Source: Thermoleophilia bacterium
Lineage (GTDB): Bacteria; Actinomycetota; Thermoleophilia; BMS3ABIN01
DNA length: 45,907 nucleotides
Reading direction: 5' to 3'
Assembly: GCA_041658445.1 (NCBI GenBank)
Contig: JBBAAB010000001.1
Coordinates: 1-45,907, forward strand
Shown: in pieces, positions 1-45,907 of the stretch
Layout of the letters: the number at the start of each line of letters is the position of its first letter
Position numbering within the stretch: the stretch's first letter is position 1
Position numbers and translations under genes: made by a program
Notes under the pieces: model-generated
What the model was told of the DNA's origin: nothing
What the model saw: the letters and a program-made list of their open reading frames with translations, nothing else
Database searches by the model: none

Positions 1-127
1 CTAGCGAACTCGCCGGCCAGCTCGCCATATGCGTCGCTTGGCCTGCCGCCGGGCTTGCCCGTATGTTCGGTGTACACCTCCACAAGAGCCGCGCGCGCCT
101 TAGAGGCCGCAAGCTCCTGCCGGCGTG
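1..127. repeat. Terminal direct repeat copy 1 (identical to 45781..45907); circular-closure overlap or terminal redundancy
   Basis: nt 1-127 read base-for-base identical to 45781-45907. Confidence 0.95.
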
Positions 128-317
128 CGTTGAGCTGGCCGGCACGCTGGCTGTCGCCTCTCATAATCCCCGTATTGGGAGCATAACCCGGGAGGAAGTG
201 TCCCTTACTGTCTCTGGGCATGAAGTGAGGATCAACGATAATAGGCCCTGCCGGGGAATTGGAGGTCTGGTCCGTGTCCTCGGTAGGTCTGGGCGCCTGC
301 GTGTCTTCGGTTGCCAT
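1..317 (-). CDS. 5' part of a wrap-around gene that continues 45780->45603; hypothetical, possibly small terminase or DNA-binding protein
   Basis: ATG at 317-315 is in frame with ORF 45603..45863 through the repeated segment. A promoter lies immediately upstream. The function is only a guess from its packaging-side position next to an HNH gene. Confidence 0.55.
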   Translation of the reverse strand, partial: MATEDTQAPRPTEDTDQTSNSPAGPIIVDPHFMPRDSKGHFLPGYAPNTGIMRGDSQRAGQLNARRQELAASKARAALVEVYTEHTGKPGGRPSDAYGELAGEFA

Positions 318-323
318 AGATGC

Positions 324-352
324 AGTCTACTCCTATTATGTCTAGTTGTCAA
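324..352 (-). promoter_or_regulatory. sigma70-like promoter giving a leaderless start at 317
   Basis: Sense strand reads TTGACA(352-347)-17 nt-TAGACT(329-324)-6 nt-ATG(317). Confidence 0.45.
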
Positions 353-786
353 GCCCACAGGGGCAATTGTTCGCCGTCGTCGTCTGGTATCAGCAACTCC
401 TCGTCAAGACCCTTGACGCTGGCAAGTGCAGCCACCAGTGCATCTACCCTTCGCTTGTCTGCCCGCGCACCCTTTGTCCTCTCACCCACAAGCTCCCGAA
501 ATAGGGCAAAGTCGCTCTTCTTCTTTGCGCGCAGCGGGTACTTGTCAAACAGCCTCACAATGGCCACAAGATCAGGGTGGCGGTAGAACCGAAGCCAGGC
601 GCCGCCGTTAGACTTGGTTAGCCGACCAAATCCGAGCAGGCGACGTATCTCGGCCAAAATGGGCCAGTCGTCCTCTCTCAGGTGAAGGGTAAACGACAGC
701 GTTATGCCGTTTCCGCTGGGGTATGCAGAGAAACAGCCCTCGCCGTCAGTAAATCCAGCCAGCCAATGTCCGAATTCGTCGTCCAT
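349..786 (-). CDS. LAGLIDADG-family homing endonuclease (single-motif, free-standing)
   Basis: N-terminal WLAGFTDGEGCF motif; 145 aa, a typical size; basic C-terminal half. Confidence 0.8.
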   Translation of the reverse strand: MDDEFGHWLAGFTDGEGCFSAYPSGNGITLSFTLHLREDDWPILAEIRRLLGFGRLTKSNGGAWLRFYRHPDLVAIVRLFDKYPLRAKKKSDFALFRELVGERTKGARADKRRVDALVAALASVKGLDEELLIPDDDGEQLPLWA

Positions 787-850
787 GCGCCCTCCGTCTC
801 CTTTACATTATACACCCGAATCTCTAATCCAACGTTCTAGGTTGTTCTGC

Positions 851-878
851 TTGACTTCCGCTAGAATGGGAGCATACT
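851..878 (+). promoter_or_regulatory. sigma70-like promoter for the plus-strand module 954-1940
   Basis: TTGACT(851-856)-16 nt-CATACT(873-878). It shares CTTGACTTYCSCTAGAATGRG with the promoter at 7658-7686. Confidence 0.4.
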
Positions 879-953
879 CTAATCAGACCTTACCAGGGAC
901 TTCTAGCGGAGTCCAAAGCCCAAGATACAGTCTGGGCCACAAGGAGAACGAAC

Positions 954-1217
954 ATGACCACCAACGCAACGCACACACCAGGACCGTGGAAGGCACAAAT
1001 CCGCAAGGTCGGCAGCCATGTAACAGGACCCTCCGGGTTCGCAGTCGCCCAAGTGGGCAAGGACGACGACGCCCGCCTGATATCCGCCGCACCCGAACTG
1101 CTGGCCGCCGCCCGCTATGCACTCATAACTCTGCGGATGGCTTGCGAGCACTTCCACGAGAAACCGGATGCAATCGGAGAACTTGAGTCTGCCATCAAGA
1201 AGGCCGAGGGCACATGA
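954..1217 (+). CDS. Hypothetical small phage protein (TPGPW ... ARLISAAPELL motifs)
   Basis: AAGGAGAA RBS 6 nt upstream of the ATG; ATGA overlap with the next gene. Confidence 0.7.
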   Translation: MTTNATHTPGPWKAQIRKVGSHVTGPSGFAVAQVGKDDDARLISAAPELLAAARYALITLRMACEHFHEKPDAIGELESAIKKAEGT

Positions 1218-1402
1218 CCGCCGTACCCCCACCCACGCTTTGCCCCAACACCAGCAAGGACATCATGTATTGCCCCTGCCAACGATGCGCCGACCACTGG
1301 CGCGCATGGGCAAAGGAAGCCGTCAAGCCGACCGTTGAATGGATACTTAGCGATACATCGGAGGACAAGAATTGTACGTTGGCGCCTGAGGGTATCAAAT
1401 GA
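1214..1402 (+). CDS. Hypothetical Cys-containing small protein
   Basis: ATGA start/stop coupling on both sides. Confidence 0.6.
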   Translation: MTAVPPPTLCPNTSKDIMYCPCQRCADHWRAWAKEAVKPTVEWILSDTSEDKNCTLAPEGIK

Positions 1403-1611
1403 CACCCTGCATTGACCCCCTGGACTGCGCAATTCGGACCATGCCGTACAAGATTAGAATCGGCAACCGAGTACTGGAGTATGACCCTCTCACAAGACTT
1501 ACACGAGAGATAACGCGTATTCCCAAACAAGAAGACAAGGGCTGGTACTTAGCTGACGGCCACTATCATTATGGCACTACCGTGGACTTGAAGCAGAGTC
1601 CGCACCCATAA
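1399..1611 (+). CDS. Hypothetical protein
   Basis: ATGA coupling with the upstream gene. Confidence 0.6.
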   Translation: MTPCIDPLDCAIRTMPYKIRIGNRVLEYDPLTRLTREITRIPKQEDKGWYLADGHYHYGTTVDLKQSPHP

Positions 1612-1625
1612 GGAGTCTGAGCAAC

Positions 1626-1940
1626 ATGACCAACCTCAAGGCCAGCATCCTCCTCTACCTGCTCCTCTGCGTCCAGGCAGCCGACTGGGGCACTACGGTA
1701 TGGATCATGTCCTTTGGGGGCGTTGAGGCCAACCCCATCATGGCGCCCCTGTTCGCCCTCTCCCCCTGGGTTGCCATCCTGCCCAAGCTTGCCATCGTAG
1801 CCGGCGTGACGCTGCTCTACCTGGCCGCCCGCAAGCAAGATAGACCTCTGGTTATGTGGGGCGTCGCCGCATCCGTCCTTGTGTCCATGCCGCCCGTAGT
1901 CTGGAACCTGATCCAGCTTTGGAATGCCGGGCTTATCTAG
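1626..1940 (+). CDS. Small multi-pass membrane protein (DUF5658-like: DWGTT...EANP)
   Basis: TAAGGAGTCTGAGC RBS context; three hydrophobic segments. Confidence 0.65.
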   Translation: MTNLKASILLYLLLCVQAADWGTTVWIMSFGGVEANPIMAPLFALSPWVAILPKLAIVAGVTLLYLAARKQDRPLVMWGVAASVLVSMPPVVWNLIQLWNAGLI

Positions 1941-2156
1941 CCCAACGGATGCGAGCTAAACTGCAATGCCGAGGGCGGCATAGGGGCACCCGTCGGCGTG
2001 CAACTTGCGCATCTCGAAGTATTCCGCCGTCGATGCCTGGGTACAATTCGGCCAGCAGAATCGGCAGGCGTGTACGTCCCCGTCCCACCAAGCCATTTCC
2101 AAAAGACGCATAGCCTCTAGCCGCCTGGCGTTGTCAGTTTCAGCGACTTGTTGGGC
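1940..2156 (-). repeat. attC-like site b4 (217 bp, long translated loop)
   Basis: Sense strand: GCCCAAC-AAGTC-GCT[G]AAACTG[A]C ... G CAGTTT AGC-TCGCATCC-GTTGGGC. AAACTG/CAGTTT covary. Confidence 0.7.
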
Positions 2157-2258
2157 GGCGTCGAGCCAATCAGCAAACTTCACAGCATGCACATGAATGT
2201 CGGGATCGCCCCGTTCCGAAAGATACTGCCTAAGCAAATCTCTATACCTGCCCATCAT
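1956..2258 (-). CDS. Cassette ORF b4, hypothetical Cys/His-rich protein
   Basis: GGAGAA RBS; the ORF runs through the attC arm and ends at the conserved TAG in the 3' arm (..IAV*). Confidence 0.65.
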   Translation of the reverse strand: MMGRYRDLLRQYLSERGDPDIHVHAVKFADWLDAAQQVAETDNARRLEAMRLLEMAWWDGDVHACRFCWPNCTQASTAEYFEMRKLHADGCPYAALGIAV

Positions 2259-2275
2259 TTCTCCTTCGGGCGACC

Positions 2276-2486
2276 GCCCAACGAGCTAAACTGCGAGCCG
2301 CCGTGCCATACAGGCTGGCTTCGGGCAACGATCATCGTAGGTTTGACACCCACAGTCTGGGCATGTCTTCAGGCGGCGCCCGCCGTGTGCGGCCAACTCC
2401 AATTCGCAGCCAGCAAGATGCCCGTTCTGGAACCCACACTCGGGGCAAATACTGAAGGCGGCGTCAGTTTCAGCGAGTTGTTGGGC
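2276..2486 (-). repeat. attC-like site b3 (211 bp, long translated loop, short 3' spacer)
   Basis: Sense strand: GCCCAAC-AACTC-GCT[G]AAACTG[A]C ... G CAGTTT AGC-TC-GTTGGGC. Confidence 0.7.
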
Positions 2487-2750
2487 GGCCAAGTCGGCAA
2501 TCCAAGTGGTCTCGTTCCCGCGCATCATCGCCGTCACAACTATGTCGAAGGCCTCTTTGCATGCCGGGCACGTCATGGACTGCTGAAATCTTACCGGCCT
2601 CCAAGCTTCAGCGAGTTGTTGGGCGGCGACATCATCTAACAAGGCCAACAAAGGCAACACCGGTATCAGGGCATTCCGAGAGTGCCGCGCAAGTGCCCTC
2701 TCTGCCCGAGTGCGAATGTCATCCAGGCCCTTCTGTGTTACGTACTTCAT
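2286..2750 (-). CDS. Cassette ORF b3, hypothetical zinc-ribbon-rich protein (CPAC, CPECG, CPDCGC)
   Basis: GAGGGAAC RBS; contains an orphan attC 5' arm plus the b3 arm in frame (AAQQLAEA.. twice). Confidence 0.65.
   Translation of the reverse strand: MKYVTQKGLDDIRTRAERALARHSRNALIPVLPLLALLDDVAAQQLAEAWRPVRFQQSMTCPACKEAFDIVVTAMMRGNETTWIADLAAQQLAETDAAFSICPECGFQNGHLAGCELELAAHGGRRLKTCPDCGCQTYDDRCPKPACMARRLAV
2603..2630 (-). repeat. Orphan attC 5' arm (R''+L'' only) inside ORF b3
   Basis: Sense strand: GTCGCCGCCCAACAACTCGCTGAAGCTT, with no partner 3' arm before the next 5' arm. Confidence 0.6.
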
Positions 2751-2776
2751 CGTTCCCTCATTCGGGCGTGGCGACC

Positions 2777-2865
2777 GTCCAACGGATGTGAGCTAAGCCG
2801 CTCGCCGAACCCCATCATTCGTGTCGTTGTCGCCAACAAGAGTCGGCTTCAGCGAGTTGTTATAC
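2777..2865 (-). repeat. attC-like site b2 (89 bp)
   Basis: Sense strand: GTATAAC-AACTC-GCT[G]AAGCCG[A]CTC ... GAG CGGCTT AGC-TCACATCC-GTTGGAC. Confidence 0.8.
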
Positions 2866-3044
2866 GGCAGCGCCCCGTGCTTGCGCGCATACCTATACTC
2901 GGCGTAATGAGATAGAACCACGTGCTCCCGCACGTCGTCTTCCCATCCCTCAAACCCACAGAGCACACATGAGCCCTTGGTCTGAAGCAGGCCGCCGTGC
3001 AGATTCTTAGCAATCCAAGCATCAATCCTCTGTCTGATCCTCAT
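2793..3044 (-). CDS. Cassette ORF b2, hypothetical protein
   Basis: AGGAGGAA RBS; ends at the TAG of the attC 3' arm (..RAA*); reads the 5' arm in a different frame (YNNSLKPT). Confidence 0.65.
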   Translation of the reverse strand: MRIRQRIDAWIAKNLHGGLLQTKGSCVLCGFEGWEDDVREHVVLSHYAEYRYARKHGALPYNNSLKPTLVGDNDTNDGVRRAA

Positions 3045-3066
3045 GCCATTCCTCCTGTGCGCTGCC

Positions 3067-3187
3067 GTATAACGGATGCGAGCTAAGCTGCCGGGCCTTT
3101 GGTGGCGAGGTAAGACGCCTTTGACTCGGCATCCCTCAATAGCCCCGCCAGCCGCTTGGTGCGGTCAGCTTCAGCGAGTTGTTCGAC
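3067..3187 (-). repeat. attC-like site b1 (121 bp)
   Basis: Sense strand: GTCGAAC-AACTC-GCT[G]AAGCTG[A]CCG ... CGG CAGCTT AGC-TCGCATCC-GTTATAC. Confidence 0.8.
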
Positions 3188-3310
3188 GGCGACTTCATCG
3201 CGCAGGCGCAGAAACTCCGCCGTGACCCGTTGTATGTCATCGACTCGCAGCGTGGCAACGAGCGCTATGCACCAAATCTTGTCGCGGCTTGCATCTCTAG
3301 GATCAATCAT
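3083..3310 (-). CDS. Cassette ORF b1, hypothetical protein
   Basis: GGAGGGAAC RBS then ATG at 3310; ends at the attC TAG (..PAA*). Confidence 0.65.
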   Translation of the reverse strand: MIDPRDASRDKIWCIALVATLRVDDIQRVTAEFLRLRDEVAVEQLAEADRTKRLAGLLRDAESKASYLATKGPAA

Positions 3311-3333
3311 CGTTCCCTCCATTCAGGCGTGGC

Positions 3334-3354
3334 GACCGTCGAACTAGTGATTCG
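3334..3354 (-). other. Array-leading junction AATCACTAG|TTCGACGGTCGCC (attI-like site or promoter remnant)
   Basis: The same 11-mer AATCACTAGTT heads array A at 5770-5791. Confidence 0.4.
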
Positions 3355-3388
3355 GCGTCAAAATCGACGCATATCTCGCTTCTCGGGC

Positions 3389-3700
3389 CTACTTTGCAAC
3401 TTGCTTTGTCGTCGCGTTCGCCCGCCTTCGCAGGGCGTCGTATGCCTCTTGTCCCATTCTCTCAATCACCCACTCGTAGAACAGCGTCGGATTCCCATGC
3501 GCCCACAGGTGGCACGCAAAACAGAGAGAGTAAGCGTTGTCTTCGTCCCACCTTACTGATTTGTTCCTGCGGCTGAACACATGGGCACAGTGCAAACCAG
3601 CATGTTTTGGCCCATAATACTTGTGACACCTCTCGCAGCCATGCCCGGCCCTGGCACGAATGAAGTCCGAGAACTCGGCGTCCCTCTTGTCGCGCTTCAG
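3389..3700 (-). CDS. NinG/Rap-like zinc-finger HNH-type protein; start codon unresolved
   Basis: FSDFIRAR..GCERC..HCAHVFSRR..N..LCFACH pattern. The conserved N-terminal part lies upstream of the first ATG/GTG/TTG (TTG at 3595). The frame is open only to 3736, with only CTG candidates (3700, 3724). Confidence 0.55.
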   Translation of the reverse strand: MKRDKRDAEFSDFIRARAGHGCERCHKYYGPKHAGLHCAHVFSRRNKSVRWDEDNAYSLCFACHLWAHGNPTLFYEWVIERMGQEAYDALRRRANATTKQVAK

Positions 3701-4005
3701 CGGTCTATCTCCCTCTGAAGCCAGCGAGGCAAATCCTCAAAGTCCTGATTTGGATCGCGCCACCACTCAATGAGTCTCCACACCAGCCCTGCCGCCTCCG
3801 CCAAGTCGTCCTCCGTCTCGGCCAACTGGCGGCGGGCGTCGTCGCGCTCGCGACGCGCCCACCACGCCTCACTCTTCAGGGCCCATCGTTCATATTCATC
3901 CATCTTCTCACTCCTTCCCCGCGTCCCGGTGCGGACAATGGTCTGCGAGTTGTCTACATGCGTGAACGCACGGTAGCCCTCAATCTCTGTCCGGTGGTCA
4001 TCCAT
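3697..4005 (-). CDS. Hypothetical Trp/Arg-rich protein
   Basis: AGGAGG RBS 7 nt upstream of ATG 4005; follows attC a5. Confidence 0.6.
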   Translation of the reverse strand: MDDHRTEIEGYRAFTHVDNSQTIVRTGTRGRSEKMDEYERWALKSEAWWARRERDDARRQLAETEDDLAEAAGLVWRLIEWWRDPNQDFEDLPRWLQREIDR

Positions 4006-4622
4006 CTTTCGCCTCCTGGCGACCGCCCAACGAGCTGAGCTGCCGGGCCTTTGCAGCGGCAACCGCTGAACATGCACAGCTTCTCTATGGGATGGTGCAC
4101 CGATCTGGGGTGCCCGGCATTGTCAGTTTCAGCGACTTGTTGGGCGGCGGGCTTCTCCTTGAGGGCGGCGCGGGCTTCGTCCAGTCTCATCAGCGCCAAT
4201 GTCGTCTCCGAGGCGTGGGGCCCAAGGTCGGACTCCAACTCCATGTAGGATTCAGCGGCCTTGCGGAACTTCCCCAGCGCCTCGATGCGGGCCACTAGCC
4301 AATCAACCTCCGTCAGCATTACTTCGTATGTGCCCGGCAGGGCCAGGCGATCCTTGATTGTTTGCAGGTTCATGGCTTCTCCTTTGAGGGCGGCACGAAG
4401 GGCGTCGAAGTCCTCTTCGGGAACCGCCACCCATCTGCCGATGAACTTCGGGTCATCGTAGATGATGACACTGCGCCTCAATTGTGCCACCTCCTCCAGC
4501 GCCTCGATGCGGGCTTCCAAGGCGGATACGGCAGCAACGGCCATCCACTTATGATTGCTCTCCCCAGCTACCTCGGCAGCATTGAAACAGTTTGCGACAA
4601 ACTCCGCTATCTTTGGTATCAT
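3954..4622 (-). CDS. Hypothetical coiled-coil protein with a C-terminal Cys/His module; reads through attC a5
   Basis: ATG at 4622. The usual TAG in the attC 3' arm is CAG here, so the ORF runs 24 codons further and overlaps the next gene start. Confidence 0.55.
   Translation of the reverse strand: MIPKIAEFVANCFNAAEVAGESNHKWMAVAAVSALEARIEALEEVAQLRRSVIIYDDPKFIGRWVAVPEEDFDALRAALKGEAMNLQTIKDRLALPGTYEVMLTEVDWLVARIEALGKFRKAAESYMELESDLGPHASETTLALMRLDEARAALKEKPAAQQVAETDNAGHPRSVHHPIEKLCMFSGCRCKGPAAQLVGRSPGGERWMTTGQRLRATVRSRM
4025..4145 (-). repeat. attC-like site a5 (121 bp, Cys/His-module loop, short 3' spacer)
   Basis: Sense strand: GCCCAAC-AAGTC-GCT[G]AAACTG[A]C..GCCGGGC ... GCCCGG CAGCTC AGC-TC-GTTGGGC. 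Confidence 0.7.
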
Positions 4623-4625
4623 CCT

Positions 4626-4913
4626 CTACTCCTTCCCTGCGAGGGCGGCAATGTACGCGTCCTTCTCGTCCGCCGTCATGCCCTCATACGGGTTGCAAGC
4701 CGGGCCATTCCCCTCGACTTGTTGGGCGGCGAGAGCCTCCGGAGAGCCGCAATACGGGCAGAACGACACGGAATCCTGCATCATCCAGTCTGATGCCTCA
4801 GCCTCTTTGCAGGAGGCCACAAACGGGAGGGCCAACACCACATAGCCCATGTCGCAGTTGCCACACACCACAACCGGGAACTCATACGGGATGTGCAATT
4901 TCATCGTTGTCAT
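4626..4913 (-). CDS. Cassette ORF a4, hypothetical Cys-rich protein with an orphan attC R'' relic
   Basis: GAGGAGAG RBS; an internal CGCCGCCCAACAAGTCGAGG relic (4714-4733) is translated as AAQQVE. Confidence 0.6.
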   Translation of the reverse strand: MTTMKLHIPYEFPVVVCGNCDMGYVVLALPFVASCKEAEASDWMMQDSVSFCPYCGSPEALAAQQVEGNGPACNPYEGMTADEKDAYIAALAGKE

Positions 4914-4939
4914 TCGCTCTCCTCACGGGCGTGGCGACC

Positions 4940-5065
4940 GCCCAACGAGCTGAGCTGCCGGACTCACCACTCGCCAGGCATATCGTCAATGTAGCCCTCA
5001 TCAATGACGTGTTCAAGCATCTGCTTTGCAATTGAAGGCCGGTCAGCTTCAGCGAGTTGTTCGAC
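4940..5065 (-). repeat. attC-like site a3 (126 bp)
   Basis: Sense strand: GTCGAAC-AACTC-GCTGA[A]GCTG[A]CCGG ... CCGG CAGC TCAGC-TC-GTTGGGC. Confidence 0.75.
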
Positions 5066-5182
5066 GGCGAGGCGTCTGGCAACTCTAAACCCAGCCATAA
5101 ACCCGACGCGATGCTGATCTCGCCACCCGCGGCGCCCGGCCTGGCGCTTCCACCATTTGTCAAACTCTTCTGTTGCGGGCAT
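4964..5182 (-). CDS. Cassette ORF a3, hypothetical protein
   Basis: ATG at 5182; reads through the 5' arm (AVEQLAEAD) and stops in the loop. Confidence 0.6.
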   Translation of the reverse strand: MPATEEFDKWWKRQAGRRGWRDQHRVGFMAGFRVARRLAVEQLAEADRPSIAKQMLEHVIDEGYIDDMPGEW

Positions 5183-5205
5183 TTCGCACTCCAGTTAGTG
5201 GCGCC

Positions 5206-5335
5206 GTTGAACGGATGCGAGCTAAGCTGCCGGGCCTTTGCAGCGGCATCCGCTGAACATGCACAATTTCTCCGTGGGATGATGCAATGATGGGGGGTGC
5301 CCACATTGGCAGGCCCGGTCAGCTTCTTGTTGGGC
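5206..5335 (-). repeat. attC-like site a2 (130 bp, Cys/His-module loop)
   Basis: Sense strand: GCCCAAC-AAG-AAGCTG[A]CCGGGCC ... GGCCCGG CAGCTT AGC-TCGCATCC-GTTCAAC. Positions 5210-5325 are a perfect inverted copy of 10798-10913. Confidence 0.8.
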
Positions 5336-5449
5336 GGCGAGACCGCGGGCATAGCCCGCCTCGAATCCCTTGCGAGAATCAAACTTGTTTGCGTCCTGAT
5401 CCACCTCGGGACTCAGCCACCACTTCTCGAACTCGCTCATCTCGGGCAT
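5222..5449 (-). CDS. Cassette ORF a2, hypothetical protein ending in module RACQCGHPPSLHHPTEKLCMFSGCRCKGPAA
   Basis: GGAGACGAGG RBS; ends at the attC TAG. Confidence 0.65.
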   Translation of the reverse strand: MPEMSEFEKWWLSPEVDQDANKFDSRKGFEAGYARGLAAQQEADRACQCGHPPSLHHPTEKLCMFSGCRCKGPAA

Positions 5450-5472
5450 TTCCTCGTCTCCTTCGGGCGACC

Positions 5473-5561
5473 GTCCAACGGATGTGAGCTAAGCCGCTCG
5501 GCTAACCCTCTTCGACCTGGAACCGCGCTTGGGCCGAGTCGGCTTCAGCGAGTTGTTAGCC
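5473..5561 (-). repeat. attC-like site a1 (89 bp)
   Basis: Sense strand: GGCTAAC-AACTC-GCT[G]AAGCCG[A]CTCGGC ... GCCGAG CGGCTT AGC-TCACATCC-GTTGGAC (15 bp stem, 2 bulges). Confidence 0.85.
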
Positions 5562-5752
5562 CGCTCACCACGGGCAATGTACCGATACGAAATTCCTTCC
5601 TCAAACTTGTAGAGGAAGCATGCGCGCCCGAGACCGTCCACATAGCCAACCTCGGTGGCGTTCTCTGAGACAACGCGGGCAACCTCACCCTTGCTATTGC
5701 CAAAGGCGGAGACCAGGAACTCGATTCTGGGAGCGTCAGTCACCTTCGCCAT
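5489..5752 (-). CDS. Cassette ORF a1, hypothetical protein
   Basis: GAGAGAGGG RBS; ends at the attC TAG (..RAA*). Confidence 0.65.
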   Translation of the reverse strand: MAKVTDAPRIEFLVSAFGNSKGEVARVVSENATEVGYVDGLGRACFLYKFEEGISYRYIARGERANNSLKPTRPKRGSRSKRVSRAA

Positions 5753-5769
5753 TCAAGACCCTCTCTCGT

Positions 5770-5791
5770 TGCGGGCTAACTAGTGATTATA
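5770..5791 (-). promoter_or_regulatory. Array-A leading junction TATAATCACTAG|TTAGCCCGC (perfect -10 hexamer abutting the first cassette; attI-like?)
   Basis: Sense TATAAT at 5791-5786, with the cassette boundary 6-7 nt downstream. No good -35. The AATCACTAGTT 11-mer is shared with 3334-3354. Confidence 0.4.
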
Positions 5792-5827
5792 CGGCCGCTG
5801 TGTAAACTTGCGCGCCGAGTGTGCAAA

Positions 5828-5947
5828 TCATGTCACAAGCCAACCGGCAACAAACCCAAGAACGAATGCCGCAATTAGTGCTAGACAGCCCACCATCTCA
5901 GTAGTGCCACAGTCTCTCTCTTCGTTTGCCACCAAGTAGTCTGTCAC
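5828..5947 (-). CDS. Possible small single-pass membrane protein
   Basis: GTGA start/stop overlap with the upstream gene; hydrophobic C-terminal half; below the size cut-off of the ORF track. Confidence 0.3.
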   Translation of the reverse strand: MTDYLVANEERDCGTTEMVGCLALIAAFVLGFVAGWLVT

Positions 5948-6162
5948 AGCCCCGCCTCCTTATCAAGCCACTCTGAAAACGCAGCCGCCTGTTGGTTCCT
6001 ACGAATAATCATACTCAGGCGGTGGGCCTCCTGCTTCTTGGACTCGTGCTTCCCGCCCCTCCCAGACCAGGGCTGTGATCCGGCAAACTCGTGCGCCTGC
6101 CGCTCCGCTATTCTCATGGCTCGGTAAACAGTCTCGAACGTCACTTCAGCCTCCTCAGGCAC
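5944..6162 (-). CDS. Hypothetical protein
   Basis: ORF co-oriented with and overlapping its neighbours. Confidence 0.5.
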   Translation of the reverse strand: MPEEAEVTFETVYRAMRIAERQAHEFAGSQPWSGRGGKHESKKQEAHRLSMIIRRNQQAAAFSEWLDKEAGL

Positions 6163-6458
6163 AGGCTAACCTCGTACTTCCTGCCATTGCACCTTACCCT
6201 CATTCCGACTGGCCACGTTCCCTCTGCCAGATCGGCCTTGAATTCGGCCTTGGAGAATACCCTCCCGGAAGGCCACAAGTCGTTCGTCTCTCTCAGGGTC
6301 TCGTAACCCGCCGGCATCTTCGGCCGTCCGCGCCTATTGGCCGCCCGGCAATCACTACAGATGCTTCGATGAACGAGGTTCTTGAGCCGCCTGTCCTTCT
6401 CGCAGAACTGCTTTTCTGGTTTGTCCCAGCCACATTGTTTGCAGGTGCGCGTGTTCAT
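6141..6458 (-). CDS. Hypothetical zinc-ribbon protein (CKQC...CSDC)
   Basis: The ATG sits 6 nt downstream of a promoter -10 (leaderless). Confidence 0.6.
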   Translation of the reverse strand: MNTRTCKQCGWDKPEKQFCEKDRRLKNLVHRSICSDCRAANRRGRPKMPAGYETLRETNDLWPSGRVFSKAEFKADLAEGTWPVGMRVRCNGRKYEVSLCLRRLK

Positions 6459-6464
6459 AACTAG

Positions 6465-6492
6465 ATTATGCGCCTGTTTCTGGGGTTGTCAA
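6465..6492 (-). promoter_or_regulatory. sigma70-like promoter, leaderless start at 6458
   Basis: Sense strand: TTGACA(6492-6487)-16 nt-CATAAT(6470-6465)-6 nt-ATG. Confidence 0.5.
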
Positions 6493-6534
6493 GCCCCTCT
6501 TTTAGCGTCTGTTGATGGTGGGCAGTAGGCGCAG

Positions 6535-6858
6535 TCATTCAAGTCCGCGGCTGAGCTTGGCGCATTCCCTGAACTCTGCCCAGTTGTCTACAATGCGCCT
6601 ATCCATTGCGCGGTTTAGCCAAGACGGAACAAGCCCGATGGCGGGACCCCCGTGAACGTGCTCCATGTGATACCGCGCCCCGGGATCAAGCGGGCGACCG
6701 CGCCAGTCTACACCGGACGCAAACAGCGCTATCACCTCTTCGTATGTGCTGGTACACGGCCTGCCCTTTTCCCGGCAATGGCAGAGGAACTTGTTCGCTC
6801 GCCCTCTCGGTGTTCTGTCCCAGACCCGTCTCTTGTCCATTTTCGCCTCGTTCCCCAT
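6535..6858 (-). CDS. Hypothetical protein, weak HNH-like motif (HMEHVHGG...WLNRAM)
   Basis: The ATG sits 6 nt downstream of a promoter -10. The motif match is weak. Confidence 0.5.
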   Translation of the reverse strand: MGNEAKMDKRRVWDRTPRGRANKFLCHCREKGRPCTSTYEEVIALFASGVDWRGRPLDPGARYHMEHVHGGPAIGLVPSWLNRAMDRRIVDNWAEFRECAKLSRGLE

Positions 6859-6864
6859 GCCGTA

Positions 6865-6892
6865 AGTCTACTCCCGTTTGGTCTTGTGTCAA
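6865..6892 (-). promoter_or_regulatory. sigma70-like promoter, leaderless start at 6858
   Basis: Sense strand: TTGACA(6892-6887)-16 nt-TAGACT(6870-6865)-6 nt-ATG. It shares GGAGTAGACT with the promoter at 324-352. Confidence 0.5.
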
Positions 6893-7194
6893 GGCGGAAT
6901 CATTTCACCTAGGCATCGTCCCGACGTAGCCTCAAACGGCGCTGGTCTTCGCTTCACTCGCCTCGGCTACGCCGTCCGGTATGCGGCGGCGAAAGTGTCT
7001 CAATTGGTTTGCCAGATGTGTGAGCCGGTTTGGTTCGGCGGCATAAGGGCACACGTTTTACCCGGCTGTCCCGCCCTGCGATCTTGTTGACGCGGTTTCG
7101 CACCCGCAGATTTGAGACTATAGGGTGTGTCATATCGTCGGAACTTCTGGACAACTACCGACATACTTGCAGACTTGTGTAAAGAGTTCTGTCC

Positions 7195-7383
7195 TCAAGC
7201 CGGCTTGTGTAAGGGCTTCGTATGCTTCTCAACAATGGCTTGCCATCGGACGAACTGCTCTCCCGGTCTTCCGGTTGTCGCGGGATACAAACGAATCCAC
7301 TTCCGATAAACCTCTACCGGGAAATGGACAATCGGCTTGCCGTTCTTGTCCTTGCAGGTGCGACAGGGCTTGCTAGCGTTCAA
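7195..7383 (-). CDS. Hypothetical small protein (CRTC)
   Basis: ORF co-oriented with and overlapping the upstream gene end. Confidence 0.45.
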   Translation of the reverse strand: MNASKPCRTCKDKNGKPIVHFPVEVYRKWIRLYPATTGRPGEQFVRWQAIVEKHTKPLHKPA

Positions 7384-7543
7384 TGTTGTGGATTGTCATG
7401 TAGCGCGCTATCGCGTGTAGAATCTCAACGCAGTCCGCGGTATCCAGCGGGCGGTCGTCGCGGTTGATGGCGCCGAGCGCGGCCTTGAGTTGCTTCGCGG
7501 CAACGCCCACCTCTTTCAGTTCTTGGTCTTCGATGACTGTCAT
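7373..7543 (-). CDS. Hypothetical small protein
   Basis: GAGGA RBS 4 nt upstream of ATG 7543. The longer track ORF would overlap the tRNA-like element. Confidence 0.5.
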   Translation of the reverse strand: MTVIEDQELKEVGVAAKQLKAALGAINRDDRPLDTADCVEILHAIARYMTIHNIER

Positions 7544-7556
7544 GTTGTCCTCTAGT

Positions 7557-7633
7557 GGTGCGGGGCCGGATTCGAACCGACTGGTCATGCCTAAATGCTT
7601 CCCCGTTCGGGCCATTTATACAGCCGCCCGCAC
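7557..7633 (-). ncRNA. tRNA-like element: intact acceptor stem and T-arm, no foldable anticodon arm
   Basis: Sense strand: GTGCGGG...GTCGG-TTCGAAT-CCGGC-CCCGCAC-C. The acceptor pairing is 7/7 bp and the T-loop is canonical. A weak D-stem is present (GCTG/TGGC). No 5-bp stem with a 7-nt loop exists in the middle 45 nt. Confidence 0.4.
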
Positions 7634-7657
7634 CATGAACCCGGAAGTCGCTCATAT

Positions 7658-7686
7658 AGATTACGCCTCATTCTAGGGAAAGTCAA
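7658..7686 (-). promoter_or_regulatory. sigma70-like promoter directly upstream of the tRNA-like element
   Basis: Sense strand: TTGACT(7686-7681)-17 nt-TAATCT(7663-7658). Confidence 0.4.
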
Positions 7687-7854
7687 GCCCTGCCCTCCGG
7701 GGACTTGCAGCTTCGCGTGCATGTCATGTATCGTTGGGCGACGGCATACACCCACAATCGGCCACATGTCAACCCCCGGCGGCATTTTGCCTACATCTGG
7801 CGTCTTGACAGCCTCTGGTTCGGGCTTATGCTGTAGGCAGCTTAGGAGGCTGAA

Positions 7855-8580
7855 ATGAGAGAAATGCAGAAGGCACTCGTACTTCCCAGCGTGAACGAGG
7901 AAAGGTTTCTGGCGATTATGTCTGGGGCCGAGGTCGCGCTGGCAGAGGCGACCGAGATGGTGGACATCCTGAATCTTCGGAGTGACGCCGACGCCTACTC
8001 AGCCATGTTGGCGGCCAAGGGGGCCGGCCCGTACGCCCAACGGGTCAAGGTCTACCAGTTGAAGTGCGAGCGGAAGGCCGGCGACATTCTCAATGTCTTT
8101 CCGGCCGGGGACGGGCCGAAACCGGCTGGCGCGCCCGCCGGATACAAGAATGCGGCCGCCGCGGCAGAAGAGCTTGGCATCACCCGCATGATGCGGCAGT
8201 CTTGGCAACGGGAGGCGCGCCTCCCGGACCGCATCTTCTCGGCCTGGGTAAAGGACCTTCTTGAAAACAACATAGAGGTATCCCAGCGCGCTCTTTTGCG
8301 CCTTGCCAGGCCAACCGTTGCGCCCTCGCCGCCCGAGAAGCCGCTGACCATTCTTGACCGCTGGGCAGAGACGCTCAAGGAACTCAGCGACATCCTGTAT
8401 TCCATCGGGACATACCGGACCGCAAAGGAAGCCAAGTTGCACCTGTCCTACGCCAAGCACGCTGTTGCCGGCGTGACCACCATGTTGGCCGACGCCAAGG
8501 CGCTGGTGCGCGGCATTCTGGATGCCTACAACGACACGGTGGGCGGAAATCTAAGCATAGCGGGCGAGACGCCCGCGTAG
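7855..8580 (+). CDS. Hypothetical protein, possible DNA-binding (HTH-like ELGITRMMRQSW)
   Basis: AGGAGG RBS upstream; 241 aa. Confidence 0.6.
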   Translation: MREMQKALVLPSVNEERFLAIMSGAEVALAEATEMVDILNLRSDADAYSAMLAAKGAGPYAQRVKVYQLKCERKAGDILNVFPAGDGPKPAGAPAGYKNAAAAAEELGITRMMRQSWQREARLPDRIFSAWVKDLLENNIEVSQRALLRLARPTVAPSPPEKPLTILDRWAETLKELSDILYSIGTYRTAKEAKLHLSYAKHAVAGVTTMLADAKALVRGILDAYNDTVGGNLSIAGETPA

Positions 8581-8588
8581 GAGAACCA

Positions 8589-8765
8589 ATGAACGAGGTC
8601 CTAGACTTCGACTCTGTGGTGATCTTCGCCGCCGCCGTCCTGAAGACGGACGCGGTGCCGGCGGAGTATGACAGCCTGCCGGAGTGGGTGAGGCAGACGG
8701 CAGAGGAACTTGTGGCGACGAGCGTGCGCTGTGGCCCAGGCTGTACTCTGGACGCGAAGCCCTAG
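8589..8765 (+). CDS. Hypothetical small protein (58 aa)
   Basis: AGGAGAA RBS 4 nt upstream; below the ORF-track cut-off; hand translated. Confidence 0.5.
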   Translation: MNEVLDFDSVVIFAAAVLKTDAVPAEYDSLPEWVRQTAEELVATSVRCGPGCTLDAKP

Positions 8766-8829
8766 CTTCAAGTCCCCGGCAGGGCTGGACGTTCTCAAGG
8801 GGTAGATTTTGTTGTGGCACATTTGGGGC

Positions 8830-8858
8830 TTGACACAGGACAAAAACGGGTTGATACT
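8830..8858 (+). promoter_or_regulatory. sigma70-like promoter in the 237-nt non-coding gap
   Basis: TTGACA(8830-8835)-17 nt-GATACT(8853-8858). Confidence 0.4.
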
Positions 8859-9002
8859 CGTGAGTGAGCCGTGCGCAGCGAGTAGGCGCTGATGGAAGTC
8901 CAGCCACACAGGCGGCCCTGAAGCCTACAGCTAAAGAGGACGCCGGTTGGCACCTGTGAGCCGAACGTGACTTCGGCCGCCCGGCCCAACTTGGAGACAG
9001 AC

Positions 9003-9209
9003 ATGAAATGTCCAACGTGCGAAGGCGAGGGGAACTGGGTCGAATTGGTCTCTATGGAACTCGGGGGCCCCGTTGTTGCATGCGGGCGATGCCATGAGAC
9101 CGGCAGGGTGAGTATTTGGAACGTTCTGCGCGAGAAATTGTGGAATATCGCCCCCGAGCGGTTCATGGACTGGTATGTGGACAAGTTCTCTCCATACAGA
9201 GAGGGTTGA
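9003..9209 (+). CDS. Hypothetical zinc-ribbon protein (CPTCEGEG...CGRCHETG)
   Basis: GGAGA RBS 6 nt upstream of the ATG. Confidence 0.6.
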   Translation: MKCPTCEGEGNWVELVSMELGGPVVACGRCHETGRVSIWNVLREKLWNIAPERFMDWYVDKFSPYREG

Positions 9210-9210
9210 A

Positions 9211-9456
9211 ATGGAAGAAGAACGTCCCAATCTACGTCCCAGGTTGAACAAAGCCCTGAGAGAGAACGCCGAACTGAGGAAGCGGCTGGAGTGGCTTGAC
9301 TCCAACTGCGGGTTCTATGTTCGCGAGGGGGGGGAACTTCTTCTGGCTGGCATTGAGTACCGGTGGTTCCCGAAGAGACACAAGACATTGAACGAGGCCA
9401 TTGACGCTGAATTACTGGTGGCTACCGCCGACTTGAAGCCGGAACAGGACGCATAG
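9211..9456 (+). CDS. Hypothetical protein
   Basis: GAGGG RBS; start adjacent to the upstream stop. Confidence 0.55.
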   Translation: MEEERPNLRPRLNKALRENAELRKRLEWLDSNCGFYVREGGELLLAGIEYRWFPKRHKTLNEAIDAELLVATADLKPEQDA

Positions 9457-9467
9457 GGAGTCTGGGC

Positions 9468-9623
9468 ATGAGGCACACAATCGGAATGGCCCTTCTTGTT
9501 GTCGGCGCTGCGGTGTCCCTGATCTGCGTGGCGTACTCGGCAATCAAAGACCACAACTGGTGGCCCGCATTTGGAATGGGCGTTTTCATGTACGCCGCAG
9601 CCTTGGCGTGGGCATTCACATAG
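9468..9623 (+). CDS. Small two-TM membrane protein (51 aa)
   Basis: GGGAGTCTGGGC RBS context shared with several genes; hand translated. Confidence 0.5.
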   Translation: MRHTIGMALLVVGAAVSLICVAYSAIKDHNWWPAFGMGVFMYAAALAWAFT

Positions 9624-9634
9624 GGGGAGGGCGC

Positions 9635-10006
9635 ATGGACTACACGCCGGGGACGCTGCGGAAGTTGCCGTATGTTCCTCGCCTGCACGAGGAGGATATC
9701 ATGGCCCACGCCGATGCGTGGCAGGCCGACCGCAAGAGGCTGCTTCAGTACGGCCAACACCTTCCGGGCTGTATGGAGCCGGGTCTTGTGGACGAAGACT
9801 GCGCGTGTGGGTGGAGAGAGGCCCGCATGGCCCTCGCGCCCAGCGATACTTCGCAAGCCAAGTCCCCGGAGGGAAACGAGTGGCCACCGAAACGTCTCGT
9901 GATTGACGGGGACAATGATCCGGTTCGAGTTCCATACGAGAACCTGTGTCCCGAATGCAACCGTGTAACCAACGGGCGACGTTGCGCCCACTGCCAAGGA
10001 GAATGA
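9635..10006 (+). CDS. Hypothetical Cys-rich protein
   Basis: GGGGGAGG RBS. Confidence 0.6.
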   Translation: MDYTPGTLRKLPYVPRLHEEDIMAHADAWQADRKRLLQYGQHLPGCMEPGLVDEDCACGWREARMALAPSDTSQAKSPEGNEWPPKRLVIDGDNDPVRVPYENLCPECNRVTNGRRCAHCQGE

Positions 10007-10008
10007 AG

Positions 10009-10626
10009 ATGATCGGCACACCGAAGACTCTCAAGGTTCATGTAAGCCGCAAGCTGGGGGACAACGAATTCGGCTCTTACGGCGTGGATGCAGAACTAGA
10101 GGTAAGCCTTCCCCCCGACGCCAATCGAGACGAGGCGTTTGACGAGAACGACGCGTGGCTGACCGCGGCGGTAGGGCGGAGCATGGCCGAGAAGAAGGCT
10201 TCGATCCAGAAGATGCAGGCAGAGGCGGCCGAGGCAAAGAAGGGGCAGACCGTTGAGGCCGAAGAGGCAGAGACAAAACAAGACAAGCCGAAGGCAGACG
10301 CAAAAGAAGGGGAGGAACTGACGTTCAAGTGTGTCAAGTTCACCCTTGCGAAGCTGCCGGACAAGAAGTTCAAGTTGGAGCTGTACCCGGAGATCAAAGA
10401 CGCGCCAGGCAAGTATCCGACGATCAAGTTCACCGCCGAACGCGAGAAGATGTGGGACATGCTGCATGATGTCGCAGACGACTACGACTTCTCGGACTTG
10501 CCCGTTGAGTATGGTTGTGAATTTCTCGTCCACTACGCCATTGGTAGAGAGTTCGAGATCAAGGCCGGAGAACACAAGGGCGAGAAGTCGCACTACAAGG
10601 ACCTTTTGTCCATCGTTGCCATGTAG
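10009..10626 (+). CDS. Hypothetical acidic/Lys-rich protein
   Basis: AAGGAGA RBS. The G of its TAG stop is the base before the first cassette boundary. Confidence 0.6.
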   Translation: MIGTPKTLKVHVSRKLGDNEFGSYGVDAELEVSLPPDANRDEAFDENDAWLTAAVGRSMAEKKASIQKMQAEAAEAKKGQTVEAEEAETKQDKPKADAKEGEELTFKCVKFTLAKLPDKKFKLELYPEIKDAPGKYPTIKFTAEREKMWDMLHDVADDYDFSDLPVEYGCEFLVHYAIGREFEIKAGEHKGEKSHYKDLLSIVAM

Positions 10627-10658
10627 TTGGGCGGTCGCCACGCCAGAGAGAGGGAACA

Positions 10659-10901
10659 GTGGACATCAACATGGCTTTAGTTGACGAGGCTAGGCGCTAT
10701 CATGGTTTCTGCGGGCACGGGGCAGACTTCGATGTGTGTACGGCGCTTGCCTGCCGTCTAGCGCGGCACATTTTTCTCGCCGCCCAACAAGTCGCTGAAG
10801 CTGACCGGGCCTGCCAATGTGGGCACCCCCCATCATTGCATCATCCCACGGAGAAATTGTGCATGTTCAGCGGATGCCGCTGCAAAGGCCCGGCAGCTTA
10901 G
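10659..10901 (+). CDS. Cassette ORF c1, hypothetical protein ending in the Cys/His module
   Basis: GAGGGAAC RBS then GTG; ends at the attC TAG (..GPAA*). Confidence 0.6.
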   Translation: MDINMALVDEARRYHGFCGHGADFDVCTALACRLARHIFLAAQQVAEADRACQCGHPPSLHHPTEKLCMFSGCRCKGPAA

Positions 10902-10917
10902 CTCGCATCCGTTAGGC
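10782..10917 (+). repeat. attC-like site c1 (136 bp, Cys/His-module loop)
   Basis: GCCCAAC-AAGTC-GCT[G]AAGCTG[A]CCGGGCC ... GGCCCGG CAGCTT AGC-TCGCATCC-GTTAGGC. Confidence 0.85.
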
Positions 10918-10938
10918 GCACCCAGAAGGAGAAGGCCA

Positions 10939-11136
10939 ATGACCAAAGAAGAGGCCCTGGCATCAGTCGAGAAGATCAGGGAAGAGGCGGATGACGATGA
11001 GGTGGCACATTCGCATGAGGATGGTCTGCGCGCCCAGTTCATTGCGCATGTGGCGGAGATGCCCGGCGAGTTGGGCGAGTTGGCCAAGATTGTTCTCTCA
11101 ACGGACGAGATTTCGTTCGGCCGCTGGTGCGCCTAA
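10939..11136 (+). CDS. Cassette ORF c2, hypothetical acidic protein
   Basis: AAGGAGAAGG RBS; the TAA stop lies inside R'' (GCCTAAC). Confidence 0.65.
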   Translation: MTKEEALASVEKIREEADDDEVAHSHEDGLRAQFIAHVAEMPGELGELAKIVLSTDEISFGRWCA

Positions 11137-11218
11137 CAACTCGCTGGAGCGGACGCCTGTTGGCGAGCCGAGTAGATCGTTAGGGTTCGGGGCGCAGCTT
11201 AGCTCCGATCCGTTGGAC
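11131..11218 (+). repeat. attC-like site c2 (88 bp)
   Basis: GCCTAAC-AACTC-GCT[G]GAGCGG[A]CGCC ... GGCG CAGCTT AGC-TCCGATCC-GTTGGAC. Confidence 0.8.
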
Positions 11219-11242
11219 GGTCGCCCGAAGTTGGAGGTTGAA

Positions 11243-11602
11243 ATGCCCGCACCGTATCTGTCTATAGAGGCAATGGCCGCATGGATTGCTCTGGACCGAG
11301 AGAACAATGGTGCCAGCAAGGAGTGGTGGGATTGGGCCGTATCCGCCTATGGTGTCGCCGCCCAACAAGAAGCTGAAGCTGACGTGGCCGTTGGATCGCA
11401 TCTGAAGCGGGTCCTGGAAGATGACGAGATCGTGGGCGAAGGGGGCTCGTTCCACATGGAGCGCATGGACGACGACCACATTTGGTTCCAGGTGGATAGC
11501 ATCGCGTTCGACCTCGATGTGAAGAGGGGCAAACTGTTGTGGAGGCCGCAGTGCAATGGGGGCTGGCCCGCTCTGGCTCTCTTGCTGGGCCACGCAGCTT
11601 AG
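11243..11602 (+). CDS. Cassette ORF c3, hypothetical protein
   Basis: GGAGG RBS; reads through the 5' arm (AAQQEAEAD) and ends at the attC TAG (..GHAA*). Confidence 0.65.
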   Translation: MPAPYLSIEAMAAWIALDRENNGASKEWWDWAVSAYGVAAQQEAEADVAVGSHLKRVLEDDEIVGEGGSFHMERMDDDHIWFQVDSIAFDLDVKRGKLLWRPQCNGGWPALALLLGHAA

Positions 11603-11618
11603 CTCCGGTCCGTTATAC
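11360..11618 (+). repeat. attC-like site c3 (259 bp, long translated loop)
   Basis: GCCCAAC-AAGAA-GCT[G]AAGCTG[A]CGTGG ... CCACG CAGCTT AGC-TCCGGTCC-GTTATAC. Confidence 0.7.
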
Positions 11619-11638
11619 GCACGGAAGATGAGGGTCAA

Positions 11639-11968
11639 ATGGACAACTTGAAAGCATGGATGTTGGAGGCTGCCGACGAGGAGCCAATCCTGGCAGTCGT
11701 GATTGGCGAGATGGGATGGGGCGACTACGGCAGCGATGCTGTGCCCCAGTATCAGGAACAGCGTCGCGGCGAGGTCCTGTCTTGGGACGAGGCCGCCCCG
11801 ATGATCGACTACGAGTTTAGATCGGGGTATGGCGCGCCGAGATGCAATGCGATTGTGGCGTGGACGGCAAGCAAGGTGATCTCGATTTCGCAGTATGACG
11901 GCTCCACGTCGGTGTTCACGCTCCCGCGCAATCCGACCGCACACATGCCCGGCATGCCGGGGGGCTAA
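11639..11968 (+). CDS. Cassette ORF c4, hypothetical protein
   Basis: GAGGG RBS; stops before the attC. Confidence 0.65.
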   Translation: MDNLKAWMLEAADEEPILAVVIGEMGWGDYGSDAVPQYQEQRRGEVLSWDEAAPMIDYEFRSGYGAPRCNAIVAWTASKVISISQYDGSTSVFTLPRNPTAHMPGMPGG

Positions 11969-11977
11969 CGCCCGTGC

Positions 11978-12066
11978 GTATAACAACTCGCTGAAGCCGA
12001 CTCGGCCCAAGCGGGGTTCAAAGTCGAAGAAGGTTGGCCACGCAGCTTAGCTCCGGTCCGTTATAC
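11978..12066 (+). repeat. attC-like site c4 (89 bp)
   Basis: GTATAAC-AACTC-GCT[G]AAGCCG[A]CTCGGCC ... GGCCACG CAGCTT AGC-TCCGGTCC-GTTATAC. Confidence 0.8.
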
Positions 12067-12089
12067 GGCTCCACGCAGGAGGTGGAAAC

Positions 12090-12281
12090 ATGAAGTACAT
12101 CAAGGTCTCTCGGAGCGACATGCCCGGCTCCTATACCGATACCCTAAAGGGGGCGGCGAATTGTGTCGAGGGGGAGTTTGACGGAATTGAGGGGGTGCCA
12201 GTCGGAACGTCTATCACCCTGACGGTGGTCGAGATGTCCGAGGAGGAATACGCCAAGTTGCCGGAGTTCGATGGTTGGTAG
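12090..12281 (+). CDS. Cassette ORF c5, hypothetical acidic protein
   Basis: AGGAGGTGG RBS; stops 2 nt before the R'' extension. Confidence 0.65.
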   Translation: MKYIKVSRSDMPGSYTDTLKGAANCVEGEFDGIEGVPVGTSITLTVVEMSEEEYAKLPEFDGW

Positions 12282-12283
12282 CC

Positions 12284-12310
12284 GTATAACAACTCGCTGG
12301 AGCGGACGCC
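12284..12310 (+). repeat. Truncated attC (5' arm only; deletion derivative of the c2-type site)
   Basis: GTATAAC-AACTCGCTGGAGCGGACGCC is joined directly to the CGCAGTTGGAGGATGAAATG leader. Confidence 0.7.
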
Positions 12311-12327
12311 CGCAGTTGGAGGATGAA

Positions 12328-12738
12328 ATGCCAGCACAAGAAGAGTTCGATTTGGAGTTCTCACGCCGAGGGAATTATGGGACGCCCAAGACGGTCTGCC
12401 GGACATGGTATGAGTTGGGATGGTTTGCCTCACGGCGCGCCGCCCAACAAGAAGCTGACCGGTGCCCAGACCGCGGAGAGGAGGCATGGCGCGCAGTGTT
12501 GGATTTGTGCGAGCCTCTACGGCCCGACGAGACAGGAATTGGAAGGCTGTTGGGCATTCGTGCGTGGGCGCTTTCGGCGCTTGCAGAACTAGAGCCCGAC
12601 AAACAGTGTGCCTGCGGTCGAGAGGGTTCGCTAGACCACGAGGACTTCTGCATGCCCAAGGGGATGTGGCCGAGGCATTGGATAACGGGGGGGGCTATAG
12701 ACCCCGATGCCGCCCCCAAGGAGAAGCCCAATGGCTAA
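12328..12738 (+). CDS. Hypothetical protein containing an orphan attC 5' arm (12438-12463)
   Basis: GGAGGATGAA RBS; internal CGCCGCCCAACAAGAAGCTGACCGG is translated as AAQQEADR. Confidence 0.6.
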   Translation: MPAQEEFDLEFSRRGNYGTPKTVCRTWYELGWFASRRAAQQEADRCPDRGEEAWRAVLDLCEPLRPDETGIGRLLGIRAWALSALAELEPDKQCACGREGSLDHEDFCMPKGMWPRHWITGGAIDPDAAPKEKPNG

Positions 12739-13009
12739 CGGACCCCTAAGTGAACGAATGCTTGAGGAAGCCTATGTCGGCGGCGTCGCCGGATGGGACG
12801 ACATGATTGACGAGGTATCCAAGATGGAGGCCCGCATCGAGGCGCTGGAGGAGGTAGAGGATGCGGCACGCCCCATTTCAGAATGGGCGCATGAACAGTA
12901 TGAAGTCCGCGGCGTTATGACCGCCGGGGGAACAGCGGAAGATGCCGCTCTAATCGACCTTGTGAAGTATCTCGATCAATGTTTGGCCTCCCTCGCGGGG
13001 AGGCCATGA
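12731..13009 (+). CDS. Hypothetical protein
   Basis: GGAGAAG RBS. Confidence 0.55.
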   Translation: MANGPLSERMLEEAYVGGVAGWDDMIDEVSKMEARIEALEEVEDAARPISEWAHEQYEVRGVMTAGGTAEDAALIDLVKYLDQCLASLAGRP

Positions 13010-13407
13010 GTGAACTAGAGGCATTCTTCGGGCCGTCAGAGGGAGCCAGTCATATGCCGGATCATGTCCGACGCACCTCCTGGCCGCGTCAGCCGGAACA
13101 TCTAAGGCGTATCCTGGATGTGTTTCAACAGGAGGCCGGGTTTGAGCCGATTGGCGTCCTGAAACAAACATGGATTGCCGGCGCCAAGGCATGGCACTCT
13201 GTATTCGGTGAAAACACCTCTCTATTGATAATGGCCATTGAGTACATGAGACAGAAGGAGTTGATGATTGCCTCTCCGAGGTCGTGTATTACAGTGGCCT
13301 TAGAGTTACAACGTAAGGGAGAGGGGCAGAGTAAGGCCGACTACTTCCGCGAATATGCCAAGAAGTTAGACGCTGCCGCGGACTTGGAAGTAGACGAGGA
13401 AGACTAA
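13006..13407 (+). CDS. Hypothetical protein
   Basis: ATGA coupling; GGGGAGG RBS. Confidence 0.6.
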   Translation: MSELEAFFGPSEGASHMPDHVRRTSWPRQPEHLRRILDVFQQEAGFEPIGVLKQTWIAGAKAWHSVFGENTSLLIMAIEYMRQKELMIASPRSCITVALELQRKGEGQSKADYFREYAKKLDAAADLEVDEED

Positions 13408-13422
13408 GGAGTCTGGGCGACT

Positions 13423-13674
13423 ATGAACACTCCGGAGCGCGTTGGAAGATGGGCGCTGGGCGACATAGCCGAGAGGAAGCACGATAGGAAGTTGTATCGC
13501 GTAGTCGGGTTCATTCTCCACCCGGCGGTTGCGTTTGCCCCGCTAGACGATGGGCCGGAAATGGTTCAAGTTGCCGGATGCCCAAATGAGTTGAACGAAT
13601 TGGTATGCTATACTCCGTCGCCCAACGATACTTTGGGCGCGGACCAAACGAACAAGTCCCCGGCAGGGGCATAA
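13423..13674 (+). CDS. Hypothetical protein
   Basis: TAAGGAGTCTGGGC RBS context. Confidence 0.6.
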   Translation: MNTPERVGRWALGDIAERKHDRKLYRVVGFILHPAVAFAPLDDGPEMVQVAGCPNELNELVCYTPSPNDTLGADQTNKSPAGA

Positions 13675-13689
13675 GGGAGGAGGACGGGG

Positions 13690-13860
13690 ATGACTGAACA
13701 CCTAACCCCCGAGGACGTTGTGGAAGAAGTCAAGAGGATCGTCTGGGTCAATCCAGACGATTACAGGCAGGCACTGGACCAGTTGGACGACATAGCCGAT
13801 TTGGTCAAGAAGTGCCGAGTTAATTCTGATGCCCCGAAAGGGGATGGGAAGGAGGAATAG
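13690..13860 (+). CDS. Hypothetical small acidic protein (56 aa)
   Basis: GGGAGGAGGA RBS; hand translated. Confidence 0.5.
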   Translation: MTEHLTPEDVVEEVKRIVWVNPDDYRQALDQLDDIADLVKKCRVNSDAPKGDGKEE

Positions 13861-13861
13861 A

Positions 13862-14206
13862 ATGTCTGTAAACCTGTTGAGTGTTGCCGCCGTCACCACC
13901 GTCATCTCGCTGATCTTCACGATTCTTGTGCAGTATTTCCCGGTAATCAACGTGAAGTGGGGCGGCCTGCCCAAGGAGACGAAGAAGTATGTCGTCCTGG
14001 GCGGGTACATCGTCGTCGGAGCCGTCGTTGCATGGGGAGGCTGTCTTGACCTGCTGGTCAAGTTCATCCCGCAACTTTTGTGTGTCGAGCCGGCCGCGTT
14101 CCTGGACTACCTTGGCGGAGTAGTCATCGCCGTTGGTTTGGGCCAGGGCGTGTTTGGTTTGGCGCCAGAAGCCGAGGCCGTCAAGTTCGCAAAATCCTTG
14201 CGGTAA
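13862..14206 (+). CDS. Multi-pass membrane protein (holin-like? speculative)
   Basis: GGAGGAATAG RBS; three hydrophobic segments. Confidence 0.55.
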   Translation: MSVNLLSVAAVTTVISLIFTILVQYFPVINVKWGGLPKETKKYVVLGGYIVVGAVVAWGGCLDLLVKFIPQLLCVEPAAFLDYLGGVVIAVGLGQGVFGLAPEAEAVKFAKSLR

Positions 14207-14222
14207 GAAAGGAGTCTCGGGC

Positions 14223-14357
14223 ATGTTTGTGGCAGTGTCGGCGCCAAACCCGGCCTGCCAACTGGCGGGGTGGCGTGGTGGCCACGTCGGAGAGTTGCCA
14301 ACCGAATGCGTAAGGGGCCGAGGGGACACCAACCCCCATCGAGGCTCCCCAGGCTGA
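14223..14357 (+). CDS. Possible small protein (44 aa) inside the GC-rich gap
   Basis: AAAGGAGTCTCGGGC RBS context matching other genes. The composition is unusual, so this is uncertain. Confidence 0.3.
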   Translation: MFVAVSAPNPACQLAGWRGGHVGELPTECVRGRGDTNPHRGSPG

Positions 14358-14441
14358 GGTCGGTGCCGTCGAAACGGCATGGTGCAATCCGGGCAACGGG
14401 GTAGGCCGGGTGGGGAATCCGGCCCCCGCCAATTGGGAGGA

Positions 14442-14735
14442 ATGATGAAAGACGCCATTCGCACAAGACTGCGCCAAGAGATTGAGGCGGTCGGCAAGCA
14501 GGCGGAGATAGACCGGGCCTCCTATGTGTCGGCCAAGGAGTTGGCGGACATGCTTGGCCCGAACATCAGGAACACAAACGCCCTATCCGGTATCATCAGC
14601 GGCCTTGGCATCAAGACGATAGGCCGCAGGCGATCCGGAGAGCGCAACGCCTGGATGACTGAGGAGCAGGCGAGGCTTGTCATCCGAGAGGTCCTATCAC
14701 ATCCGGCGCGAACTCACACAGGAGACCAAGGGTGA
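14442..14735 (+). CDS. Hypothetical protein, possibly DNA-binding
   Basis: GGGAGGA RBS. Confidence 0.55.
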   Translation: MMKDAIRTRLRQEIEAVGKQAEIDRASYVSAKELADMLGPNIRNTNALSGIISGLGIKTIGRRRSGERNAWMTEEQARLVIREVLSHPARTHTGDQG

Positions 14736-15613
14736 TTATCCACAAGTACAAAACGCAGCCCGTCGAGGCCGAGACGCCGTTTCAACTGGCGTCCAATCAG
14801 CAAATCCTGCTAATGCCCGTTGGAGATATTCACTACCTGAGCCAGGACTGGCCGCAGAACAAGGTCCTCGATCATTTCAAATGGGGCATGGACAGGGGGG
14901 CATACTTCCTGGGAGTTGGGGAGCCGATTGATCTTGCCTCCGCATCTCAAAGGGCCATCATGTCTCCGCTGAGGGATAGCGTCAAGAAGGAATTGAATGG
15001 ACTAATGACCGACGTGGTCGAGAGGTTTGTGAGGCTGCTGGATTTCACCAGGGGAAGGTGGATTGGCTTCATGGAGGGGGACCACTACTGGATGTTCGAG
15101 AACGGGACGACGACTGACCAGATGATTTGCACCTACATGGGGTGCAAGTTCCTTGGGGATGCGTCCTTGATTCGACTCACCTATCCGGAGGCCCCCAGGG
15201 CGCACCCGGAGGCAGACTGTATCATCTACGCCCACCACGGCTTCGGATCGTCTAGACTTTCCGGAGGGCAGTTGCACAGAGTTGAGGACCTGCTGAAGTT
15301 CATCGACGCCGACATCTACCTTATGGGGCACAGTCACGCAAAGGTCAGCGCGCCGATTGATCGGCAGGCCGTAACCCCCGATGGGGTTCACCACCACAGG
15401 ACGAAGGTCCTTGCCCGCACCGGGGCATTTATGAAGTCCTATCTATCCAGTGCTCCTCTTGGTCTAGACGAGCCCGCAGTTAGAAGTCGCGCATCCTATG
15501 CCGAGAAGGCCGCCTACATGCCCGCGGCAATGGGCGGGTTGTGCTTTGGTATCGGCTACGAGAAGATACCGGGGTCGGCGTATTACAGGCCAACAATCCA
15601 TTATTCCGTGTAG
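14732..15613 (+). CDS. Calcineurin-like metallophosphoesterase
   Basis: Motifs GDIH, GEPID, HHG and GHSH occur in canonical order; GTGA coupling. Confidence 0.75.
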   Translation: MIIHKYKTQPVEAETPFQLASNQQILLMPVGDIHYLSQDWPQNKVLDHFKWGMDRGAYFLGVGEPIDLASASQRAIMSPLRDSVKKELNGLMTDVVERFVRLLDFTRGRWIGFMEGDHYWMFENGTTTDQMICTYMGCKFLGDASLIRLTYPEAPRAHPEADCIIYAHHGFGSSRLSGGQLHRVEDLLKFIDADIYLMGHSHAKVSAPIDRQAVTPDGVHHHRTKVLARTGAFMKSYLSSAPLGLDEPAVRSRASYAEKAAYMPAAMGGLCFGIGYEKIPGSAYYRPTIHYSV

Positions 15614-15622
15614 GAGCGGCGT

Positions 15623-15850
15623 ATGCGAACATTGAGGCAGGGCGAGTCATATCCAATTGACAGGCGGGTGTCTTTGGAAGAGCAGCTAAAGAACATGCAC
15701 AAGAAGTTCCTGCTGAAGCATGGCAACAAACCAGTATTGGTAGTCTGGCATCCGGGGAAGTACAGGAAGGATACGATAGACCTCCCAGTAGACACGAGCA
15801 TTCAAGAGGGCACGTTCTGGTTCGAGTGCGCGGAGAAGCAAAAGAAATGA
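15623..15850 (+). CDS. Hypothetical protein
   Basis: AGGAGCGG RBS. Confidence 0.55.
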   Translation: MRTLRQGESYPIDRRVSLEEQLKNMHKKFLLKHGNKPVLVVWHPGKYRKDTIDLPVDTSIQEGTFWFECAEKQKK

Positions 15851-16284
15851 GGGCGCGCGACTGGGTCAGCGCAATCTACGACACCGAGGAGATTCTTGGC
15901 CTCTACTGGCGCTGGCCGTTCGTTGACATGGCGGACATGATAGCAACGTGGGACGCCATCAAAGCCTCTCCGGCGTGGCTTGAGTATGCGGGGGAGGGGC
16001 CGTGGCCGCTGGAGTTCCACCGAGAGCACAGGTGGCGCGTGGATACCGGAATTCGTCGCATTCGTGGGACTTGGGTGTTCGACGTGGGGGTTGGAATGGC
16101 CTGCGGGGGAACCCTGCTCCATGAGGTTGGTCATATTCCTGGATGGAGGCGCAGCAAGCCGCACGGCGACGGCTTCTTGAGGCTGTGGCTTGCTCTATGG
16201 AAACAGGAGGCGCGGACTATAACGTGGAACGCTATAGTTGAGCAGCTTCGCAAGGGCGGAGTTCCGGTAGAGGAGTTCGTTTGA
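15847..16284 (+). CDS. Putative zinc metallopeptidase (HEVGH)
   Basis: HExxH motif LLHEVGHIPG; ATGA coupling. Confidence 0.55.
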   Translation: MRARDWVSAIYDTEEILGLYWRWPFVDMADMIATWDAIKASPAWLEYAGEGPWPLEFHREHRWRVDTGIRRIRGTWVFDVGVGMACGGTLLHEVGHIPGWRRSKPHGDGFLRLWLALWKQEARTITWNAIVEQLRKGGVPVEEFV

Positions 16285-16514
16285 TCTGGGCGTTGCTGTT
16301 CCTCGCGGGCCTCATCAGTGAGGCGCTGGTAACTGCGCAGACGCTTGCCATCCAGAAACGAAAAGCCGCCGGAGCGGCGGTCCTGGCGTTCTTGGGCTGG
16401 GGACTGTGGGGGCTGGCCCTCGGAGAGCTAGTCATCAATCGGGCAAACGTTATCCCCTTTGCCCTCGGGGCGGCCATTGGAACGCTGGTTGTGGTTTGGC
16501 GGCGAAAAGAATAG
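16281..16514 (+). CDS. Small two/three-TM membrane protein
   Basis: Hydrophobic throughout; last gene of the plus-strand module. Confidence 0.55.
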   Translation: MIWALLFLAGLISEALVTAQTLAIQKRKAAGAAVLAFLGWGLWGLALGELVINRANVIPFALGAAIGTLVVVWRRKE

Positions 16515-16564
16515 CCTCGCAGGGGCGCTTTCTGGCCATTCTGCGGCGTTTTGGGGCAGTTGCC

Positions 16565-16843
16565 CTAAAGCGCCACGACGAACTTCCATAGCGTCTCTCC
16601 CCAGACAACGACCTGCTGGAGATGCGTTAGCAGCAGGAAGCCCCCGACGGCAAGCCATATCTTCCGTTCCTTCTTCCAGTTAGCGTCGCGCTTTGCCAAT
16701 GCGTCTTTCGTGGCGAAGCAATCCAACTTCTTGTAGACAACGGCCAATGCGCCCCACAACATCGCCCGAGAAAGATTGTCGGGCACCTCGTCGTTGTCCA
16801 TCTTCTGGCGCACCTCTGCGAACAGGCCGTTGCCGTCTGCCAT
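16565..16843 (-). CDS. Lysis-associated membrane protein (C-terminal TM; holin/spanin-like, speculative)
   Basis: GGGGGA RBS; lies immediately downstream of the endolysin. Confidence 0.5.
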   Translation of the reverse strand: MADGNGLFAEVRQKMDNDEVPDNLSRAMLWGALAVVYKKLDCFATKDALAKRDANWKKERKIWLAVGGFLLLTHLQQVVVWGETLWKFVVAL

Positions 16844-16844
16844 T

Positions 16845-17585
16845 CTATCCCCCAATCTCTGGATGGAGTTTCTCAAGTCGAGAGACTCGTTCTTCGATGG
16901 TTAGCGGCGGCTTGAAGCCGTCTAGTATCCTGTCGTCAAATGTGTTGAAGTCCTGCGCGCCACTGGCCCACGGATACTTACCCGGATTAGGAATGTCCCC
17001 CGCCCACTGCCAGCCGATGACGTTCTCTCGCGGAACACCGGGAGGTAGCGTTCTCGGGCCGGGCCAGTAGGGATTGAAGTTGGCCGGGATGGGTTCCTTG
17101 TAGAACAAGTACGCGGCAAAGACGAATTGGTAGTCCTTCGCCCACGAGACATCGCCAATGTTGTCTTTCCACCAGTAGACACCCGTGTAGACGATTGGCC
17201 TTCTAAGAAAGTCCTGTTCAATGCCCAACAGGTAGTCGTGGACGTGCGTCCGCTTCTTCGCCAGCGGTATTGTATTGTTCGGCGGCTCGAACGGGTGCTG
17301 CTCGATGTCCGCAAACGGAGGCAAGGGAGTGGGTTCTGGTGCGCACTTCTTGAACCACGCCGCCTGTGACGGTGCGGTCGCGGTCATCTTGAGGAAATGG
17401 TACGGCCCAAACGGCGCAACAGGAAGACACGCCAGCCTCTTGGACTGGTACGTCTTGTCTTGCATCCCATTTCCCTGCGTGCCCTCGCCGGCCTTGAAAT
17501 AGAACACAGACTGCCCGCTCTTTACCGCCAGCGCAAAGTCAACCGTTTCGTTGTAGTGGGAGTAGTCTTGGCCTTGAACGGTCAT
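16845..17585 (-). CDS. GH25-type muramidase endolysin
   Basis: DYSHYN..FYFKAGEG..GPYHF..WQWAGD pattern typical of glycoside hydrolase family 25. Confidence 0.75.
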   Translation of the reverse strand: MTVQGQDYSHYNETVDFALAVKSGQSVFYFKAGEGTQGNGMQDKTYQSKRLACLPVAPFGPYHFLKMTATAPSQAAWFKKCAPEPTPLPPFADIEQHPFEPPNNTIPLAKKRTHVHDYLLGIEQDFLRRPIVYTGVYWWKDNIGDVSWAKDYQFVFAAYLFYKEPIPANFNPYWPGPRTLPPGVPRENVIGWQWAGDIPNPGKYPWASGAQDFNTFDDRILDGFKPPLTIEERVSRLEKLHPEIGG

Positions 17586-17728
17586 TCCTTCGGCTCTTCC
17601 GGCTTCAGCGCAGCCTCTAACTTGGCCATCAGTCTTAATACCGTCTGGTGCGCCTCCTTGCCGCTGACTTGTAACGCATTCAAAGCAGCAAGCAGGTTCA
17701 CGATGTCTTGTTTGTCGAGGTCTATCAT
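17582..17728 (-). CDS. Hypothetical small protein (48 aa)
   Basis: AAGGAGTCTCAC RBS then ATG 17728. Confidence 0.45.
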   Translation of the reverse strand: MIDLDKQDIVNLLAALNALQVSGKEAHQTVLRLMAKLEAALKPEEPKE

Positions 17729-17738
17729 GTGAGACTCC

Positions 17739-20330
17739 TTAGAATGGGTATATAAGCGTAAAATTAGCGCTCTTGTTCCCGGAGGCCGTCCAGTTGTTAG
17801 TTGTGCCAACGCCCTTAGATAACACGCACACCAGGCCAAGCGCGACCGATTGTTGGGTTGTAAGTGAGCAAAGAGCGCCGTTGTCTACCCCCAGTCCAAT
17901 GCTCTGGAAATTAGTGGAGGTTGGAGCAACTGGCGTTGTGTACGAATGCGTTGCCGACGTACTCGTGCCATCCGCCGATGCGCCTATGACTACGGCGCAC
18001 ATTACCCCGGCCATCATAAACTTGGCGGTAAACGTGGGTGGCGTTGCCCCAAAACCGACAACGGTGGGAACGTAATTGAACCACCCAGGGAACCCCTGCG
18101 GGTTCTCGATGTAGCTGTAGTAAGGACTCGTGATTGCCGCATTCGCCAGCGTGTAGTCGCTGCCGCCAGTAACCGTCACGGTTGTATTCGGTGCGCCATA
18201 CGAGGATGCGGTGACGTAGAAGTATTTTGCTGTCGTCTGCGTCAGCTTGATCTTGGTGCCCTTCTGGTACTTCGCCGTCAAATCAGTCGGCACAGTGAAC
18301 GTTGTCGCACTCGCATATGTCCACGTCTCGTTGGCGAAGTTCCAGCCGGTGTAATCACTGGCCTGCATGTCGCCTAAGACGGTCAGCGCAGCGTCTCCAG
18401 AAACAGGCGACCGCAGGATGCCGACATTGCCAGCCGCCGTCACCTTGAGTCCCCCTGTCCCCCCGCCGGTAATCTGCCCACCGAGAACCAGGCCTCCGCC
18501 GGTGACTTCCTTCACGCTCACGTCGTCGAAGTAGGCGATGCCGCCGGCGGCGGTGGGCGCAGACAAGTAAACCTCAAGTTCGGCTGCCCCGGCGGTGGCG
18601 GTGAACACTATAGACACTTGGGTGTAGGTTGCCCCCGCTACGCCCGTTGTGTCCCAGGGTCCAGAGGTTATATTTTGGCCGTTGGTTCTGCCATAGAGGG
18701 AATAGAACCCGGCATTTGTACCATCGCCCCGTGTCCAAAATGAGACCTGATAGGTCACTCCGGGCGTAATCGGTACGGAGGCTTGCCAGACATATACGGC
18801 GTTTGGAAGGCCGCTGCCCGTCAACTTCGCCGCATCTGCTCCCGAGTGAACCAGTGTCGTCTCGTTAGCAAGCGCACCGCCTCCAACAACCTCCGTCCAG
18901 TTCGCCCAAATATCCGCCCCACCTCCGCCCGCAGTCTCGAAGCCGGGGTTGGTGAGGAGTTCAGAGCCGAGGTCGTATATCTTTACATCTCCGCCAGCCA
19001 CCTCTAGCTTCTTGGTGGGCGTCGCCGTGCCAATGCCTATCCGGTCGTTGCCCCCATCTACGAACAGACAGTTGGCATCACCATTGGACTCAACTCGGAA
19101 GTCCACATCATTGGACGCCTCGTTGAAGACAATCGCGGCAGGACGGAAGTCCGCTATGGTTCCTGCGGTCGTATCTCCAATCTGGACTGCGCCTAGCCCG
19201 GCATCCAGAACCAGCAGACTTGTCGCGGTGTCTCCTTCCATGCGAATGTCGGCATCTGCGCCCGCTTCGTTCAGCACGATACTCGCAGCTCTAAAGTCGG
19301 CAATCGCCCCTGCAACTGTCGTCCCGATTTGTACTGCGTCCAGCCCGGCGTCAAGCATCAGCAATCTAGTGGCCGTGTCTCCCCCAAAGATGAAATCAAT
19401 GTCCGCCGCCCCGGAGTTCCATGTGGCCACCAAGTCGTTGGTGATGTTCAGGAAATACGTTGTAACCCCGCCCCTGCTTTGATACAACTCGAACGCCTTG
19501 GCCCCGTCCGACGTTGATGATTGAACATATAGCGTTGTCTGTGGAGTGTAAGTTGCTATCGGTGCGCTTGACGCCTCAAGTAGCGCCGTCCCCACCGTAA
19601 CTCCGGCCAGGGCATTGCCTCCCATAAGATGTAACTGGGCCTGGCCAACTGCGACCTCGTAGGCATAGGCATCTCCGACCTTGCCAAGACTGGCGTCGTT
19701 CCACTTGACGCGGCACGCCGCATCGGTGCCGCCCGTTAGGGTTATGCCATCCGACTTCAGCGCCACCACGCCGCCGCCGAATGTGGCGGCCCCAGTCGTA
19801 TCGAAGTATCCCTGAGTTGTAGTTCCCCCGCGCACCAATATCTGCCCGGCGCTGGCGTCCCACAGCAGGTTCGCCTTGCCACTGGAGTTGTCCCCAAACA
19901 GAATGTCCCCCGCGCCCATTGATTCGGAGTTGTACGTCTGTGCGTTCGAGAAGATGGAGAACGAGGTTGTGGCAGGAGCCGCAATGTTGGAGCCGAAGAA
20001 CGCATCCCCGTCAGACTGCAAATGGATACGGTCCGTCGTATTCGTAATCAGCAGGCTGCCGCCGGAGACGGTGACGTTTCTGAAGGTCGCAGTCCCGTCG
20101 CCCTTCACCTGCCAACCCGTACTTGAGGAGAACACAGTCGAGGATAGCTGGTCGCGAACAACCAGAGAGGTGACGAGTTCTGATCCCCGGAACAGATTTG
20201 CAACACCGGAGACGTTCCGCTGCATCGAGTCAAGGGCTTTAGCGAAGGCTTTAGTGTCCTTCTCGCCGCTCTTTTGGACGCCCTCTTTCAGGGCGTCAAC
20301 GAAGCCTTTACCCAAGGTCGCCACTACCAC
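17739..20330 (-). CDS. Tail fibre / receptor-binding protein with a CBM4/9-like carbohydrate-binding module
   Basis: 863 aa, Gly/Thr/Ser-rich beta-type sequence. The segment NPGFETAGGG..W..W...FWTRGDG..AYFDDVSV resembles CBM_4_9. Confidence 0.65.
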   Translation of the reverse strand: MVVATLGKGFVDALKEGVQKSGEKDTKAFAKALDSMQRNVSGVANLFRGSELVTSLVVRDQLSSTVFSSSTGWQVKGDGTATFRNVTVSGGSLLITNTTDRIHLQSDGDAFFGSNIAAPATTSFSIFSNAQTYNSESMGAGDILFGDNSSGKANLLWDASAGQILVRGGTTTQGYFDTTGAATFGGGVVALKSDGITLTGGTDAACRVKWNDASLGKVGDAYAYEVAVGQAQLHLMGGNALAGVTVGTALLEASSAPIATYTPQTTLYVQSSTSDGAKAFELYQSRGGVTTYFLNITNDLVATWNSGAADIDFIFGGDTATRLLMLDAGLDAVQIGTTVAGAIADFRAASIVLNEAGADADIRMEGDTATSLLVLDAGLGAVQIGDTTAGTIADFRPAAIVFNEASNDVDFRVESNGDANCLFVDGGNDRIGIGTATPTKKLEVAGGDVKIYDLGSELLTNPGFETAGGGGADIWANWTEVVGGGALANETTLVHSGADAAKLTGSGLPNAVYVWQASVPITPGVTYQVSFWTRGDGTNAGFYSLYGRTNGQNITSGPWDTTGVAGATYTQVSIVFTATAGAAELEVYLSAPTAAGGIAYFDDVSVKEVTGGGLVLGGQITGGGTGGLKVTAAGNVGILRSPVSGDAALTVLGDMQASDYTGWNFANETWTYASATTFTVPTDLTAKYQKGTKIKLTQTTAKYFYVTASSYGAPNTTVTVTGGSDYTLANAAITSPYYSYIENPQGFPGWFNYVPTVVGFGATPPTFTAKFMMAGVMCAVVIGASADGTSTSATHSYTTPVAPTSTNFQSIGLGVDNGALCSLTTQQSVALGLVCVLSKGVGTTNNWTASGNKSANFTLIYPF

Positions 20331-20779
20331 CTCTTCTCGACTGCCGCCCGTGCGGCGTCTTTGGTGTCTAGTTCTCTGTCGGATATGTGAACGGGTATCT
20401 CAATCTCTCCCGCCATCGCCTGCATCAGCCTTGCGTCAGATAGTTTGTCGTGCTCTATCGTCTCTGCCGTCCCGTGGGTGAACTTGTCGTCGGCAAAGAT
20501 AATGATGATCTTGGCCCCGCCGTGAATTGCGAAGTCGGGTCTTACTTCAGTCAGGTTCCTGATACCCAGATACGACGGCTGGAATTCCACGTTGTTTGCT
20601 CCGAACTTCGCCACAAGGGCGCCGTACAGTCTTTCTTCAAGGTCGGAGGCAGGTTCTCCGCGGACCAGCCCAGTAAGAACTTCCTTGTCCGGCTCGGGCT
20701 CCAGCCTGTCAAGCGGGCGGTCGGGCCTTGCGGGCCGGATGACTTTCCACTTGAAGGGCTTCTCCTTCTTCTTGGTCAT
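20324..20779 (-). CDS. Hypothetical protein (possible PD-(D/E)xK-like fold, weak)
   Basis: E..L..RPDFAI...IIIFADDKFTHG pattern; lies between two tail genes. Confidence 0.45.
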   Translation of the reverse strand: MTKKKEKPFKWKVIRPARPDRPLDRLEPEPDKEVLTGLVRGEPASDLEERLYGALVAKFGANNVEFQPSYLGIRNLTEVRPDFAIHGGAKIIIIFADDKFTHGTAETIEHDKLSDARLMQAMAGEIEIPVHISDRELDTKDAARAAVEKRW

Positions 20780-23346
20780 GCCTCACGCAGCACAATATCA
20801 GCAACCCCGGTCCACCATGCTTGAACCCGGTTCCACGTAGACCGAACAATCCCCGGCGGCTCCACGATAACTACCTTGTTGTCCATCCTTGAAAGGACGC
20901 AGCGCATGGTTACTGGCGTTGTCGCCTCCGCCCACGTTTCCAGTTGGTTGAGAAGGGTATCCGGATTGTGGTCGGGAAGGCCGTTGTACGTCCTGCCGTT
21001 GTGCCGAACATCAAAGGTGATGTTGAACTGGTATTTGACTTGGGTTCTGGCAAACGCCTTCAGCACGCTCGCCACCAGCTTCGGTGGAGTTGTGTGTACA
21101 GAGGTCAGCATCCGGAAGCGGAAGCGGATGCGCTTCTTCTCGCCCACGCTAACCGAAACGTTCTCCTGGGGACTTGCATCCGCGGTCCCCGCGTTCGTCC
21201 AGGACGATGTATCTCCGTCGGAGTCGGTTTGATAGTCCAGCGCAACCGTCGTGTTGGCACTCAGGTTGTCCGCCCGAATGGACATCTCCTTGTAGTACTT
21301 ATTCAACTCTGCATATCCTGCATCCAGCCAGGAGGTGATGACGTGTCCTTCATGGTTGTACTTGAAGCTGGAGTCGTTGATGGGATTCAGCGTGTCAAGG
21401 GGGAAGTCCATGTAGATCAGATCGTCCCCAACGCCCACCCACAGTCTCCCCCTGGAGCCCATGATTGGCTCCCAGTACATGCTCCTGATTTGCTTCCCCG
21501 TCTCCCAGGCCCTGAAGATTTCGTGCCATCCCCGGCCGTTCCAAACGACGACGGATGACGTTCCCGAGGGACCCGCGTCGATGGCGGAGATAAGCCACCC
21601 GACGATGGGGAGGATGCAGACCTGAGAGCCGGTCCTTCCAGAGGGTAAACCCGCGTCATTCCACGTCCCCATGTCGTCTGTGGTGGAGCCGTAGAACCTC
21701 TCCATTGAATGCGACCAAGAGAAGTACAGGAACAGGTTTTGAGACGCAGCGCCAACCCCGTTGTCCCAATCTGGAATTGCCTCTAGCCCAATGCCCAGCT
21801 TCGTAACGAGATTGTTGATGACCCAATACACGTTCTTGTGGGTCATCGCCCACACCTTGCCGTCATATACTAGAAGGTTGGTCGGCTTCTCGTATGGCTC
21901 CAGATAGCCCGCGGCGGTAAAGTCTGAAACCGCCACTGCGGTCAGTTTGACCGCGGCGTTGCTGAGGGCTACCGTATCTCCCGTAGCAATGACGCGCCAC
22001 AGCTTCGACCCGCCAGAGGGGTCGGTCTGGGCGCAAATCTTGTCTGCGTATACGTTGTCTGAGGCGGCCACCCAAGCCGAACTGAAGGCGTTTGCGGCCT
22101 GAGAGACGTTGTTCTGAGAAATCTTCTGCTTGTCCCCCATCGCAAAGTACACCGTAGAGCCGCAGTCTGCGACTCCGGTGATGGGCTTTGCCAGCCCGTG
22201 AGTTCCAATCGAAGTCGTGGTGAGGTGCCAATCCCCCAGAATGACGTACTCGGACGTGTTATCTGGAGTGACGCCCCAGGCGGGGTCTACGGTGACGGAG
22301 GTGGTATCGTTGGCCGTGATGGTCCGGTACTGACCTTTGCCCGTCCCGTTGAAGATGAGAGCCGTAGAGCCAATGTATCTACTTGCCGTCCACGACTTTG
22401 TAGCGTCCACAATGGTCGTGGAGGCTGACGCATCTGCCACTCCTCTATCGCCAATGCAGTAGAGGGTCGGGGCCGCGTCGCCGGCTGGGTTAAGATAGGC
22501 ATACGACGCCTCCTTGTGCCGGTAGAACCCCCAGGTTGACTGTGTGTCAGCGGGGCCGTAGACGAAGTAGAGCTTGTGAGTTCCGTTCGTCCACGATGTC
22601 CCATCGGCGGACAGTTTGTAGGCGGCATTGGCAGAGACCGTCAGGCCGCCAACTTCCCAGTGGTTCGTGATGTCGTCTGTAGCGGCGCCGTAAATGACGA
22701 CCCAGTACAGGGTTGCCCCGGTAACAGAAGCCGCCACCGCAAACTTGTACCACAGAGAGGCAATATCCGTTATCGTGCTTGTGGTAACTGTTCCCGAGGC
22801 AATAGCGGCATTCGGGGTTCCGGGTGTTCCTGCGTCGCTATACAGGGCCGCCGTCAGGGTACCCGGAGAGCCGACCTTCTTGATCCAGAAGCCCATCTTG
22901 GCTCCTGTGTAGGTGTCTCCAGAAGTGCTCTTGTAGTAGGACTGGAACCTGTTCGTCCCATACAGCGCAAGCCAGTTCATGTTTGCGCCGTTCCACAGGC
23001 TCATGTCACATAGCTTGTTTCCCGACGCAAACGACCACTGGGGACCCGGAACGGCCATTCCCTCGCGCGTGGTCCACGCGCAGTACGAGTCGTAGAACCT
23101 TGTACTATCGCTGAACTCCAACTGTCCTCTACCGCCACTCCAGTCCAGTTGTGCGATGTGGCTGTAGGGCAGGTCGAAGTCGGAGTATTTCCCCCCTCCC
23201 TCGGTAACTTTGAGGGACGAGGGCGTGAACGGAATCTCTCTGATGCCCGCCGCGCCGTTGATGGGGCGCAAACCAATGTCCGTCCCTCCGGCGGATAGTT
23301 TGACCATGTGGGTCTGGTTCTTGCCAGAGACAGTTACAGTGGTCAT
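20776..23346 (-). CDS. Large tail structural protein (nozzle / tubular-B-like, positional)
   Basis: 856 aa; ATGA coupling with the upstream gene; position in the tail module. Confidence 0.5.
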   Translation of the reverse strand: MTTVTVSGKNQTHMVKLSAGGTDIGLRPINGAAGIREIPFTPSSLKVTEGGGKYSDFDLPYSHIAQLDWSGGRGQLEFSDSTRFYDSYCAWTTREGMAVPGPQWSFASGNKLCDMSLWNGANMNWLALYGTNRFQSYYKSTSGDTYTGAKMGFWIKKVGSPGTLTAALYSDAGTPGTPNAAIASGTVTTSTITDIASLWYKFAVAASVTGATLYWVVIYGAATDDITNHWEVGGLTVSANAAYKLSADGTSWTNGTHKLYFVYGPADTQSTWGFYRHKEASYAYLNPAGDAAPTLYCIGDRGVADASASTTIVDATKSWTASRYIGSTALIFNGTGKGQYRTITANDTTSVTVDPAWGVTPDNTSEYVILGDWHLTTTSIGTHGLAKPITGVADCGSTVYFAMGDKQKISQNNVSQAANAFSSAWVAASDNVYADKICAQTDPSGGSKLWRVIATGDTVALSNAAVKLTAVAVSDFTAAGYLEPYEKPTNLLVYDGKVWAMTHKNVYWVINNLVTKLGIGLEAIPDWDNGVGAASQNLFLYFSWSHSMERFYGSTTDDMGTWNDAGLPSGRTGSQVCILPIVGWLISAIDAGPSGTSSVVVWNGRGWHEIFRAWETGKQIRSMYWEPIMGSRGRLWVGVGDDLIYMDFPLDTLNPINDSSFKYNHEGHVITSWLDAGYAELNKYYKEMSIRADNLSANTTVALDYQTDSDGDTSSWTNAGTADASPQENVSVSVGEKKRIRFRFRMLTSVHTTPPKLVASVLKAFARTQVKYQFNITFDVRHNGRTYNGLPDHNPDTLLNQLETWAEATTPVTMRCVLSRMDNKVVIVEPPGIVRSTWNRVQAWWTGVADIVLREA

Positions 23347-24197
23347 CTAATGTCCCCGACGATGAGAAGCCTTGACCTCTGGGGCGGATACCACACGGGA
23401 GAAACAGTCTCCAACTTCCCCAGCATCTGCTCGGACTTGGTTAGCATCTGGACCACCGAGGCATCCGATCCCTGAGACCTTCCATGCTGCCACACAAGCA
23501 TGTGGTAGATGGACTTCCACACAACTAATTCGGGCTGGAAGCCCTCATAGATCACGTCACTGTGCGCGTTGACCGTGGCGTGACGGTCGGCAAACCACAC
23601 TCTGAGATAGTATCCCGTAGACGGTTGCCTCTTGAGGATGATCTTCCCCGCAGTGTTGGCCGAGGCCGGGACGTACTCCCAGTCATGGATGGTCTCCCAG
23701 AGATTGTCGTCCGAGTCGTCGTTGGTCTGAATGTCAACCCTAAACGGGGGCCTGCGCTTCCACGCAACAGAAGCGGAATACTCCGTCTGCCCGGAGGCGG
23801 TTTCCAGGGTAGTCGTATCGACTTGAGGGATGTCCCCAAGGCTCATCAGTGCCCTATTCACGGAGCGGATGATCTGCCTAAGTGGATAGTACGAGGTACA
23901 GACCCCGTAGATGTCTCCGGCCGCGGGGGCGACGGTGAACCCGCCGGTCGCCACAGAGATAAGCCCAGTTGTAGACCCGGTGTAGTCCGTTACGATGGCG
24001 AACTCGCCCTCGGGGGCGCCGCCCAGTCCGGCGGAGTCGCGAGTAATCAGAACCGTCCCGCCGTTCCAGTCATCATCCGACCCGCCGAGAAGCGTATCAA
24101 TAACGGAGGCCGTTGAGCCTCCGGTTGCGACACCCTCGTTGAGCTGCCCCAACTCCGTAAGAGCATCGCGTACAGCGTTACCTAAAGTGAACGCCAT
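23343..24197 (-). CDS. Virion structural protein (adaptor / tubular-A-like, positional)
   Basis: 284 aa, immediately upstream of the 856-aa tail protein. Confidence 0.45.
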   Translation of the reverse strand: MAFTLGNAVRDALTELGQLNEGVATGGSTASVIDTLLGGSDDDWNGGTVLITRDSAGLGGAPEGEFAIVTDYTGSTTGLISVATGGFTVAPAAGDIYGVCTSYYPLRQIIRSVNRALMSLGDIPQVDTTTLETASGQTEYSASVAWKRRPPFRVDIQTNDDSDDNLWETIHDWEYVPASANTAGKIILKRQPSTGYYLRVWFADRHATVNAHSDVIYEGFQPELVVWKSIYHMLVWQHGRSQGSDASVVQMLTKSEQMLGKLETVSPVWYPPQRSRLLIVGDIR

Positions 24198-24200
24198 TGG

Positions 24201-24464
24201 CTACTCCTTGATTTTCTTCGGGCGGCCGCGCTTTTTCTTCGGCGCCTCTTTGGCTTCAGCTTTGGCCTCAGCAGGAACTTCGGGCTCACGCACCGCTTCT
24301 CCATCCTGAACCTCTACGACCTCGAAGCACGGCATTCCGCCGTCACGGTTCATGCGGGTAATGAAGTCCCCGTCAACCCACCGCCTCTCTCCCGGCCTCG
24401 CGTGAGGCCACAGGTTGCTGTGGTATCCGCGGATGCACTTCAACAGTATCTTGGCCACTACCAC
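24201..24464 (-). CDS. Hypothetical protein with a C-terminal AT-hook-like tail (KKKRGRPKKIKE)
   Basis: RGRP core in a Lys-rich tail. Confidence 0.5.
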   Translation of the reverse strand: MVVAKILLKCIRGYHSNLWPHARPGERRWVDGDFITRMNRDGGMPCFEVVEVQDGEAVREPEVPAEAKAEAKEAPKKKRGRPKKIKE

Positions 24465-24673
24465 TCGCTTCCGTCCCCGTCGCGGCCCGTCTTCTTGATG
24501 GACGGCGATTGGAACTTGCCGCCCCAGACGACGGCCATTCCTGCCGCGGGGGCCCTCTCAAGCCTTGTGCCGTCTACCGGGCACTCCAGTTTCAATGTGT
24601 CTCGCCACTCAGCCCTGACGTTAATCTCGTGTGTGTGCCCACATTTCGGGCAGGAGTAGTCGTAGCGAGGCAT
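24458..24673 (-). CDS. FmdB-family zinc-ribbon protein
   Basis: MPRYDYSCPKCGH...CPVDG pattern. Confidence 0.65.
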   Translation of the reverse strand: MPRYDYSCPKCGHTHEINVRAEWRDTLKLECPVDGTRLERAPAAGMAVVWGGKFQSPSIKKTGRDGDGSEW

Positions 24674-24975
24674 TACGGGGCTCCGACGTTACTAAGCCAG
24701 ACGTAGCCAATCGCCCCCGTCCCGGTGATGTCAACGTAGAGGCCGATAGAGGGGAATGAGATTCCTCCCAACTCTGCGAAGTTCACGAAGCACCCCTGGT
24801 TGGCGACGGTGTTCATCTCAAAGATGTTTGTCGCCAGTCCGTCGGCGTCGTCAGTAAATTGCATGGACGACGCGTCCGATCCGGCGAACAGATACGCCGC
24901 GTACAGAATACACGGGTCGTTGCCAACAATGGCATCCGCCGTAATTCGTACAAGACAACCCTGCGGAAGAGACAT
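24673..24975 (-). CDS. Small virion-module protein, paralog of 24984..25274
   Basis: Shared FE(M/C)NT..Q..F(V/I)(N/D)F.ELGG..F.....YVD(I/L)TG.G..(Y/C)VW. Confidence 0.6.
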   Translation of the reverse strand: MSLPQGCLVRITADAIVGNDPCILYAAYLFAGSDASSMQFTDDADGLATNIFEMNTVANQGCFVNFAELGGISFPSIGLYVDITGTGAIGYVWLSNVGAP

Positions 24976-24983
24976 GGAACCTC

Positions 24984-25274
24984 CTATGCGTACCAGACGC
25001 AGGCAACGCCACCCGCGCCGGTCAGGTCAACGTAACAGGCGGTCGAGAAGTAGACGCCGCCCAGTTCTCGGAAGTCGATGAAGTGCGACTGCCCGATGAT
25101 CGTATTGCACTCGAACATGTGCGTTCCCGTTGCGTCAACGGCGTTGTGGAACTCCGCCTTTGTGGCAGCCGCCCCCCCATACAGCAGAATGGCCATGACG
25201 TTGCACGGGCTCGTCCCATTTACCTGCCCGTCGGCTGCAACTCTCTTGAATGCGTACTGGTTTAGGCTTTTCAT
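24984..25274 (-). CDS. Small virion-module protein, paralog of 24673..24975
   Basis: ATGA coupling with the GT2 stop; alignment by eye to the neighbour. Confidence 0.6.
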   Translation of the reverse strand: MKSLNQYAFKRVAADGQVNGTSPCNVMAILLYGGAAATKAEFHNAVDATGTHMFECNTIIGQSHFIDFRELGGVYFSTACYVDLTGAGGVACVWYA

Positions 25275-25972
25275 GCAAGGGCTACTCCCGCGTGCGCGCA
25301 CGCAATATCCCAGTCGATCAGAACCTCGAAGCCCGCCCCAATAACTTTGCGGCAAATCTCAAGGTCCTCTCCCAGATAGAGGCTGTAGGGTCTTTCCCCC
25401 ACCGCCTCCGCAACTTCTCGGCTCATCAGCCAGCACCCCGCCCCCGCACCCCCGACGCTCTCCAGCCCCTTGCCCGGCACCCGTCTAAGTCGATACTGGT
25501 GGATTCCCTTCGCGTCGAGTTCGTGATAGTCGTACACGCACGGGAAATACGGTTCCGCCTTGATCCTGTACCATCCCCCAACCATTGGCTTCTTGTGCGC
25601 CAAGAGTCTGTCCAAGAAGTCGGGAGGAGGAAGAACGTCGCTGTCCAGCATCACCAACCACTCGGAACTTGTCTTTAGGAAGTTCTCGTGGAGGGTGTTC
25701 CTGGCATCAAGAATGTACGTCGCCTGGGTTGTGCATATGTTGTCCCACGGCATCATGGGAAGCCTTAGCATGTTGACAACCCACTTGGAGAAGATCACCT
25801 CGTCCAACGGAAAGGCCCACGTCACGGCCATTCTCCGCAGCTTAACAACCTGCGTGTTGTGGATCGTCTCTCCGGTAACATCCTTGGTGATGTGCTGTGA
25901 GTCTTTAGGGGCCAACTCTGCTAGTTTGTTGGCAAATGCCGCGCTTGATCCGCCGTGTCGTTTCCTCGTCAC
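25271..25972 (-). CDS. Family-2-like glycosyltransferase (start uncertain: GTG 25972 or ATG 25831)
   Basis: LVMLDSDVLPPPDF (DxD) with flanking GT-A-like segments. The GTGA overlap with the upstream stop supports 25972. Confidence 0.6.
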   Translation of the reverse strand: MTRKRHGGSSAAFANKLAELAPKDSQHITKDVTGETIHNTQVVKLRRMAVTWAFPLDEVIFSKWVVNMLRLPMMPWDNICTTQATYILDARNTLHENFLKTSSEWLVMLDSDVLPPPDFLDRLLAHKKPMVGGWYRIKAEPYFPCVYDYHELDAKGIHQYRLRRVPGKGLESVGGAGAGCWLMSREVAEAVGERPYSLYLGEDLEICRKVIGAGFEVLIDWDIACAHAGVALA

Positions 25973-26613
25973 AAAACGCTCTCCAGGGATACCCTCGGAT
26001 ACACCTCTAGACTTCCGCCAGAGGCATTCAGAACCTCTACTCCCAACTTCTCGCAACTCCTCTTGGCGTTCTCGTGCGCCCGTATCAGAGTCCGATTGAA
26101 GCGGTCGTACTCCTCTGGCGTACATATCCTCTGGCAGTAGGCGGGGTCGAAGTGGTTAGTATCCTCTTCTCCTCTGGGGCCGTACAGGTCGCATCCGAGG
26201 AGGACGATCTGCTTTGCCCCAAGTAGAACTGCCTTCTGCATCGCTATGAACAATCCTCCTCCAAACCTACAGTACGTCGGGAGGTGCCACTCTTCCGGAA
26301 TACCCGTCTGTTCGACGTTCATGTGGTCGTGCGCGTCGCACCTTTGGAAATACTCCACGTTGTCCCTGGTTCGGTGCGGCTCAAAGGCGCTTGCGAAGTC
26401 GCTCCTAACCAGGAACTTGCAGTCTTCCGCGAGTATCTCGTCCAGCGGCCACTCGTCTTTCGTGTTGTGGTCCGCCATGATCCAGTACGTTGGCCGCCAG
26501 TTAGTAGTCGGGAACAACAAGTGGATGCGGTTTGTCGCACACGCAATACCAGTCAAGTTGTCAAGGTTCACGTGGGCCAGTGACGGCCCATTGCCAAGAA
26601 CAAAGACGCGCAT
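25969..26613 (-). CDS. GNGPSL Rossmann-type glycosyltransferase (CstII/GT42- or Maf/DUF115-like), paralog D
   Basis: MRVFVLGNGPSL N-terminus, LLGCDLYG, DTNHFD; paralogous to 40129-42151. Confidence 0.6.
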   Translation of the reverse strand: MRVFVLGNGPSLAHVNLDNLTGIACATNRIHLLFPTTNWRPTYWIMADHNTKDEWPLDEILAEDCKFLVRSDFASAFEPHRTRDNVEYFQRCDAHDHMNVEQTGIPEEWHLPTYCRFGGGLFIAMQKAVLLGAKQIVLLGCDLYGPRGEEDTNHFDPAYCQRICTPEEYDRFNRTLIRAHENAKRSCEKLGVEVLNASGGSLEVYPRVSLESVL

Positions 26614-26670
26614 GGATACTCCGGCGGGGGGATGCGGACCACAAAGGCCCGTCCCCCCGCCTCGGCTATT

Positions 26671-27291
26671 CTATTGGTCGATCCACGACAACCGGATGCG
26701 GTACGTGCCCGCTTCCGTTGCCGCGTATCCGGCGTGAGAGAAGAACATCGTTGACCCTGACGCTACCGAAGTAGATGCAAGAGTGAGCGACGTAACAGCC
26801 CCCAGCGCTTTGCTTACTGCCATGTTGACGGAGGCGACGTACTGCCCCCCGTCCGCCGCGGTTCCGAGGGCAAACGTTGCCTCGGCTGCCCCTGATGTGT
26901 CGGTGGCTTCACCGTAGATCAGGTCGGCGCTCAAGAGCGTTGCCGCCCTCGACCAGTACCAACAGTCATAGTCCTTGACCCCGGCCCCGTTGTCGCCATT
27001 GAAGACCTTGCTGTAGTCGGCTTTCACTCCGCCACAGTAGGCCCAGTCGGCAACGGCGTCGTTGTCTTGGACCTTGACCCAGGCACAGTAACTCGTCTGG
27101 TCCGTACTGACCCATATCGAACCCAGCGGCATGTCCGTCCACGGCTTGAGGGTACCCGCCGGGGTACCCTCTCCATAGAGGACCCCTGGGATGGTTTGAG
27201 TCCCGCCTCCAGAAATAGGCGACAGCACCGCCCCTCCCTGGATTTGGGGGCTCGAAGCCAGCAGCAGTTGGGCTTTGGTAGATGTGGCCAT
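26671..27291 (-). CDS. Capsid-proximal structural protein (decoration/fibre candidate), paralog of 27300..27890
   Basis: About 200 aa, Ala/Gly/Thr-rich. Shares VLYG.GTPAGT..PW...GSI.VSTDQT...W.KV....VADWA ... RAATLLS ... EAT.ASGAAEA.F..G.AA.G with its neighbour. Confidence 0.6.
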   Translation of the reverse strand: MATSTKAQLLLASSPQIQGGAVLSPISGGGTQTIPGVLYGEGTPAGTLKPWTDMPLGSIWVSTDQTSYCAWVKVQDNDAVADWAYCGGVKADYSKVFNGDNGAGVKDYDCWYWSRAATLLSADLIYGEATDTSGAAEATFALGTAADGGQYVASVNMAVSKALGAVTSLTLASTSVASGSTMFFSHAGYAATEAGTYRIRLSWIDQ

Positions 27292-27299
27292 GTGCCCTC

Positions 27300-27890
27300 C
27301 TACTGCTCGATATAGGTGATTTGCACCCTATACTGCCCCGCCTCAGTTGCGGCGATACCAGTATGTCGACAGAACAACTTGCCCCCAGCCGCCACAACCC
27401 CCGTTACGAGGGCGAACGTCTGGGTATCCCCGATGGCCTTACTCCCTACGAGCGCCGTGGCCCCCACGTGCTCTGCACCGGCGGCAGCAGACCCGATCTT
27501 GAAATTTGCCTCCGCAGCACCCGAGGCATCCGTGGCCTCGGTATAGACGCCGACGACGCTCAAGAGCGTTGCCGCCCTCGGGAAGTAGAACACATCGTCA
27601 TCTGCCGTCCCCGCGCCGTTGTCGATGTTGTAGACCTTGGTCGCCAAAGTCTGGATGCCACTGAGGAGTGCCCAGTCTGCAACCGCGCTATTGGCCGCAA
27701 CCTTGATCCACGCGGCGACATTGGTCTGATCGGTCGAGACGAAGATGCTTCCCTTTTCCTCCGTTGACCAGGGGGCTATTGTTCCAGCCGGAGTCCCCGC
27801 GCCATAAAGCACGCGGGGCTTCCGAATGGCCATTCCCCCTGCCGGGAGTGCGGGTTTTACGAGGTCCCAACACACTGTACTTGCAGCCAT
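27300..27890 (-). CDS. Capsid-proximal structural protein, paralog of 26671..27291
   Basis: See the paralog entry; lies directly downstream of the major capsid gene. Confidence 0.6.
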   Translation of the reverse strand: MAASTVCWDLVKPALPAGGMAIRKPRVLYGAGTPAGTIAPWSTEEKGSIFVSTDQTNVAAWIKVAANSAVADWALLSGIQTLATKVYNIDNGAGTADDDVFYFPRAATLLSVVGVYTEATDASGAAEANFKIGSAAAGAEHVGATALVGSKAIGDTQTFALVTGVVAAGGKLFCRHTGIAATEAGQYRVQITYIEQ

Positions 27891-27899
27891 GTCAGCCTC

Positions 27900-29039
27900 C
27901 TACGCCGTGGTCAGGAAGGTGTTTACGTTGCTGTGAGCCTTCTCAAAAGCCACGACTAGACCGTACTCTCCGACAACCTCACCATACCCACCGGGGGCCG
28001 AGTCACCAAGCTTGCCGAGTTCCTCATAGAAGAAGTCGTCAATCGTGATGAACCCAACGTACCGACGGTCGATGAGCCACAGGAAGTTCGTCGGGCAGTG
28101 GCGGTCCACAACCACGTCGATTTCCCCGCCAGCAATGGGATTAATCATCTTGTCGATGACAATTCCACCGCGGGTCTCGTCGCGCTCGGTGCGGACGTAG
28201 CCATCGAAGAAGCTGCCGATCTTGCGCTTCGCCCAGGAGTTGCACAGGATCAAGTCCGGTGAACCCCCGGCGTCAAAGCACTGTTGAACCTCGTCCTCGA
28301 TCATCTTCTGCGTCAGAGCCGCCGAAGAGGCCGAAGACGGGTTCGTGGTGACGAAGGCTGCCAGCCCGCCAAGAGAACGCGGGGTCGAGGTCGTGCCAAC
28401 CGCGCGCTGCCCGTGGTAGAGGCTGAGGTTCAGCTTCATGAGCAACTCGTCCATGGCCTTGTCGATCTCGCGCTCCACAACGCCCGAAATCCCGTACTGC
28501 GGGATCAGGGCGTTCGTGCGGGAAACGTTGATCGGCTTCTGAAGGATGGCCGAGTAGTTGTATCCGGTCGTCGGCTCGGTGAAGCCGTTGTTCGTGCCAA
28601 CGGCCGCACCTTCCAGGCGCGAGTTGTACCGGATGTACACGGTGGACGTTGAGGCGTGGGTCGCCTGCGTCCCGCCAAAGTCACGGGTAACGGTCAGCGT
28701 GTTCGTGCTGATGGCCGAAACCCACATGTACTCCGAGTCAATCTGGATCACGTCACCGATATTGAACTTCGTTCCGTCCGTCATCGCGATTGTGGTCGTG
28801 GTCGTAACGGAGGTCAGATTCACATCGGCAGCGGTGTCCGAGCGCAAGAGGTAAGTGTCCTCAAGCCACTCGTAGGACCGACCCGGAGTGTTTACGAACG
28901 AGAACTTGCTTTCATTGTGCAGCCCCAGAGCATTCAGGCCCGCGATACTCATCGGGTCGGCTAGAATGATCCGGTCTGTCACCATCCGCTTCTGCGGAAG
29001 CGTGGCAGAGTATGACTGCTGGATTCCTTGCCCGGCCAT
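27900..29039 (-). CDS. Major capsid protein, HK97 fold (SU10-MCP/DUF5309-like)
   Basis: 379 aa, downstream of the scaffold. YEWLED and TVTRDFGGT-type motifs are recalled from the SU10 capsid family. Confidence 0.8.
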   Translation of the reverse strand: MAGQGIQQSYSATLPQKRMVTDRIILADPMSIAGLNALGLHNESKFSFVNTPGRSYEWLEDTYLLRSDTAADVNLTSVTTTTTIAMTDGTKFNIGDVIQIDSEYMWVSAISTNTLTVTRDFGGTQATHASTSTVYIRYNSRLEGAAVGTNNGFTEPTTGYNYSAILQKPINVSRTNALIPQYGISGVVEREIDKAMDELLMKLNLSLYHGQRAVGTTSTPRSLGGLAAFVTTNPSSASSAALTQKMIEDEVQQCFDAGGSPDLILCNSWAKRKIGSFFDGYVRTERDETRGGIVIDKMINPIAGGEIDVVVDRHCPTNFLWLIDRRYVGFITIDDFFYEELGKLGDSAPGGYGEVVGEYGLVVAFEKAHSNVNTFLTTA

Positions 29040-29055
29040 TATTGTCTCCTAGCCG

Positions 29056-29796
29056 CTAGGCCAGATTGATGCCGTCAACGTCCACACCAAGTTTCTTGTA
29101 CTTCTCTTTGATGGGACGCCCGAAAGCAGCGCCCTTGCCTCGCGCGGCTTGCATTTCTGCTATGTACTTCTTTTCGGCGTCGGGACGGGCGGCTACTCGC
29201 CCGCCCTCCACAACCACCGCTCCGGTCGGCTCGGCCTCCTGTCGGTCCAGCTTACCTCGACGTTGTTCAACGAGGTCGTCCACGTCGTCGTAAAAAGCGT
29301 CCTCGTCAACCCCTTGGGGATTAGAGTGCTTGTTCACGATGGCGAGGTAGTCCGGGTCCTTGAAGGAAACGCCCGCCGATGATAGAAGGCGTCGGACATA
29401 ACGCGTCATTCGTTTCTCCGAGGCTGGCGACCCGCTGCGATCTACCGGCTTTGAAGATTGACCGTCCAGGATTTCATCGACACGCATCTCCCTGATAGCT
29501 TTGTCCTCGTCCCCCTGGTACTTGTCCAGGTAGGTCTTGAACTTCTTCAGGGTGCCGGGGTCAATCCCCTCAAGGGCTTGAAAACGCTTGTCCTTGGTGG
29601 ACTTGATCCCTGCGTCGATTAGGTCCGGCAACCTTTTGAGTTGCTGGTCCAACTGGTCCAGTCGCTTTACGAGTTCTGCGTCCTGGCTGACCTTGGCCGA
29701 ACCCTGCTCCGGTGAGCCGCCAGAAGTACCGGGGAGCAGCAACTCCCCATCCTCCTGCTCGCCCGCCGGAACGGCATCCCGCTCCAGCTCAGTCAT
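29056..29796 (-). CDS. Scaffolding protein
   Basis: Acidic, coiled-coil-like 246-aa protein immediately upstream of the capsid gene. Confidence 0.6.
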   Translation of the reverse strand: MTELERDAVPAGEQEDGELLLPGTSGGSPEQGSAKVSQDAELVKRLDQLDQQLKRLPDLIDAGIKSTKDKRFQALEGIDPGTLKKFKTYLDKYQGDEDKAIREMRVDEILDGQSSKPVDRSGSPASEKRMTRYVRRLLSSAGVSFKDPDYLAIVNKHSNPQGVDEDAFYDDVDDLVEQRRGKLDRQEAEPTGAVVVEGGRVAARPDAEKKYIAEMQAARGKGAAFGRPIKEKYKKLGVDVDGINLA

Positions 29797-29866
29797 GTTC
29801 GTTTGCCTCCTCTGTTATGTATAGTCTGACCTATAGAGTAGCACTAAACCGCGCTACTGTCAAGTC

Positions 29867-32800
29867 CTAACGCGGCACGGATTGCGCCGCCAGCTCCAGG
29901 ACTACGTACTTGTCTAACCCCATGTCCTTGGAGATGTCGTATATGGCGTCCATTGCCACCTTGGGAAGCGGGTCGTCGTTCAAGGCGTAGTCGGCCACCA
30001 GATTGGCCAGGTTCTCCCCCATGACGCCCTGCCACTCCTGCCAACTCAGCATCGGAAGGCCGGGCTTGCCCTGCTCCACACCCTGCACGAGGGATTCCTG
30101 GCCCGTAGAGGCGGGGAGGGCCTCTGTCAACTCCGCCCGGCCCTGGTTGATCTTGGTGCCGAACTCCACTATCTTCTCGGCCACCTGTGCCCTGGTCAGC
30201 CCCATCGACTTCCAGTACAACTCGATCTGCCCAAGGCTCCCGTAGTAGGCATTCAGAATTGGAGTCATCTGCACATAGTTGGCCTTGAAGTCCAGGGCTT
30301 GCGAAATGTTGGGGTCCTGGGCAAGCATTCTATTGGCGGCGGTCTTGTCGTCGTCTCGGATGGAGTAGTACGCATCCACCCGGCCCATGATGTCCTTCCC
30401 CCACGACTGTTCCATGAGGGCGTACATCTGACTGTTTGCCGCCTTGGCCTTGTTCCACTCCGCCCTGGTCGCGTTATCCGGAAGGGAGACCATCGCCCCA
30501 ATGTCTATCATGGCGGCGTTGAATCTGGTCCTGTCCGTCTCGGCCCACTTGGACATATCCCCCTTGTCGGCGTAGAACTTGTTTACCAAGTCCCTGCTTC
30601 CGCCGGCCCAGATAACGTAGTCATCTGATTGCCCCGGAGGAATTCTAGAGAGGACGTTGTAGGCGTAGGTTGCGTCCCGCTCTTTGCCGGCCTTCTTGGC
30701 CAATAGAAGAGCATCCATGAACGGGTATTCTTTGCGGAGGTTGTCCATCGACTGCCGGAACTTGTCCGGAGACATATTCGGTCTCATGGTCCACAGGGCA
30801 TTGTAGTCCCCGTAGAACTGGTCGATGGTCATGTCTGAACGAGTTCGCATCTTGAAGCCTGCGCCGAACAAGAACGAACTCAACTGCCCCGGATACCGCT
30901 CATTGATTGCCCGCATTCTGGCGGCGTCCCACACCGGCCCCGTCTGAGTTCGTGCAGCCTCAATGGCCATCTGCTCAAGTTGCGGGTCCTCTTCAACCAT
31001 CGCACCCAATGCTCTACCAACCCTCCCCCTCTCGTAGGGGTCAATCCCCCCAGAGAACAGGTTGGTGAACGGGTCTAACTCAACGGGCTTCCCGGTGATC
31101 TTGGAGATGGTCTGACTAACCAATGCCGACTGGGGAACGAGCCTCCCGGCCCACCTTGCGGACGCCTCCTTGTCCTTGTTGTACAACCCCACCGCAATGG
31201 CCACACTAATGGGCGTCCAGATAGACGGCCCGAACTTCCCTAGTCCGTCCATCATGCTTGTGAACCAGTCCACCCTCTTCGCCGGATCGTTGAAGTCAAT
31301 CCCCGTCAGCCCGTTCATCGGGTTTAGAGTCTGCTCAAGGTTGAAGAACAGCGGGTGCTCAGTCTGAATTCCAAGGAGTTCATCAGACGAGATGTTGTAT
31401 CTCCACCACTCCGGCATGTCGGAGTGTTCCTTCGCCAACGTATCTCTGTAGCGGGCGTAATTCGCAATGATGCTCGGGGAGGCGACAATCCTCTTCAGCC
31501 AGTTGGCGTAGGTCCTCGTGTACCAGAAGTGGTACGGGAAGATGTATCCCAAGGCGTGGTCGAACCCGTATCGCTCCCCGTAGTTATGTAGAGCAAAGTC
31601 GCGGTCCATCACCCCGACACGATCTGCAACCAGTCGGGCCTCAGCAACTCTCTCGTCTGCAACCTTCTCCCACGCCCTAAGCGCGTCTTCGGCGGCGGGG
31701 TCAGAGATTACAGGAATTCTCCTCTCGCCATTCTCCCCAATGGACGCGATGGTCCGCTCAATCAGGTCTTGCGTTCCGGGTTGCCCCTCGTGTAGTGCCC
31801 TTGCGAATGTCGGGGCCGTTCCATCTGCCAATGGAGGAATGACTTGGCGAAGAGACTTGGCGCCTGGGGCTGGAGTTCCCGCCGGGAGCCAGCCGGCCTC
31901 GGCGTCGAACTTGGTGTACTTGTAAGCCTCTTCCTCGATCTTCTGCCCTCGGGCGAGGTCTTCGGTTATTGCCGCCTCGCGCCCTACGGCATAGTCTCCC
32001 TCTGAGACGTAGCGCACTCTAACCTTGCTGGCGTCACCCCTGGCCCTAGTCAGGGCCTCTCCATAAAGGTCCGTGGCCCACCCGCTGGAGCCAACGTCGC
32101 CCTCCATCGGGGCATTGTAGACGGCCCTGAGTCCGGCCGACCTAGCAGACGCCTCATTGGCGGCAACCATTTTGAACATGTCTCCGCCGACGGCGGCTCT
32201 ATTGCGGAGCGCCCGCTCCGCCACGTCAAGCGGAACGTCCTCTAGTTTAGAGAACTGCTCAACTCCTTCTGGAAGGTTCTCGTTGATGGCCAGGAGAAGA
32301 TGACTCGGCGTTCGGATGTCGTCGGTCAATCCGGTTGCTCGCCAGGCGTACATCTTTCCGCCCCTCAGGACGGCGGCGCGGGACATATCCCTGGCGTATT
32401 CGACTGACTGCGTAACCCTCGTGAGGTCTTCGGGGTCAACGACTATCCCAAAGGCCTGGAGTTCTTCGTTCATGTCAACGTAGCCTTGGAATAGCAGGTC
32501 TCGCGCCCCGTCGTGGGCAATGTAGCTCTCGTCCTGAAGTACCTCAAACGCCGCGTCCCTGAATGTCTGTCGGGTCAGGTTTGCCGGAGGAGGCCCCTGT
32601 AATCCGGCCTTCGTCCACATCTCTGTCAACTGGTCCGGGCTGAATACCCTCCTCGGATTATCCGTAAGCTCAAGGACGGACTGAATTCCGGCGGCTCGTT
32701 CTGCCCTGGCAGCCTTGAATGCCGTCCACCCGCTCCCCTCTCCCCTGCCAAGGAAGCGGTACTTCTGGACAATCTGCTGAACCTGCTGGTGTAATGCGGG

Positions 32801-35476
32801 GTCAACTCTAGACGCCTCGTATGCCCTCTCAAGAACGCGTTCAGAACTCGACTGGATTTCCCCGACGGAGTTCTCGTTGCCAACCATCATGTCGTCAATG
32901 GCGGCGTGTCTTGCGTCGCTGTTGGCCAGTCTTCCCAGGAGTCCGGATTCGGGCGCGGCGGCATGTTCCGCCGTTATGGTTGCATGGTCGAAGGCAACTC
33001 TCGCGGCCTGTTTGTTGTACTGCTCTAGAATGTCCCTTACGGCAACCTGCGCCTCGGCGGGAGACGGGGACCGCGCAATGGCGTCCTCAAGCGCCCCCCG
33101 TAAACCAATTTGCTCCCATGCCTTGATGTCCTCTGCCCCGAGAAGGTCGGGCAGGGTCTTCCACGCCTCTCTCGATCCGGTTGAAATGGACTCTCGTAAT
33201 GCCGCAGCGGCAGCCTTGACGTTGCCCTTGTTCTCGATGACGAGGTTCACCAAATGTCTTGCGGTGTCCTCGCTCATCCCCGCTTTGATAAGCAGCTCGA
33301 TCTCCGGAAGTGCCCTTCCGGGGACGAGCATCTTGCGCATCGTTCTCTCAACTGAGCGCCCCCAGATAGACTTGGACGCGTTGGTCTCGAACAGTTGCGA
33401 CAGTCTTTGCGCCGGGCGGTCCACCAACTTCCGAAGCCAACTGGTTGTTTCTTCCACGGGCTTTACGGCCCCGCCAGCCATCGTAATGCCCTGCCTTGAC
33501 CTGGCTCCGGCAAATCCCCCGGTCCACTCAACGCCTCTCTGGAACGCCTGCTCCGGGTGGAAGATGTCGTTTAGGGAACCGGCGCCCTCGTCAAACAGAA
33601 TGTGAACGGCGTTCTGGATGCCGTTTCGCATGGCGTATCCGGGAGAGTAGCCCATGTACATCGCGGACAGAACGGAATTCACCGGGCGGTAGAACTTGCT
33701 CTGCATGAGCTTGTCGGCAAGAAGGATGTTCCTCTGCGCGCCCTTCGGGGCCATCGCCGCAAGTCTCGCGAGGTCGTCTGGGACGATCTTGCCCTCAAGG
33801 GCGAGCCTCTCGACTTTCTGGGCCGCCTCGATGGCGTCCGTCATGGACGGCATGGACTTGGCCAACGCGGGCTCTAGTTGCCTTCCTGCCCACAGCGCAA
33901 CAGCGGCGGGGTCGGTTGACTTGGTGGCCTCAAGCAGGCCCTCCATGAACCTGGCCCCGTCGATGGCCCCATCTTTCCCCGCCATAACGTGATACAACAT
34001 GGCGGCCGTGTCTCTGCCCGCCTGAGACAACAACGGTCTAGGAGACTTGAACGCCGACAGCATGTGGGCCAATCCCTCGGCCCTTACCACCGCATTCGGA
34101 GAGGCGGACTTCGCCATCGCCTCCAATACGCCAACAATCTCATCTGCGTTCTTGGGGTGGTTCACCGAGCCGGAAATCCACCCGATGAGTTCCCCCATCA
34201 TATCCCCGGCAATATTCCTTCGGGTCTGGGCGGTCATGCGGAACAACGATCCGGAGAACCCGCCCTTCGCCGCTTGCTCCGCCCTCTTTGCGGTTGAGGT
34301 GGCGTCAATTGCAACCTGAAGGGCATCTAGTTTCGCCACTAAAGGAGCGGTGTCTCCGCCAGCCTCGGCAACCTTTCGTATATCGTCAATTAGGGGGATA
34401 ACGTCGTCAGAGACCTTTGTGAACATCTGGGCCGCGTCAAGTCCGTGCTCCGTGGCCGCGACGGCCCGATGGCCCATGCCGATAATGTTGAGGGGATCAA
34501 CAATGGCCTGCCCAATTGCCTCAACAACCGGGTTCTGAAGTTCAAGGTTCAGCAGGTCCGGGTTCTCGCCAGCCCTTGCCCTACGGATGAACTCCTCCCG
34601 GATCATGGGCTCCATCATGGCGGTATATTCTATGCTGCTCGCGGCGCTCTGAAGCTGATGCTCGTCGGCCTTCTCTCGCCACGTTCCTGGTTTCAGCATA
34701 AGGCGAATGGTGTTGTATGCCAGAACCGGATTCCACGTTAGAACAAGGTCCTTGGCGACATTCCCCGCCCGGTTGGCAGTATTCTCCAGCCACGACGCGC
34801 CGGTCTGGGCCTGCCCCGGAAGGGCAACCCTGTCAATCCTGGTCCCACCAGGAACACCAAGAGCGCCAGACGGGGCCGATCTCACCTCTCCTTGGGCCGG
34901 GCCAAATCCGCCAAGTTCTCCAGGCGCACCCGCGGCTGCCTCTTGAATGGCCCTGCCACTACCGACGCCCCTCTCGGCAACCTTGGCCGGGGCCACGACT
35001 CCTGGCATAAGAATGTTCTTTGCAAAAACACCCGGAGCCGACCCCATCGCTCGGACAAGGGCCATAACCGGGTTGGTGTCCGACGGAATCTTTGCGGCCG
35101 CAACCCTCATGTCGTTGACTAGCTTCTTCGCCCATCCCTCGACCCCGCTACCAAAGTACGGGTTTCCGTTCGGGTCCCACGACTCCGCTCCTTGAGGAAG
35201 TTGTTCCCCGTTCCTTCCGAGTGCCTCGGTCTTGTAGTTCCACTCCTGCTGACTTCTTGGGAGCAGGGGATTGTCCTCCTCGACTGGAGGCGCCCACTGC
35301 TCGCGCTGATGATTGACAGCCTCTTTGGCGGCGTACTTGTTCGCAGCCTCAAGGGCAAACTGCGACATGCCCCTGGTGTTCCCAGACGCAAAGTCGGCCT
35401 GGAACTTCTTGACCATCGACGGGTCAAGAGTTGTTAGGGGCCTGGTTTGTTTGGCCTTCGTATCGGGAAGTGTCAT
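29867..35476 (-). CDS. Very large virion-associated protein (about 1,869 aa; internal/ejection or polyvalent head protein, positional)
   Basis: The ATG at 35476 overlaps the upstream stop (ATGA) and has a GGAGA RBS. The longer track ORF start overlaps the upstream gene by 148 nt. Confidence 0.6.
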   Translation of the reverse strand: MTLPDTKAKQTRPLTTLDPSMVKKFQADFASGNTRGMSQFALEAANKYAAKEAVNHQREQWAPPVEEDNPLLPRSQQEWNYKTEALGRNGEQLPQGAESWDPNGNPYFGSGVEGWAKKLVNDMRVAAAKIPSDTNPVMALVRAMGSAPGVFAKNILMPGVVAPAKVAERGVGSGRAIQEAAAGAPGELGGFGPAQGEVRSAPSGALGVPGGTRIDRVALPGQAQTGASWLENTANRAGNVAKDLVLTWNPVLAYNTIRLMLKPGTWREKADEHQLQSAASSIEYTAMMEPMIREEFIRRARAGENPDLLNLELQNPVVEAIGQAIVDPLNIIGMGHRAVAATEHGLDAAQMFTKVSDDVIPLIDDIRKVAEAGGDTAPLVAKLDALQVAIDATSTAKRAEQAAKGGFSGSLFRMTAQTRRNIAGDMMGELIGWISGSVNHPKNADEIVGVLEAMAKSASPNAVVRAEGLAHMLSAFKSPRPLLSQAGRDTAAMLYHVMAGKDGAIDGARFMEGLLEATKSTDPAAVALWAGRQLEPALAKSMPSMTDAIEAAQKVERLALEGKIVPDDLARLAAMAPKGAQRNILLADKLMQSKFYRPVNSVLSAMYMGYSPGYAMRNGIQNAVHILFDEGAGSLNDIFHPEQAFQRGVEWTGGFAGARSRQGITMAGGAVKPVEETTSWLRKLVDRPAQRLSQLFETNASKSIWGRSVERTMRKMLVPGRALPEIELLIKAGMSEDTARHLVNLVIENKGNVKAAAAALRESISTGSREAWKTLPDLLGAEDIKAWEQIGLRGALEDAIARSPSPAEAQVAVRDILEQYNKQAARVAFDHATITAEHAAAPESGLLGRLANSDARHAAIDDMMVGNENSVGEIQSSSERVLERAYEASRVDPALHQQVQQIVQKYRFLGRGEGSGWTAFKAARAERAAGIQSVLELTDNPRRVFSPDQLTEMWTKAGLQGPPPANLTRQTFRDAAFEVLQDESYIAHDGARDLLFQGYVDMNEELQAFGIVVDPEDLTRVTQSVEYARDMSRAAVLRGGKMYAWRATGLTDDIRTPSHLLLAINENLPEGVEQFSKLEDVPLDVAERALRNRAAVGGDMFKMVAANEASARSAGLRAVYNAPMEGDVGSSGWATDLYGEALTRARGDASKVRVRYVSEGDYAVGREAAITEDLARGQKIEEEAYKYTKFDAEAGWLPAGTPAPGAKSLRQVIPPLADGTAPTFARALHEGQPGTQDLIERTIASIGENGERRIPVISDPAAEDALRAWEKVADERVAEARLVADRVGVMDRDFALHNYGERYGFDHALGYIFPYHFWYTRTYANWLKRIVASPSIIANYARYRDTLAKEHSDMPEWWRYNISSDELLGIQTEHPLFFNLEQTLNPMNGLTGIDFNDPAKRVDWFTSMMDGLGKFGPSIWTPISVAIAVGLYNKDKEASARWAGRLVPQSALVSQTISKITGKPVELDPFTNLFSGGIDPYERGRVGRALGAMVEEDPQLEQMAIEAARTQTGPVWDAARMRAINERYPGQLSSFLFGAGFKMRTRSDMTIDQFYGDYNALWTMRPNMSPDKFRQSMDNLRKEYPFMDALLLAKKAGKERDATYAYNVLSRIPPGQSDDYVIWAGGSRDLVNKFYADKGDMSKWAETDRTRFNAAMIDIGAMVSLPDNATRAEWNKAKAANSQMYALMEQSWGKDIMGRVDAYYSIRDDDKTAANRMLAQDPNISQALDFKANYVQMTPILNAYYGSLGQIELYWKSMGLTRAQVAEKIVEFGTKINQGRAELTEALPASTGQESLVQGVEQGKPGLPMLSWQEWQGVMGENLANLVADYALNDDPLPKVAMDAIYDISKDMGLDKYVVLELAAQSVPR

Positions 35477-36594
35477 GTCCCGATTCTCCAATTCAAAAGG
35501 TCGGAGGCGCCGTAGCCGTAGGTCGATCTGCTGGGGGAATATCCCCCGCCACCGCCCCCTCCGCCCCCGCCTTCGCCGCCTGTGCCGGCGCCAGAGCCTC
35601 CCCCACCAACCAGATACCAACTTCCGTCAGCGCCCTGCTGATACCCCATTGAAGCGAGGTTCTGGTCGCTCAACTGACCTTGAGACACGGCAATCATGTT
35701 TGGTGTTACCTGCCCCATCAGACTTCCGGAGTTGAACACGTCCATGTATCTCAGGTAGGCGTTGTAGTCTGCCATTGTGATACTCTTCGGAACGCCGTTC
35801 CACCCTGGAGGAAGGGCACTCGGAGGTTGGTAGAACTGCTCCGCCTTCGGCTCTGATCCAGTGAACGCCCCCGGTTGTGTCCCCGCCGTAGACGGAGGTT
35901 GATAGAACTGCGCGGCCTTGGGTTCCGCCCCGGTAAAGGAACCCGGCTGCGAACCAGGCGCGGGGGTTACACTCGCAGTCCCCGTGGCGCCCGCAAGCCC
36001 GGGCGCGCTTGGCCTAGGAGCCGAGATGGCCGATATTCCACCGAACCCCGTAGGAAGGTTTGACTTCGCTGGCGTTACCGATGCGCTGCCAGTAACCCCA
36101 GAGAACGCACTGTTGTAGGCTGGCATGGCGTTAACTGATTGGAGGGATGTCTGTACCGTCGATGGCATCTGGTTGATCGACCGTAGTGATGTCTGTACTG
36201 GCGCTGGCCCGCCGGCGATACTTCGGTTCTGCCCGGCCGCTAGTGATGCCAACTGGGACGACAGCGACGCCCCAGGCATTTGGTTTATGCCTTGAAGCGA
36301 GGTCTGAACGGGAATCACAGGGGCAACCGGAACAGCCGGAGAAACCTTGTTATCGGCCCCCCAGTTCTGGGATGCGGCCGACTTCCTGATGTCGATTTTG
36401 TGCGACGCCGCATATGCGTAGTCTGCCGCGCTGGCCCCGGCGGCCATCCGGAACCCCTGCTTCTTCGCGGCCGCGGCCTCTGCGGCGGTAGGAACATACG
36501 GCTTCGTGGTCTTCTTGGCCATCATTTGCCTCCGTATGTCGGCGGGGGCTGTTGCTGTTGCTGCGCCCTCTTGCCGAGCTTGTCCTGTAGCCAC
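35473..36594 (-). CDS. Repeat-rich low-complexity virion protein with a C-terminal poly-Gly tract
   Basis: Three VQTSL(Q/R)(G/S)(I/V)N(Q/A)MP repeats, two QPG(S/A)FTG(A/S)EPKA(A/E)QFYQPPS repeats, and a GGGGSGAGTGGEGGGGGGGGGG tract. Confidence 0.6.
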   Translation of the reverse strand: MATGQARQEGAATATAPADIRRQMMAKKTTKPYVPTAAEAAAAKKQGFRMAAGASAADYAYAASHKIDIRKSAASQNWGADNKVSPAVPVAPVIPVQTSLQGINQMPGASLSSQLASLAAGQNRSIAGGPAPVQTSLRSINQMPSTVQTSLQSVNAMPAYNSAFSGVTGSASVTPAKSNLPTGFGGISAISAPRPSAPGLAGATGTASVTPAPGSQPGSFTGAEPKAAQFYQPPSTAGTQPGAFTGSEPKAEQFYQPPSALPPGWNGVPKSITMADYNAYLRYMDVFNSGSLMGQVTPNMIAVSQGQLSDQNLASMGYQQGADGSWYLVGGGGSGAGTGGEGGGGGGGGGGYSPSRSTYGYGASDLLNWRIGT

Positions 36595-36661
36595 TTGCGA
36601 TACAGGTCAAGAACGTAGAGCTTTGACTCCACCCGCTTGATGTCCGTATCCCTTGAGGTTG

Positions 36662-38518
36662 TCATACCGGCATCTCCGCAGAGTTTCCAGCGCGTGTCTC
36701 CCCGGTCTGTTGCTCCATGATGTTGGCGTTGGGGTTCATCTGCGCCGGAGGGGTACCGCCCATGGCCGGGTTCATACCCATCCCCTCGGCTCCCTGCATA
36801 CCAGGCGTTCCAGTTGCCGGAGGGGCGCCCATCGCCCCGGAGACTTCGGGGGCCATTCCCTGCTGCTGTTGCATGGCCTGTTGGAGCATCCCCTGCGCCA
36901 TTTGAGCAGCCAACTGTTGGAGTTCTCCAGAGGCTTCGGCTTGAATCTTGGTGACGATGCCCTGGAGTTCAGCCATGTCGAACTGCTCTCGCATCCAGTC
37001 GTCCTTGAGACCTTCTGGGTCGGAGTATCCGAGTTCCTCGTACACCTTCCGCAGAGGAACGTTGGCCTGCTTCGCCAACAGGGTCGCGGCGTTGACCTTC
37101 TGGAGCCTGTCCGTCGGAGTTCCGGGAACCAATTCCACTCGGATGCGGATGTTGTCCGGGTCAATCTCGTCCGAGTCCAGCGTGTACATTTCCTTCTCGC
37201 CGCTCTTTCCTACGGTGTAGCCCTTCAGGTCCTCGCCCGAATAGTGGCACCACAGGAGCATCAACTCGTAAGCCTTCTCCCACCATCTCTCACCCTCGCG
37301 CTTGAACGGCAGTAGTTGCCCAATGGCAGACTGCATTCGGAGGTTGTATCCAGAGTAGCTTTCCCCAGGATTGGCCTCAACGTTCATCAGGATTGGAGGC
37401 ACGGAGGCCGAGGCCATCAGTCCTTCAAAATACTGCCACGCCTCCTTCATCGCCGGGTCAAGGGGGTGGTCCTGCATGTCCAACACATCGTTGGGCGACG
37501 TAACCTCGTACTCAATTCCCGGTTCGGAGAAGTTGGTCTTGACGCTTGACGGATTGGGGCCAATCTTCTTCCTCTTGGCTCGCCCCATCTCTGCAATCGC
37601 CTGCGAGATTACCAGCGTACCGAGGATGTTCGTGGTCTCCCACGTCTGCCCCGCCCACAGGGGATGCAAAAGCCCGTGTCTCTGATACTTGGCATCACTC
37701 TCCAGGGCCGTCCCGCCAACCACTGCCGCCCACGGAAGGAATGGGTATTCATTCTCTCTCGGGGGCATAATCACGTAGGCCGGAGAACCGCCAGCTGTCC
37801 GGTCCTCGGCGTCCCCCTGCATGACCCATACCGCACGGGAGTCGTGGTCCATGTAGTCGTACAAAACACAATCTTCATACCAATCATCTTCGTCGTCTTC
37901 AATGTCGTTTCGCAGGTCCTTTGCGGCATCGCCCCAGAAGTCCACGACTTCCTTCTTGGTCATCACGGCGACTCTGAGAACTTCCTCAAGCATGTAGTCC
38001 GAATGGGTGGCGTGGACCTGTTGCGGGTTTGGCAGAACCACCGCAAACGGACCATCTCTAAGGGCGGCGATCTGCCTTCGCGGGTTCCCGCCCATCGACT
38101 TGATTGCTTTGATCTGCGTCGGAAGGTGGACTACCTGCCCCACAATCTCGTCGTACAGCAGGGCCGACCCGATAACGTCCTCTCGGGAAGACGCCCGTCT
38201 CCTCATGGCAAGGTCCATGTTCCACTGGAGAACGCTCTCGACCTTGTGCGACCACCTTCGGGCTTCGTCGGAGTTGTCCATCGGGTCACAAGTTATAACC
38301 TCGTTCATCCCCGACAGGACCCTTCGCCCGGCCTTGAAGGCAAGATATGGGGTGGCGCTAATCAGCCTTCGTACCCAATCCAGACTCGCAAGACTGTCCG
38401 GAAGGACGTACTCGAAGTGGATCATTTCGTCCGTCTTCAACTGTTGATCTCGAAGGTCTTTGTCCCTCTCGAACAGGGCATTCGCCAGGCCGAGATAGTA
38501 GTCTAGTTTACGGACCAT
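36662..38518 (-). CDS. Portal protein
   Basis: 618 aa immediately downstream of and overlapping TerL; Gln/Met/Gly-rich C-terminus. Confidence 0.7.
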   Translation of the reverse strand: MVRKLDYYLGLANALFERDKDLRDQQLKTDEMIHFEYVLPDSLASLDWVRRLISATPYLAFKAGRRVLSGMNEVITCDPMDNSDEARRWSHKVESVLQWNMDLAMRRRASSREDVIGSALLYDEIVGQVVHLPTQIKAIKSMGGNPRRQIAALRDGPFAVVLPNPQQVHATHSDYMLEEVLRVAVMTKKEVVDFWGDAAKDLRNDIEDDEDDWYEDCVLYDYMDHDSRAVWVMQGDAEDRTAGGSPAYVIMPPRENEYPFLPWAAVVGGTALESDAKYQRHGLLHPLWAGQTWETTNILGTLVISQAIAEMGRAKRKKIGPNPSSVKTNFSEPGIEYEVTSPNDVLDMQDHPLDPAMKEAWQYFEGLMASASVPPILMNVEANPGESYSGYNLRMQSAIGQLLPFKREGERWWEKAYELMLLWCHYSGEDLKGYTVGKSGEKEMYTLDSDEIDPDNIRIRVELVPGTPTDRLQKVNAATLLAKQANVPLRKVYEELGYSDPEGLKDDWMREQFDMAELQGIVTKIQAEASGELQQLAAQMAQGMLQQAMQQQQGMAPEVSGAMGAPPATGTPGMQGAEGMGMNPAMGGTPPAQMNPNANIMEQQTGETRAGNSAEMPV

Positions 38519-40136
38519 GTGTCGCTCCTAAACTTGCAAACGGGTTCTTTTGCTTCTTCGGCGCAAACCACGGAGACGGAACATCCGTGCTTGCCTCGGT
38601 TGGGATCAGGAACAGCCCCGCCGCTGCCAATGCGTAGTAGACGGCATCCAGGGTGTCATCGTGCGTCTTCTGGGTCCCGTCCCACGAAACCCACTCATCT
38701 CTGAATGCGGTGAGGAATGGCGTCGCCCCATCGGATACCCACACGCGGGAGAACTCGAAGTGCTTGGCCATCACGCTTTCAAATCGGAAGCCCTTGGACC
38801 TTCCCTGGGTTCTGAGGGGGATGACAGGGAGGGTTCCAATGGATGCCAATTGATTGTAGAACTCCTCCCCCTTACCATCCATCTCGACACCGATGTTTAC
38901 AAGCGTCGGGTACATGTACGCGTACGCGCGAACCTTGGCCTCCGCCTCTCCTCTTGAAAGTCGCTCTCGAATGCCGTCCTGAATGACCAGTCCCCCGCTG
39001 GGCATTCCTCTCACTACCGCGAGGCCGAAGTAGTCCCTGCCCTTGTCCCTCAGATGGTCGGATGTGGAGGCGTAGTCAATTCCGAAGTACGTCGGCCATG
39101 TCGAGCCAATGCGCTCTGGAGGAAAGTCGTGCAGCCACTCCCGCTTGAGGTTCATTCCCTCGGCAGCCGTCAGGTCAAGCATGTATGCTTTTGCGAAGCC
39201 CTTGGCCCCGGACTTCCTGTACGCCTTGGCGATTCTCTCCGGGCCGAACTTCTCCGGCCACGCCGGTTTGGCCCAAACGGAGTAGGCCACAATCCCATCG
39301 TCGGCCACTTCGATGTATTCTGCCCCCTCGTCCTTCTTGTCGCAAATCTTCATCACGGGGGTCTTGACCCATCGGTAAACCCCGGTCCCCTTGGCCAAAG
39401 CCAGAGCGTCGTTTCTGGTCCACGGGGTCTGGCAGAAGGTGTGCCAAAGCCCAGGGTCCTCGGTGATCGGGTAGAGAGTGTCGGTCAGAATGGCGTTGAC
39501 CTCAATGTTTCTGGCGTCAGACCGCGTGTTCTTGTCGGTGTTGATGTCGTCAATCGCCAGCAACCCAGTAGGATGGGAGCCCGTCAAGACGGTATCCGTA
39601 TATCCAACTCCAACCAGAGTTGGGTCCTTGGCCCTCAACTGTTGCCAGTCTGCCTCCCGGTCCTTGTCGATTACCCAGTACCCCTGCGCCCCCCAGCCCT
39701 TCGCCTCATCCGGAACGACGTTGCGGAAGAACAGCCTCCAAGATGGGTTTCTGGTAATGATGTCCGCAACATTCCCGGAGTGTTTGGCCGCCTGCTTGTC
39801 GTCTCCCTGAACGAACAGGTTGGACTTATGTGGCTCCAGCCCGATCCTGTACGCGGTGAACGTCTCCGTTAGTGTCGTGGTCTTGGTCGAGCCGCGGAAC
39901 GCCTCGGCCCCAAAGAACATGTCCTGCTCTCGGGCCGCATACAGTGCGGCAACCCACTCCCTACAGTGTCTTGGAAGAGGCCGGTGCCGGACAAGCTCGT
40001 AGAACACACGGAAGCCGTCCGGGCTGTCTTCTCGGACCATTGCCTTCGCTTGCTCTACAACTTCGGTCTTCTCCGTAAGTTCTCCCTTGCGGGCCTCGCG
40101 GACAAAGCGCCGAATGATCTCCTCTGCCCTATCCAA
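38508..40136 (-). CDS. terL: Terminase large subunit
   Basis: ATPase-like FRGSTKTT segment and C-terminal nuclease-like FGIDYASTSD..LAVV motifs. TTG start with a GGAGGA RBS. Confidence 0.8.
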   Translation of the reverse strand: MDRAEEIIRRFVREARKGELTEKTEVVEQAKAMVREDSPDGFRVFYELVRHRPLPRHCREWVAALYAAREQDMFFGAEAFRGSTKTTTLTETFTAYRIGLEPHKSNLFVQGDDKQAAKHSGNVADIITRNPSWRLFFRNVVPDEAKGWGAQGYWVIDKDREADWQQLRAKDPTLVGVGYTDTVLTGSHPTGLLAIDDINTDKNTRSDARNIEVNAILTDTLYPITEDPGLWHTFCQTPWTRNDALALAKGTGVYRWVKTPVMKICDKKDEGAEYIEVADDGIVAYSVWAKPAWPEKFGPERIAKAYRKSGAKGFAKAYMLDLTAAEGMNLKREWLHDFPPERIGSTWPTYFGIDYASTSDHLRDKGRDYFGLAVVRGMPSGGLVIQDGIRERLSRGEAEAKVRAYAYMYPTLVNIGVEMDGKGEEFYNQLASIGTLPVIPLRTQGRSKGFRFESVMAKHFEFSRVWVSDGATPFLTAFRDEWVSWDGTQKTHDDTLDAVYYALAAAGLFLIPTEASTDVPSPWFAPKKQKNPFASLGATHGP

Positions 40137-40788
40137 GAATGTCCTCCAGCCTCACGCGCGGGTAGGCGCGTAACTCCCCGCCAATTCCCGCGTTGGCAAT
40201 CTTGACGCCCCGCTTTTGGCACTCCTGCATTGCAATACCGTGGGCCTCTTCTAACACCCGGTTCCACCTTCTTGCCTGTTCGGCCTTGTAGGCGTCTGGG
40301 GGGAGGTATCCTCTAATGAACCAGTTCTGATTGTCGGCGTCTCTGTAGCCGAGGTCACACCCAACCACGTAGAGTTCGTCGTATCCCATACGTACGGCCA
40401 ACTGGATGGCCATAAGAGCCGACCCCCCAAAACGACATAGTTGCGGGAGGTGCCACGGCCCGCCCCATTGTTCTGGTTGGGTCGAGTCCATTGGTGACAT
40501 GTGCTCACAGACGACCTCTCGGTGTAGATTTGGACGATCCGGAACGTCGCATTCTATGTCGTCTCGGATGAAACACTCCTCGCCCCAGTCCAGGTGTTTT
40601 ACGATGTCCTCTTGCCAGACCCCTTGACTCTGCCTCGTTCTGTCGAACGCACACCAGTATGTCGGGCGCCACCGGGTTTTAGGATAGAGAAGATGTATCC
40701 TGTTCAGCCCGAACGTTACTTCGTCCGCGAGTCTATCCATCGGAGTTCTGTTCAGGCTTGGCCCATTGCCAATTACGAAGCAGCGCAC
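40129..40788 (-). CDS. GNGPSL glycosyltransferase paralog A (CstII/Maf-like)
   Basis: VRCFVIGNGPSL (GTG start, GGAGGAAG RBS), YVVGCDLGY. Confidence 0.6.
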   Translation of the reverse strand: MRCFVIGNGPSLNRTPMDRLADEVTFGLNRIHLLYPKTRWRPTYWCAFDRTRQSQGVWQEDIVKHLDWGEECFIRDDIECDVPDRPNLHREVVCEHMSPMDSTQPEQWGGPWHLPQLCRFGGSALMAIQLAVRMGYDELYVVGCDLGYRDADNQNWFIRGYLPPDAYKAEQARRWNRVLEEAHGIAMQECQKRGVKIANAGIGGELRAYPRVRLEDILG

Positions 40789-41450
40789 ACTTCCTCCAGA
40801 GAAGCCCGTGGATAGACCTCCAGCGCCCCGCCAACGCCGGCGTTCATAATCACAATGCCGCGGTCGATGCACTCCCTGTTCGCAAGCTCGTGCGCGTACG
40901 CCTGCGCTCCGGTTAGATACGCCGCCCACTCGGGGTCGTAGGGGCGGAAGTTGAAGTAGTCCTCAGAGAAGTGGTTGTTCTCCCCCGGACGGTAAATCAG
41001 GTCACACCCCAACAGATAGACTTCGTCAAACCCCATCGTGACGGCCAGTTGAATTGTCGTCAGGACGGAACCTCCAAAGACGCACAGTTGCGGCAGGTGC
41101 CACGACTTCGGCCACCACTCCCCATGCCCAATTCTCGTCCCGTGCTCCATGCACAGGTCCATCTTTTCAAACCTTGCGGTCGGCTGAATGTCCCAAACCC
41201 CCATCCTGGTAAAGTGCCTCGGGGCGATGAAACAATGCTCCCCGAGGTCCCGGTGCAGGAAGAACAACTCCGCCCACTCGTCTATCGGCATCTGCAAGTC
41301 CCTGTCTGTGCAGACCCAGTATGTTGGCCGCCACTTGGTTAGCGGGTAGATCAGATGGCATTGGTTGACGCCGAAGGACACCTCGTTGACCAAGAGATTC
41401 AGATTCGTCTTTGCCAGCGAAGGCCCATTCCCTAGAACGAAGCAGCGCAT
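40773..41450 (-). CDS. GNGPSL glycosyltransferase paralog B
   Basis: MRCFVLGNGPSL, YLLGCDLIY, ENNHFSEDY. Confidence 0.65.
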   Translation of the reverse strand: MRCFVLGNGPSLAKTNLNLLVNEVSFGVNQCHLIYPLTKWRPTYWVCTDRDLQMPIDEWAELFFLHRDLGEHCFIAPRHFTRMGVWDIQPTARFEKMDLCMEHGTRIGHGEWWPKSWHLPQLCVFGGSVLTTIQLAVTMGFDEVYLLGCDLIYRPGENNHFSEDYFNFRPYDPEWAAYLTGAQAYAHELANRECIDRGIVIMNAGVGGALEVYPRASLEEVCAAS

Positions 41451-42151
41451 ACTTCCTCAAGGCTGACCCTCGGGTAGACATCCAAAGACCCGCCGACCGT
41501 GGCGTTGAACACCCAGACCCCGTGCTCCTTGCACCACCTGGCAATCAGATCGTGCATCGCACTCCCCAACTCGTTGTTGAACTTCGCTCTGTCTTCAGTG
41601 TGTATCTCCAAGTTGGCCTCGTAAGCACGGTCGAAGTGGTTCGTGTCTTCGTCCCCCTCTAGTACGTGCCAGTCCAGATCACAACCAACCAGATACAGTT
41701 CGTTGTATCCCATCTTGATTGCTTGCTGCATCATCGGCCCCATGCCGGTTCCGAGTTTGCACAGAACCCCGTCCTCTTTCGGGAAGCACCACTCTTCGGG
41801 CCAGTCCTTCCCTGGAGAGGCGCAGAGGTGGTCAACGTGGAACTGCCACGGGTGAACCCACTCCGGCAGTTCCTCCAGCCACGCGACTGGGTGCGACCGC
41901 CACTTCCCAAGAAGCTGTTCGCATATGTCAGCCCTGACATAGCACTCCTCCCCGGAGACAATGTGGGAGATTAGGGCCTCGCGGTCATCCTCTCTTTGGG
42001 GGAGATCGGACCACATGAAGTACGTCGGCCTCCAGTTGGTCTTCGGATACATAAGGTGAATGCGGTTCATCCCGAAGGACGGTTCTCCCGCAATCATGTT
42101 TAGATTGGTCCGGTTCAGGCTCGGACCGTTCCCCACAAGGAACATTCTCAT
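41432..42151 (-). CDS. GNGPSL glycosyltransferase paralog C
   Basis: MRMFLVGNGPSL, YLVGCDLDW, DTNHFDRAY. Confidence 0.65.
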   Translation of the reverse strand: MRMFLVGNGPSLNRTNLNMIAGEPSFGMNRIHLMYPKTNWRPTYFMWSDLPQREDDREALISHIVSGEECYVRADICEQLLGKWRSHPVAWLEELPEWVHPWQFHVDHLCASPGKDWPEEWCFPKEDGVLCKLGTGMGPMMQQAIKMGYNELYLVGCDLDWHVLEGDEDTNHFDRAYEANLEIHTEDRAKFNNELGSAMHDLIARWCKEHGVWVFNATVGGSLDVYPRVSLEEVCAASF

Positions 42152-42675
42152 GCGCGTTCAAACACCGCCATGTTGCCGCTCATGGTTACGAGCCGCCAGT
42201 CGCTTTCCGTCTTGGCGTTCTCGACGGCTTTCTCCACCGGGCTTCCCTCGTTGCAGTCATGGAACAGGATGAACCTCTTGGTGATGTCCTTTACGTTGTT
42301 CCAGTCGTTTATTGGAGCATCGCCCTCGTGGTCTCCGTCGATGAACGAGACAACAGGTTTGATGTCTCCAGCGGGAAACGGGTGCGAGTTCTGGTAGAAC
42401 ACCTTGTACGGAAGCCCGAGCCCAAGCATCAGCTTCTCGATCTCTGGCTTCCAGCCAAGCCCGTTCTCAATGCCGTAGATACTGCCGCCCTGCTTCAGAT
42501 GCCGCTTGATGAGCCCGGCGAAGGCAAGACTTCCGCCGCGGTTCACGCCGATCTCAAGATAGTCTCCGTCGCCCGCCTCCAAGATGCACGCCTCCAGGGC
42601 GAACTTCTCCTCGGGGGCCATGAGCCACCCCTTTGTTCCGTTACGGTAGAGTTCGTTCAGGCCGTCCAGGATCAT
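42148..42675 (-). CDS. Class I SAM-dependent methyltransferase (Methyltransf_24/TylF-CmcI-like), paralog 1
   Basis: GDGDYLEIGVNRGGS (SAM-binding loop) and FIDGDHEGD. Confidence 0.65.
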   Translation of the reverse strand: MILDGLNELYRNGTKGWLMAPEEKFALEACILEAGDGDYLEIGVNRGGSLAFAGLIKRHLKQGGSIYGIENGLGWKPEIEKLMLGLGLPYKVFYQNSHPFPAGDIKPVVSFIDGDHEGDAPINDWNNVKDITKRFILFHDCNEGSPVEKAVENAKTESDWRLVTMSGNMAVFERA

Positions 42676-43208
42676 TTGCGCCTCTCAAACAGGGCCATGT
42701 TTCCCGTCCCGATAATGTAGTTCCATGCGGGGTCCTTCTGGCATACTTCCTCGACGGCCCTCTTTACTCCTGGGTGGGTGTGGAAGTCATGTAGCAGGAT
42801 GAACCTCCCCGTTCTGGCACTAAGGTTTCTCCAGTCTTTCACGACCCACTCGCGCGCGTGGTCTCCATCTATCAGGGCAACGACGGGTCTCAGGTCTCCC
42901 GCGGGCCACGGGTCAGAGTTGGCCTCGATAGCCTCGATCTCTACATTGAACTCTGCCGCGTGCTTCACAACCAGGTCGAACCCCGAATGCTTGTTCTGGA
43001 AGTTGTCTATCCCGTATATTTTCCCAGACTGTCCCAATCGTCTCTTGAGTAGACCAACGAAGATGGCGCTTCCGCCTTGTTGAATCCCAATTTCCAGGTA
43101 GTCCCCATCGCCGGCCTCTAAGACGGCGCACTCTAGGGACATCACGTCGTCGGGCTCCATCGTGAACCCGTAGAACCCCAGCTTGTCCTTGACCTCGTGG
43201 AAGATCAC
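42672..43208 (-). CDS. Class I SAM-dependent methyltransferase, paralog 2 (GTG start inferred by alignment)
   Basis: GDGDYLEIGIQQGGS and LIDGDHARE. The start was chosen so that the length matches paralog 1. Confidence 0.55.
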   Translation of the reverse strand: MIFHEVKDKLGFYGFTMEPDDVMSLECAVLEAGDGDYLEIGIQQGGSAIFVGLLKRRLGQSGKIYGIDNFQNKHSGFDLVVKHAAEFNVEIEAIEANSDPWPAGDLRPVVALIDGDHAREWVVKDWRNLSARTGRFILLHDFHTHPGVKRAVEEVCQKDPAWNYIIGTGNMALFERRK

Positions 43209-43326
43209 CTGTTCGCCTTCCACGCCTTCTTGAGGTTCTTCATTCGGGTCTTCGCAATCTCCTCTTGCCTCTTTCGTTCTGCCGCCTGAACTGCTTGCGC
43301 CTTCTGTAGGTTCGCGTCCCTTACTC

Positions 43327-43521
43327 CTAGATGTCGATTTCTGATCGTAGTCTGAATAGAACGGTATGCAGTGTCTCGTACCAGTCGGCCAGCCGCTTTC
43401 CTGGAATCCTGGCGGTGTACGAATCCTCAGTAAATGCAAAGCCCTCGGTGGACTTCATTTCATTCAACACCTCCCAGGCTTTGGAAACCAGCTTTTCGTC
43501 CGAGTCGATTTTTTCAGTCAT
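43327..43521 (-). CDS. Hypothetical small protein
   Basis: GAGGAG RBS; ATGA coupling. Confidence 0.5.
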   Translation of the reverse strand: MTEKIDSDEKLVSKAWEVLNEMKSTEGFAFTEDSYTARIPGKRLADWYETLHTVLFRLRSEIDI

Positions 43522-43724
43522 ACGGGCTCCTCGCCAGCTCTGGAGAATTCGGGGATGCTGGCGGTAGTCCGCAGCCAATTGACTTCCAATGGGCCCTTCT
43601 TCCAGACAACGATCAGCTTGTCCGAATCCGGATCAAGGGCGCAGGAAACAAACAGCCAGCCCTTGCCGGGAGGCTTAAGCTCCCCGCCGTCCTGGCCGAC
43701 GCAGGTGGCCGTCCATCTGTACAT
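43518..43724 (-). CDS. Hypothetical small protein
   Basis: GAGAGGA RBS then ATG 43724. Confidence 0.5.
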   Translation of the reverse strand: MYRWTATCVGQDGGELKPPGKGWLFVSCALDPDSDKLIVVWKKGPLEVNWLRTTASIPEFSRAGEEPV

Positions 43725-43835
43725 GTCAGTCCTCTCGTAGATAGCCGGGCGCTCCCGCCACGCCGCCACCCGGTCCAGCCCCGCACCTGCCCGTTGGGCA
43801 TATCGGTGCCCCGCTTATGTAAACTCATTTGCCAC

Positions 43836-43863
43836 TTGACAACGACCAAAAAGACCTTACACT
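43836..43863 (+). promoter_or_regulatory. sigma70-like promoter, leaderless start at 43871
   Basis: TTGACA(43836-41)-16 nt-TACACT(43858-63)-7 nt-ATG. Confidence 0.45.
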
Positions 43864-43870
43864 GACAGGC

Positions 43871-43990
43871 ATGAGCGAATACACGTTCCTAGACTTCCTG
43901 GTAACTTGTGCCGAGGCCGCCATGTTCATCGTCCTCCTGCTGGCCGTCGTTGGGGGCATTGGCTTCCTAGGCAACTTCGGGAGGCACTAA
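43871..43990 (+). CDS. Small single-TM protein (39 aa)
   Basis: Hand translated; hydrophobic core; TAATG coupling with the next ORF. Confidence 0.4.
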   Translation: MSEYTFLDFLVTCAEAAMFIVLLLAVVGGIGFLGNFGRH

Positions 43991-44112
43991 TGGACATCAT
44001 CCAAGAGTCCCTCGAACACCCAGGACTAATCGTCTCAGTCGGCCTCTTCTGCATCGGCGCATTCATGGGGGCTTGTTTCATGTCGGCCTACCTCACTTGG
44101 CTTTGGCAATAG
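43990..44112 (+). CDS. Small single-TM protein (40 aa)
   Basis: Hydrophobic core LIVSVGLFCIGAFMGACFM. Confidence 0.4.
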   Translation: MDIIQESLEHPGLIVSVGLFCIGAFMGACFMSAYLTWLWQ

Positions 44113-44278
44113 CCAGCAACACCCCAAGAACGGCCAAGTACCCCATAAGCCTGATCCAAAGATACTGCCTTACCGCCCAATCCGCCCAGGCGTCATCCGG
44201 AATCCGACGACCTCTTTTGTCGTACCTGGCCCACGGGACACCAGGAGCGGCAAACTGGTACTTGTGGCTGTCGTTCAT
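44093..44278 (-). CDS. Small protein with a C-terminal TM
   Basis: ATGA coupling with the upstream ORF. Confidence 0.45.
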   Translation of the reverse strand: MNDSHKYQFAAPGVPWARYDKRGRRIPDDAWADWAVRQYLWIRLMGYLAVLGVLLAIAKAK

Positions 44279-44403
44279 ACTAGCCCGCACTCCCTTGGGG
44301 CTGGCTCGGCCCACTCAACAAGGGGTTCAGCATCCCTCTTCAGGCGTGCCGTGGACCCGAACTCCGGTAGTTTGGGCCGCCACATTCCATCCGTGCGGAC
44401 CAT
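44275..44403 (-). CDS. Possible small protein (start uncertain)
   Basis: Its stop is coupled (ATGA) to the next gene, but the RBS is poor. Confidence 0.3.
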   Translation of the reverse strand: MVRTDGMWRPKLPEFGSTARLKRDAEPLVEWAEPAPRECGLV

Positions 44404-44437
44404 GCTCCCGTATCTTGGATTGTCCCCCGGCTTCAGC

Positions 44438-44833
44438 TCAACTGTAAACCCCGGCCCGGTACAACTCGGACACAATCCCTCTCTGTATCTGCCCCGCCCA
44501 GAATGCAATGTCCTCTTCTATGGCCCGCGCCCCCGCCTGATCTCCCCGAAACTTGTGCCGGAATATCTTCGGCGCATTCCGCATTAGCCAGCAAGCAGCA
44601 TGGACGCTCTCGTGTGCCACAACCTCCGTCCCCAAACACCCCCTGCTGAAGTGGATATTGGAATACTTGCTTCCCATATCCACCAATGTCGCCCTGCCCC
44701 ACCGACCCTTTGCCCCATCTCTGGTAACAGCATCCCACATCTGCTCGCGGTTGGCCCAGACATACACGCGAACCTTGCGCCGGGTGCCCGTAGCCGACAG
44801 CGAGAACCGGTGAACAGGCTTCGTTTTCTTCAT
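44438..44833 (-). CDS. Putative zinc metallopeptidase-like protein (HESVH)
   Basis: HExxH motif VAHESVHAACW. Confidence 0.5.
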   Translation of the reverse strand: MKKTKPVHRFSLSATGTRRKVRVYVWANREQMWDAVTRDGAKGRWGRATLVDMGSKYSNIHFSRGCLGTEVVAHESVHAACWLMRNAPKIFRHKFRGDQAGARAIEEDIAFWAGQIQRGIVSELYRAGVYS

Positions 44834-45372
44834 GGCTTACCCCCGCCACCGGCGAATTGCACCGGGGCAGAACTTCTCATGTCGCATACGAATTGGTATC
44901 TGTCCTCGTCCTGAAGCCAAGATCGTAGTTCTTTCGAATTTTTGGAATTATTGCACTTCGGGCACGCCGGGACAATGTTCTCCTTGGTGTACCCGCCGCC
45001 CGACTTGACCGGAACAACGTGATCCTGGTCAACGGCCGTCAATACAGCATCGCAGTAGGCGCAGCGATTGCCGAAGGCGGCTAGCGTATCCAGCCAGCCC
45101 GCGGCGGTCAGCGTGGCCGGAAGCCCGCGCACAGCAGCCTTGCGGCGCTTTGCCTTGGCCCGGCCATTTGCCGCCTGGCGGGCAGCGTAGCCAGGACTGG
45201 CGGCAAGCAATGCCCTGTAGCTGGCCCGCACCGTTGCCCGCCTACACTCCAAACATGCCCGCTTGAACTTGGGAATTTCCGACCCGCAGCCACAATATCT
45301 GGGCGGACGCACGCGGTTGGCCGTGCGCCACCTTGCTCTTGCCCGCCTGTCATCTGCATTTTTATATGGCAT
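44830..45372 (-). CDS. HNH endonuclease
   Basis: DQDHVVPVKSGGGYTKENIVPACPKCNNSK plus an N-terminal Cys-rich region. Confidence 0.8.
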   Translation of the reverse strand: MPYKNADDRRARARWRTANRVRPPRYCGCGSEIPKFKRACLECRRATVRASYRALLAASPGYAARQAANGRAKAKRRKAAVRGLPATLTAAGWLDTLAAFGNRCAYCDAVLTAVDQDHVVPVKSGGGYTKENIVPACPKCNNSKNSKELRSWLQDEDRYQFVCDMRSSAPVQFAGGGGKP

Positions 45373-45602
45373 CAGACTATTTTACACCATCATTTTTGAA
45401 CGAGCAAGGGAACCCCACCAACCACAGACAAACCATCAACCAACGTGCCACCCAGGTACGCCTTTACATAACTCCCCGCCCGCAAGCACGCAGCCAGCCG
45501 GCCTGACAGTAGCGCGCCCAGCCCCACATGCAGCCAGCCGCAGGCGTGCGCAATGGGACGGCGCACAGCAGGCAGGCTAACGCATGTTAACGCAGGCATG
45601 CG

Positions 45603-45907
45603 CTACCCACTCTCCTCGTCCCCGTAGGCTCTCACCAGCTCAGGACCTATGTTGATCTGTACTGCTACAGTCGGCATGCTTGCCTTGTCGGCCTCTGGCA
45701 GCATCTTTGCAAGCCGGAGGGCGAACTTGCCTGCCTCGACACCCTCTCGTGGCTTATTCATGGCGTTGGCTAGCGCACTTCTAGCGAACTCGCCGGCCAG
45801 CTCGCCATATGCGTCGCTTGGCCTGCCGCCGGGCTTGCCCGTATGTTCGGTGTACACCTCCACAAGAGCCGCGCGCGCCTTAGAGGCCGCAAGCTCCTGC
45901 CGGCGTG
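45603..45907 (-). CDS. 3' part of the wrap-around gene begun at 317
   Basis: Same frame through the 127-nt repeat; stop at 45603. Confidence 0.55.
   Translation of the reverse strand, partial: RRQELAASKARAALVEVYTEHTGKPGGRPSDAYGELAGEFARSALANAMNKPREGVEAGKFALRLAKMLPEADKASMPTVAVQINIGPELVRAYGDEESG
45781..45907. repeat. Terminal direct repeat copy 2
   Basis: Identical to nt 1-127. Confidence 0.95.

Follow-up and report, generated by a model that had tools for sequence, protein, structure and literature searches.

Phage CALINs, that is, clusters of attC sites and cassettes in phages whose genomes have no integron integrase, have already been described with 2–3 attC sites each, examples being Tetrasphaera phage TJE1, Polaribacter phage P12002L and Pseudoalteromonas phage PH101 (Qi, Rajabal, Ghaly, Tetu & Gillings 2023, Front Microbiol 14:1091391; PMC9892861). 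The same authors proposed that such CALINs depend on bacterial IntI, and they also described prophages with captured pieces of chromosomal integrons (PMC9892861). The general idea of integrase-less phage CALINs using bacterial IntI is thus already published, small versions having come first in 2023, and the present case is a large one. The window, by which we mean the entire 45,907-nt stretch of DNA analysed here, resembles these examples in its combination of attC clusters and cassettes without an integrase, and in methyltransferase-type cargo, which we found in a related phage contig (L141). Unlike them, it has 12 complete and about 5 partial sites, with roughly 14 cassettes and 17 ORFs, in two opposed arrays within divergent early operons, and its relatives show cassette-level polymorphism. 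TJE1 is unrelated to the present phage and does not share its attC subtype.

The sedentary chromosomal integrons that we compared (a roughly 200-kb array with intI in uncultured Bacteroidetes OY970334.1, and Acidobacteriota JAOTZA010000003.1) have in common with the phage the attC core TCGCT[N]AAGC[Y]G[A]C ... C[R]GCTT-AGC ... GTTRRRY with the bulges at the same places, cassettes of one ORF that all point the same way, and attC sites that are homogeneous within an array. They differ in that an intI (TIGR02249) lies next to the array and that the cargo is bacterial (toxin-antitoxin pairs and DUF families, for example), whereas the phage arrays have no intI or attI, phage-type cargo, a conserved cassette leader and attC loops that are often coding. 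The likeness extends, position by position, to the class 1 aadA1 attC (the 59-base element of In2/Tn21 on plasmid R100) over TAAC-AAYTC-G(C/T)T-[bulge]-AAGCCG-[A]-stem ... stem-CGGCTT-A(G/A)C-spacer-GTTRRRY. The differences lie in the first bulged base (G in the phage top strand, C in aadA1), the loop (35–200 nt in the phage, 4 nt in aadA1) and the 3′ spacer (8 or 2 nt versus 6 nt).

Two opposed arrays in a closed phage genome

In agreement with the sequence-only reading, which had taken the contig to close on itself through a 127-nt overlap, the two terminal segments are exactly identical, and an independent ENA assembly (ERZ27247322, k141_646634; 45,921 nt with a 141-nt overlap, 100% identical to the window in every part fetched) resolves to the same 45,780-nt circle. 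Pfam matches include SU10_MCP (E 1.2e-48), Terminase_6C, a tail fibre with CBM_4_9 and a GH25 lysin. As a closed replicon that carries genes for capsid, terminase, tail and lysis, the phage is a member of the Caudoviricetes, and the window represents the entire genome of this uncultivated tailed phage. NCBI places the contig inside a 'Thermoleophilia bacterium' MAG, which is the sole hint at the host; the earlier guess of a host among GC-rich Proteobacteria found no support.

The two arrays (Table 1) make up ~13% of the genome. The 5′ and 3′ half-site motifs are each present in 12 copies, where shuffled sequence leads one to expect 0.00 and 0.04 respectively, and every copy falls within 1953–5557 (-) or 10786–12303 (+): the arrays are real, and chance comes nowhere near accounting for them. 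The cassettes are short units without a promoter, each consisting of the leader TTGGRCGGTCGCC with its RBS, one or two small ORFs, and an attC laid out as R″, L″, variable loop, L′ and R′. Many of the ORFs cross the attC in frame (motif AAQQxAEAD), and coding therefore accounts for some of the conservation of sequence; in site W1d, loss of the TAG of L′ lets ORF 4622–3954 read through. In array 2 the first element is an R′ (G|TTGGGC), fused with the stop codon that ends gene 9946–10626. The region between the arrays contains sigma-70-like promoter matches at 7805–7832 (+), 6892–6865 (-) and 6492–6465 (-), and a 241-aa protein (7855–8580) that, among 5.8 billion proteins, matches itself alone. 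The cassette-borne NinG/Rap ORF shows no canonical start codon and has a homologue in another relative (L135).

Table 1. Features of the window, with scores from the covariance model (CM) of bacterial attC sites
Feature	Position	Strand	Remarks
Terminal overlap	1-127 = 45781-45907	none	assembly signature of a circular or terminally redundant genome; unique length 45,780 nt
Cassette array 1	1940-5790	-	9 cassettes, 11 ORFs, 8 complete attC plus orphan half-sites; transcribed leftward, away from the central region
attC W1a, 89 nt	5473-5561	-	R″ GGCTAAC, R′ GTTGGAC; CM 53.6 bits, E 4e-12
attC W1b, 130 nt	5206-5335	-	6-nt deletion in L″; coding loop (CxC...CxC tail); missed by CM
attC W1c, 126 nt	4940-5065	-	short 3′ spacer; CM 33.4 bits, E 1e-6
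attC W1d, 121 nt	4025-4145	-	TAG of L′ lost; CM 29.9 bits, E 1e-5
NinG/Rap-type junction-specific endonuclease, cassette-borne	3389-3736	-	phrog_5034 E 1.9e-20, PF05766 E 7e-6
Orphan R′ (GTTCGAC then GGTCGCC)	3338-3344	-	begins next cassette, without L′
attC W1e, 121 nt	3067-3187	-	CM 48.2 bits, E 1e-10
attC W1f, 89 nt	2777-2865	-	CM 49.9 bits, E 4e-11
attC-like W1g, 211 nt	2276-2486	-	long loop coding, Cys-rich; missed by CM
attC-like W1h, 217 nt	1940-2156	-	final site of array 1; missed by CM
Central early region	5791-10625	none	between the arrays; small genes diverge from about 7.6-7.85 kb
Cassette array 2	10626-12738	+	5 cassettes and 1 remnant, 6 ORFs, 4 complete attC
attC W2a, 136 nt	10782-10917	+	coding loop; CM 49.9 bits, E 4e-11
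attC W2b, 88 nt	11131-11218	+	stop codon TAA within R″; CM 43.8 bits, E 2e-9
attC-like W2c, 259 nt	11360-11618	+	inside ORF 11243-11602; missed by CM
attC W2d, 89 nt	11978-12066	+	CM 49.5 bits, E 5e-11
Half-site, R″-L″ only	12284-12307	+	joined directly to cassette leader and RBS

Identity of the attC sites

An attC is bounded by inverted core sites, R″ (RYYYAAC) on its 5′ side and R′ (GTTRRRY) on its 3′ side; between them the L″/L′ stem is imperfect, with bases bulging out at fixed positions, a central spacer that stays unpaired and a terminal loop that varies. It is as folded single strands that integron integrases recombine such sites. In 12 of 12 complete sites R″ ends in AAC and R′ begins with GTT; R′ is strictly GTTRRRY in 8 of them, the others deviating by one base (GTTATAC, three times, and GTTCAAC). 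Phage sites, bacterial sites and the R100 aadA1 attC could be aligned column for column, with both bulged bases at identical positions. Pairing holds in 89.7% of the cells of this alignment and in 94.4% of those in the L helix, as against 19–44% in slid controls, and 9 of the 12 L-helix pairs show compensatory changes. Minimum-free-energy fold z-scores of the sites are modest (-0.8 to -3.0).

A covariance model trained on bona fide attC sites is the principle behind IntegronFinder and the HattCI plus Infernal combination. Our model, built on 13 bacterial sites plus aadA1 and on no phage sequence at all, recovers 8 of the 12 window sites (E 4e-12 to 1e-5), all within the arrays and on the cassette strand, with no further window match at E≤0.1; those it misses are the long-loop sites W1g, W1h and W2c (211–259 nt) and W1b, whose L″ is damaged. 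In TJE1 it matches two sites as well, both at the beginning of the genome, the position given by Qi et al. for the CALIN of that phage (PMC9892861). Conversely, a 23-nt L′-R′ pattern derived from the phage has matches in at least 118 bacterial MAG stretches, with up to 7 sites per 8 kb. The bacterial arrays found in this way adjoin genes scoring 383–486 bits on the TIGR02249 integron integrase profile (cut-off 265), and the matching 5′ half-site is also present in 237 of the 246 bacterial sites. As judged by sequence comparison, the phage attC sites are genuine, and in sequence and structure they form one family with the attC of aadA1 and with those found in large chromosomal integrons of soil and freshwater bacteria.

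The hairpins might be read differently, as RNA elements of the early transcripts (terminators, RNase III-type processing sites or translational regulators) whose likeness to attC is convergent: they sit at gene 3′ ends within operons, their stems covary, and attC sites are themselves thought to be weak terminators (PMC9892861). We regard this as extremely improbable. None of the 15 terminator-like matches (a GC-rich stem, then a T tract) in 1–17800 falls on an attC, their number equals the shuffle expectation, the sites lack T tracts, and an Rfam search gave no match. Moreover, the sequence fits bona fide attC sites beside intI genes, both bulge positions included, and the complementarity between a cassette's own ends (below), which lie 250–900 nt apart, is not a property of a local RNA hairpin.

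Crossover signature and cassette variation

With a crossover at G|TT, the TTRRRY... with which a cassette opens is part of the attC that closes it. Over its 13 nt, the extended R″ of a site is, on average, complementary to the R′ at its own cassette start at 10.2 of 13 positions (12–13 of 13 in five cases), compared with 8.3 for the adjacent R′ and about 8.2 for a random R′; in 0 of 20,000 permutations did the own-end sum reach the observed value. The same held for independent metagenomic arrays and relatives (10.5 versus 8.9; again 0 of 20,000). Individual examples are W1f, whose extended R″ GCTGCCGTATAAC pairs with the R′ at its own cassette start (3073–3061) at 13 of 13 positions, W2d (13 of 13 with 11612–11624) and W2b (12 of 13). 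The orphan R′ of array 1 is complementary at every position to the R″ belonging to its own cassette (GTCGAAC, 3181–3187), the run extending to 9, and the R″ of the array 2 half-site, which looks like a deletion derivative, matches its own cassette start at 12 of 13 positions. We take this own-end complementarity to be the mark of G|TT crossover and of circular cassettes.

The relatives tell a similar story. The sequence-only reading had counted invariant content across relatives among the signs against cassette exchange, but the content varies: in related metagenomic phages the locus is occupied by other cassettes, L002 shares the attC family while most of its cassettes are different, and in L141 the homologue of a window array 1 cassette sits in the array 2 position. 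L139 and L141 are 100% identical over 929 nt, all 8 of their differences lie in the loop of one attC, and the cassettes upstream of that attC are unrelated. In orthologous cassettes, R″ and R′ differ in a compensatory way, with GTATAAC/GTTATAC in the window and GCCTAAC/GTTAGGC in L141.

Part of this variation could have another origin. The 117-nt L″-loop-L′-GTT segment of W1b (5210–5326) recurs as a perfect inverted copy in W2a (10797–10913), the identity ending at the GTT of R′, and this copy common to both arrays is also evidence of homologous recombination or gene conversion. Extended to the arrays as a whole, such a process would make the attC sites inherited relics, with present shuffling, duplication and loss driven by general phage or host functions acting on 60–130-nt repeats and with no IntI now involved. 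Half-sites and hybrid sites (12284–12307, 4721–4727 and 2618–2624) and orphan R′ sites (3344 and 10626) agree with this, as do a Logan assembly broken at the repeats and the presence on the phage of the cassette NinG/Rap junction endonuclease and, from PHROGs searches, of a repair-exonuclease-like gene and an HNH/EndoVII gene. Homologous exchange of near-identical L″-L′ modules, however, predicts neither an R″ that matches the R′ one cassette upstream better than its neighbour nor the compensatory R″/R′ change between the window and L141, and we consider it unlikely as the full account, although homologous recombination may well act alongside IntI.

The cassette genes bear on where the arrays came from. 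They include phage-type genes (NinG/Rap, phrog_10733 and phrog_21631), zinc-ribbon proteins and a paralogous MPxxEFxxWW family, and L141 adds a DPPY methyltransferase-like gene. One cassette gene has homologues in other phages without any attC. Bacterial arrays of this attC family, about 0.7 Mb in all, contained no homologue of the phage cassette proteins, and neither did the closer bacterial-type arrays L132, L140, L142 and L144. Taken together, these comparisons so far point to a cassette pool common to phages rather than shared with the host.

They also weigh on the idea that the arrays are ready-made blocks, acquired from a bacterial chromosomal integron by illegitimate recombination and carried as passive cargo, so that the crossover signature was made in bacteria. 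The attC family is indeed abundant in bacterial chromosomal arrays, metagenomic arrays of bacterial type have nearly identical 5′ half-sites (with HicA/HicB, DUF1801 and RibD_C cassettes), and the prophages of Qi et al. (PMC9892861) provide a precedent. This origin is nevertheless quite improbable, given the phage-type cargo, its lack of counterparts in the sampled bacterial arrays, and the placement of two arrays in opposite orientation within conserved early operons. In addition, the leader common to most phage cassettes was not seen in the Bacteroidota arrays examined, and related phages with an identical backbone differ by single cassettes.

Probable source of the recombinase

The sequence-only reading had seen no integrase in the closed genome and had called for a profile search for a divergent recombinase among its ORFs. 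In a six-frame Pfam scan of the circularised genome (stop-to-stop ORFs of at least 120 aa, excluding one pack of shadow ORFs opposite a 1917-aa gene), there was no Phage_integrase, Resolvase, Recombinase, transposase or RVT match at E≤0.01, and PHROGs found no recombinase among the cassette ORFs and the other non-structural ORFs. An HMM of 7 bacterial IntI plus IntI1, run with --max against all 719 six-frame segments of at least 40 aa, gave a best E of 1.6, as against 3.7e-24 for a distant Xer-like protein used as positive control. The region between the arrays contains no recombinase, and the related contigs likewise yielded no IntI in the parts that were fetched. The parts of a complete integron (intI with an adjacent attI and a Pc promoter) are likewise not assembled here: an IntI-like ORF is absent, and the arrays start with a bare R′ or with no recognisable site. 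With 8 and 4 complete sites spaced 226–958 nt apart, no intI near them and none anywhere in the closed phage genome, the arrays are CALINs in the strict sense, IntegronFinder requiring two or more neighbouring attC sites and no intI in the vicinity; the sequence-only reading had noted the resemblance.

A recombinase of the phage's own, too divergent to recognise and hidden among the hypothetical early proteins, could in principle act on the attC-like sites: most small early ORFs have no Pfam or PHROG match, the 241-aa protein matches itself alone, and no replication genes were recognised either. It is very unlikely, since no tyrosine or serine recombinase, DDE or RT signal appeared at any level tried, even with the unfiltered IntI profile, the fetched parts of the related contigs contain no IntI, and in bacteria attC sites like these are served by canonical IntI.

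Because the phage lacks an integrase, the enzyme must act in trans, and the cassettes were probably moved by a bacterial integron integrase. The attC identity, the crossover signature, the cassette polymorphism and the missing integrase make IntI supplied in trans by the host the best explanation of how the phage CALINs were built; we consider it reasonably likely, and we infer both the host enzyme's role and its action during infection. Integron-type recombination at the G|TT of R′, by way of circular cassette intermediates, would have placed and reshuffled the cassettes, the simplest source of enzyme being the IntI of the infected host acting on single-stranded phage DNA. The recombination events could be ancient rather than ongoing. 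The proposal that the phage exchanges cassettes with its host through host IntI stands in part: neither of the signs that would speak against it, a hidden recombinase or invariant cassettes, was observed, but no cassette is shared with the bacterial arrays sampled. The cargo (the NinG/Rap endonuclease, the zinc-ribbon proteins and the methyltransferase-like gene of L141) would serve early or anti-defence functions. In line with a bacterial enzyme, IntI1 recombined 5 of 6 attC sites from virulent phages (Qi et al. 2023, PMC9892861).

Two cassette arrays in a closed phage genome

The window (45,907 nt, 58.5% G+C) starts and ends with the same 127 nt, and contig k141_646634 of ENA assembly ERZ27247322 (45,921 nt, with a 141-nt overlap) is 100% identical to it over all fetched parts. 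An identical circle of 45,780 nt comes out of two assemblers with different k-mer sizes; the set of genes is therefore complete, as an earlier reading of the sequence alone had claimed. A Logan assembly of SRR8449812 contributes a 36.5-kb contig of this genome, broken at window positions 2799 and 12038, each inside an attC site.

The window carries tailed phage genes: an SU10-type major capsid protein (E 1.2e-48), a terminase, a tail fibre with CBM_4_9 and a GH25 lysin. The capsid protein is <30% identical to that of every GenBank phage, and no close cultured relative was found (megablast of 25 kb, zero matches). Searches of IMG/VR with single proteins (the 226-aa protein and the terminase) found no relatives, and exact-sequence look-up of the 226-aa and 207-aa proteins returned no record. 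Two candidate relatives were rejected: L001, a chance pattern match within a gene of an unrelated phage, and Tetrasphaera phage TJE1, which has zero tblastx similarity and no attC subtype in common with the window. This complete phage genome has been binned as bacterial in the NCBI MAG 'Thermoleophilia bacterium' (locus tags WC935_00095 and WC935_00140), and the Thermoleophilia label on two window proteins only shows that the contig was placed in an actinobacterial MAG.

Two half-site motifs occur 12 times each, against 0.00 and 0.04 expected from shuffles, and all copies are confined to 1953-5557 (minus strand) and 10786-12303 (plus strand). R' is usually followed by GGTCGCC, an RBS and an ATG. 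The two arrays hold about 14 cassettes and take up ~13% of the genome. Between them is a central region of 4.8 kb, from which both point outwards; its small genes likewise diverge, from ~7.7 kb, and it contains sigma-70-like promoter matches. This places the cassettes within two divergent early operons. The two copies of AATCACTAGTT may mark points of entry into an array or be mini-sites that have collapsed.

Features of the arrays and of other regions of the window
Feature	Coordinates	Strand	Description
Array 1	1940-5790	-	8 complete sites, 9 cassettes, 11 ORFs
Array 2	10626-12738	+	4 complete sites, 5 cassettes and a remnant, 6 ORFs
R'' element			start of unit in cassette orientation; GCCCAAC, GCCTAAC, GTATAAC or GTCGAAC
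Spacer after R''			5 nt
L'' element			GCT-G-AAGCYG-A-stem, then loop
L' element			stem-CRGCTT-AGC, then 2- or 8-nt spacer
R' element			GTTGGRC, GTTAGGC or GTTATAC
Read-through ORFs (examples), array 1	5449-5222, 5182-4964, 3310-3083, 2750-2286, 2258-1956
Read-through ORFs (examples), array 2	10671-10901, 11243-11602, 12328-12738
117-nt perfect inverted repeat	5210-5326 (array 1), 10797-10913 (array 2)		L''-loop-L'-GTT
AATCACTAGTT, two copies	5780-5790, 3344-3354	-	each immediately before a cassette without upstream L'
NinG/Rap-like ORF	3389-3736	-	no ATG, GTG or TTG before the conserved region
ORF upstream of NinG/Rap-like ORF	3697-4005	-	its end is overlapped by the NinG/Rap-like ORF in a different frame
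LAGLIDADG homing endonuclease and HNH/endonuclease VII genes	349-786, 44830-45372	both -	free-standing mobile-type nucleases outside the arrays
Four paralogous genes with N-terminal GNGPSL motif, together with the genes grouped with them (region entries)	25969-26613, 40129-42151 (-), with 42148-43439 (-) and 25271-26125 (-)
Pfam MptE-like match among GNGPSL-motif genes	40132-40962
1917-aa protein	29867-35620		no Pfam match

In 8 of the 12 sites an ORF reads through R''/L'' in frame, giving the peptide AAQQ(L/V/E)AE(A/T)D, and stops at a TAG in L'; in these ORFs the attC loop (80-200 nt) codes for the C-terminal tail, which is often Cys-rich, several tails carrying CxC/CxxC. The two copies of the 117-nt repeat match perfectly up to the R' GTT, exactly where the identity ends. 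This points to recent exchange, and the repeat could allow inversion of the 5.5-kb central early segment.

Identity of the sites and the crossover signature

Judged from sequence, the window sites are attC sites, on five lines of evidence: bacterial counterparts, architecture, covariation, independent detection and lack of coincidence with terminators. A 23-nt L'-R' pattern from the phage matched at least 118 stretches in bacterial MAGs (labelled, among the matches listed, Bacteroidota, Ignavibacteriota, Acidobacteriota, Planctomycetota, Verrucomicrobiota and others), with up to 7 sites per 8 kb. The matching 5' half-site is present in 237 of 246 bacterial sites, and the integron-integrase genes at six of these loci score 383-486 bits on TIGR02249 (cut-off 265). 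The aadA1 attC (In2 on plasmid R100; checked in context), a class 1 integron site, aligns column for column with the phage and bacterial sites, both bulged bases being co-positioned. In a 31-sequence attC alignment, 89.7% of cells are paired (94.4% in the L helix), with compensatory changes in nine of 12 L-helix pairs; sliding the partners one to three columns as a control brought pairing down to 19-44%.

A covariance model trained on bacterial and aadA1 sites only, run with default filters, matched eight of the 12 window sites over their full length, with E from 4e-12 to 1e-5. These matches all lie inside the arrays and on the cassette strand, with no match elsewhere in the window at E<=0.1. 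In TJE1 the model picks out two sites, at the beginning of the genome, the CALIN location given by Qi et al. (2023). With filters off, a covariance search returned only local 30-bit matches, at four sites. The four sites that the model missed, those with loops >200 nt or a damaged L'', may be inactive. We rejected the alternative that the sites are intrinsic terminators, since zero terminator-like matches coincide with any site. Single-sequence folding gave weak z-scores (-0.8 to -3.0), and Rfam and tRNA scans found no match.

Among the bacterial loci, uncultured Bacteroidetes MAGs hold chromosomal arrays of ~200 kb (stretches L014-L120; OY970334.1 about 3,672,000-3,888,000, with an intI at 3,882,554-3,883,522) and >120 kb (CAWGZY010000005.1 1-128,000), the attC sites of both being highly uniform and about 150 nt long.

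Integron crossover takes place at G|TT in R', and the TTRRRY... at a cassette's start moves with that cassette's terminal attC and pairs with the cassette's own R'' in the circular form. We compared the 13 nt ending at each R'' with the own-start R', the adjacent R' and random R'. In the window and L002 (from a 44.8-kb IMG/VR contig), own-start complementarity averages 10.2 of 13 against 8.3 for the adjacent R', and 0 of 20,000 permutations reach the observed sum; five cases stand at 12-13 of 13, for example GCTGCCGTATAAC at 2859-2871 against GTTATACGGCAGC at 3073-3061. Nineteen cassettes from independent metagenomic arrays gave 10.5 against 8.9, again with 0 of 20,000 permutations. Orthologous cassettes keep the end pairing despite changes at both ends (TTATAC.../...GTATAAC at window 3072-2783, TTAGGC.../...GCCTAAC in the related contig L141). 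Neither local hairpins alone nor homologous recombination alone predicts this own-end pattern. Half-sites and orphan R' sites show that the arrays have been shaped by deletion and homologous recombination as well. What the signature in the sequence indicates is recombination of integron type, beyond mere sequence likeness.

Recombinase search, cassette cargo and related phages

Stop-to-stop ORFs >=120 aa from the six reading frames of the circularised sequence, except for one pack of shadow ORFs that face the 1917-aa gene, were searched against Pfam; no recombinase of tyrosine or serine type, no transposase and no reverse transcriptase came up at E<=0.01. PHROGs profiles, applied to the cassette ORFs and 39 other non-structural ORFs, recognised as nucleases only LAGLIDADG, HNH/EndoVII and NinG/Rap endonucleases plus one exonuclease, and no recombinase. 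We also trained an HMM on seven integron integrases of bacteria and the IntI1 of R100. Applied unfiltered to all 719 six-frame segments >=40 aa, it gave a best E of 1.6, and it found a distant Xer-like protein, the positive control, at 3.7e-24. As far as these sequence profiles reach, the genome thus has no integrase, as the sequence-only reading had held, and with the attC identity of the sites its description of a phage-borne CALIN stands. Recombination of IntI type is supported as well; that the enzyme is a host IntI, and that cassettes are exchanged with the host, we only infer, so that the sequence-only interpretation is supported in part.

An IntI profile scan of IMG/VR yielded at least 555 IntI-like loci, and among the best 80 none lies on a contig related to the window phage. 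The proteins of these 80 'viral' contigs (tblastn; L151-L230) are 47-62% identical to integron integrases: either complete integrons are common on viral or prophage contigs, or bacterial integron regions have been mis-called viral.

The phage cargo comprises a NinG/Rap junction endonuclease, phrog_10733, phrog_21631, zinc-ribbon proteins and a paralogous MPxxEFxxWW family, and looks phage-like. Cassette gene 11639-11968 has homologues in other phages (L146-L150), where they sit in early regions and have no attC beside them. The nearest bacterial half-sites are in an Acidobacteriota MAG (L008) and in short metagenome arrays (57-60% G+C), the latter with typical bacterial cargo (HicA/HicB, DUF1801, DUF6933, RibD_C), and no homologue of any phage cassette protein was found in the bacterial arrays compared. 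These three observations, phage-like cargo, attC-less phage homologues and no bacterial homologues, favour a cassette pool that circulates among phages; the exchange with the host's own integron that had been proposed is so far not supported.

The NinG/Rap-like ORF could be a frameshift, have a non-canonical start or be a pseudogene; its homologue in L135 has a normal start. The MPxxEFxxWW...GFxAGW N-terminal family is also present in L002 and L141. As a route to the host, the membrane-protein cassette of bacterial-type arrays was rejected, giving metagenome matches and one 'Chloroflexi' at 57% identity only; L145, a long contig from that search, has no site of the window's attC subtype.

Pattern scans recovered a small family of contigs with this subtype. 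L002 has at least 7 sites and cassettes mostly unlike the window's; one, set among other neighbours, is homologous to window 11243-11602. In L141 and L139 the array ends, in the array-2 position, at a gene 74% identical (aa) to its homologue 12979-13407 in the window; despite this, one L141 cassette is homologous (81% aa) to array-1 cassette 3044-2793, and the cassette after it has a DPPY methyltransferase-like ORF. L139 and L141 are 100% identical over 929 nt (two cassettes plus backbone), all 8 of their differences fall within the loop of one attC, and the cassettes upstream of that attC are unrelated. Thus, rather than being invariant, which would have spoken against exchange, cassette content is polymorphic on an otherwise identical backbone, with the boundary at an attC. 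The DPPY motif is typical of N6/N4 DNA methyltransferases; the 200-aa cassette protein with this motif (L141 414-1016) has no Pfam match at E<=0.001.

Known phage CALINs and genes outside the arrays

Screening 10,705 phage genomes, Qi et al. 2023 (PMC9892861) found 17 CALINs with at least 2 attC sites each, the TJE1 CALIN having 3 sites and 4 ORFs, and of six attC sites taken from virulent phages IntI1 recombined five; the concept of a bacterial IntI that serves a CALIN on a phage is therefore already published. The CALINs of the window are much larger, with ~14 cassettes in two arrays. The evidence added here consists of the own-end complementarity and of the polymorphism of cassettes between related phages.

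We consider it possible, rather than probable, that an uncultivated phage lineage has its own phage-adapted cassette pool, shuffled by host IntI in infection, as a routine early-gene diversification engine and not an occasional passenger. Cassettes would be adapted to phages by a leader and RBS directly after R' and by phage-type cargo, the variable loop of attC would be co-opted as coding sequence for C-terminal, often Cys-rich tails, and host IntI would shuffle cassettes during infection between phages and between the two early operons. Integrons are seen as bacterial devices, and phage attC clusters were first reported only in 2023, from small examples; in this genome and its relatives, cassette arrays are a sizeable and variable share of the early region. 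If host IntI acts on infecting DNA, phages could swap accessory, possibly anti-defence, genes site-specifically, and integron cassettes could travel from one bacterium to another in viruses. The sites at 5473-5561, 2777-2865, 11131-11218 and 11978-12066, all short and well defined, could be synthesised and tested directly, without phage culture.

In window 1-17700 of this 45.8-kb phage, Pfam and PHROGs recognised no replication gene, be it for a DNA polymerase, a primase, a helicase or another function. The GNGPSL-motif genes adjoin two paralogous ORFs, one a Methyltransf_24 match, and a GT2-like glycosyltransferase gene is located elsewhere; together these look like a glycan- or virion-modification cluster.

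Follow-up and report, generated by a model that had tools for sequence, protein, structure and literature searches.

Three arrays of integron-type attC sites in a phage genome without intI, with gene cassettes that may be traded through a host integron

IntegronFinder defines a CALIN as at least two attC sites that lie close together without a nearby intI. Qi, Rajabal, Ghaly, Tetu, and Gillings (2023, PMC9892861) described phage genomes with 17 such integrase-less clusters, containing 2–4 predicted sites each, and with three complete integrons, and they reported that phage attC sites are recombined by IntI1. Their cases include a defective Shewanella prophage with a CALIN that has its own attI, and the temperate Vibrio anguillarum prophage Va_90-11-286_p16, which acquired part of its host's superintegron together with intIA. 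Since integrase-less attC clusters in phages are already known from this work, the present case is not a new principle, and the initial annotation of this DNA erred in regarding phage cassette arrays as undescribed.

Three arrays of integron-type sites

The analyzed stretch of DNA (the window, 45.9 kb) contains a complete phage genome of 45.8 kb. Three arrays of small genes with integron-type sites jointly span ~5.7 kb of this genome and are located within two divergent early operons. The window holds 12 complete sites and four orphan 5' arms, where none are expected by chance. The 5' arm pattern AACAANNNGCTGRARCNGAC (at most one mismatch) matches 12 times in the window and 0 times in 100 dinucleotide-preserving shuffles. 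The eight sites that had initially been annotated between 1940 and 5561 are all present with the coordinates given there. They do fall into two minus-strand arrays, split by the attC-free segment 4024–3354, but a third array on the plus strand had been missed. The features are listed here with predicted assignments and with scores from covariance model R1, which is described below.

Left array a, 5792–4025, minus strand
5774..5792, minus: head of the array, predicted attI-type core GTATAATCACTA|GTTAGCC; cassette m1 begins at GTT
5473..5561, minus: attC m1, 89 nt, GGCTAAC..GTTGGAC; R1 68.5 bits, E 3.6e-18
5206..5335, minus: attC m2, 130 nt; R1 38.2 bits
4940..5065, minus: attC m3, 126 nt; R1 52 bits; variant in which the 3' spacer has only 2 nt
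4712..4727, minus: orphan R'' box and spacer within ORF 4626–4913, AAQQ frame
4025..4145, minus: attC m4, 121 nt; R1 40.2 bits; ends the three-ORF cassette 4946–4031
3354..4024, minus: inter-array block without attC; opens with a cassette-type leader; NinG/HNH-like gene 3389–3721
Left array b, 3353–1940, minus strand
3338..3353, minus: head of the array, predicted attI-type core GAATCACTA|GTTCGAC, following the NinG-like gene
3067..3187, minus: attC m6, 121 nt; R1 59.3 bits
2777..2865, minus: attC m7, 89 nt; R1 60.7 bits; cassette 3073–2783
2588..2624, minus: orphan 5' arm (R'' and truncated L'') in ORF 2286–2750; R1 10.3 bits, partial
2276..2486, minus: attC m8, 211 nt; R1 14.8 bits, E 0.03; arms read directly
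1940..2156, minus: attC m9, 217 nt, long coding loop; R1 21.7 bits, E 2.6e-4; last site of the array
Right array, 10626–12457, plus strand, four complete sites and two orphan 5' arms
10626..10632, plus: array start GTTGGGC, abutting the p0 stop codon (ATGTA|GTT)
10782..10917, plus: attC p1, 136 nt; R1 80.4 bits, E 1e-21
11131..11218, plus: attC p2, 88 nt; R1 52.5 bits; ORF ends at TAA within R'' (GCCTAAC)
11360..11618, plus: attC p3, 259 nt, long coding loop; arms read directly; R1 5' arm only, 11.5 bits
11978..12066, plus: attC p4, 89 nt; R1 63.5 bits
12284..12307, plus: orphan 5' arm p5; L' and R' deleted
12442..12457, plus: orphan 5' arm p6 within ORF 12328–12738, AAQQ frame

On the top strand, the sites consist of a 7-nt R'' box, a 5-nt spacer, GCT(G)AAGCYG(A)C, a loop, ..GCRGCTTAGC, a spacer of 2 or 8 nt, and GTTNNNY. 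The boxes read NNNNAAC ... GTTNNNY in all 12 complete sites. The consensus RYYYAAC that had been suggested therefore stands with respect to the invariant AAC and GTT, but its strict purine/pyrimidine form is not universal (GGCTAAC, GTCGAAC, and GTATAAC deviate). The L''/L' stem is formed by GCT(G)AAGCYG(A)C and GCRGCTTAGC, and in the R1 alignment both bulges are in register with those of the aadA1 attC. The bulged stem is visible in centroid or MFE DNA folds of the phage sites. The in-array bottom strands fold slightly better than shuffled sequences (z -0.5 to -2.8, compared with -4.9 for aadA1). Circular-cassette reconstructions fold more stably, with energies that sum to -422.9 kcal/mol versus -364.9 kcal/mol in the array. 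In m2, L'' is 6 nt shorter, and the tail ..CQCGHPPSLHHPTEKLCMFSGCRCKGPAA is encoded in the loop. Three phage sites have loops of ~170–220 nt, longer than in any attC known to us; that of m8 is coding and contains CxxC pairs. Orphaned or shortened arms (m2, 4727, 2624, 12284, and 12442) suggest that the arrays may in part be decaying. A further correction to the initial annotation is that the 5' arms at 4712–4727 and 2588–2624 are orphans with no partner.

The cassette ORFs are arranged in tandem, upstream of and co-oriented with their attC, with the exception of the three-ORF cassette m4 and of ORFs that overlap a site. The annotated co-orientation is thus correct, but the simple succession of ORF and site is not, because most ORFs run into the sites and stop at a TAG inside L' in 8 of 12 cases. 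Among bacterial sites of the same family such overlap is rare (6/98).

R1 derives from 51 bacterial sites of the same family, has 24 base pairs, and includes no phage site in its training set. In its alignment 92.6% of cells are paired, and 12 of the 24 pairs show compensatory changes, a result equalled by 0 of 500 shuffles. With filters off, R1 recovered nine full sites in the window (38–80 bits, E 1e-21 to 3e-9); two sites with long loops scored E 2.6e-4 and 0.03, and the rest of the 45.9 kb yielded a single noise match (E 0.57). These phage scores contain an element of circularity, since the bacterial training sites had been located by a phage-derived pattern. The independent evidence therefore consists of the linkage to intI and of the match to the aadA1 attC that adjoins intI1 on plasmid R100 (55.7 bits, E 7e-15), in which all pairs and both bulges are aligned. 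This match also bears out the likeness to the aadA 59-base element, bulges included, that had been proposed initially. Phage orthologues show covariation as well (stem AAGCCG:CGGCTT versus GAGCGG:CCGCTC).

Boxes, bulges, boundary covariation, co-orientation, intI-adjacent homologues, and the joint recognition of the aadA1 attC by one model support the identification of these repeats as integron attC recombination sites with the R''-spacer-L''...L'-spacer-R' layout proposed initially; all defining features that can be read from sequence are present. As attC clusters with no intI nearby, the arrays qualify as CALINs in IntegronFinder terms, here equipped with predicted attI-type cores.

Crossover signature, array heads, and cassette exchange

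After crossover at G|TT, the six terminal bases of R' are part of the following cassette, and R'' accordingly matches the 5' end of its own cassette. The phage R'' boxes are indeed complementary to their own cassette start over 7–15 nt and not to the adjacent R'. For 13 cassettes, R'' and the upstream R' differ by four mismatches in total with 116 nt of perfect complement, whereas permuted R''/R' pairings average 21 mismatches and 58.5 nt (P<1e-5). Against the adjacent R', 17 mismatches were counted (12 sites). Individual cases include m4 (R'' GCCCAAC, 9-nt match), p5 (R'' GTATAAC, 11 nt), m7 (15 nt), and m1, whose R'' has 10-nt complementarity to the bases 3' of the GTT in the head of left array a. 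In m2, m6, and p1, L' and the spacer are identical up to the GTT and diverge right after it. We interpret this pairing of R'' with its own 5' end as the signature left by G|TT crossover.

Two arrays, both of them left arrays, start with GTAKAATCACTA|GTT. The motif of left array a, GTATAATCACTA|GTT at 5792–5778, occurs as an identical 15-mer between intI and the first cassette of the metagenomic integrons L231 (IntI 388 bits) and L212 (296 bits); that of left array b is GAATCACTA|GTT at 3353–3342. The phage heads match the intI/first-cassette junction motif in L231, L212, and L216, and with one mismatch in the Chloroflexia integron L090, where 183 nt separate the motif from intI. The first-cassette R'' is complementary (7–14 nt) to the sequence beginning with the GTT of the head in 10 of 13 metagenomic cases. 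Because the same motif is found between intI and the first cassette of these integrons, we assign the GTAKAATCACTA|GTT heads as putative attI-type cores. The heads contain TATAAT or TAGAAT; no canonical -35 element was called at a distance of 16–18 nt, and relatives have a conserved TGTGCA 17 nt upstream.

At the right array the head element is deleted. In the related contigs L197, L198, and L201 it is present at this position, 3' of the p0 homologue, and each is followed by different first cassettes. Related contig L207 has the same NinG-like gene as the inter-array block (Pfam NinG match at 1.2e-6), then a full head and cassettes. The block itself shares 60% identity with viral contig L003, and in related contig L199 we found no sites at all. 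The m7 cassette, which resides in a left array of this phage, occupies the right array in L201 (3882–4134, 88% identity), and the R'/R'' and L''/L' pairs of the two copies differ by compensatory changes. The two array contexts of this cassette, and identical heads with different first cassettes, point to cassette mobility.

Integrase source and competing explanations

No intI was detected in the window by tblastn with three IntI queries (no match better than E 0.08), and the search of the relatives' fragments gave no match. The same arms adjoin integrases that score above the TIGR02249 cutoff for IntI confirmation (265): L037 with 451, L088 with 408, and L090 with 318 bits. These bacterial arrays contain 10–14 sites per 8 kb and belong to cassette arrays in Chloroflexota and Planctomycetota genomes; the phage attC/attI type has its best matches in Chloroflexota.

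Site architecture, family membership, crossover signature, and the variation of arrays between related phages are very probably best explained by attC-bounded gene cassettes in three arrays, two of them attI-headed, that have no intI of their own and would be traded by way of host IntI. The phage would infect a host whose chromosome carries an integron of this attC/attI type, and the IntI of this host would act on the phage DNA, folding the bottom strand of each site and exchanging strands at G|TT. The phage attI heads could thereby receive circular cassettes (attI x attC), and resident cassettes could be excised or reshuffled (attC x attC). Small early genes could in this way pass between this phage and others, and possibly between phage and host arrays. 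On this view the sites would have kept their activity, and the heads would drive expression.

Alternatively, a bacterial integron fragment (attI and cassettes) may have been captured once by illegitimate recombination and is now inherited vertically, with dead sites that persist only through coding overlap or a role in mRNA structure. The lack of intI in the phage, the orphaned or shortened arms, the one deleted head, the use of sites as coding sequence and stop codon, and the scarcity of this attC family in viral contigs (4 matches in 2.9 million) are consistent with such fossil arrays. What makes them unlikely is that one cassette occupies different arrays in two related phages, that the same head precedes different first cassettes, and that R'/R'' and L''/L' pairing has been kept by compensatory changes. 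Moreover, one genome has three separate heads, and the p4 gene (11639–11968) belongs to a phage family, phrog_21631, with homologues in other phages without attC, and not to the bacterial arrays compared here.

Phage-specific intergenic hairpins that resemble attC by convergence are a far weaker candidate. Such elements could serve as terminators, in RNA processing or stability, or as promoter-stem-loop modules that recombine by homology. The PeSLs (promoter-stem-loop cassettes) of T4-type phages, reportedly described by Arbiol et al. in 2010, are said to be repeats that flank small early genes, with module shuffling proposed; like them, the present elements are repeated and flank small early genes. 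The sites also lie at gene ends within early operons, the stems could form in mRNA, and the ~30-nt conserved arms together with a 117-nt module that is identical between m2 (5210–5326) and the p1 region (10797–10913) would support homologous exchange. However, T-runs do not follow the stems, and no predicted terminators coincide with the sites (5 found versus 9.7 expected). A local hairpin also leaves unexplained why R'' pairs with a box upstream of the gene and not with the adjacent one. Finally, the arms match those of intI-adjacent bacterial sites exactly, one model also captures the aadA1 attC, and the heads equal the putative attI cores. PeSLs are not known to have R/L boxes or a link to a tyrosine recombinase, and their proposed mode of action is homologous recombination.

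It is hardly credible that the repeat merely reflects, at the DNA level, a conserved AAQQVAEAD linker shared by small modular phage proteins. The 5' arm is read in this single frame in all long sites and three orphan arms, and the loops encode Cys-rich modules, but the 89-nt sites use another frame (NNSLKPT) or, with p2, p4, and p5, are not read. Little of the 3' arm and R' is coding, and yet they can pair with the 5' arm and show compensatory changes. The same arms also recur in bacterial arrays where ORFs mostly end earlier.

Comparison with known systems

With chromosomal integrons of Chloroflexota and Planctomycetota MAGs (such as CAVUPD010000009.1 = L017/L110/L090; L037, L088), the phage cassettes share essentially identical arms (AACAACTCGCTGAAGCYGAC ... 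CRGCTTAGCTC..CCGTT) and the rule that R'' matches its own 5' end; L090 has the attI-like GTAGAATCACTT|GTT. Unlike the phage, these integrons have intI and arrays of more than 20 kb, and their sites are uniformly ~130 nt long with conserved non-coding loops, with ORFs that seldom reach L'. The aadA1 attC of the class 1 integron In2 (R100) shows the same order of 7-nt box, 5-nt spacer, 3 bp, bulge, 6 bp, bulge, and stem, and its arm AACAAYTCGYTSAAGCCGAC is nearly identical to the phage arm. It differs in length (60 nt with a 3-nt loop), in the first bulged base (C top and G bottom, versus G top and C bottom in the phage), and in the 3' spacer (6 nt versus 8 or 2 nt).

The Vibrio prophage Va_90-11-286_p16 is likewise a phage genome with a long array (16 attC sites), whereas the present genome contains no integrase of any kind and has its arrays in early operons at conserved positions. 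Among the closest counterparts are the phage CALINs of Qi et al., with which this locus shares co-oriented, attC-bounded cassettes in a phage genome without intI. In contrast to their 2–4 sites, it comprises 12 complete sites and four orphan arms in three arrays with two predicted attI heads. In addition, the layout recurs in related uncultivated phage contigs, and the cassette ORFs read through the sites. Arrangements by which a phage can, it appears, exchange genes via the integron machinery of its host have rarely been reported, and this locus is the largest and clearest example to date.

The phage genome and its cassette arrays

Since it carries terminase, portal, capsid and endolysin genes, the window (45,907 nt, G+C 58.5%) constitutes a complete phage genome, and its first 127 nt recur at its end, as for a circular assembly. 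The source record (45,921 nt), which is filed within the MAG "Thermoleophilia bacterium" with locus tags WC935_00125 and WC935_00140 (proteins P0001 and P0100), is in reality the complete, circular genome of a phage. A codon-usage gene map resolves two divergent blocks of small genes, one running leftward from ~7615 to 1956 and one rightward from 7855 to 16514, and places the structural module on the remainder of the minus strand.

Principal genes and attC arrays of the phage
38508-40136, minus strand: large terminase (TerL)
36662-38518, minus strand: portal
27900-29039, minus strand: major capsid protein (MCP), SU10-type
16845-17585, minus strand: GH25 endolysin
5792-4025, minus strand: left array a, four sites
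3389-3721, minus strand: NinG/HNH-like gene (E 1.2e-6), in the attC-free block parting the left arrays
3353-1940, minus strand: left array b, four sites
4712-4727 and 2588-2624, minus-strand region: orphan 5' arms
10626-12457, plus strand: right array, four complete sites and two orphan 5' arms

The window yielded no tyrosine recombinase (tblastn with three integron integrases, best E 0.08), and the phage is probably non-integrating. A megablast comparison of 25 kb of its sequence with GenBank phages gave no match.

The initial annotation had described eight minus-strand sites, all of which are present at exactly the coordinates assigned to them. They fall into two arrays, and the family is larger than had been noted: the right array, on the plus strand, lies beyond the region described. 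We refer to the minus-strand sites or cassettes as m1-m9 and to those on the plus strand as p1-p6. In gene sense, a complete site opens with a 7-nt box ending in AAC (R''), a 5-nt spacer (AACTC, AAGTC or AAGAA) and the stem arm GCT(G)AAGCYG(A)C with a few more stem bases (L''), both bracketed bases being unpaired. A loop of 30 to ~220 nt leads to the complementary GCRGCTTAGC (L'), followed by a 3' spacer, which is TCRCATCC or TCCGRTCC where it has 8 nt and TC where it has 2 nt, and then GTTNNNY (R'). With at most one mismatch allowed, the window contains 12 copies of the 5' arm pattern AACAANNNGCTGRARCNGAC, as opposed to none in 100 shuffles. At gathering thresholds, Rfam returned no match, a negative of little weight, since we know of no attC family in that database. 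Scans for terminators and sigma-70 promoters called nothing at the sites or at the elements that open the arrays.

Other elements of the genome are recorded here as separate observations. A LAGLIDADG homing endonuclease gene (349-786, minus strand; Pfam LAGLIDADG_1, E 5.7e-15), apparently free-standing, lies just past the left early block, and an HNH endonuclease gene occupies 44830-45372 (minus strand, E 2.4e-10). A 47-nt element occurs three times on the plus strand (1576-1622, 9421-9467 and 13372-13418) and extends from a gene end (ADLK/E, then stop) through the next ribosome-binding site (GGAGTCTGRGC); a small membrane protein gene follows two of the three copies, and this second junction repeat is unrelated to attC. 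Between 40129 and 42151 on the minus strand, three paralogous genes stand in tandem; their MptE-like or sialyltransferase-like matches are weak, and a 106-nt repeat occurs within them at 40352-40457 and 40999-41104. A methyltransferase-like gene (42148-42675) comes next, and the group may form a module for modifying the surface or the DNA. Finally, an ORF of 1917 residues (29867-35620, minus strand) lies between the portal and the capsid-scaffold region.

Identity of the sites

With the exact arm pattern, a scan of one genome per bacterial species matched more than 114 stretches, the majority of them from Chloroflexia and Anaerolineae MAGs, with others in Planctomycetota, Acidobacteriota, Nitrospirota and further phyla. 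These matches often form dense co-oriented arrays, of which the one in CAVUPD010000009.1 exceeds 17 kb and reaches the contig end. At five bacterial loci an IntI-like gene adjoins the sites, and for three of these the NCBIfam integron integrase model TIGR02249 scores 451, 408 and 318 bits (cutoff 265 bits). On the retrieved contigs L037, L047, L088 and L076, intI starts 600-900 nt from the first site, on the opposite strand. The intI-adjacent bacterial arrays with TIGR02249-confirmed integrases are therefore genuine integrons.

We trained a covariance model on 51 bacterial sites of this family, one per locus, with an imposed R/L box structure of 24 pairs. In the alignment 92.6% of the cells are paired and 12 pairs show compensatory changes, a result equalled by none of 500 shuffles. 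Run on the window with filters off, this model detects nine sites (38-80 bits, E 1e-21 to 3e-9) and, more weakly, the long-loop sites m9 (E 2.6e-4) and m8 (E 0.03), with orphan arms as fragments; these scores are partly circular because the training sites were found by a phage-derived pattern. Elsewhere in the window no score was better than E 0.57. The validated attC sequences in Table S3 of PMC9892861 are too few, diverse and short for a second covariance model, and we used the attC of aadA1 as an independent check. The aadA attC sequence, which the initial annotation had quoted, is identical at 58/58 positions to plasmid R100, where it directly follows aadA1 and adjoins intI1. The model, with no class 1 site in its training set, scores this attC at 55.7 bits (E 7e-15), with 24/24 pairs and both bulges in register. 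The attC sites of phage TJE1, which are recombined by IntI1 (Qi et al., Table S3, PMC9892861), share the 7-5-3-bulge-6-bulge geometry of the window sites.

The sites also carry the signature of integron crossover. In a cassette, R'' is expected to match the box at the cassette's own 5' end and not the adjacent box; in integrons the crossover falls between G and TT of R', such that the last six R' bases belong to the next cassette. Across 13 cassettes, R'' and the upstream box differ by 4 mismatches in total, compared with a mean of 21 for permuted pairings (P<1e-5, 100,000 permutations) and with 17 mismatches between R'' and the adjacent box at 12 sites, a total adjusted manually for one coordinate that had been misplaced. 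Perfect complementarity of R'' with the cassette's own 5' end reaches 9-15 nt, e.g. GCGCTGCCGTATAAC in m7. In m2, m6 and p1, the sequence from L' through the spacer up to GTT is identical, and divergence is immediate after GTT: the sequences that follow (CAACGGCGCC, ATACGGCAGC and AGGCGCACCC, respectively) each match the R'' of the next cassette. When the sites were rebuilt as in a circular cassette (bottom strand, DNA parameters), the summed folding energy fell from -364.9 to -422.9 kcal/mol and 10/12 sites were stabilized or unchanged, and ends borrowed from other cassettes gave no folding gain. Folding in the array is much weaker, with z from -0.5 to -2.8 as compared with -4.9 for aadA1. 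We conclude that the feature is real and that the initial annotation read it correctly as attC-bounded cassette arrays.

Array heads and variation among related phages

Each left array opens with a head, i.e., an attI-type core followed by GTT: GTATAATCACTA and GTTAGCC in left array a, GAATCACTA and GTTCGAC in left array b. We recovered related phage fragments through homologues of p0, the gene directly before the right array. After the p0 homologue, L197 has GTAGAATCACTA followed by GTTATAC, L198 has GTAGAATCACTA followed by GTTGGGC, and L201 has a variant head; the sequence after GTT differs in each. The right array of the window starts with ATGTA followed by GTTGGGC, which, judged by sequence comparison, looks like the L198 arrangement minus a 56-nt head deleted between two TAG triplets.

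In a scan of metagenomes, GTAKAATCACTAGTTNNNCSG was present on 32 contigs, and on at least 12 of these the covariance model has matches downstream of the motif in the same orientation. On L231 and L212 the head is immediately preceded by a divergent gene for a confirmed integron integrase (388 and 296 bits); on L216, intI lies upstream on the same strand. In 10/13 cases the R'' of the first cassette is complementary over 7-14 nt to the sequence from the head's GTT. A Chloroflexia integron (L090) has a head copy with one mismatch, 183 nt from intI. From this position between intI and cassettes and from the R'' complementarity, we infer that the phage carries the attI junction of an environmental integron class. 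The attI/attC type of the phage points to Chloroflexota-type integrons, not to the Thermoleophilia label. The heads contain TATAAT or TAGAAT, and the scan called no -35 element. Four further IMG/VR contigs with the head motif (L234-L237) are without attC and were treated as chance occurrences or plain promoters. We also observed on L090 a Xer-like tyrosine recombinase gene (3173-3898, minus strand), flanked by the attI-like head (4094) on one side and by the first attC (1314-1442) on the other.

Relatives found by MCP (L119, with 84% identity, as for IMGVR_UViG_3300037043_000013; L121; L120) are represented by stretches that stop short of the early regions. IMG/VR searches with TerL, the 241-aa early protein and p0, which require exact 8-residue words, found no relatives, and 67 viral contigs with a related exonuclease contain no attC sites. 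Among the fragments recovered, five sites follow p0 on L201 (p0 65% identical), L198 carries a second head as well as sites in the leftward block, and on L207 the end of a NinG-like gene precedes a head, after which come two sites. No site is present on L199 (13.9 kb, p0 52% identical). Other viral contigs have seven sites (L004), two (L001) or one (L002). The family is rare in IMG/VR, with the arm pattern on four contigs, two of which also have the head. The protein encoded by the third cassette of L201 (4252-4791, plus strand) contains DPPY, a motif that typifies DNA methyltransferases, and is reminiscent of the methyltransferase cassettes of phage CALINs, attC clusters lacking an integrase (Qi et al. 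2023, PMC9892861).

The second cassette in the right array of L201 corresponds, at 88% identity, to m7, which in the window lies in the left array; the neighbouring cassettes are unrelated. The similarity begins just past the variable part of R' and stops in L''. Both R'/R'' (GTTATAC/GTATAAC vs GTTAGGC/GCCTAAC) and L''/L' (AAGCCG:CGGCTT vs GAGCGG:CCGCTC) have co-changed. We found no m7 homologue beyond L201, so no exchange with bacterial arrays can be demonstrated. The main rival explanation, in which a single capture left the arrays behind as fossils, we judge improbable.

Coding use, mechanism and known systems

Searches of Pfam and PHROGs gave almost no family match for the cassette proteins, the exceptions being weak zinc-ribbon matches and phrog_21631, and no function was obtained. 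The p4 gene (11639-11968) belongs to phrog_21631 and has at least 99 homologues (41-73% identity), whose examined contexts are phage-like and contain no attC; thus, a normal phage gene family occurs here as a cassette. An origin in a bacterial array was traced for no cassette. The only homologue of a cassette protein in a bacterial bin is an MPEMDKFEEWW ORF on a small Anaerolineales-binned contig (L011), 49% identical to the m2 and m3 cassettes. A lone GTTCGGC box precedes it, box and ORF lying within 326-520 on the minus strand. Inside the ORF is an orphan 5' arm, without L' or R', and its R'' can pair with that box over 11 nt. This contig may itself be phage-derived; its ORF adjoins a housekeeping-like gene.

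At 8/12 complete window sites, as opposed to 6/98 bacterial sites of the family, the cassette ORF stays open across the site as far as a TAG inside L'. In every long site and at three orphan arms, the 5' arm is read in one frame, as AAQQxAExD or AVEQLAEAD. The m8, m9 and p3 loops code for 55-75 residues, with CxxC pairs in m8 and m9. Behind unrelated N-terminal parts, m2 and p1 share 117 identical nt (site and tail). A crossover between G and TT accounts for whole-cassette exchange and not for in-frame module swapping, for which homologous recombination between arms is our simplest guess. The m2 and p1 modules also form a 117-nt perfect inverted repeat (5210-5326, minus strand; 10797-10913, plus strand) that brackets the divergent early-promoter region and could mediate an inversion of ~5.5 kb.

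How might such arrays work? It is established that IntI expression is under SOS control and that single-stranded DNA favours attC folding, which makes infection a plausible window for recombination. Host IntI would then act on the phage DNA, inserting circular cassettes at the attI heads and excising or reordering them through attC x attC recombination. Cassette expression would be secured by the placement of the heads where early transcription units begin. A preprint (bioRxiv 10.1101/2022.09.11.507474) describes insertion of cassettes by IntI at non-att GTT sites, a possible route for the first acquisition. As a tentative joint reading, possible but short of probable, an uncultivated, integrase-less phage lineage would keep intI-less integron platforms (promoter-proximal attI core plus cassettes) in its early operons and trade early genes, perhaps for anti-defence, with phages and host chromosomal integrons via host IntI. 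The attC would also be coding: its 5' arm would act as a linker kept in frame and its loop would supply an exchangeable C-terminal module, so that domains shuffle too; ordinary phage genes such as the p4 family, present as cassettes, would offer a view of cassette birth.

Integrons are best known as bacterial gene-capture devices whose cassettes carry antibiotic resistance. Recently, integron cassettes were shown to carry phage-defence genes (bioRxiv 10.1101/2024.07.02.601719). The phage site types match chromosomal integrons of one bacterial phylum, and the system allows one to ask whether host integrases reshuffle phage early genes, whether cassettes flow between host integrons and phages, and how a free-standing gene gains an attC. 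Being found both with an attC and without one, the p4 family informs the question of attC gain. A further potential use of the attI/attC type is as a host-prediction marker for uncultivated phages.

The initial annotation was wrong in supposing that cassette arrays in phages are undescribed. Among 10,705 phage genomes, Qi et al. 2023 (PMC9892861) reported three complete integrons, one In0 and 17 CALINs with 2-4 sites. One CALIN, in a prophage, had an attI of its own, and a Vibrio prophage carried an integron of 16 sites; phage attC sites were also found to be recombined by IntI1. The kind is therefore already known. What is new here is the scale, the presence of three arrays, two of them with attI heads, in early operons of an integrase-less phage and their recurrence in a phage lineage. 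Further new points are that the sites match integrons of the Chloroflexota type, that the crossover signature is of high quality and that the sites are used as coding sequence. Previously, phage-borne attC clusters were small, scattered predictions only (PMC9892861); here the arrangement appears at full scale, with three arrays, attI heads, a clear crossover signature and variation between relatives.

Follow-up and report, generated by a model that had tools for sequence, protein, structure and literature searches.

Two divergent arrays of integron-type cassettes in a complete phage genome without an integrase gene

Introduction

Integrons are usually regarded as bacterial devices, and previous evidence for clusters of attC sites in phages consists of a handful of small predicted cases. 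Clusters of attC sites lacking an integrase (CALINs) were reported in virulent phages in 2023 (Front Microbiol, PMC9892861). Among 10,705 cultured-phage genomes, 17 CALINs with at least two predicted sites each were found, and IntI1 recombined, at G|TT, five of the six phage attC sites that were assayed (PMC9892861). The locus described here is similar in that attC sites and co-oriented cassettes are carried by a phage without intI. It differs in that the carrier is an uncultured 45.8-kb phage with about 13 cassettes in two divergent arrays and a conserved leader, in that relatives with different cassettes are available, and in that the complementarity between the two ends of each cassette is demonstrated statistically.

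In bacteria, the attC site of the aadA1 cassette (the 59-base element of Tn21/R100, beside intI1) reads R''-AATTC-GTT-C-AAGCCG-A-stem, and the phage sites read R''-AACTC-GCT-G-AAGCCG-A-stem. Both follow the layout R'' (..AAC), 5 nt, 3 bp, extra base, 6 bp (AAGCCG), extra A and stem, continued on the 3' side by stem, CGGCTT, 3 bp, spacer and R' (GTT..), and the phage cassettes begin after G|TT as the aadA1 cassette does at attI1. The first extra base of the top strand is G in the phage and C in aadA1, giving a bottom strand of T-N6-C rather than T-N6-G; the 3' spacer is 8 nt in the phage and 6 nt in aadA1; and the R stem of the excised form would reach 9-13 bp in the phage, unlike in aadA1. Compared with a class 1 integron, the phage has neither intI nor attI1, and many of its sites, besides being much longer, are located within ORFs. 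Sedentary chromosomal integrons (e.g. the Vibrio cholerae repeats) likewise contain many cassettes of unknown function, homogeneous attC sites, paralogous or duplicated cassettes and relic sites, with IS elements and group II introns in the arrays; the present case differs in its phage carrier, its short arrays in early operons and the absence of an adjacent integrase.

IntI also inserts cassettes at double-stranded non-att G|WT sites of genomes (attG), and cassettes inserted near promoters are expressed (Loot et al., bioRxiv 10.1101/2022.09.11.507474). Insertion of this type fits the junctions CACTAG|TT and ATGTAG|TT found here, with a phage genome as the target. Unlike attG sites, however, the leader AATCACTAG|TT is conserved in related phages and is used repeatedly.

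Results

A complete phage genome without a recognisable recombinase

The window, by which we mean the whole stretch of 45,907 nucleotides that was analysed, is a complete phage genome of 45.8 kb with a 127-nt terminal overlap, and it encodes a SU10-type capsid protein and a terminase. The capsid protein is less than 30% identical to that of any cultured phage. Neither megablast nor blastn searches with the window and its right array returned a match among INPHARED phages, and the attC family of the window likewise had no blastn match to any INPHARED phage. An Rfam scan of the whole window gave no family matches, Rfam being without a curated attC model. The 226-aa gene preceding the right array had no relatives in IMG/VR and no exact protein on record, and the attC family was present in none of the 67 loci carrying relatives of the 293-aa gene (at most 52% identity).

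A Pfam scan of all ORFs of at least 200 aa in the complete genome detected no tyrosine recombinase and gave no match to Phage_integrase or any other recombinase family. The nucleases found in the window are HNH, LAGLIDADG and NinG-like only, with no candidate recombinase among its genes. Searches for an integrase on contigs L174, L176, L162, L172, L173 and L181 and in the surroundings of the group II intron relatives likewise found none, and none turned up on any of the related contigs that were read. The left arm holds eight attC sites and the right arm four complete sites plus relics. There are about 13 cassettes in two divergent arrays, both located in early-gene arms. The sites are close and co-oriented, and no intI lies next to either array; the arrays are thus of the CALIN type and do not constitute a complete integron. 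Since the window lacks a tyrosine recombinase, a recombinase acting on these arrays would have to be supplied in trans.

The features of the two arrays are as follows.

5778..5812, minus strand: leader of the left-arm array, TTTACA-N9-TATAATCACTAG|TT; the G at 5780 forms an attI-like junction; also conserved in L164 and L178.
5479..5779, minus strand: cassette a1; ORF 5489-5752; canonical attC 5473-5561 (89 nt); own ends complementary at 9/9 positions.
5212..5478, minus strand: cassette a2; ORF 5222-5449; attC 5206-5335, its 5' arm short of 6 nt so that S1 and the first extrahelical base are gone.
4946..5211, minus strand: cassette a3; ORF 4964-5182; attC 4940-5065 with a variant 3' arm lacking GCATCC; own ends 9/10.
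4031..4945, minus strand: cassette a4, probably two fused cassettes; ORF 4626-4913 and, with it, a relic R''/5' arm at 4723; another ORF enters attC 4025-4145, which has the variant 3' arm and a TAG to CAG mutation.
3345..4030, minus strand: non-cassette segment splitting the left array; it carries the leader AATCACTAG|TT for a second time (G at 3344) and, at 3389-3595, a NinG-like gene.
3073..3343, minus strand: cassette b1; ORF 3083-3322; attC 3067-3187 (121 nt) with canonical arms; own ends 8/8.
2783..3072, minus strand: cassette b2, the region of the initial annotation; ORF 2793-3044, stopping at TAG within L'; attC 2777-2865 (89 nt); own ends 14/14.
2282..2782, minus strand: cassette b3; ORF 2286-2750; 5' arms at two places in the cassette (AAC at 2620 and 2482), 3' arm variant; attC 2276-2486, 211 nt long, with a loop that is coding.
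1946..2281, minus strand: cassette b4; ORF 1956-2258; attC 1940-2156 (217 nt) with a coding loop and canonical arms; final site of the left array, unique DNA beyond.
10610..10628, plus strand: start of the right array; junction ATGTAG|TT with G at 10626, where the conserved 226-aa gene has its stop codon; no attC upstream, and L178 has the leader element there instead.
10627..10911, plus strand: cassette c1; ORF 10659-10901; attC 10782-10917 (136 nt) with perfect arms.
10912..11212, plus strand: cassette c2; ORF terminating at TAA within R'' (11134-11136); attC 11131-11218 (88 nt); own ends 11/11.
11213..11612, plus strand: cassette c3; ORF 11243-11602; attC 11360-11618 (259 nt), arms pairing perfectly around a coding loop of ~200 nt.
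11613..12060, plus strand: cassette c4; ORF 11639-11968; attC 11978-12066 (89 nt); own ends 12/12.
12061..12310, plus strand: cassette c5; ORF 12090-12281; own ends 10/10; only the 5' arm of attC left (AAC at 12288), the 3' half deleted.
12311..12738, plus strand: relic cassette c6, with which the right array decays at its distal end; ORF to 12738; relic R''/5' arm at 12446, no 3' arm.

Architecture of the attC sites

The structure of the repeats supports their identification as integron-type attC hairpins. Across 45 distinct sites, AAC, GTT and both extrahelical positions are invariant; some R boxes depart from the R/Y consensus (RYYYAAC/GTTRRRY), e.g. GTATAAC/GTTATAC, with AAC and GTT retained. 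The family can be denoted by TCGAGGCC/TCGCATCC. The extra bases of the top strand, G and A, are 6 bp apart and correspond to T-N6-C on the bottom strand, and the spacers measure 5 nt on the 5' side and 8 nt on the 3' side. Most attC sites are T-N6-G, and T-N6-C sites are efficient substrates of IntI1, IntI2*, IntI3 and SonIntIA (PMC3053210). The reverse orientation of the left arm, with the plus strand as top strand, was ruled out, as it puts the extra bases and the 5-nt spacer on the wrong arm relative to aadA1.

In the attC alignment 90.8% of cells are paired, and compensatory changes occur in 12 of the 16 L-helix pairs, indicating that structure is conserved over sequence. The covariation score of 0.299 was reached by none of 500 shuffled alignments (0.118 ± 0.010), and slid registers scored at most 0.104. 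Folding energies of single sites are modestly better than those of shuffles (z from +0.5 to -3.0) and are weakly informative.

Ordinary attC sites measure about 57-141 bp and have a terminal structure that is short and variable. Of the 12 sites in the window that retain both arms, nine fall within 88-136 nt; b3, b4 and c3, together with several sites in relatives, reach 184-286 nt and have coding loops. Arm deletions are found at four sites, and four sites are relics.

Complementarity of cassette ends

A signature at the cassette ends is textbook integron biology. The initial annotation had proposed that the bases with which each cassette begins after G|TT are complementary to the start of that cassette's own downstream attC and not to the attC upstream. 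Its strings and coordinates were all correct upon recheck, including the longest runs, those of b2 (TTATACGGCAGCGC at 3072-3059, minus strand, against GCGCTGCCGTATAA at 2873-2860, minus strand, 14/14) and c4 (11613-24 against 11972-83, 12/12). When the 13 window cassettes were delimited from the G of the upstream G|TT to the AAC of their own R'', the complementary runs of own pairs were 9, 4, 3, 8, 8, 14, 4, 8, 8, 11, 4, 12 and 10, a sum of 103. Random re-pairing of these ends gave a mean of 45.5 (sd 8.7, maximum 96), and the own-pair sum was reached in none of 200,000 shuffles. At the 12 sites for which both partners exist, contiguous R''/R' pairs scored 45 and own pairs 93, and the poor contiguous matches proposed for sites b1 (5/7) and a2 (4/7) hold.

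The result was replicated with 32 non-redundant cassettes from other contigs bearing the same repeat. Own pairs in this set summed to 276, a value reached by none of 100,000 shuffles (mean 115.6, maximum 174), and contiguous pairs scored 112 compared with 247 for own pairs. Counted from the G, own-pair complementarity is at least 88% up to position 9, 75% at position 10 and 53-66% at positions 11-13, and is at chance from position 14 onward. Contiguous-pair complementarity ranges from 31% to 91%, with 50% at positions 4 and 8, and is lower than that of own pairs at all variable positions (4-13).

Taken by itself, this complementarity only shows that the two flanks nearest the ORF travel together, which places the crossover somewhere within attC. 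The earlier placement of the crossover at G|TT is therefore not established by the complementarity; it does receive support from the junctions, because one leader precedes three cassettes and because each array starts with a bare G|TT half-site and ends with a complete attC followed by unique DNA. The pattern of own, contiguous and shuffled pairings, combined with half-site starts and complete attC ends, agrees with what is expected of attC sites recombined at G|TT.

Leader and transcription signals

The leader AATCACTAG|TT stands before three different cassettes, at 5780 and 3344 in the window and at 917 in L164. In the form TTTACA-N9-TA(T/G)AAT(C)ACTAG|TT, it has first cassettes behind it that differ between the window, L164 and L178. 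No IntI-binding repeats were recognised in the leader, and the spacing of its hexamers is not sigma-70-like. Its conservation and reuse across related phages make the leader look closer to an attI than to a random attG. No enrichment of intrinsic-terminator-like sites was seen (13 found, 14.2 expected).

Related contigs

The same attC family is present in related phage contigs (e.g. L086, L164, L172 and L178) with different cassettes. An orthologue of b2 that is 88% identical occupies the other array position in L172, and two R-box positions have changed at both ends in a compensatory manner. In L174 the same attC family forms a bacterial-looking array with IS transposases, and in L176 a group II intron reverse transcriptase adjoins an attC of this family. 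A search of IMG/VR with the 5'-arm 16-mer returned 89 loci, nearly all of them single chance matches, with L086 alone real. The 3'-arm 18-mer was rejected as a pointer to the host: among 185,579 species genomes it gave four single matches, all without a 5' arm and attributable to chance, and no bacterial genome among the GTDB representatives has the exact 18-nt 3' arm within an array.

Discussion

We conclude that a complete phage genome carries what are probably two arrays of integron-type cassettes, for which the IntI of the host, acting in trans, is the most likely catalyst. Under this model, the bottom strand of attC would fold to form an R box (AAC/GTT), an unpaired spacer of 5 nt/8 nt, and an L stem with extrahelical T and C 6 bp apart. 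The cassette unit would extend from the TT after G|TT through the G of the R' that follows. Once the cassette is excised as a circle, its first 9-13 bases would pair with those immediately preceding its own R'', completing the R stem, and such pairing in the circular form would leave an inverted repeat around the ORF and mismatched contiguous R''/R' arms in the linear array. Insertion would occur at G|TT targets, namely the leader AATCACTAG|TT below an early promoter-like sequence and TAG|TT at the end of a gene, and cassettes, all with ribosome-binding sites of their own, would then pile up in the direction in which the early genes are transcribed. As no integrase is encoded by the phage, the integron integrase of the infected host, an IntI-type tyrosine recombinase, is the most likely catalyst and would act on single-stranded phage DNA. 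The phage thus probably relies on a host-supplied enzyme to swap small accessory genes, and the cassettes may still be mobile.

A more far-reaching proposal, which we put forward tentatively, is that an integrase-less and probably virulent phage lineage has adopted the integron cassette format for the exchange of accessory genes, with catalysis by a hijacked host IntI or by an unrecognised recombinase. The leader AATCACTAG|TT, conserved and close to the promoter, would then serve in either early arm as an attI-like entry point, and the cassette pool would be drawn from phage early genes and not from bacterial genes. The attC arms would be accommodated within reading frames as AAQQ(L/V)AE(A/T)D, loops of up to ~230 nt would code for alternative Zn-ribbon-like C-termini, and recombination sites could double as boundaries for protein-domain shuffling.

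It is also conceivable, if unlikely, that these are real mobile cassettes moved not, or not solely, by an integron integrase at G|TT. The agent could be a phage-encoded or other recombinase; or ORFs and their inverted-repeat ends could be shuffled jointly, either by top-strand recombination at AA|C of R'' or by recombination through short homology in the conserved 16-18-nt arms. A complete phage genome without an integrase, and complementarity that fits a crossover anywhere in attC, are both consistent with this. So is the behaviour of the attC bodies. The orthologous ORFs of b2 and L172 e1 have different attC bodies on both sides, and in a2 and c1 a single body, coding for a shared C-terminal 41 aa (95% protein-level identity), follows unrelated N-terminal parts. 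The N-terminal 49 aa of c3 are 67% identical to those of L086 d6 and the C-termini are unrelated, and site c4 is chimeric, joining a 5' half of the a1 type to a 3' half of the c3 type. In unrelated phages, moreover, the c4 protein family is encoded by ordinary early genes that are not flanked by attC. An ORF and its inverted-repeat ends are not faithfully linked to the downstream attC body, an observation that a simple cassette model does not predict. On the other hand, the polarity of the arrays, with a bare G|TT at the start and a complete attC at the end, is that expected from bottom-strand crossover at R', and the extrahelical bases of the '' arm with their 6-bp spacing are exactly the geometry read by IntI enzymes. 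The occurrence of the same family in bacterial-looking arrays also speaks against this reading, as does the finding of HNH, LAGLIDADG and NinG-like nucleases but no candidate recombinase in the phage.

Much less probable is that the repeats are stem-loops, lying between genes or at 3' ends, of a tandemly duplicated phage gene family, acting in RNA processing, as terminators or mRNA stabilisers, or as the conserved coding motif AAQQLAEAD, and that duplication together with homologous recombination spread them, site-specific recombination playing no part. Several cassettes do encode paralogous proteins (N-terminus MPxxEEFxKWW, motif AAQQ(L/V)AE(A/T)D) with the 5' arm inside the ORF, the start TTGGGCGGTCGCC is common to many cassettes, and the arrays lie in early operons, where phage processing hairpins are common. 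Such an origin, however, predicts the best match between contiguous arms, and in the permutation tests contiguous R''/R' arms pair at the level of random pairings whereas own ends pair; these tests largely refute tandem duplication and RNA hairpins, and they bear out the initial annotation in preferring single-site crossover between integron-type attC sites, with own ends as the classical cassette signature, over duplication of a stem-loop. The DNA sequence of the 5' arm is conserved outside ORFs as well as in two or more reading frames (AAQQLAE, YNNSLKP), the stems covary across unrelated loop sequences, and the sites are shared by the unrelated genes a1, b2, c2, c4 and c5 and by an L172 cassette for a methyltransferase-domain protein (weak Pfam hit), as well as by bacterial-looking arrays.

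The least credible explanation is that the ORFs are miniature transposons with 9-14-bp terminal inverted repeats inserted in a pre-existing hairpin repeat: although an ORF and its inverted-repeat ends sit as a unit between different attC bodies, and attC-targeting elements are known (IS1111-attC elements and group IIC-attC introns; one site of the present family has a group II intron next to it), there is no transposase, the inverted repeats always start exactly at the TT/AA of the invariant GTT/AAC, target duplications are not observed, both arrays open with a cassette that lacks an upstream attC half, and the repeats are the outer R stem as in ordinary cassettes, the start of aadA1 and its own R'' matching likewise, imperfectly.

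As integron-type arrays, those of the window make this phage a new and unusually rich case of a phenomenon known since 2023, and one in which the cassette signature can be proven from sequence alone in a complete phage genome. That attC sites can lie within coding sequence and tolerate very long coding loops bears on how integron-finding software defines a site. The phage and its relatives also provide a testable system for asking whether phages can exchange early genes, perhaps ones with anti-defence roles, by means of a host integrase acting in trans, how cassettes originate from ordinary genes, and whether phages may ferry cassettes between integrons.

Cassette ends follow an own-end rule

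The region and both window arms were re-read, and repeats were located through two conserved arms which, in gene-strand notation, follow the patterns xxxxAAC-AACTC-GCTGAAGC (5' arm) and GCTTAGCTC-GCATCC-GTTxxxx (3' arm). All strings and coordinates of the initial annotation were correct on this re-reading. Each of 13 cassettes (a1-a4 and b1-b4 on the minus strand of the left arm, c1-c5 on the plus strand of the right arm, with attC sites named likewise) was delimited by the G of the G|TT upstream of it and by two positions in its own attC, the AAC of R'' and the G of R' (the R boxes of the site). The opening bases of each cassette were then matched to its own R'', taken as the reverse complement of the stretch that ends in AA, and the uninterrupted run was counted.

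The runs were 9, 4, 3, 8, 8, 14, 4, 8, 8, 11, 4, 12 and 10 nt, a total of 103, against 45.5 +/- 8.7 (maximum 96) when starts were re-paired randomly with R'' boxes; none of 200,000 permutations reached 103 or more. Own-end complementarity is therefore real and far beyond chance: cassette starts are complementary to the start of their own attC, as had been claimed, and own pairs are far better than mismatched cassette pairs in the permutation test proposed with that claim. The companion observation, that R'' and R' within one contiguous site often match worse, was also borne out, as the 12 window sites with both partners total 45 for contiguous pairs, the random level, versus 93 for own pairs. 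The rule was reproduced in 32 non-redundant cassettes from other contigs with the same attC family (own-pair total 276; shuffled mean 115.6 +/- 12.4, maximum 174; 276 reached in 0 of 100,000), where contiguous pairs total 112 versus 247 for own pairs. Own complementarity is at least 88% to position 9, drops over positions 10-13 and is at chance at 14, so the R stem of an excised cassette would be 9-13 bp. This relationship is a founding observation of integron biology, from the work of Hall, Stokes and colleagues on 59-base elements in the 1990s; it is visible, if imperfect (GTTAAAC vs GTCTAAC), in the aadA1 cassette of plasmid R100.

Two explanations are excluded, duplicated intergenic hairpins (which the initial annotation also argued against) and a conserved peptide motif: contiguous arms pair at the random-pairing level, and the 5' arm is preserved in two reading frames as well as outside ORFs and is carried by unrelated genes. 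An ORF acting as a transposon with terminal repeats would bring a transposase and a target duplication, and neither was found.

Hairpins with attC geometry

On the coding strand, the canonical site reads R''(7 nt, ..AAC) - 5 nt - GCT - G - 6 bp - A - stem ... stem - 6 bp - AGC - 8 nt - R'(GTT..). An alignment of the arms covered 45 distinct sites, from the window and other contigs; AAC, GTT and both extrahelical bases are invariant, 90.8% of cells are paired on this structure, and both sides have changed in 15 of 23 pairs, including 12 of the 16 in the L helix. The covariation score was 0.299, compared with 0.118 +/- 0.010 in shuffles (0 of 500 reached 0.299) and at most 0.104 in slid registers. 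Covarying blocks are GCT/AGC, GTT/AAC, GGT/ACC and GAT/ATC in S1, and AAGCCG/CGGCTT, AAGCTG/CAGCTT, AAACTG/CAGTTT, GAGCGG/CCGCTC, CAGCTG/CAGCTG, ATGCTG/CAGCAT and GAATTG/CAATTC in S2. Folding energies of single sites show a modest gain over shuffles (z-scores +0.5 to -3.0), and the case for attC thus rests on geometry and covariation rather than thermodynamics.

attC sites of the window
Canonical (n = 8): a1, b1, b2, b4, c1, c2, c3, c4
Arm deletion (n = 4): a2, a3, a4, b3
3' half of attC lost: c5
Three further relic 5' arms: 4723, 2620, 12446

In the c5 region (12284-12330, plus strand) the start of the next cassette is missing as well as the 3' half of the attC. Relative to site c2 and cassette c3, GGACGCC passes straight into CGCAGTTGGAGGATGAAATG, and the gap looks like a deletion between short GxCGCC repeats.

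The same geometry is found in the aadA1 attC, TCTAAC-AATTC-GTT-C-AAGCCG-A-CGCCGC...GCGGCG-CGGCTT-AAC-TCAAGC-GTTAGA, which occurs as a 100% match directly downstream of aadA1, beside intI1, in R100 and thousands of other plasmids. It shares even an identical 6-bp block (AAGCCG/CGGCTT), and its two unpaired bases lie on the same arm as in the phage sites, 6 bp apart. On the bottom strand the phage sites have T-N6-C, whereas most attC sites have T-N6-G; for four integron integrases, T-N6-C sites were substrates at least as good as T-N6-G sites (Larouche and Roy, PMC3053210).

Variable cassettes behind a conserved leader

Occurrences of the leader TTTACA-N9-TA(T/G)AAT(C)ACTAG|TT
Window 5778-5812 (-)
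Window 3343-3354 (-)
L164, a related-phage fragment, ~885-919
L178, a related-phage fragment, reverse strand ~44-73

The first cassette behind this leader differs between phages. The leader AATCACTAG|TT continues into TTAGCCCGC (cassette a1) at 5780, into TTCGACGG (b1) at 3344 and, at the equivalent of 3344 in L164, into TTGGGCGG, a different gene; L178 has the longer leader TTTACA-N9-TATAACTAGTAG|TT followed by TTATACGG. Sequences sharing the leader diverge immediately after GTT. Arrays start at bare G|TT half-sites and close with a full attC, beyond which the DNA is unique (window 1946; L172 1683; L164 1554; L086 2457), a polarity predicted by crossover at R'; crossover at R'' would give the opposite. 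The initial annotation had deduced single-site crossover at G|TT from complementarity, which alone places it somewhere inside the attC; leader junctions and array polarity together narrow it to GTT.

The 9-nt spacing of the leader hexamers is not sigma-70-like, nor is the leader a canonical sigma-70 match. The leader core TACA-N7-TGTA is a small inverted repeat. The leader is absent from the right arm of the window, where the cassette comes directly after ATGTAG|TT.

A third line of evidence on mobility, besides leader junctions and array polarity, comes from cassette b2 of the left arm, which has an 88% identical orthologue in L172, in an array preceding a homologue of the right-arm gene 12979-13407. 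The orthologue has the ends TTAGGCGG.../...CCGCCTAA and b2 the ends TTATACGG.../...CCGTATAA; two positions are changed at both ends, compensatory and 250 nt apart.

A phage genome without an integrase

The first 127 nt of the window are repeated at its end, and the source contig is a k141 assembly of 45,921 nt, so the window is a complete, circularly assembled genome of 45,780 bp.

Phage genes of the window
Major capsid protein, SU10-type (E = 1e-49)
Large terminase; GH25 lysozyme; carbohydrate-binding tail-type protein
349-786 (-), LAGLIDADG endonuclease
44830-45372 (-), HNH endonuclease
3389-3595 (-), short NinG-like protein, HNH-type

No close relative was found among 50,697 cultured-phage records. 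A Pfam scan of every ORF of at least 200 aa on both strands of the window found no tyrosine or serine recombinase. The window arrays are therefore by definition CALINs (clusters of attC sites lacking an integrase) and not complete integrons: of the integron reading proposed initially, the attC-type sites are supported, but the element is a phage-borne CALIN without its own integrase.

The two arms of small genes part at ~7.7 kb, also the turning point of cumulative GC skew; the left arm is encoded on the minus strand, the right arm on the plus, with one array per arm in gene direction. The skew has its minimum near 7000, and both arrays point away from it. If this is a replication origin, both arms would have their recombinogenic bottom strands on the leading-strand template, as in sedentary chromosomal integrons.

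A tRNA-like element occupies 7557-7634 (-), in the interval between the divergent early arms, with an 8-bp acceptor stem GGTGCGGG/CCCGCACC and a T-arm GGTTCGAATCC, then A-CTA. ARAGORN called no tRNA there, and the best Rfam match (tRNA-Sec, 21 bits, E = 0.12) is below the gathering score; possible identities are a degenerate tRNA, an attP-like remnant and a tRNA-like RNA element. Among the structural genes (40129-43439 and 25271-26613 (-)) is a cluster encoding MptE-like proteins (weak hits), methyltransferases and glycosyltransferases, which suggests virion or cell-surface glycan modification. The placing of the contig in a Thermoleophilia bin by NCBI is a weak hint at best of the host.

Distribution of the attC family

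The exact 18-nt 3' arm occurs in arrays on a 44.8-kb IMG/VR contig (L086, eight cassettes), a second viral contig (L157, same sequence as L163) and about a dozen metagenome contigs. No array with this arm was found in 185,579 species-representative genomes, which gave four single matches, all without the 5' arm. Among related-phage fragments, a homologue of the NinG-like gene is present in L164, homologues of window genes 12979-13858 in L172 and L168, and the end of the 226-aa gene known from the start of the window's right array in L178. The NinG-like gene lies directly upstream of the second leader in both the window and L164. The product of one L172 cassette (414-1013, plus strand) has a methyltransferase domain and a DPPY motif (weak Pfam match to Methyltransf_11, E = 0.0013, below the curated cutoff), which would recall the orphan methyltransferases described from phage CALIN cassettes.

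Other contigs look bacterial. L174 has ~ten sites and 450-800-bp cassettes, and it encodes two rve-family transposases as well as HEAT/TPR and RQC-domain proteins; in L176 a group II intron reverse transcriptase (1269-3332 (-)) directly follows an attC site. L195-L197 have one site of the family beside the same kind of intron amid ordinary bacterial genes; in L195 the reverse transcriptase is immediately downstream (4991-7082). This is the known arrangement of attC-targeting group IIC introns. Metagenomes contain hundreds of reverse transcriptases at 75-90% identity.

Coding attC arms and exchange between cassettes

In sites of 184-286 nt (c3, b3, b4; L086 966 and 1333) the loops encode Cys/His-rich C-termini, and the arms still pair. 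A paralogous cassette family (N-terminus MPxxEEFxKWW) has the 5' arm in frame, translated AAQQ(L/V)AE(A/T)D.

In-frame 5' arms of the MPxxEEFxKWW family (also in relatives)
Window 2482-2626
Window 4141-4147
Window 5331-5337
Window 10782-10801
Window 11360-11379
Window 12440-12460

Here the attC loop encodes alternative Cys/His-rich C-termini, and N-terminal and C-terminal modules recombine independently at the 5' arm.

A more serious alternative than duplicated hairpins or a peptide motif is that shuffling is partly non-classical: segments would also be exchanged at the conserved 5' arm, through short-homology recombination or top-strand events, and a non-IntI enzyme may be involved. Orthologous ORFs, together with their inverted-repeat ends, are flanked by different attC bodies. 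The 95% identity of a2 and c1 is confined to the attC-encoded C-terminal 41 aa, and the 67% identity of c3 and the L086 cassette d6 to the N-terminal 49 aa, up to the 5' arm. Site c4 (11978-12066, plus strand) is a chimera whose 5' half is a1-type (CGACTCGGCCCAAGCGGGGTTC...) and whose 3' half, including GTTATACG, is identical to that of site c3, which accounts for its mismatched inner stem. Together these cases point to additional exchange at the conserved 5' arm. Unrelated phages carry the c4 protein family as an ordinary early gene lacking attC flanks, which suggests that the cassette pool is built from phage genes.

For integron-type recombination, an IntI-type integrase from the infected cell would act on folded bottom strands. 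First insertions may have entered G|TT targets of double-stranded phage DNA, by analogy with IntI insertion at G|WT 'attG' sites (10.1101/2022.09.11.507474), and later cassette gain and loss would proceed through attC x attC or leader x attC exchange. Every cassette supplies a ribosome-binding site of its own, 15-35 nt beyond G|TT, and cassettes are probably read from early promoters; promoter-like matches lie at 6492, 6892, 7805 and 8830.

In virulent phages, 17 CALINs, each with at least two predicted sites, were reported from 10,705 genomes, and IntI1 recombined five of six phage attC sites tested (Qi et al. 2023, PMC9892861). Phage-borne CALINs are thus already known, and the window adds a further and much richer case, with ~13 cassettes in two arrays, a new attC family, cassette content that varies across the lineage and a cassette signature proved at the sequence level.

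Follow-up and report, generated by a model that had tools for sequence, protein, structure and literature searches.

The genome of an uncultured phage probably carries integron attC sites whose arms enclose protein-coding loops, with protein domains swapped at these arms, in arrays that have no integrase of their own (CALINs). The attC is regarded as a structural DNA signal without coding function, placed where a gene cassette has its 3' end, and its variable loop is held to carry no information. In the phage described here, the long loops read as C-terminal segments of cassette proteins. The logic of integrons would then extend from the shuffling of genes to that of protein domains, in phages without an integrase of their own.

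Two attC arrays in a phage genome

The window, that is the whole 45,907-nt stretch analysed, is a phage genome of 45.8 kb, complete as judged from its 127-nt terminal repeat. It encodes an SU10-type capsid protein, a terminase and a GH25 lysin, and none of 50,697 deposited phage genomes is a near match to it. Scans of the window returned neither an Rfam family nor a tRNA. Scoring attC sites number eight between 1940 and 5561 on the minus strand and four between 10782 and 12066 on the plus strand (Table 1). The two arrays are divergently oriented in the accessory-gene region, on both arms of the early region; the sites stand at gene ends and share the orientation of the genes.

Table 1 attC sites, half-sites and cassette ORFs of the two phage arrays
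Feature	Position	Strand	Description
attC p1, module copy 3	10782-10917	+	Best covariance match, 68 bits, E 1e-16; DNA fold z = -2.5
attC p1, layout			R'' GCCCAAC, L'', extension CCGGGCC/GGCCCGG, 84-nt coding loop, L' with TAG, R' GTTAGGC
Cassette ORF, 76 aa	10671-10901	+	Final 40 residues AAQQVAEADRACQCGHPPSLHHPTEKLCMFSGCRCKGPAA encoded within attC p1
attC m2, module copy 2	5203-5335	-	As copy 3, except for a 6-nt deletion in L''
Cassette ORF, 75 aa	5222-5449	-	MPE..F.KWW-type N-terminal part, then module; exact protein on record is P0001
attC m5, module copy 1	4025-4145	-	87% identity over 85 nt; first CxC absent; CAG for TAG in L'; fold z = -3.4
222-aa ORF (P0003)	3954-4622	-	Crosses attC m5 and, TAG being absent, overlaps the next gene's start
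Long attC m10, 217 nt	1940-2156	-	165-nt loop is the Cys-rich C-terminal segment of ORF 1956-2258; E 4e-10
Long attC m9, 211 nt	2276-2486	-	165-nt loop; zinc-ribbon-like segments of ORF 2286-2750 with CPEC...CPDC; zinc-ribbon matches below threshold
Long attC p3, 259 nt	11360-11618	+	207-nt loop, ~70 residues, ending HAA-TAG
attC m6	3067-3187	-	69-nt coding loop; ORF 3083-3322 ends ...KGPAA-TAG
attC m3	4940-5065	-	ORF 4964-5182 reads the 5' arm as AVEQLAEAD; stop in the loop just ahead of the 3' arm
Short canonical attC m1, 89 nt	5473-5561	-	61 bits; ORF 5489-5752 crosses in another frame; basic tail NNSLKPTRPKRGSRSKRVSRAA
Short canonical attC m7	2777-2865	-	NNSLKPT frame, ORF 2793-3044
Short canonical attC p2	11131-11218	+	Upstream ORF terminates at TAA within R'' (GCCTAAC)
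Short canonical attC p4	11978-12066	+	Upstream ORF terminates ahead of R''
Decayed half-sites p5, p6	12284-12465	+	5' arm only; p6 reads AAQQEAD in an ORF ending at 12738; E 0.15
Half-site m8	2589-2624	-	5' arm reads AAQQLAEAW within ORF 2286-2750; E 0.6
Half-site m4	4700-4731	-	Degenerate 5' arm reads AAQQVEG within ORF 4626-4913 (zinc-ribbon-like)
Start of plus array	10626-10640	+	Bare GTTGGGC and leader GGTCGCC directly after the TAG of ORF 9946-10626; complementary to the first attC R''
Lone R'-like GTTCGAC	3326-3344	-	With leader GGTCGCCACGCC; complementary to R'' GTCGAAC of attC m6

A tblastn search of the window with an approximate IntI1 query gave nothing at E <= 1e-3; its sole match, of 17 residues at E 8.8, is due to chance. 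A recombinase domain is absent from all large ORFs of the phage genome. With no IntI match in the window, the arrays do not make up a complete integron, which has intI, attI and a Pc promoter beside the array. Since the genome has no integrase, they are CALINs: at least two neighbouring attC sites with no integrase nearby.

On sequence evidence, the three sites singled out in the original prediction are genuine integron attC recombination sites. Covariance model R1 draws on 40 attCs from cellular arrays; loci L085, L097, L153, L169 and L239 have IntI homologues. The model recovers 12 window sites at E 1e-16 to 2e-5, all covering model positions 1-102, and these include the three sites at issue (p1, m2 and m5). 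The arms fit RYYYAAC...GTTRRRY: the 5' end has R'' as GCCCAAC, GCCTAAC or GGCTAAC, with GTCGAAC and GTATAAC differing from RYYYAAC at one position, and the 3' end has R' as GTTGGGC, GTTAGGC, GTTATAC or GTTGGAC. The predicted consensus structure has 3+3 R pairs and unpaired spacers that are asymmetric, and its single-base bulges are confined to the 5' ('') arm. Folded as single-stranded DNA, the window sites are predicted to form a matching stem with a bulged T.

The signature of cassettes is present as well. In integrons the boundary lies at G|TT: the final six bases of R' form part of the following cassette and pair with its R''. Over 17 junctions, R' shows 9 mismatches to the R'' of the next site and 23 to its own R'', and 0 of 20,000 permutations did as well. 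Such complementarity between R' and the next R'' is specific to the G|TT crossover by IntI. The same 5' arm is present in large Chloroflexota arrays and, in six loci, adjoins IntI homologues. Hundreds of cellular cassette arrays have the 20-nt arm pattern, and some of these arrays lie beside IntI genes. The sequence type of the sites is that of Chloroflexota chromosomal integrons, which hints at a Chloroflexota host for the phage and conflicts with the bin label Thermoleophilia.

The usual length of an attC is ~57-141 bp. Three window sites, at 211-259 nt, lie beyond it and depart from the typical, though not defining, property of being short and non-coding. Long-loop elements might for this reason be dead: relic half-sites kept as protein, or cassettes fused after the loss of an attC. 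The genome has no integrase, recombination of attCs of this size is not known, and fused cassettes are documented (PMC4670013, PMC8876359). Moreover, four half-sites in the arrays (m4, m8, p5, p6) have the 5' arm only, so the arrays are eroding. Still, we find this explanation unlikely. Both arms of every long site are intact and full-length to the attC model, and the cassette signature persists at long-site junctions. Importantly, the stem extension forms 5.5 of 8 possible pairs, against 4.29 ± 0.16 after permutation (0 of 5000), and 6.3 pairs in sites of at least 150 nt in total. Covariation of the 6-8 bp beside the L boxes extends to sites with loops as long as 234 nt, which neither a fusion of two different attCs nor a purely coding constraint predicts. 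A fused gene cassette was rejected on these grounds, both arms being full-length to the model and the extensions flanking each loop covarying.

Reading frames and selection in the long loops

The proposal that the long loops are translated as C-terminal segments is supported by 25 loops, each 45 nt or longer, from the phage and from its relatives in metagenomes. Of these loops, 22 are in phase with the TAG in the 3' arm. Stops number 4 in that frame against 24 and 31 in the others, and GC at the three codon positions (0.63/0.46/0.71) is close to that of the phage's long genes (0.59/0.46/0.71). Coding loops span 66-234 nt; eight loops in the window are open, in phase with their ORF and bear a coding signature. 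The three further long sites first pointed out alongside the module (m9, m10 and p3) proved real, their loops being Cys-rich or otherwise open. TAG is an ordinary stop in this phage, terminating 10 of 22 long genes, and its reassignment was rejected on that account. Two pairs of homologous loops clearly show selection as protein: L003/L249 gives omega 0.17 (p = 0.0017), with differences distributed 1:2:9 over the codon positions, and L006/L250 gives omega 0.32 (p = 0.0016).

The 5' arm had been described as a translated linker, AAQQ[VLE]AE[AT]D. That reading or a close variant of it occurs in 11 of the 16 window sites, whereas two use another frame (NNSLKPT) and in three the ORF stops before or inside R''. 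A low-confidence structural model predicts the end of a helix at this position rather than a flexible linker.

The same loop does recur in three sites, as predicted at the outset (the second spanning 5203-5335), and it forms the C-terminus of three ORFs whose N-terminal parts are unrelated. With the ligand pattern CxCGH-x7-13-C-x2-5-C, this module is probably a metal-binding Cys/His peptide. Between copies 2 and 3, which are inverted relative to each other, identity is 100% over 117 nt (5210-5326 and 10797-10913) and 95.7% over 139 nt, the sole difference being the 6-nt deletion in L'' of the 5' arm; a 5.5-kb segment (5327-10796) separates the two. There are therefore two independent module sequences and one comparison.

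Over 78 ungapped nucleotides, copy 1 differs at 8 codons, one more than initially counted; five of the changes, not four, are purely synonymous (TCG/TCA, CAC/CAT, AAG/AAA, CTG/TTG and GGT/GGA). The suggested dN/dS analysis (Nei-Gojobori, one comparison of 10 differences) gave sd = 6.0, nd = 4.0 and omega 0.15, with Fisher p = 0.006; the same test in the two other frames gave p = 0.65 and p = 0.81. The comparison spans the conserved stem and the hairpin, which constrain the DNA too. As to the concern that the copies might be too few or too similar, two are identical and a single comparison is left; the synonymous excess is found in the claimed frame only. From the module by itself the case for purifying selection as protein is thin; it is strengthened by diverged relatives that keep the ligands.

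These relatives bear on a further alternative, namely incidental read-through. The sites would be ordinary attCs and the module would be kept only as DNA, by recent duplication and by its hairpin, with the peptide a meaningless tail acquired after R'' lost its TAA. Consistent with this, two of the three module copies are identical, and the loop folds better than shuffled sequence and holds the hairpin CAGCGG-NTG-CCGCTG, confirmed in both versions of the module. In copy 1 the first CxC is missing (a 9-nt difference), and CAG stands in place of TAG in the 3' arm; with the stop codon thereby lost, its ORF extends 23 codons into the next gene and overlaps its start. These losses, of the Cys pair and of the stop, have the look of decay in copy 1, not of selection. 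In cellular arrays, too, the same frame sometimes enters the loop for a few codons by chance.

However, read-through predicts neither the synonymous excess confined to the claimed frame, nor 25 long loops that are open, in phase and of coding-type GC, nor omega of 0.17-0.32 in two other loop pairs. Module relatives with ~47% nucleotide identity in the loop have kept the Cys/His ligands and lost the DNA hairpin. The pattern C.CGH...C...C is kept in five independent sequences, and the diverged relatives retaining it are P0005 in L249, a second instance in L249 (~9380) and one in L006 (~2326). Taken together, we regard incidental read-through as quite improbable. We show here, by comparing sequences, one DNA under two constraints: the base of the hairpin appears to be kept by compensatory change, while the loop evolves as protein.

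The search for the module on other N-termini, proposed with the original prediction, did find diverged relatives (L006, L249), in a tiny family: about five metagenomic contigs among collections of billions of sequences. Word-indexed searches of 5.8 billion proteins returned no match to the 40-aa module, and for the full m2 ORF only itself. An exact-pattern scan of IMG/VR gave no match to the module DNA, and the 3' arm gave there no contigs beyond those already known. By tblastn, four module-type peptides found no further relatives among all the loci compared. Cassette proteins fell into no significant family of Pfam or PHROGs; the module has a weak match in the latter, phrog_6114 (E 0.006). 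The top non-self match of an exhaustive HMMER search, P0002 (1909 aa), was set aside as a repeat protein of low complexity. For the m2 protein, an AlphaFold model predicted from a 5-row alignment had low confidence (pLDDT 65, pTM 0.36), and no Pfam family matched. A zinc ribbon or zinc knuckle would have its metal ligands in two pairs (CxC/CxxC ... CxxC) on a small beta-hairpin fold.

Apparent exchange between N-terminal parts and loops

The N-terminal parts and the loops of these proteins are shown here to have had apparently independent histories. None of the 16 pairs related in their N-terminal part have a common loop, and none of the 6 pairs related in their loop have a common N-terminus. 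Loops that are 93% and 81% identical are carried on N-termini unrelated by BLAST. In one exception, m2 of the window and P0005 share both N-terminus and loop, so the two parts have not come apart in every case. Exchange breakpoints lie within ~30 nt common to all sites. An exchangeable domain junction, as originally suggested, is therefore what the sites appear to form: related loops stand on unrelated N-termini, and the reverse.

Assembly chimeras were rejected as a source of these mosaics, because the common loops have diverged (81-93% identical, not identical). Co-inheritance of loops with the downstream N-terminus, as for cassettes defined at R'', was rejected as well, since related loops are followed by different cassettes. 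Phages are well known to be mosaic at short conserved boundaries, which offers another origin for the sites, located as they are at the ends of genes and oriented like these: they would be a boundary for homologous mosaicism that resembles attC, or an intergenic repeat specific to the phage, for instance a terminator or a hairpin with a regulatory role. This reading is largely refuted and we give it hardly any credence, as the arm pattern extends to hundreds of cellular arrays, a model trained solely on such arrays recovers the phage sites, and the pairing of R' with the next R'' is that of IntI crossover.

We now propose how attC arms around coding loops would have come to exchange domains. 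Many cassette ORFs of the phage lineage run past the start of the attC instead of ending ahead of it. Their R'' is GCCCAAC or GTCGAAC in place of the stop-bearing GCCTAAC or GTATAAC; with the stop gone, the ORF reads R''-L'' in a fixed frame as AAQQxAEAD. It then crosses an enlarged loop (66-234 nt) encoding a small C-terminal domain and ends at the TAG of L' (...PAA-TAG); the R and L boxes and a 6-8-bp extension form the base of the hairpin. As each C-terminal domain is flanked by the same ~30-nt arms, the unit of attC and coding loop could pass from one cassette to another by copying or exchange.

Whole cassettes would move at G|TT by IntI-type recombination, the integrase presumably being supplied by the host. 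A further exchange, within the 5' arm or close to it, would shift loops relative to N-termini. Its likeliest route would be homologous recombination or gene conversion from arm to arm, and an IntI top-strand reaction at R'' a possible one. Translation, metal binding, the mechanism of exchange and the action of IntI on long-loop sites are all things that we infer.

A more tentative proposal is that the phage lineage may have co-opted attCs as in-frame junctions: the loop as domain, the arms as junction peptide and stop, and the whole as a unit moved between unrelated N-termini. If true, this would be a natural domain shuffling mediated by recombination sites, analogous to exon shuffling, and would diversify small early proteins. 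A host integron integrase may then serve, acting on the bottom strand at R' and on the top strand at R''. The sites bear on how attCs join unrelated ORFs and on the loop length tolerated by the integrase. Standard detection of attCs presumes short non-coding sites downstream of ORFs and may miss this class.

Relation to known integron and phage elements

In T4-type phages, the short conserved repeats of PeSL (promoter-early stem-loop) mobile regulatory cassettes lie on either side of small accessory ORFs in hyperplastic regions, and modular shuffling is attributed to them. PeSLs are intergenic promoter and terminator modules, untranslated and distinct from integron sites; the phage sites described here are attCs mostly embedded in ORFs.

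The closest cellular counterparts are sedentary chromosomal integrons of Chloroflexota (e.g. CAVPYC010000001.1; L140, L144, L154, L166, L186), in which the R''-L'' and L'-R' arms and the stem architecture are near-identical. Their sites, however, measure 88-131 nt. The ORFs there terminate either ahead of the site or within it, in R'' (the TAA of GCCTAAC) or in L'' (its TGA), and the loops are not open in phase.

CALINs are known from phages, both virulent and temperate (Qi et al. 2023, PMC9892861); divergent orientations were reported, and phage attCs were recombined by IntI1. Our arrays are like them in being integrase-less attC arrays in phage genomes. Those CALINs have 2-4 sites of ordinary length downstream of ORFs, while here 12 scoring sites and 4 half-sites are mostly embedded in ORFs, with loops serving as C-terminal domains. 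It is the coding character of attC loops of 66-234 nt that appears to be new; phage CALINs as such were already known.

Translation that enters or crosses an attC, and proteins that can be joined in this way, are also features of fused cassettes and of short ORFs inside attC, both reviewed (PMC8876359; PMC4670013). Fusions involve an attC that is lost in part or altogether, and the short ORFs act in translational coupling. The phage sites differ in having an intact attC with covarying arms and a loop that is a selected coding segment.

Finally, synthetic attCs have been built into peptide linkers as well as lacZ (Nivina et al. 2020, PMC7439510). There as here, a single DNA meets attC-structural and coding constraints, and the site lies between protein parts. 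The engineered sites are ~60-70 nt long and their entire hairpin is a linker, whereas in the phage a small domain occupies the variable loop and the arms provide junction and stop. Coding attC sites were previously known from engineered constructs only; the phage sites are a natural precedent and, if our proposal is true, the natural counterpart of those synthetic attCs.

attC sites in a phage genome

The window encodes an SU10-type major capsid protein, a terminase large subunit, a GH25 lysin and a 1917-aa protein, together with LAGLIDADG and HNH endonucleases. Its first 127 nt recur as a perfect direct repeat at the other end (1-127 = 45781-45907); it is therefore a complete phage genome of ~45.8 kb, circularly closed or terminally redundant. 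NCBI files the contig within a Thermoleophilia (Actinomycetota) MAG, and its attC type matches chromosomal integrons of Chloroflexota; the contig may be mis-binned. The methyltransferase cluster and the glycosyltransferase (see table) suggest sugar modification, or modification of DNA or virion. A 47-nt repeat, unrelated to the attC arms, spans a gene's stop codon together with the next gene's ribosome-binding site; two of the three genes downstream of it encode small membrane-like proteins.

The 5'-arm motif (boxes R''-L'') occurs 15 times in the window, against 0.06 expected by chance. It is found on the minus strand at ~1940-5561 and on the plus strand from 10626 to ~12460, always following gene orientation, and 16 elements could be delineated. 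The RYYYAAC...GTTRRRY consensus describes their arms, and the L''/L' repeats are imperfect. Metagenomes contain the 20-nt arm pattern in abundance, as do Chloroflexota genomes (Anaerolineae and Chloroflexia MAGs); in Chloroflexota, 8-11 arm copies per 8 kb make up classic cassette arrays. Six such cellular loci hold homologues of the integron integrase IntI, 50-54% identical to IntI1.

A covariance model trained on 40 attCs from cellular arrays only gave 12 full-length matches in the window (E 1e-16 to 2e-5), the three module sites and three long sites among them. Across 17 junctions, the last six bases of R' show 9 mismatches to the R'' of the next site and 23 to their own R'', with 0/20,000 permutations as good; such a match is what integrase crossover at G↓TT leaves behind. 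Judged by their sequences, the module, short and long sites are very probably attC sites. No integrase was found in the window or in related phage loci, and the arrays are therefore CALINs (clusters of attC sites lacking an integrase).

attC elements and other features of the phage genome
Feature	Position	Strand	Size or score	Remarks
Module attC site	4025-4145	minus		"4025 copy"
Module attC site (m2)	5203-5335	minus
Module attC site	10782-10917	plus
Short elements (4)			88-89 nt
Further elements (5)			121-136 nt	three module sites among them
Long elements (3)			211-259 nt
Half-sites (4)				5' arm only
Free-standing LAGLIDADG endonuclease	349-786	minus	E 6e-15	close to genome end
HNH endonuclease	44830-45372	minus	E 2e-10	close to genome end
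MptE-like and Methyltransf_24/CmcI-like methyltransferase cluster	40129-43439		MptE-like weak (under Pfam threshold)	adjoins terminase gene
Family-2-like glycosyltransferase	25271-26125	minus	near/below Pfam threshold	adjoins structural genes
47-nt repeat	1576-1622, 9421-9467, 13372-13418	plus	72-77% identical	...GACTTGAAGC...TAAGGAGTCTGRGCA
41-nt inverted repeat	4489-4529 and 12815-12855		88%	encodes ...EARIEALEEV...

Reading frames through the attC loops

ORFs of cellular arrays terminate at one of three places: ahead of the site, on the R'' TAA (GCCTAAC), or on the L'' TGA. The phage mostly has GCCCAAC as R'', and the ORF reads through as AAQQxAEAD. We pooled the loops of the window with those of a few related metagenomic phage contigs carrying the same arrays (L003, L004, L006, L249, L250). 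Among loops of at least 45 nt, 22 of 25 are in phase with the TAG of L', where chance predicts one third (binomial probability ~2e-8), and all three out-of-phase loops have a stop a few codons ahead of the 3' arm. The phage uses TAG as a regular stop codon. Stops in the three frames number 4, 24 and 31 (~1100 codons per frame), and GC at codon positions 1/2/3 is 0.63/0.46/0.71 in loop interiors and 0.59/0.46/0.71 in long phage genes. Two pairs of homologous loops, each from different contigs, gave omega values of 0.17 (p = 0.0017, codon-position differences 1:2:9) and 0.32 (p = 0.0016). Cysteines are frequent in many of the loops, which carry CxxC motifs in pairs. The long loops are, on this evidence, very probably coding, in a read-through family that is very small: the window and about five contigs. 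Two short canonical attCs (5473-5561 and 2777-2865, minus) are read by the upstream ORF in a different frame, giving a basic tail, NNSLKPTRPKRGSRSKRVSRAA (or ...TLVGDNDTNDGVRRAA), that likewise ends at the TAG in L' and recurs in another contig (L006 1832-1920).

Directly inside L'' and L', 6-8 nt vary between sites with complementarity kept (CGGGCC/GGCCCG, GTGGCC/GGCCAC, GCCGCC/GGCGGC, GCTGGCGG/CCGCCAGC). The mean is 5.5 pairs out of 8, against 4.29 +/- 0.16 with permuted partners (0/5000; shared descent inflates this test), and 6.3 in sites with a total length of at least 150 nt. With pair types this varied, the arms would seem still to be co-evolving across a coding loop of up to 234 nt, which makes simple cassette fusion or dead half-sites less likely.

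The original prediction placed one and the same loop at three sites, and it is indeed there. On the coding strand, each module site starts with GCCGCCCAACAAG(TCGCTG)AAGCTGAC and ends with GGCCCGGCAGCT(T/C)AGCTCG...GTTRRRY; between the arms lies RACQCGHPPSLHHPTEKLCMFSGCRCKGPAA, or NAGHPRSVHHPIEKLCMFSGCRCKGPAA in the 4025 copy. Stretch 5210-5326 matches 10797-10913 at 100% when inverted, and all that separates the two copies across 139 nt is 6 nt deleted from the 5' arm; the three copies thus afford one independent comparison, not two. Over 78 ungapped nt, the 4025 copy differs from the others at 10 positions in eight codons, and five of these codons change synonymously; seven and four had been counted originally, and the synonymous excess stands. 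The proposed dN/dS check, resting on that one comparison, came out in favour of selection (Nei-Gojobori sd = 6, nd = 4, omega 0.15; one-sided Fisher p = 0.006 for the frame proposed, 0.65 and 0.81 for its two alternatives), but it is partly confounded because the compared stretch takes in the CAGCGG-NTG-CCGCTG hairpin as well as the conserved stem. The window copies are thus suggestive but thin evidence of purifying selection on the module. One module copy is decaying. The 4025 copy is without the first CxC and has CAG at the place of TAG, so that its ORF extends 23 codons into the next gene.

The identical module attCs form inverted repeats on either side of the central 5.5 kb (5327-10796), a segment that would flip, leaving both proteins unaltered, if the two recombined. 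Their perfect identity may result from ongoing conversion or inversion.

An exhaustive HMMER search returned P0005, a 77-aa relative whose loop, RACACGHRASVHLALAGDCFACHCGRYSPAA, keeps the ligand pattern; its DNA is only ~47% identical to the module loop and is without the hairpin. C.CG(H/Y)...C..C is also found in loops L006 ~2326 and L249 ~9380. Since these distant relatives keep the ligand pattern, the module is better supported as a protein by them than by the three window copies. The module region (5222-5449, 10671-10901, 3954-4622) gave a weak but repeated match (E 0.006-0.014) to phrog_6114, a PHROG family of 59-aa proteins; structure prediction for the module protein was uninformative. 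At 70-150 aa the cassette proteins are small; they are encoded in the accessory region and fall into no recognisable family, and any part in host takeover or counter-defence is guesswork.

Probable exchange of loops between cassettes

Loops of L003 (~10506-10312) and L249 (~10392) are 93% identical, against 32% for their N-terminal parts. Those of L006 (965) and L250 (911) are 81% identical behind N-termini from two different families, and window ORF 1956-2258 joins an L250-type N-terminus (MMG.Y...FADWLD) to an unrelated loop. We compared 25 read-through cassettes by BLAST relatedness: none of 16 pairs related in the N-terminus shares a loop, and none of six loop-related pairs, module copies included, shares an N-terminus. 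The only pair related in both parts, the window m2 ORF (5222-5449, minus, 75 aa) and P0005, is slightly under that BLAST threshold. N-termini and loops have separate histories. Divergence between the shared loops means that assembly chimeras do not account for the mosaics. Related loops are also followed by different cassettes; the moving unit is therefore the attC with its loop, probably bounded by the G↓TT crossover point on the right and by the 5' arm on the left.

The EARIEALEEV repeat marks paralogous coiled-coil-like segments in the two arrays, one within ORF 12707-13009 and one towards the N-terminus of ORF 3954-4622.

Whole cassettes would enter the phage and move through recombination at G↓TT by the host IntI. 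The plus-strand array starts with a bare G↓TTGGGC (10624-10640) directly after the TAG of ORF 9946-10626, and a lone GTTCGAC with a cassette leader (3326-3344, minus) lies ahead of cassette 3083-3322; no attC precedes either start, a pattern that insertion at a secondary GTT site would leave. The bare-GTT start resembles the secondary-site insertion described in bioRxiv 2022.09.11.507474. For a second exchange, at the 5' arm, the most plausible route would be gene conversion or homologous recombination between the ~30-nt arms common to all sites. Such processes are also assumed to homogenise attCs in chromosomal integrons. Alternatively, an integrase acting on the top strand could cut RYYYAA↓C in R'', with an identical in-frame product; recombination of top strands has been observed at reduced frequency (PMC9892861). 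As the breakpoints lie inside the shared arms, the homologous and integrase routes are indistinguishable here.

Relation to known integron systems

In the full-text literature, covered incompletely, we found no report of a natural attC whose variable loop encodes selected protein domains, nor of domain-level shuffling at attC arms. CALINs in virulent phages, divergent ones included, have already been described, as have methyltransferases within them (Qi et al. 2023, PMC9892861); the presence of a CALIN in a phage is not new. L249 carries Dam and N6_N4 DNA methyltransferase genes (9536-9988; upstream 1514-2569, 4531-5211), the Dam gene (9536-9988) lying directly upstream of the cassettes with its 3' end abutting an attC 5' arm. 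Earlier work also covers fused cassettes, ORFs that touch attC and short ORFs within it (PMC8876359, PMC4670013), and coding attC sites engineered as linkers (PMC7439510).

Follow-up and report, generated by a model that had tools for sequence, protein, structure and literature searches.

A perfect inverted repeat shared by attC-type sites in two opposed arrays of a phage genome, and its probable origin by homologous exchange

Two attC-type sites in outward-facing arrays of a phage genome share an exact inverted repeat: positions 5210-5326 (minus strand) and 10797-10913 (plus strand) are identical at 117 of 117 nucleotides. We consider, with moderate confidence, that this repeat arose recently through nonreciprocal homologous exchange, for which the conserved arms of the attC sites served as anchors. 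The window, i.e., the whole stretch of 45,907 nucleotides analyzed, is a closed phage genome of 45,780 bp whose ends overlap by 127 nt. In 30 shuffles that preserved dinucleotide composition, the longest exact inverted repeat was on average 16.4 nt and never exceeded 20 nt. A preliminary description of this DNA reported a perfect repeat of 116 bp; the identity was confirmed, but the length is one base greater.

The repeat corresponds to a single attC subtype, of which it covers the loop and the 3' arm. Copy 1 comprises the loop and 3' arm of site a2 (5206-5335, minus strand), copy 2 comprises part of the 5' arm, the loop, and the 3' arm of site c1 (10782-10917, plus strand), and both run to the GTT of the R' box. 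As described previously, the copies are attC-type sites, their arrays have opposite orientations, and the R' boxes are distinct (GTTCAAC at a2 and GTTAGGC at c1), with identity stopping at GTT (last shared letters ...CCGTT). The earlier statement that all surroundings differ applies to the flanks, which are unrelated (ungapped identity of 25-32%, with unrelated next cassettes), but not to a further 16-17 nt (TCTCGCCGCCCAACAAG) that are identical upstream of a 6-nt gap. When this block is included, the alignment of a2 and c1 covers 139 columns with 95.7% identity. The block is nearly unchanged in at least two other sites and therefore reflects family conservation.

Site c1 is an attC site in its sequence and predicted structural hallmarks. 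It is complete, fits the consensus at both ends (R'' GCCCAAC to RYYYAAC and R' GTTAGGC to GTTRRRY), and scored 62.5 bits (E = 4e-15) with R1, a covariance model built from seven bacterial attC sites, all on nonphage contigs of the same bin. The predicted fold of the bottom strand (-32.4 kcal/mol; z = -2.84) has an R stem of 8 bp and a long variable arm, along with an unpaired spacer and two bulges of one base each. The bulged bases of classic attC sites are G and T; those of the c1 bottom strand are C and T, and the same C/T variant is found in the bacterial sites of the bin. The start of cassette c1, a G|TTGGGC junction at 10626-10632 (plus strand), overlaps the stop codon of the gene at 10009-10626 and is complementary to R'' of c1.

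Site a2, with 25.9 bits (E = 5e-5, model R1), is probably a poor integrase substrate. Its R' box, GTTCAAC, has C at an R position of GTTRRRY, and its R boxes (R'' GCCCAAC) pair only at AAC/GTT and the outermost G-C. The 5' arm is short and lacks GCT[G]; the R-box stem, one bulge, and the GCT/AGC triplet are missing from the predicted fold. The preliminary description attributed the short arm to a 6-nt deletion in a2. This length difference is real but is not private to a2, as the short arm GCCCAACAAGAAGCTGACCGG also occurs at 12443-12467, where an orphan short 5' arm (GCCGCCCAACAAGAAGCTGACCGG; 12439-12467, plus strand) of the same 6-nt-shorter variant lies within an ORF (12271-12738). The N-terminal part of this ORF is paralogous to a2, and its tail has a diverged Cys/His motif. 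The short arm of a2 is an older arm variant common to 12443-12467, and a fresh deletion after conversion was rejected because of the identical short arm there. Since the arm is shared with the paralogous ORF, the exchange tract would begin inside the arm.

Nine sites were detected on the phage with model R1 at E ≤ 5e-5, forming the two outward-facing arrays, with c1 as the best match; the same model detected 11 co-oriented sites of 50-108 bits in the metagenome array L063. With these nine sites and no integron integrase found on the replicon, the phage has the composition of a CALIN. It also resembles a PeSL (promoter-early stem-loop)-like mosaic: in both arrays, small genes are bordered by the repeats, and cassettes resemble one another only in the repeat module. 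The three best site pairs are all cross-array, and their similarity is confined to the attC module and excludes the ORF body. At c1, c2, c5, s4025, and s2777, the start of the cassette is complementary to the R'' of the same cassette, an indirect junction signature of G|TT insertion that suggests that integrase-type insertion shaped the arrays at some time. A comparison of the inner borders of the arrays gave only a trivial best local alignment and thus no shared attI-like inverted module, and Rfam yielded no family match at gathering thresholds.

Two small proteins, unrelated to each other, have as their C terminus a Cys/His (zinc-type) tail that is encoded by the repeat. ORF a2 (5222-5449, minus strand; 75 aa; gene called in the ENA record) joins an MPxxEF.KWW-type N-terminal domain to the repeat-encoded tail LAAQQEADRACQCGHPPSLHHPTEKLCMFSGCRCKGPAA and stops at the TAG of GCTTAGCTC; GC1/2/3 of the N-terminal part is 0.58/0.42/0.75. 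ORF c1 (10659-10901, plus strand; 80 aa from GTG or 76 aa from ATG at 10671) has an unrelated Cys/His-rich N-terminal part followed by the same tail. It is preceded by AGGGA upstream of the GTG, has a GC1/2/3 of 0.64/0.44/0.62, and is absent from the ENA gene table; that ORF c1 is coding is plausible but not certain. A third copy of the module, at site s4025 (4025-4145, minus strand; 27.9 bits with model R1), is 87% identical over 85 nt and lies near the C terminus of a 222-aa ORF (...AAQQVAETDNAGHPRSVHHPIEKLCMFSGCRCKGPAA...; 3954-4622, minus strand). It differs by a 9-nt in-frame gap, a change of TAG to CAG, and five synonymous and seven nonsynonymous changes among 39 codons. All three copies are read in one frame, and the last 16 residues are invariant. 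A HMMER profile search detected one marginal outside homologue, with the same CxCGHPxSxH...EKxC...GCxCK pattern. A word-based protein search with the module returned the query itself only, and the exact module pattern was absent from viral, metagenome, and genome collections.

The preliminary description had proposed a recent exchange or gene conversion, and the proposal is supported by the perfect identity of the two copies, including synonymous positions, compared with 87% in the third copy. At 13% divergence, the probability of zero differences is approximately 8e-8. Probably one copy recently replaced the other, either by gene conversion or because the template was switched while the phage replicated. 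Such an exchange would have been anchored in arms common to all sites, with approximately GAAGCTGACCGG as the left anchor and the 3' arm as far as GTT as the right anchor, and would not have required an integron integrase. Anchoring in the arms would produce a tract of 105-117 nt that ends where homology ends.

The direction of transfer between a2 and c1 is ambiguous from these sequences: c1 is the better attC site and has a perfect cassette-start signature, while a2 has a paralogue (12271-12738) with a diverged version of the motif. The mismatch between R'' and the cassette start of a2 was considered as an indicator of direction but is uninformative, as at least eight sites have GCCCAAC in common owing to an AAQQ coding constraint. 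GenBank phages provided nothing beyond 29% terminase identity, and searches of IMG/VR with the terminase and with a 241-aa protein of the middle segment gave no relative. A close relative of the phage is therefore absent from the collections searched, as is a preexchange state for comparison.

The repeat is not an assembly artifact. ENA contig k141_646634 (45,921 = 45,780 + 141) is 100% identical to the window and collinear with it over 20.2 kb spanning both repeat copies. This contig represents a second assembly (MEGAHIT, k = 141), the word sizes being deduced from the end overlaps of 127 and 141 nt. Both overlaps are longer than 117 nt; if they equal the word sizes, single assembly words carry each flank-repeat-flank junction. 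Exact-protein lookups of a2, a1, c2, and neighboring genes led only to full-length contigs with identical neighbors, and all clusters were single member. An apparent extra contig in these lookups was rejected, as it arose from which sources had called which gene.

The segment between the copies (5327-10796, 5,470 bp) contains two diverging gene sets, on the minus strand at 5489-7615 and on the plus strand at 7855-10626. A consensus scan located promoter-like sites in this segment but not in the repeats; the four with a perfect TTGACA all point outward. Flipping the segment in silico left every gene intact and changed no protein. The a2/c1 pair offers 117 bp of homology through which 5327-10796 could be inverted by homologous recombination. 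Such an inversion is mechanistically possible and would swap the outer arrays between the two diverging operons with the proteins unchanged.

An unlikely explanation of the repeat builds on this possibility: recombination between the copies would be frequent, both orientations of 5327-10796 would coexist, and concerted evolution would keep the copies identical, as in plastid and herpesvirus inverted repeats. Active flipping is consistent with the perfect identity and with the coding neutrality of inversion, after which both gene sets would still be transcribed outward. In addition, the three most similar attC pairs would be expected to be cross-array if inner cassettes were repeatedly dealt between arrays. 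However, all contigs on record that carry the phage genes, probably from one sample, have a single arrangement of 5327-10796, and both contigs read close as circles, unbroken at the repeat, despite overlaps that exceed it. Furthermore, the contigs on record include none with an alternative junction to a1 or c2 genes, a result tempered by the probable common sample and by the tendency of assemblers to discard minor paths. No dedicated invertase gene, as carried by site-specific invertible segments of the Gin/Cin/Hin type, was found among the scanned ORFs or in the annotation tables of the element, and no evidence shows that the 117-bp repeat operates as a switch.

Recombinase genes were also sought. 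A six-frame PF00589 search found no tyrosine recombinase in the window, and no resolvase or other recombinase domain was found in the scanned ORFs of ≥150 aa (a subset of frames of that size), in the precomputed Pfam table, or in the ENA gene table. The 76%-complete bin yielded no intact integron integrase above the TIGR02249 cutoff, and matches below the cutoff were on nonphage contigs only. The bin does hold attC arrays and, on contig C84, a frameshifted C-terminal IntI-like remnant.

These bacterial arrays and the broken remnant, the matches of several cassette starts to their own R'', and the end of identity at the GTT of R' would fit recombination of both sites at G|TT by a host IntI, but we regard this origin as very unlikely. 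The preliminary description took the GTT as the proposed crossover point; it is instead the end of the homologous module, where identity ends because the next cassettes are unrelated. A G|TT crossover swaps downstream DNA and never detaches an attC site from its upstream gene, yet a2 and c1 share the attC module without the ORF body, and such a crossover cannot give two ORF bodies one attC site. The left end of identity is at no crossover point, the fold of a2 is missing one bulged base and the R-box stem, and no intact IntI was found in the bin. Moreover, Escudero et al. (2016, PMC4792948) found no clear IntI1-dependent increase in recombination for inverted attC pairs, and in this orientation replicative resolution, the pathway of attC reactions, linearizes the replicon.

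Preservation of identity by selection, with an attC fold and zinc-type tail that tolerate no change, is highly improbable. The stretch does double as a hairpin and a coding sequence, and the last 16 residues do not vary among the three copies. The third copy nevertheless tolerates 13% nucleotide change, has lost the stop codon, and contains a 9-nt gap, and its 87% identity with five synonymous codon changes indicates that selection does not explain the perfect identity. At a2, no longer a good attC site, structural constraint would be relaxed. An assembly artifact or two-strain chimera, conceivable for a metagenome source with no isolate and with records probably all from one sample, is scarcely credible given that two contigs provide the identical closed circle with overlaps that exceed the repeat and point to different assemblers, and that assemblers do not homogenize diverged copies.

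Several known systems resemble the phage arrays in part. Among 10,705 phage genomes surveyed by Qi et al. (2023, Front Microbiol, PMC9892861), every CALIN had at least two predicted attC sites, and the best described had three. As here, attC-type sites flank small genes in phages without an integron integrase. This phage differs from those in having at least nine significant sites, two outward-facing arrays, translated loops, and two identical sites in opposite arrays; neither a perfect inverted duplicate nor module-only mosaicism is reported in the searched text of the survey. In the PeSL cassettes of T4-type phages (Arbiol et al. 2010, PMC2839356), short structured repeats between small nonessential early genes similarly provide portable homology, and homologous recombination shuffles modules without a site-specific recombinase. 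PeSLs, however, are noncoding promoter-terminator units, whereas the phage repeats are of the integron attC type shared with a bacterial lineage and are partly protein coding.

Canonical attC × attC recombination (IntI, folded bottom strands, and replicative resolution; PMC4792948) shares with this phage the hallmarks of c1 and the G|TT signature at several junctions, but it neither separates attC from its gene nor joins inverted sites, and the event that formed the repeat did both. In Mu G, P1 C, and bacterial invertons and shufflons, inverted repeats also bracket a segment, and a flip here would likewise re-pair upstream and downstream parts. Those systems have short repeats, an adjacent dedicated invertase, and both orientations observed, whereas this phage has a 117-bp coding attC repeat, no invertase found, and one orientation on record.

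attC sites are usually taken as noncoding substrates of one enzyme. In this phage pair, conserved arms may also serve as portable homology for ordinary recombination, with the loop, which encodes a protein tail, moving apart from its gene. If the same holds more widely, phages with attC sites could, without an integrase, rearrange their early region and diversify their small accessory proteins, and computational surveys in which identical attC sites are taken as a sign of integrase activity would overinterpret them. A more speculative and distinctly unlikely proposal is that the two arrays form an integrase-independent shuffling device, in which arm recombination between inverted sites flips the early-promoter segment, re-deals cassettes between operons, and swaps loop-encoded C-terminal domains among unrelated small proteins, a2/c1 being the latest trace. 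As for the a2/c1 repeat itself, the duplication is real and recent, and inversion could use it as a substrate. The two arms of the phage sites also occur elsewhere: Chloroflexia MAGs have dense arrays of the 5' arm, and a bacterial array with 11 or more sites has the phage-type 3' arm.

The cassettes a2 (minus strand) and c1 (plus strand) carry attC-type sites in two oppositely oriented arrays of the phage and share a 117-nt inverted repeat with no mismatch. By direct reading and with a repeat finder, 5210-5326 (minus) is identical to 10797-10913 (plus), one base more than the 116 nt of the preliminary description. Shuffling the genome 30 times with dinucleotide composition preserved gave longest exact inverted repeats of 16.4 nt on average and 20 nt at most. 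Six bases (TCGCTG) upstream of the repeat are present in c1 and extra relative to a2; beyond this gap, 16 to 17 nt (TCTCGCCGCCCAACAAG) are identical again, and BLAST aligned the two loci over 139 columns at 95.7% identity with one gap. Identity ends directly 3' of GTT (CAACGG versus AGGCGC). Everything around the repeat had been said to differ, which is true of the outer flanks (25% and 32% ungapped identity for the sixty nt further out on each side, i.e., unrelated sequence) but not of the 16 to 17 nt upstream of the gap.

The ends of the window repeat each other (1-127 = 45781-45907), and this 127-nt overlap closes a circle of 45,780 bp. It encodes a large terminase, portal, major head protein, and GH25 lysozyme; the bin in which it is contig C1 totals 1.9 Mb and has 76% completeness. 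The ENA contig k141_646634 (45,921 bp, i.e., 45,780 plus a 141-nt overlap) matches the window collinearly at 100% identity across a 20.2-kb stretch that includes both repeat copies, so the repeat is not the assembly artefact that had initially been considered; the circle is unbroken at the repeat in both assemblies. Overlaps of 127 and 141 nt would correspond to assembler word sizes, and as both exceed 117 nt, each flank-repeat-flank junction would sit within a single assembly word. The same proteins are recorded at NCBI, JGI/IMG, and ENA and, for longer proteins only, in Logan, a pattern that would fit breakage of short-word contigs at the repeat. All of these records probably derive from one sample and therefore inform on assembly correctness rather than population diversity.

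The perfect identity of a2 and c1 spans approximately 30 synonymous-site equivalents, whereas a third copy (the related module at 4025-4145) is 13% diverged. At that divergence, the probability of zero differences is approximately 8e-8, and the 95% upper bound on a2/c1 divergence is 2.5%. The contrast bears out the earlier suggestion of recent exchange or gene conversion, as the event is young compared with the split from the third copy, and the identity is not accounted for by selection alone. In whole-cassette comparison, a2/c1 similarity is confined to the final ~140 nt of each cassette. The next-best pairs are likewise restricted to the module and join the two arrays (s5473/c4, 87% over 82 nt; s2777/c2, 77% over 84 nt), and ORF bodies are unrelated in all three best site pairs. 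The proposal that identity stops at GTT because this is the integrase crossover point is not sustained: G|TT crossover swaps downstream sequence and cannot give different genes one attC, so another process moves attC modules in this phage. The tract begins inside the common GAAGCTGACCGG and stops at GTT, giving a length of 105 to 117 nt bounded by two conserved arms, the footprint expected of homology-anchored gene conversion or template switching. Such an event would be anchored in short common homology and blocked from extending into the unrelated flanks. The PeSL repeats of T4-type phages are a documented case of the same logic, exchange anchored in short common homology (PMC2839356), and the repeat taken alone is an ordinary outcome of recombination between dispersed repeats.

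The six-base gap had been described as a deletion in the a2 5' arm. Bases are indeed extra in c1, but the short a2 arm (GCCCAACAAGAAGCTGACCGG) recurs exactly at 12443-12467, within ORF 12271-12738 (plus), and hence predates the a2/c1 identity. The N-terminal part of this ORF (MPAQEEFDLEF...) is paralogous to a2 (MPEMSEFEKWW...) and to cassette a1, its tail holds a diverged CxCG...H...C motif (CACGREGSLDHEDFCMP), and it looks like a decayed fourth module copy that has lost the 3' arm. Evidence on the direction of transfer is divided: the better attC and a flawless cassette-start signature (G|TTGGGC at 10626) are on the c1 side, but a related motif occurs in the paralogue on the a2 side. The R'' box GCCCAAC was rejected as a pointer to direction; since it encodes AAQQ, at least eight sites have it.

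A six-frame search of C1 with a tyrosine-recombinase model found no tyrosine recombinase, and Pfam scans of the tested ORFs of ≥150 amino acids, together with the Pfam annotations precomputed for the ENA record, found no resolvase or other recombinase. The phage encodes a LAGLIDADG homing endonuclease and an HNH endonuclease (349-786 and 44830-45372, both minus), and ORF 6141-6458 has weak endonuclease VII/HNH-like PHROG matches.

The repeat lies in frame at the 3' ends of ORF 5222-5449 (75 amino acids) and ORF 10659-10901 (80 amino acids), encoding ...AAQQ(VA)EADRACQCGHPPSLHHPTEKLCMFSGCRCKGPAA in both, with the TAG stop codon of each within the conserved GCTTAGCTC. The third copy, 87% identical across 85 nt, is read in the same frame close to the C terminus of a 222-amino-acid protein and differs by a 9-nt in-frame gap, five synonymous and seven nonsynonymous codon changes, and TAG to CAG. 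When a profile made from the three tails was run against 1.84 billion representative proteins, it recovered the phage's own proteins and one outside match (P0003; E = 1.9e-4), in which ACTCGHPRSRHSGIEKWCYVAGCQCK has identical Cys/His spacing, so that the repeat-encoded tail has the look of a genuine small motif of the zinc type. P0003 is a lysine-rich protein of 115 amino acids whose source is different and apparently low in GC; ACTCGHPRSRHSGIEKWCYVAGCQCK lies close to its C terminus, and additional CxxC pairs lie upstream. The ENA gene calls include a2 but not c1, making the coding status of c1 uncertain; the putative c1 ORF has a plausible ribosome-binding site, a coding-like GC pattern, and weaker GC3. 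A terminator-like hairpin and T-run (TGCCGTCTAGCGCGGCA CATTTTT; 10752-10768, plus) lies directly upstream of the c1 R'', within this ORF. Across cassettes (2137-5561, minus; 10782-12303, plus), the attC 5' arm is read in two frames: (A)AQQ[LV]AEAD in a2, c1, c3, s4025, a1, and others, and NNSLKPT in ORFs 5489-5752 and 2793-3044.

Co-oriented arrays of the form GYCTAAC-AACTCGCTGAAGCTGAC...CAGCTTAGCTCGAGGCC-GTTAGGC occur on other contigs of the bin (C106, C158, C251, C304, and C322). A covariance model built from seven aligned nonphage sites, with arm pairing given as structure and no phage sequence included, detected nine phage sites at E ≤ 5e-5 with filters off, all within 2777-5561 (minus) or 10782-12066 (plus). 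Of these, c1 (10782-10917, plus) scored highest (62.5 bits) and a2 (5206-5335, minus) lowest (25.9 bits). In a single-stranded DNA fold, the bottom strand of c1 shows an R-box stem and an unpaired spacer, together with a stem interrupted by two single-base bulges and a long, variable arm. In a2, the R-box stem is missing, as are the GCT/AGC triplet and one of the bulges, and the R' (GTTCAAC) does not match GTTRRRY. Thus, every attC feature that was tested is present in c1, a2 being a crippled copy. MAGs of Chloroflexia and Chloroflexota are the main carriers of the 5' arm type, frequently in dense arrays; four metagenome contigs contain the exact phage-type 3' arm, among them a classical array with at least 11 co-oriented sites (50 to 108 bits).

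Qi et al. (2023; PMC9892861) surveyed 10,705 phage genomes and report 17 CALINs, all with two or more predicted attC sites; they note that attC directions diverge in one phage, and they demonstrated IntI1 recombination for some phage sites. Beyond the CALINs described there, the a2/c1 pair is a perfect inverted duplicate, shows mosaicism limited to the module, and has a translated loop.

For two inverted attC sites in the Escherichia coli chromosome, no clear IntI1-dependent increase in recombination was seen, versus five orders of magnitude for direct repeats in the same study; replicative resolution, the pathway of attC reactions, linearises the replicon when sites are inverted and is abortive (Escudero et al. 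2016, PMC4792948). Integrase-made inversions are known at double-stranded attI-type or secondary sites (PMC10127599) but are not known at folded attC pairs. As inverted attC pairs are unproductive with IntI1, homologous recombination is the likely route for any inversion of 5327-10796, the segment between the repeat copies. RecA-type pathways need a few tens of base pairs, and a 117-bp perfect repeat is well above this. Inversion is plausible and would be neutral in coding terms, because an in silico flip leaves every gene intact, including a2 and c1, and changes only two stop-to-stop frames, both crossing repeats out of frame. The segment holds two diverging gene sets, and all four perfect-TTGACA promoter-like sites point outward, so the flipped form has the same transcription logic and merely exchanges the pairing of outer arrays with inner operons. 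Every assembly on record has a single arrangement of the segment, with no alternative-junction contig among them, which argues against balanced flip-flop; a minority isomer carrying the inverted segment may nevertheless exist.

An intact integron integrase was not found in the bin (76% complete). C84 carries a frameshifted remnant of an IntI-like C terminus (about 5690-5960, minus; HTFRHS..LLENGYGIRTIQEL / MIYTHVFNQGGQG), and the adjoining ORF is Fic-like by eye. Several bacterial attC sites (C106, 367-540; C158, minus, around 495, 1393, and 3590; C251, 2185-2380) have an extra hairpin-like insert of 45 to 70 nt in the 5' arm (CCTGGAAGGTCACC...GACCTTCGGC), some with an additional 24-nt insert in the 3' arm (CCCACCAACAACGTGGGACCTTGT); these inserts may represent a small nested element targeting attC sites. 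No attI-like module is common to the two inner borders of the phage arrays. In each array, the first cassette begins at a TAG|TTRRYC junction that complements the cassette's own R'' (TAG|TTAGCC at 5780, minus; TAG|TTGGGC at 10626, plus), and TATAAT lies directly upstream of the junction at 5780.
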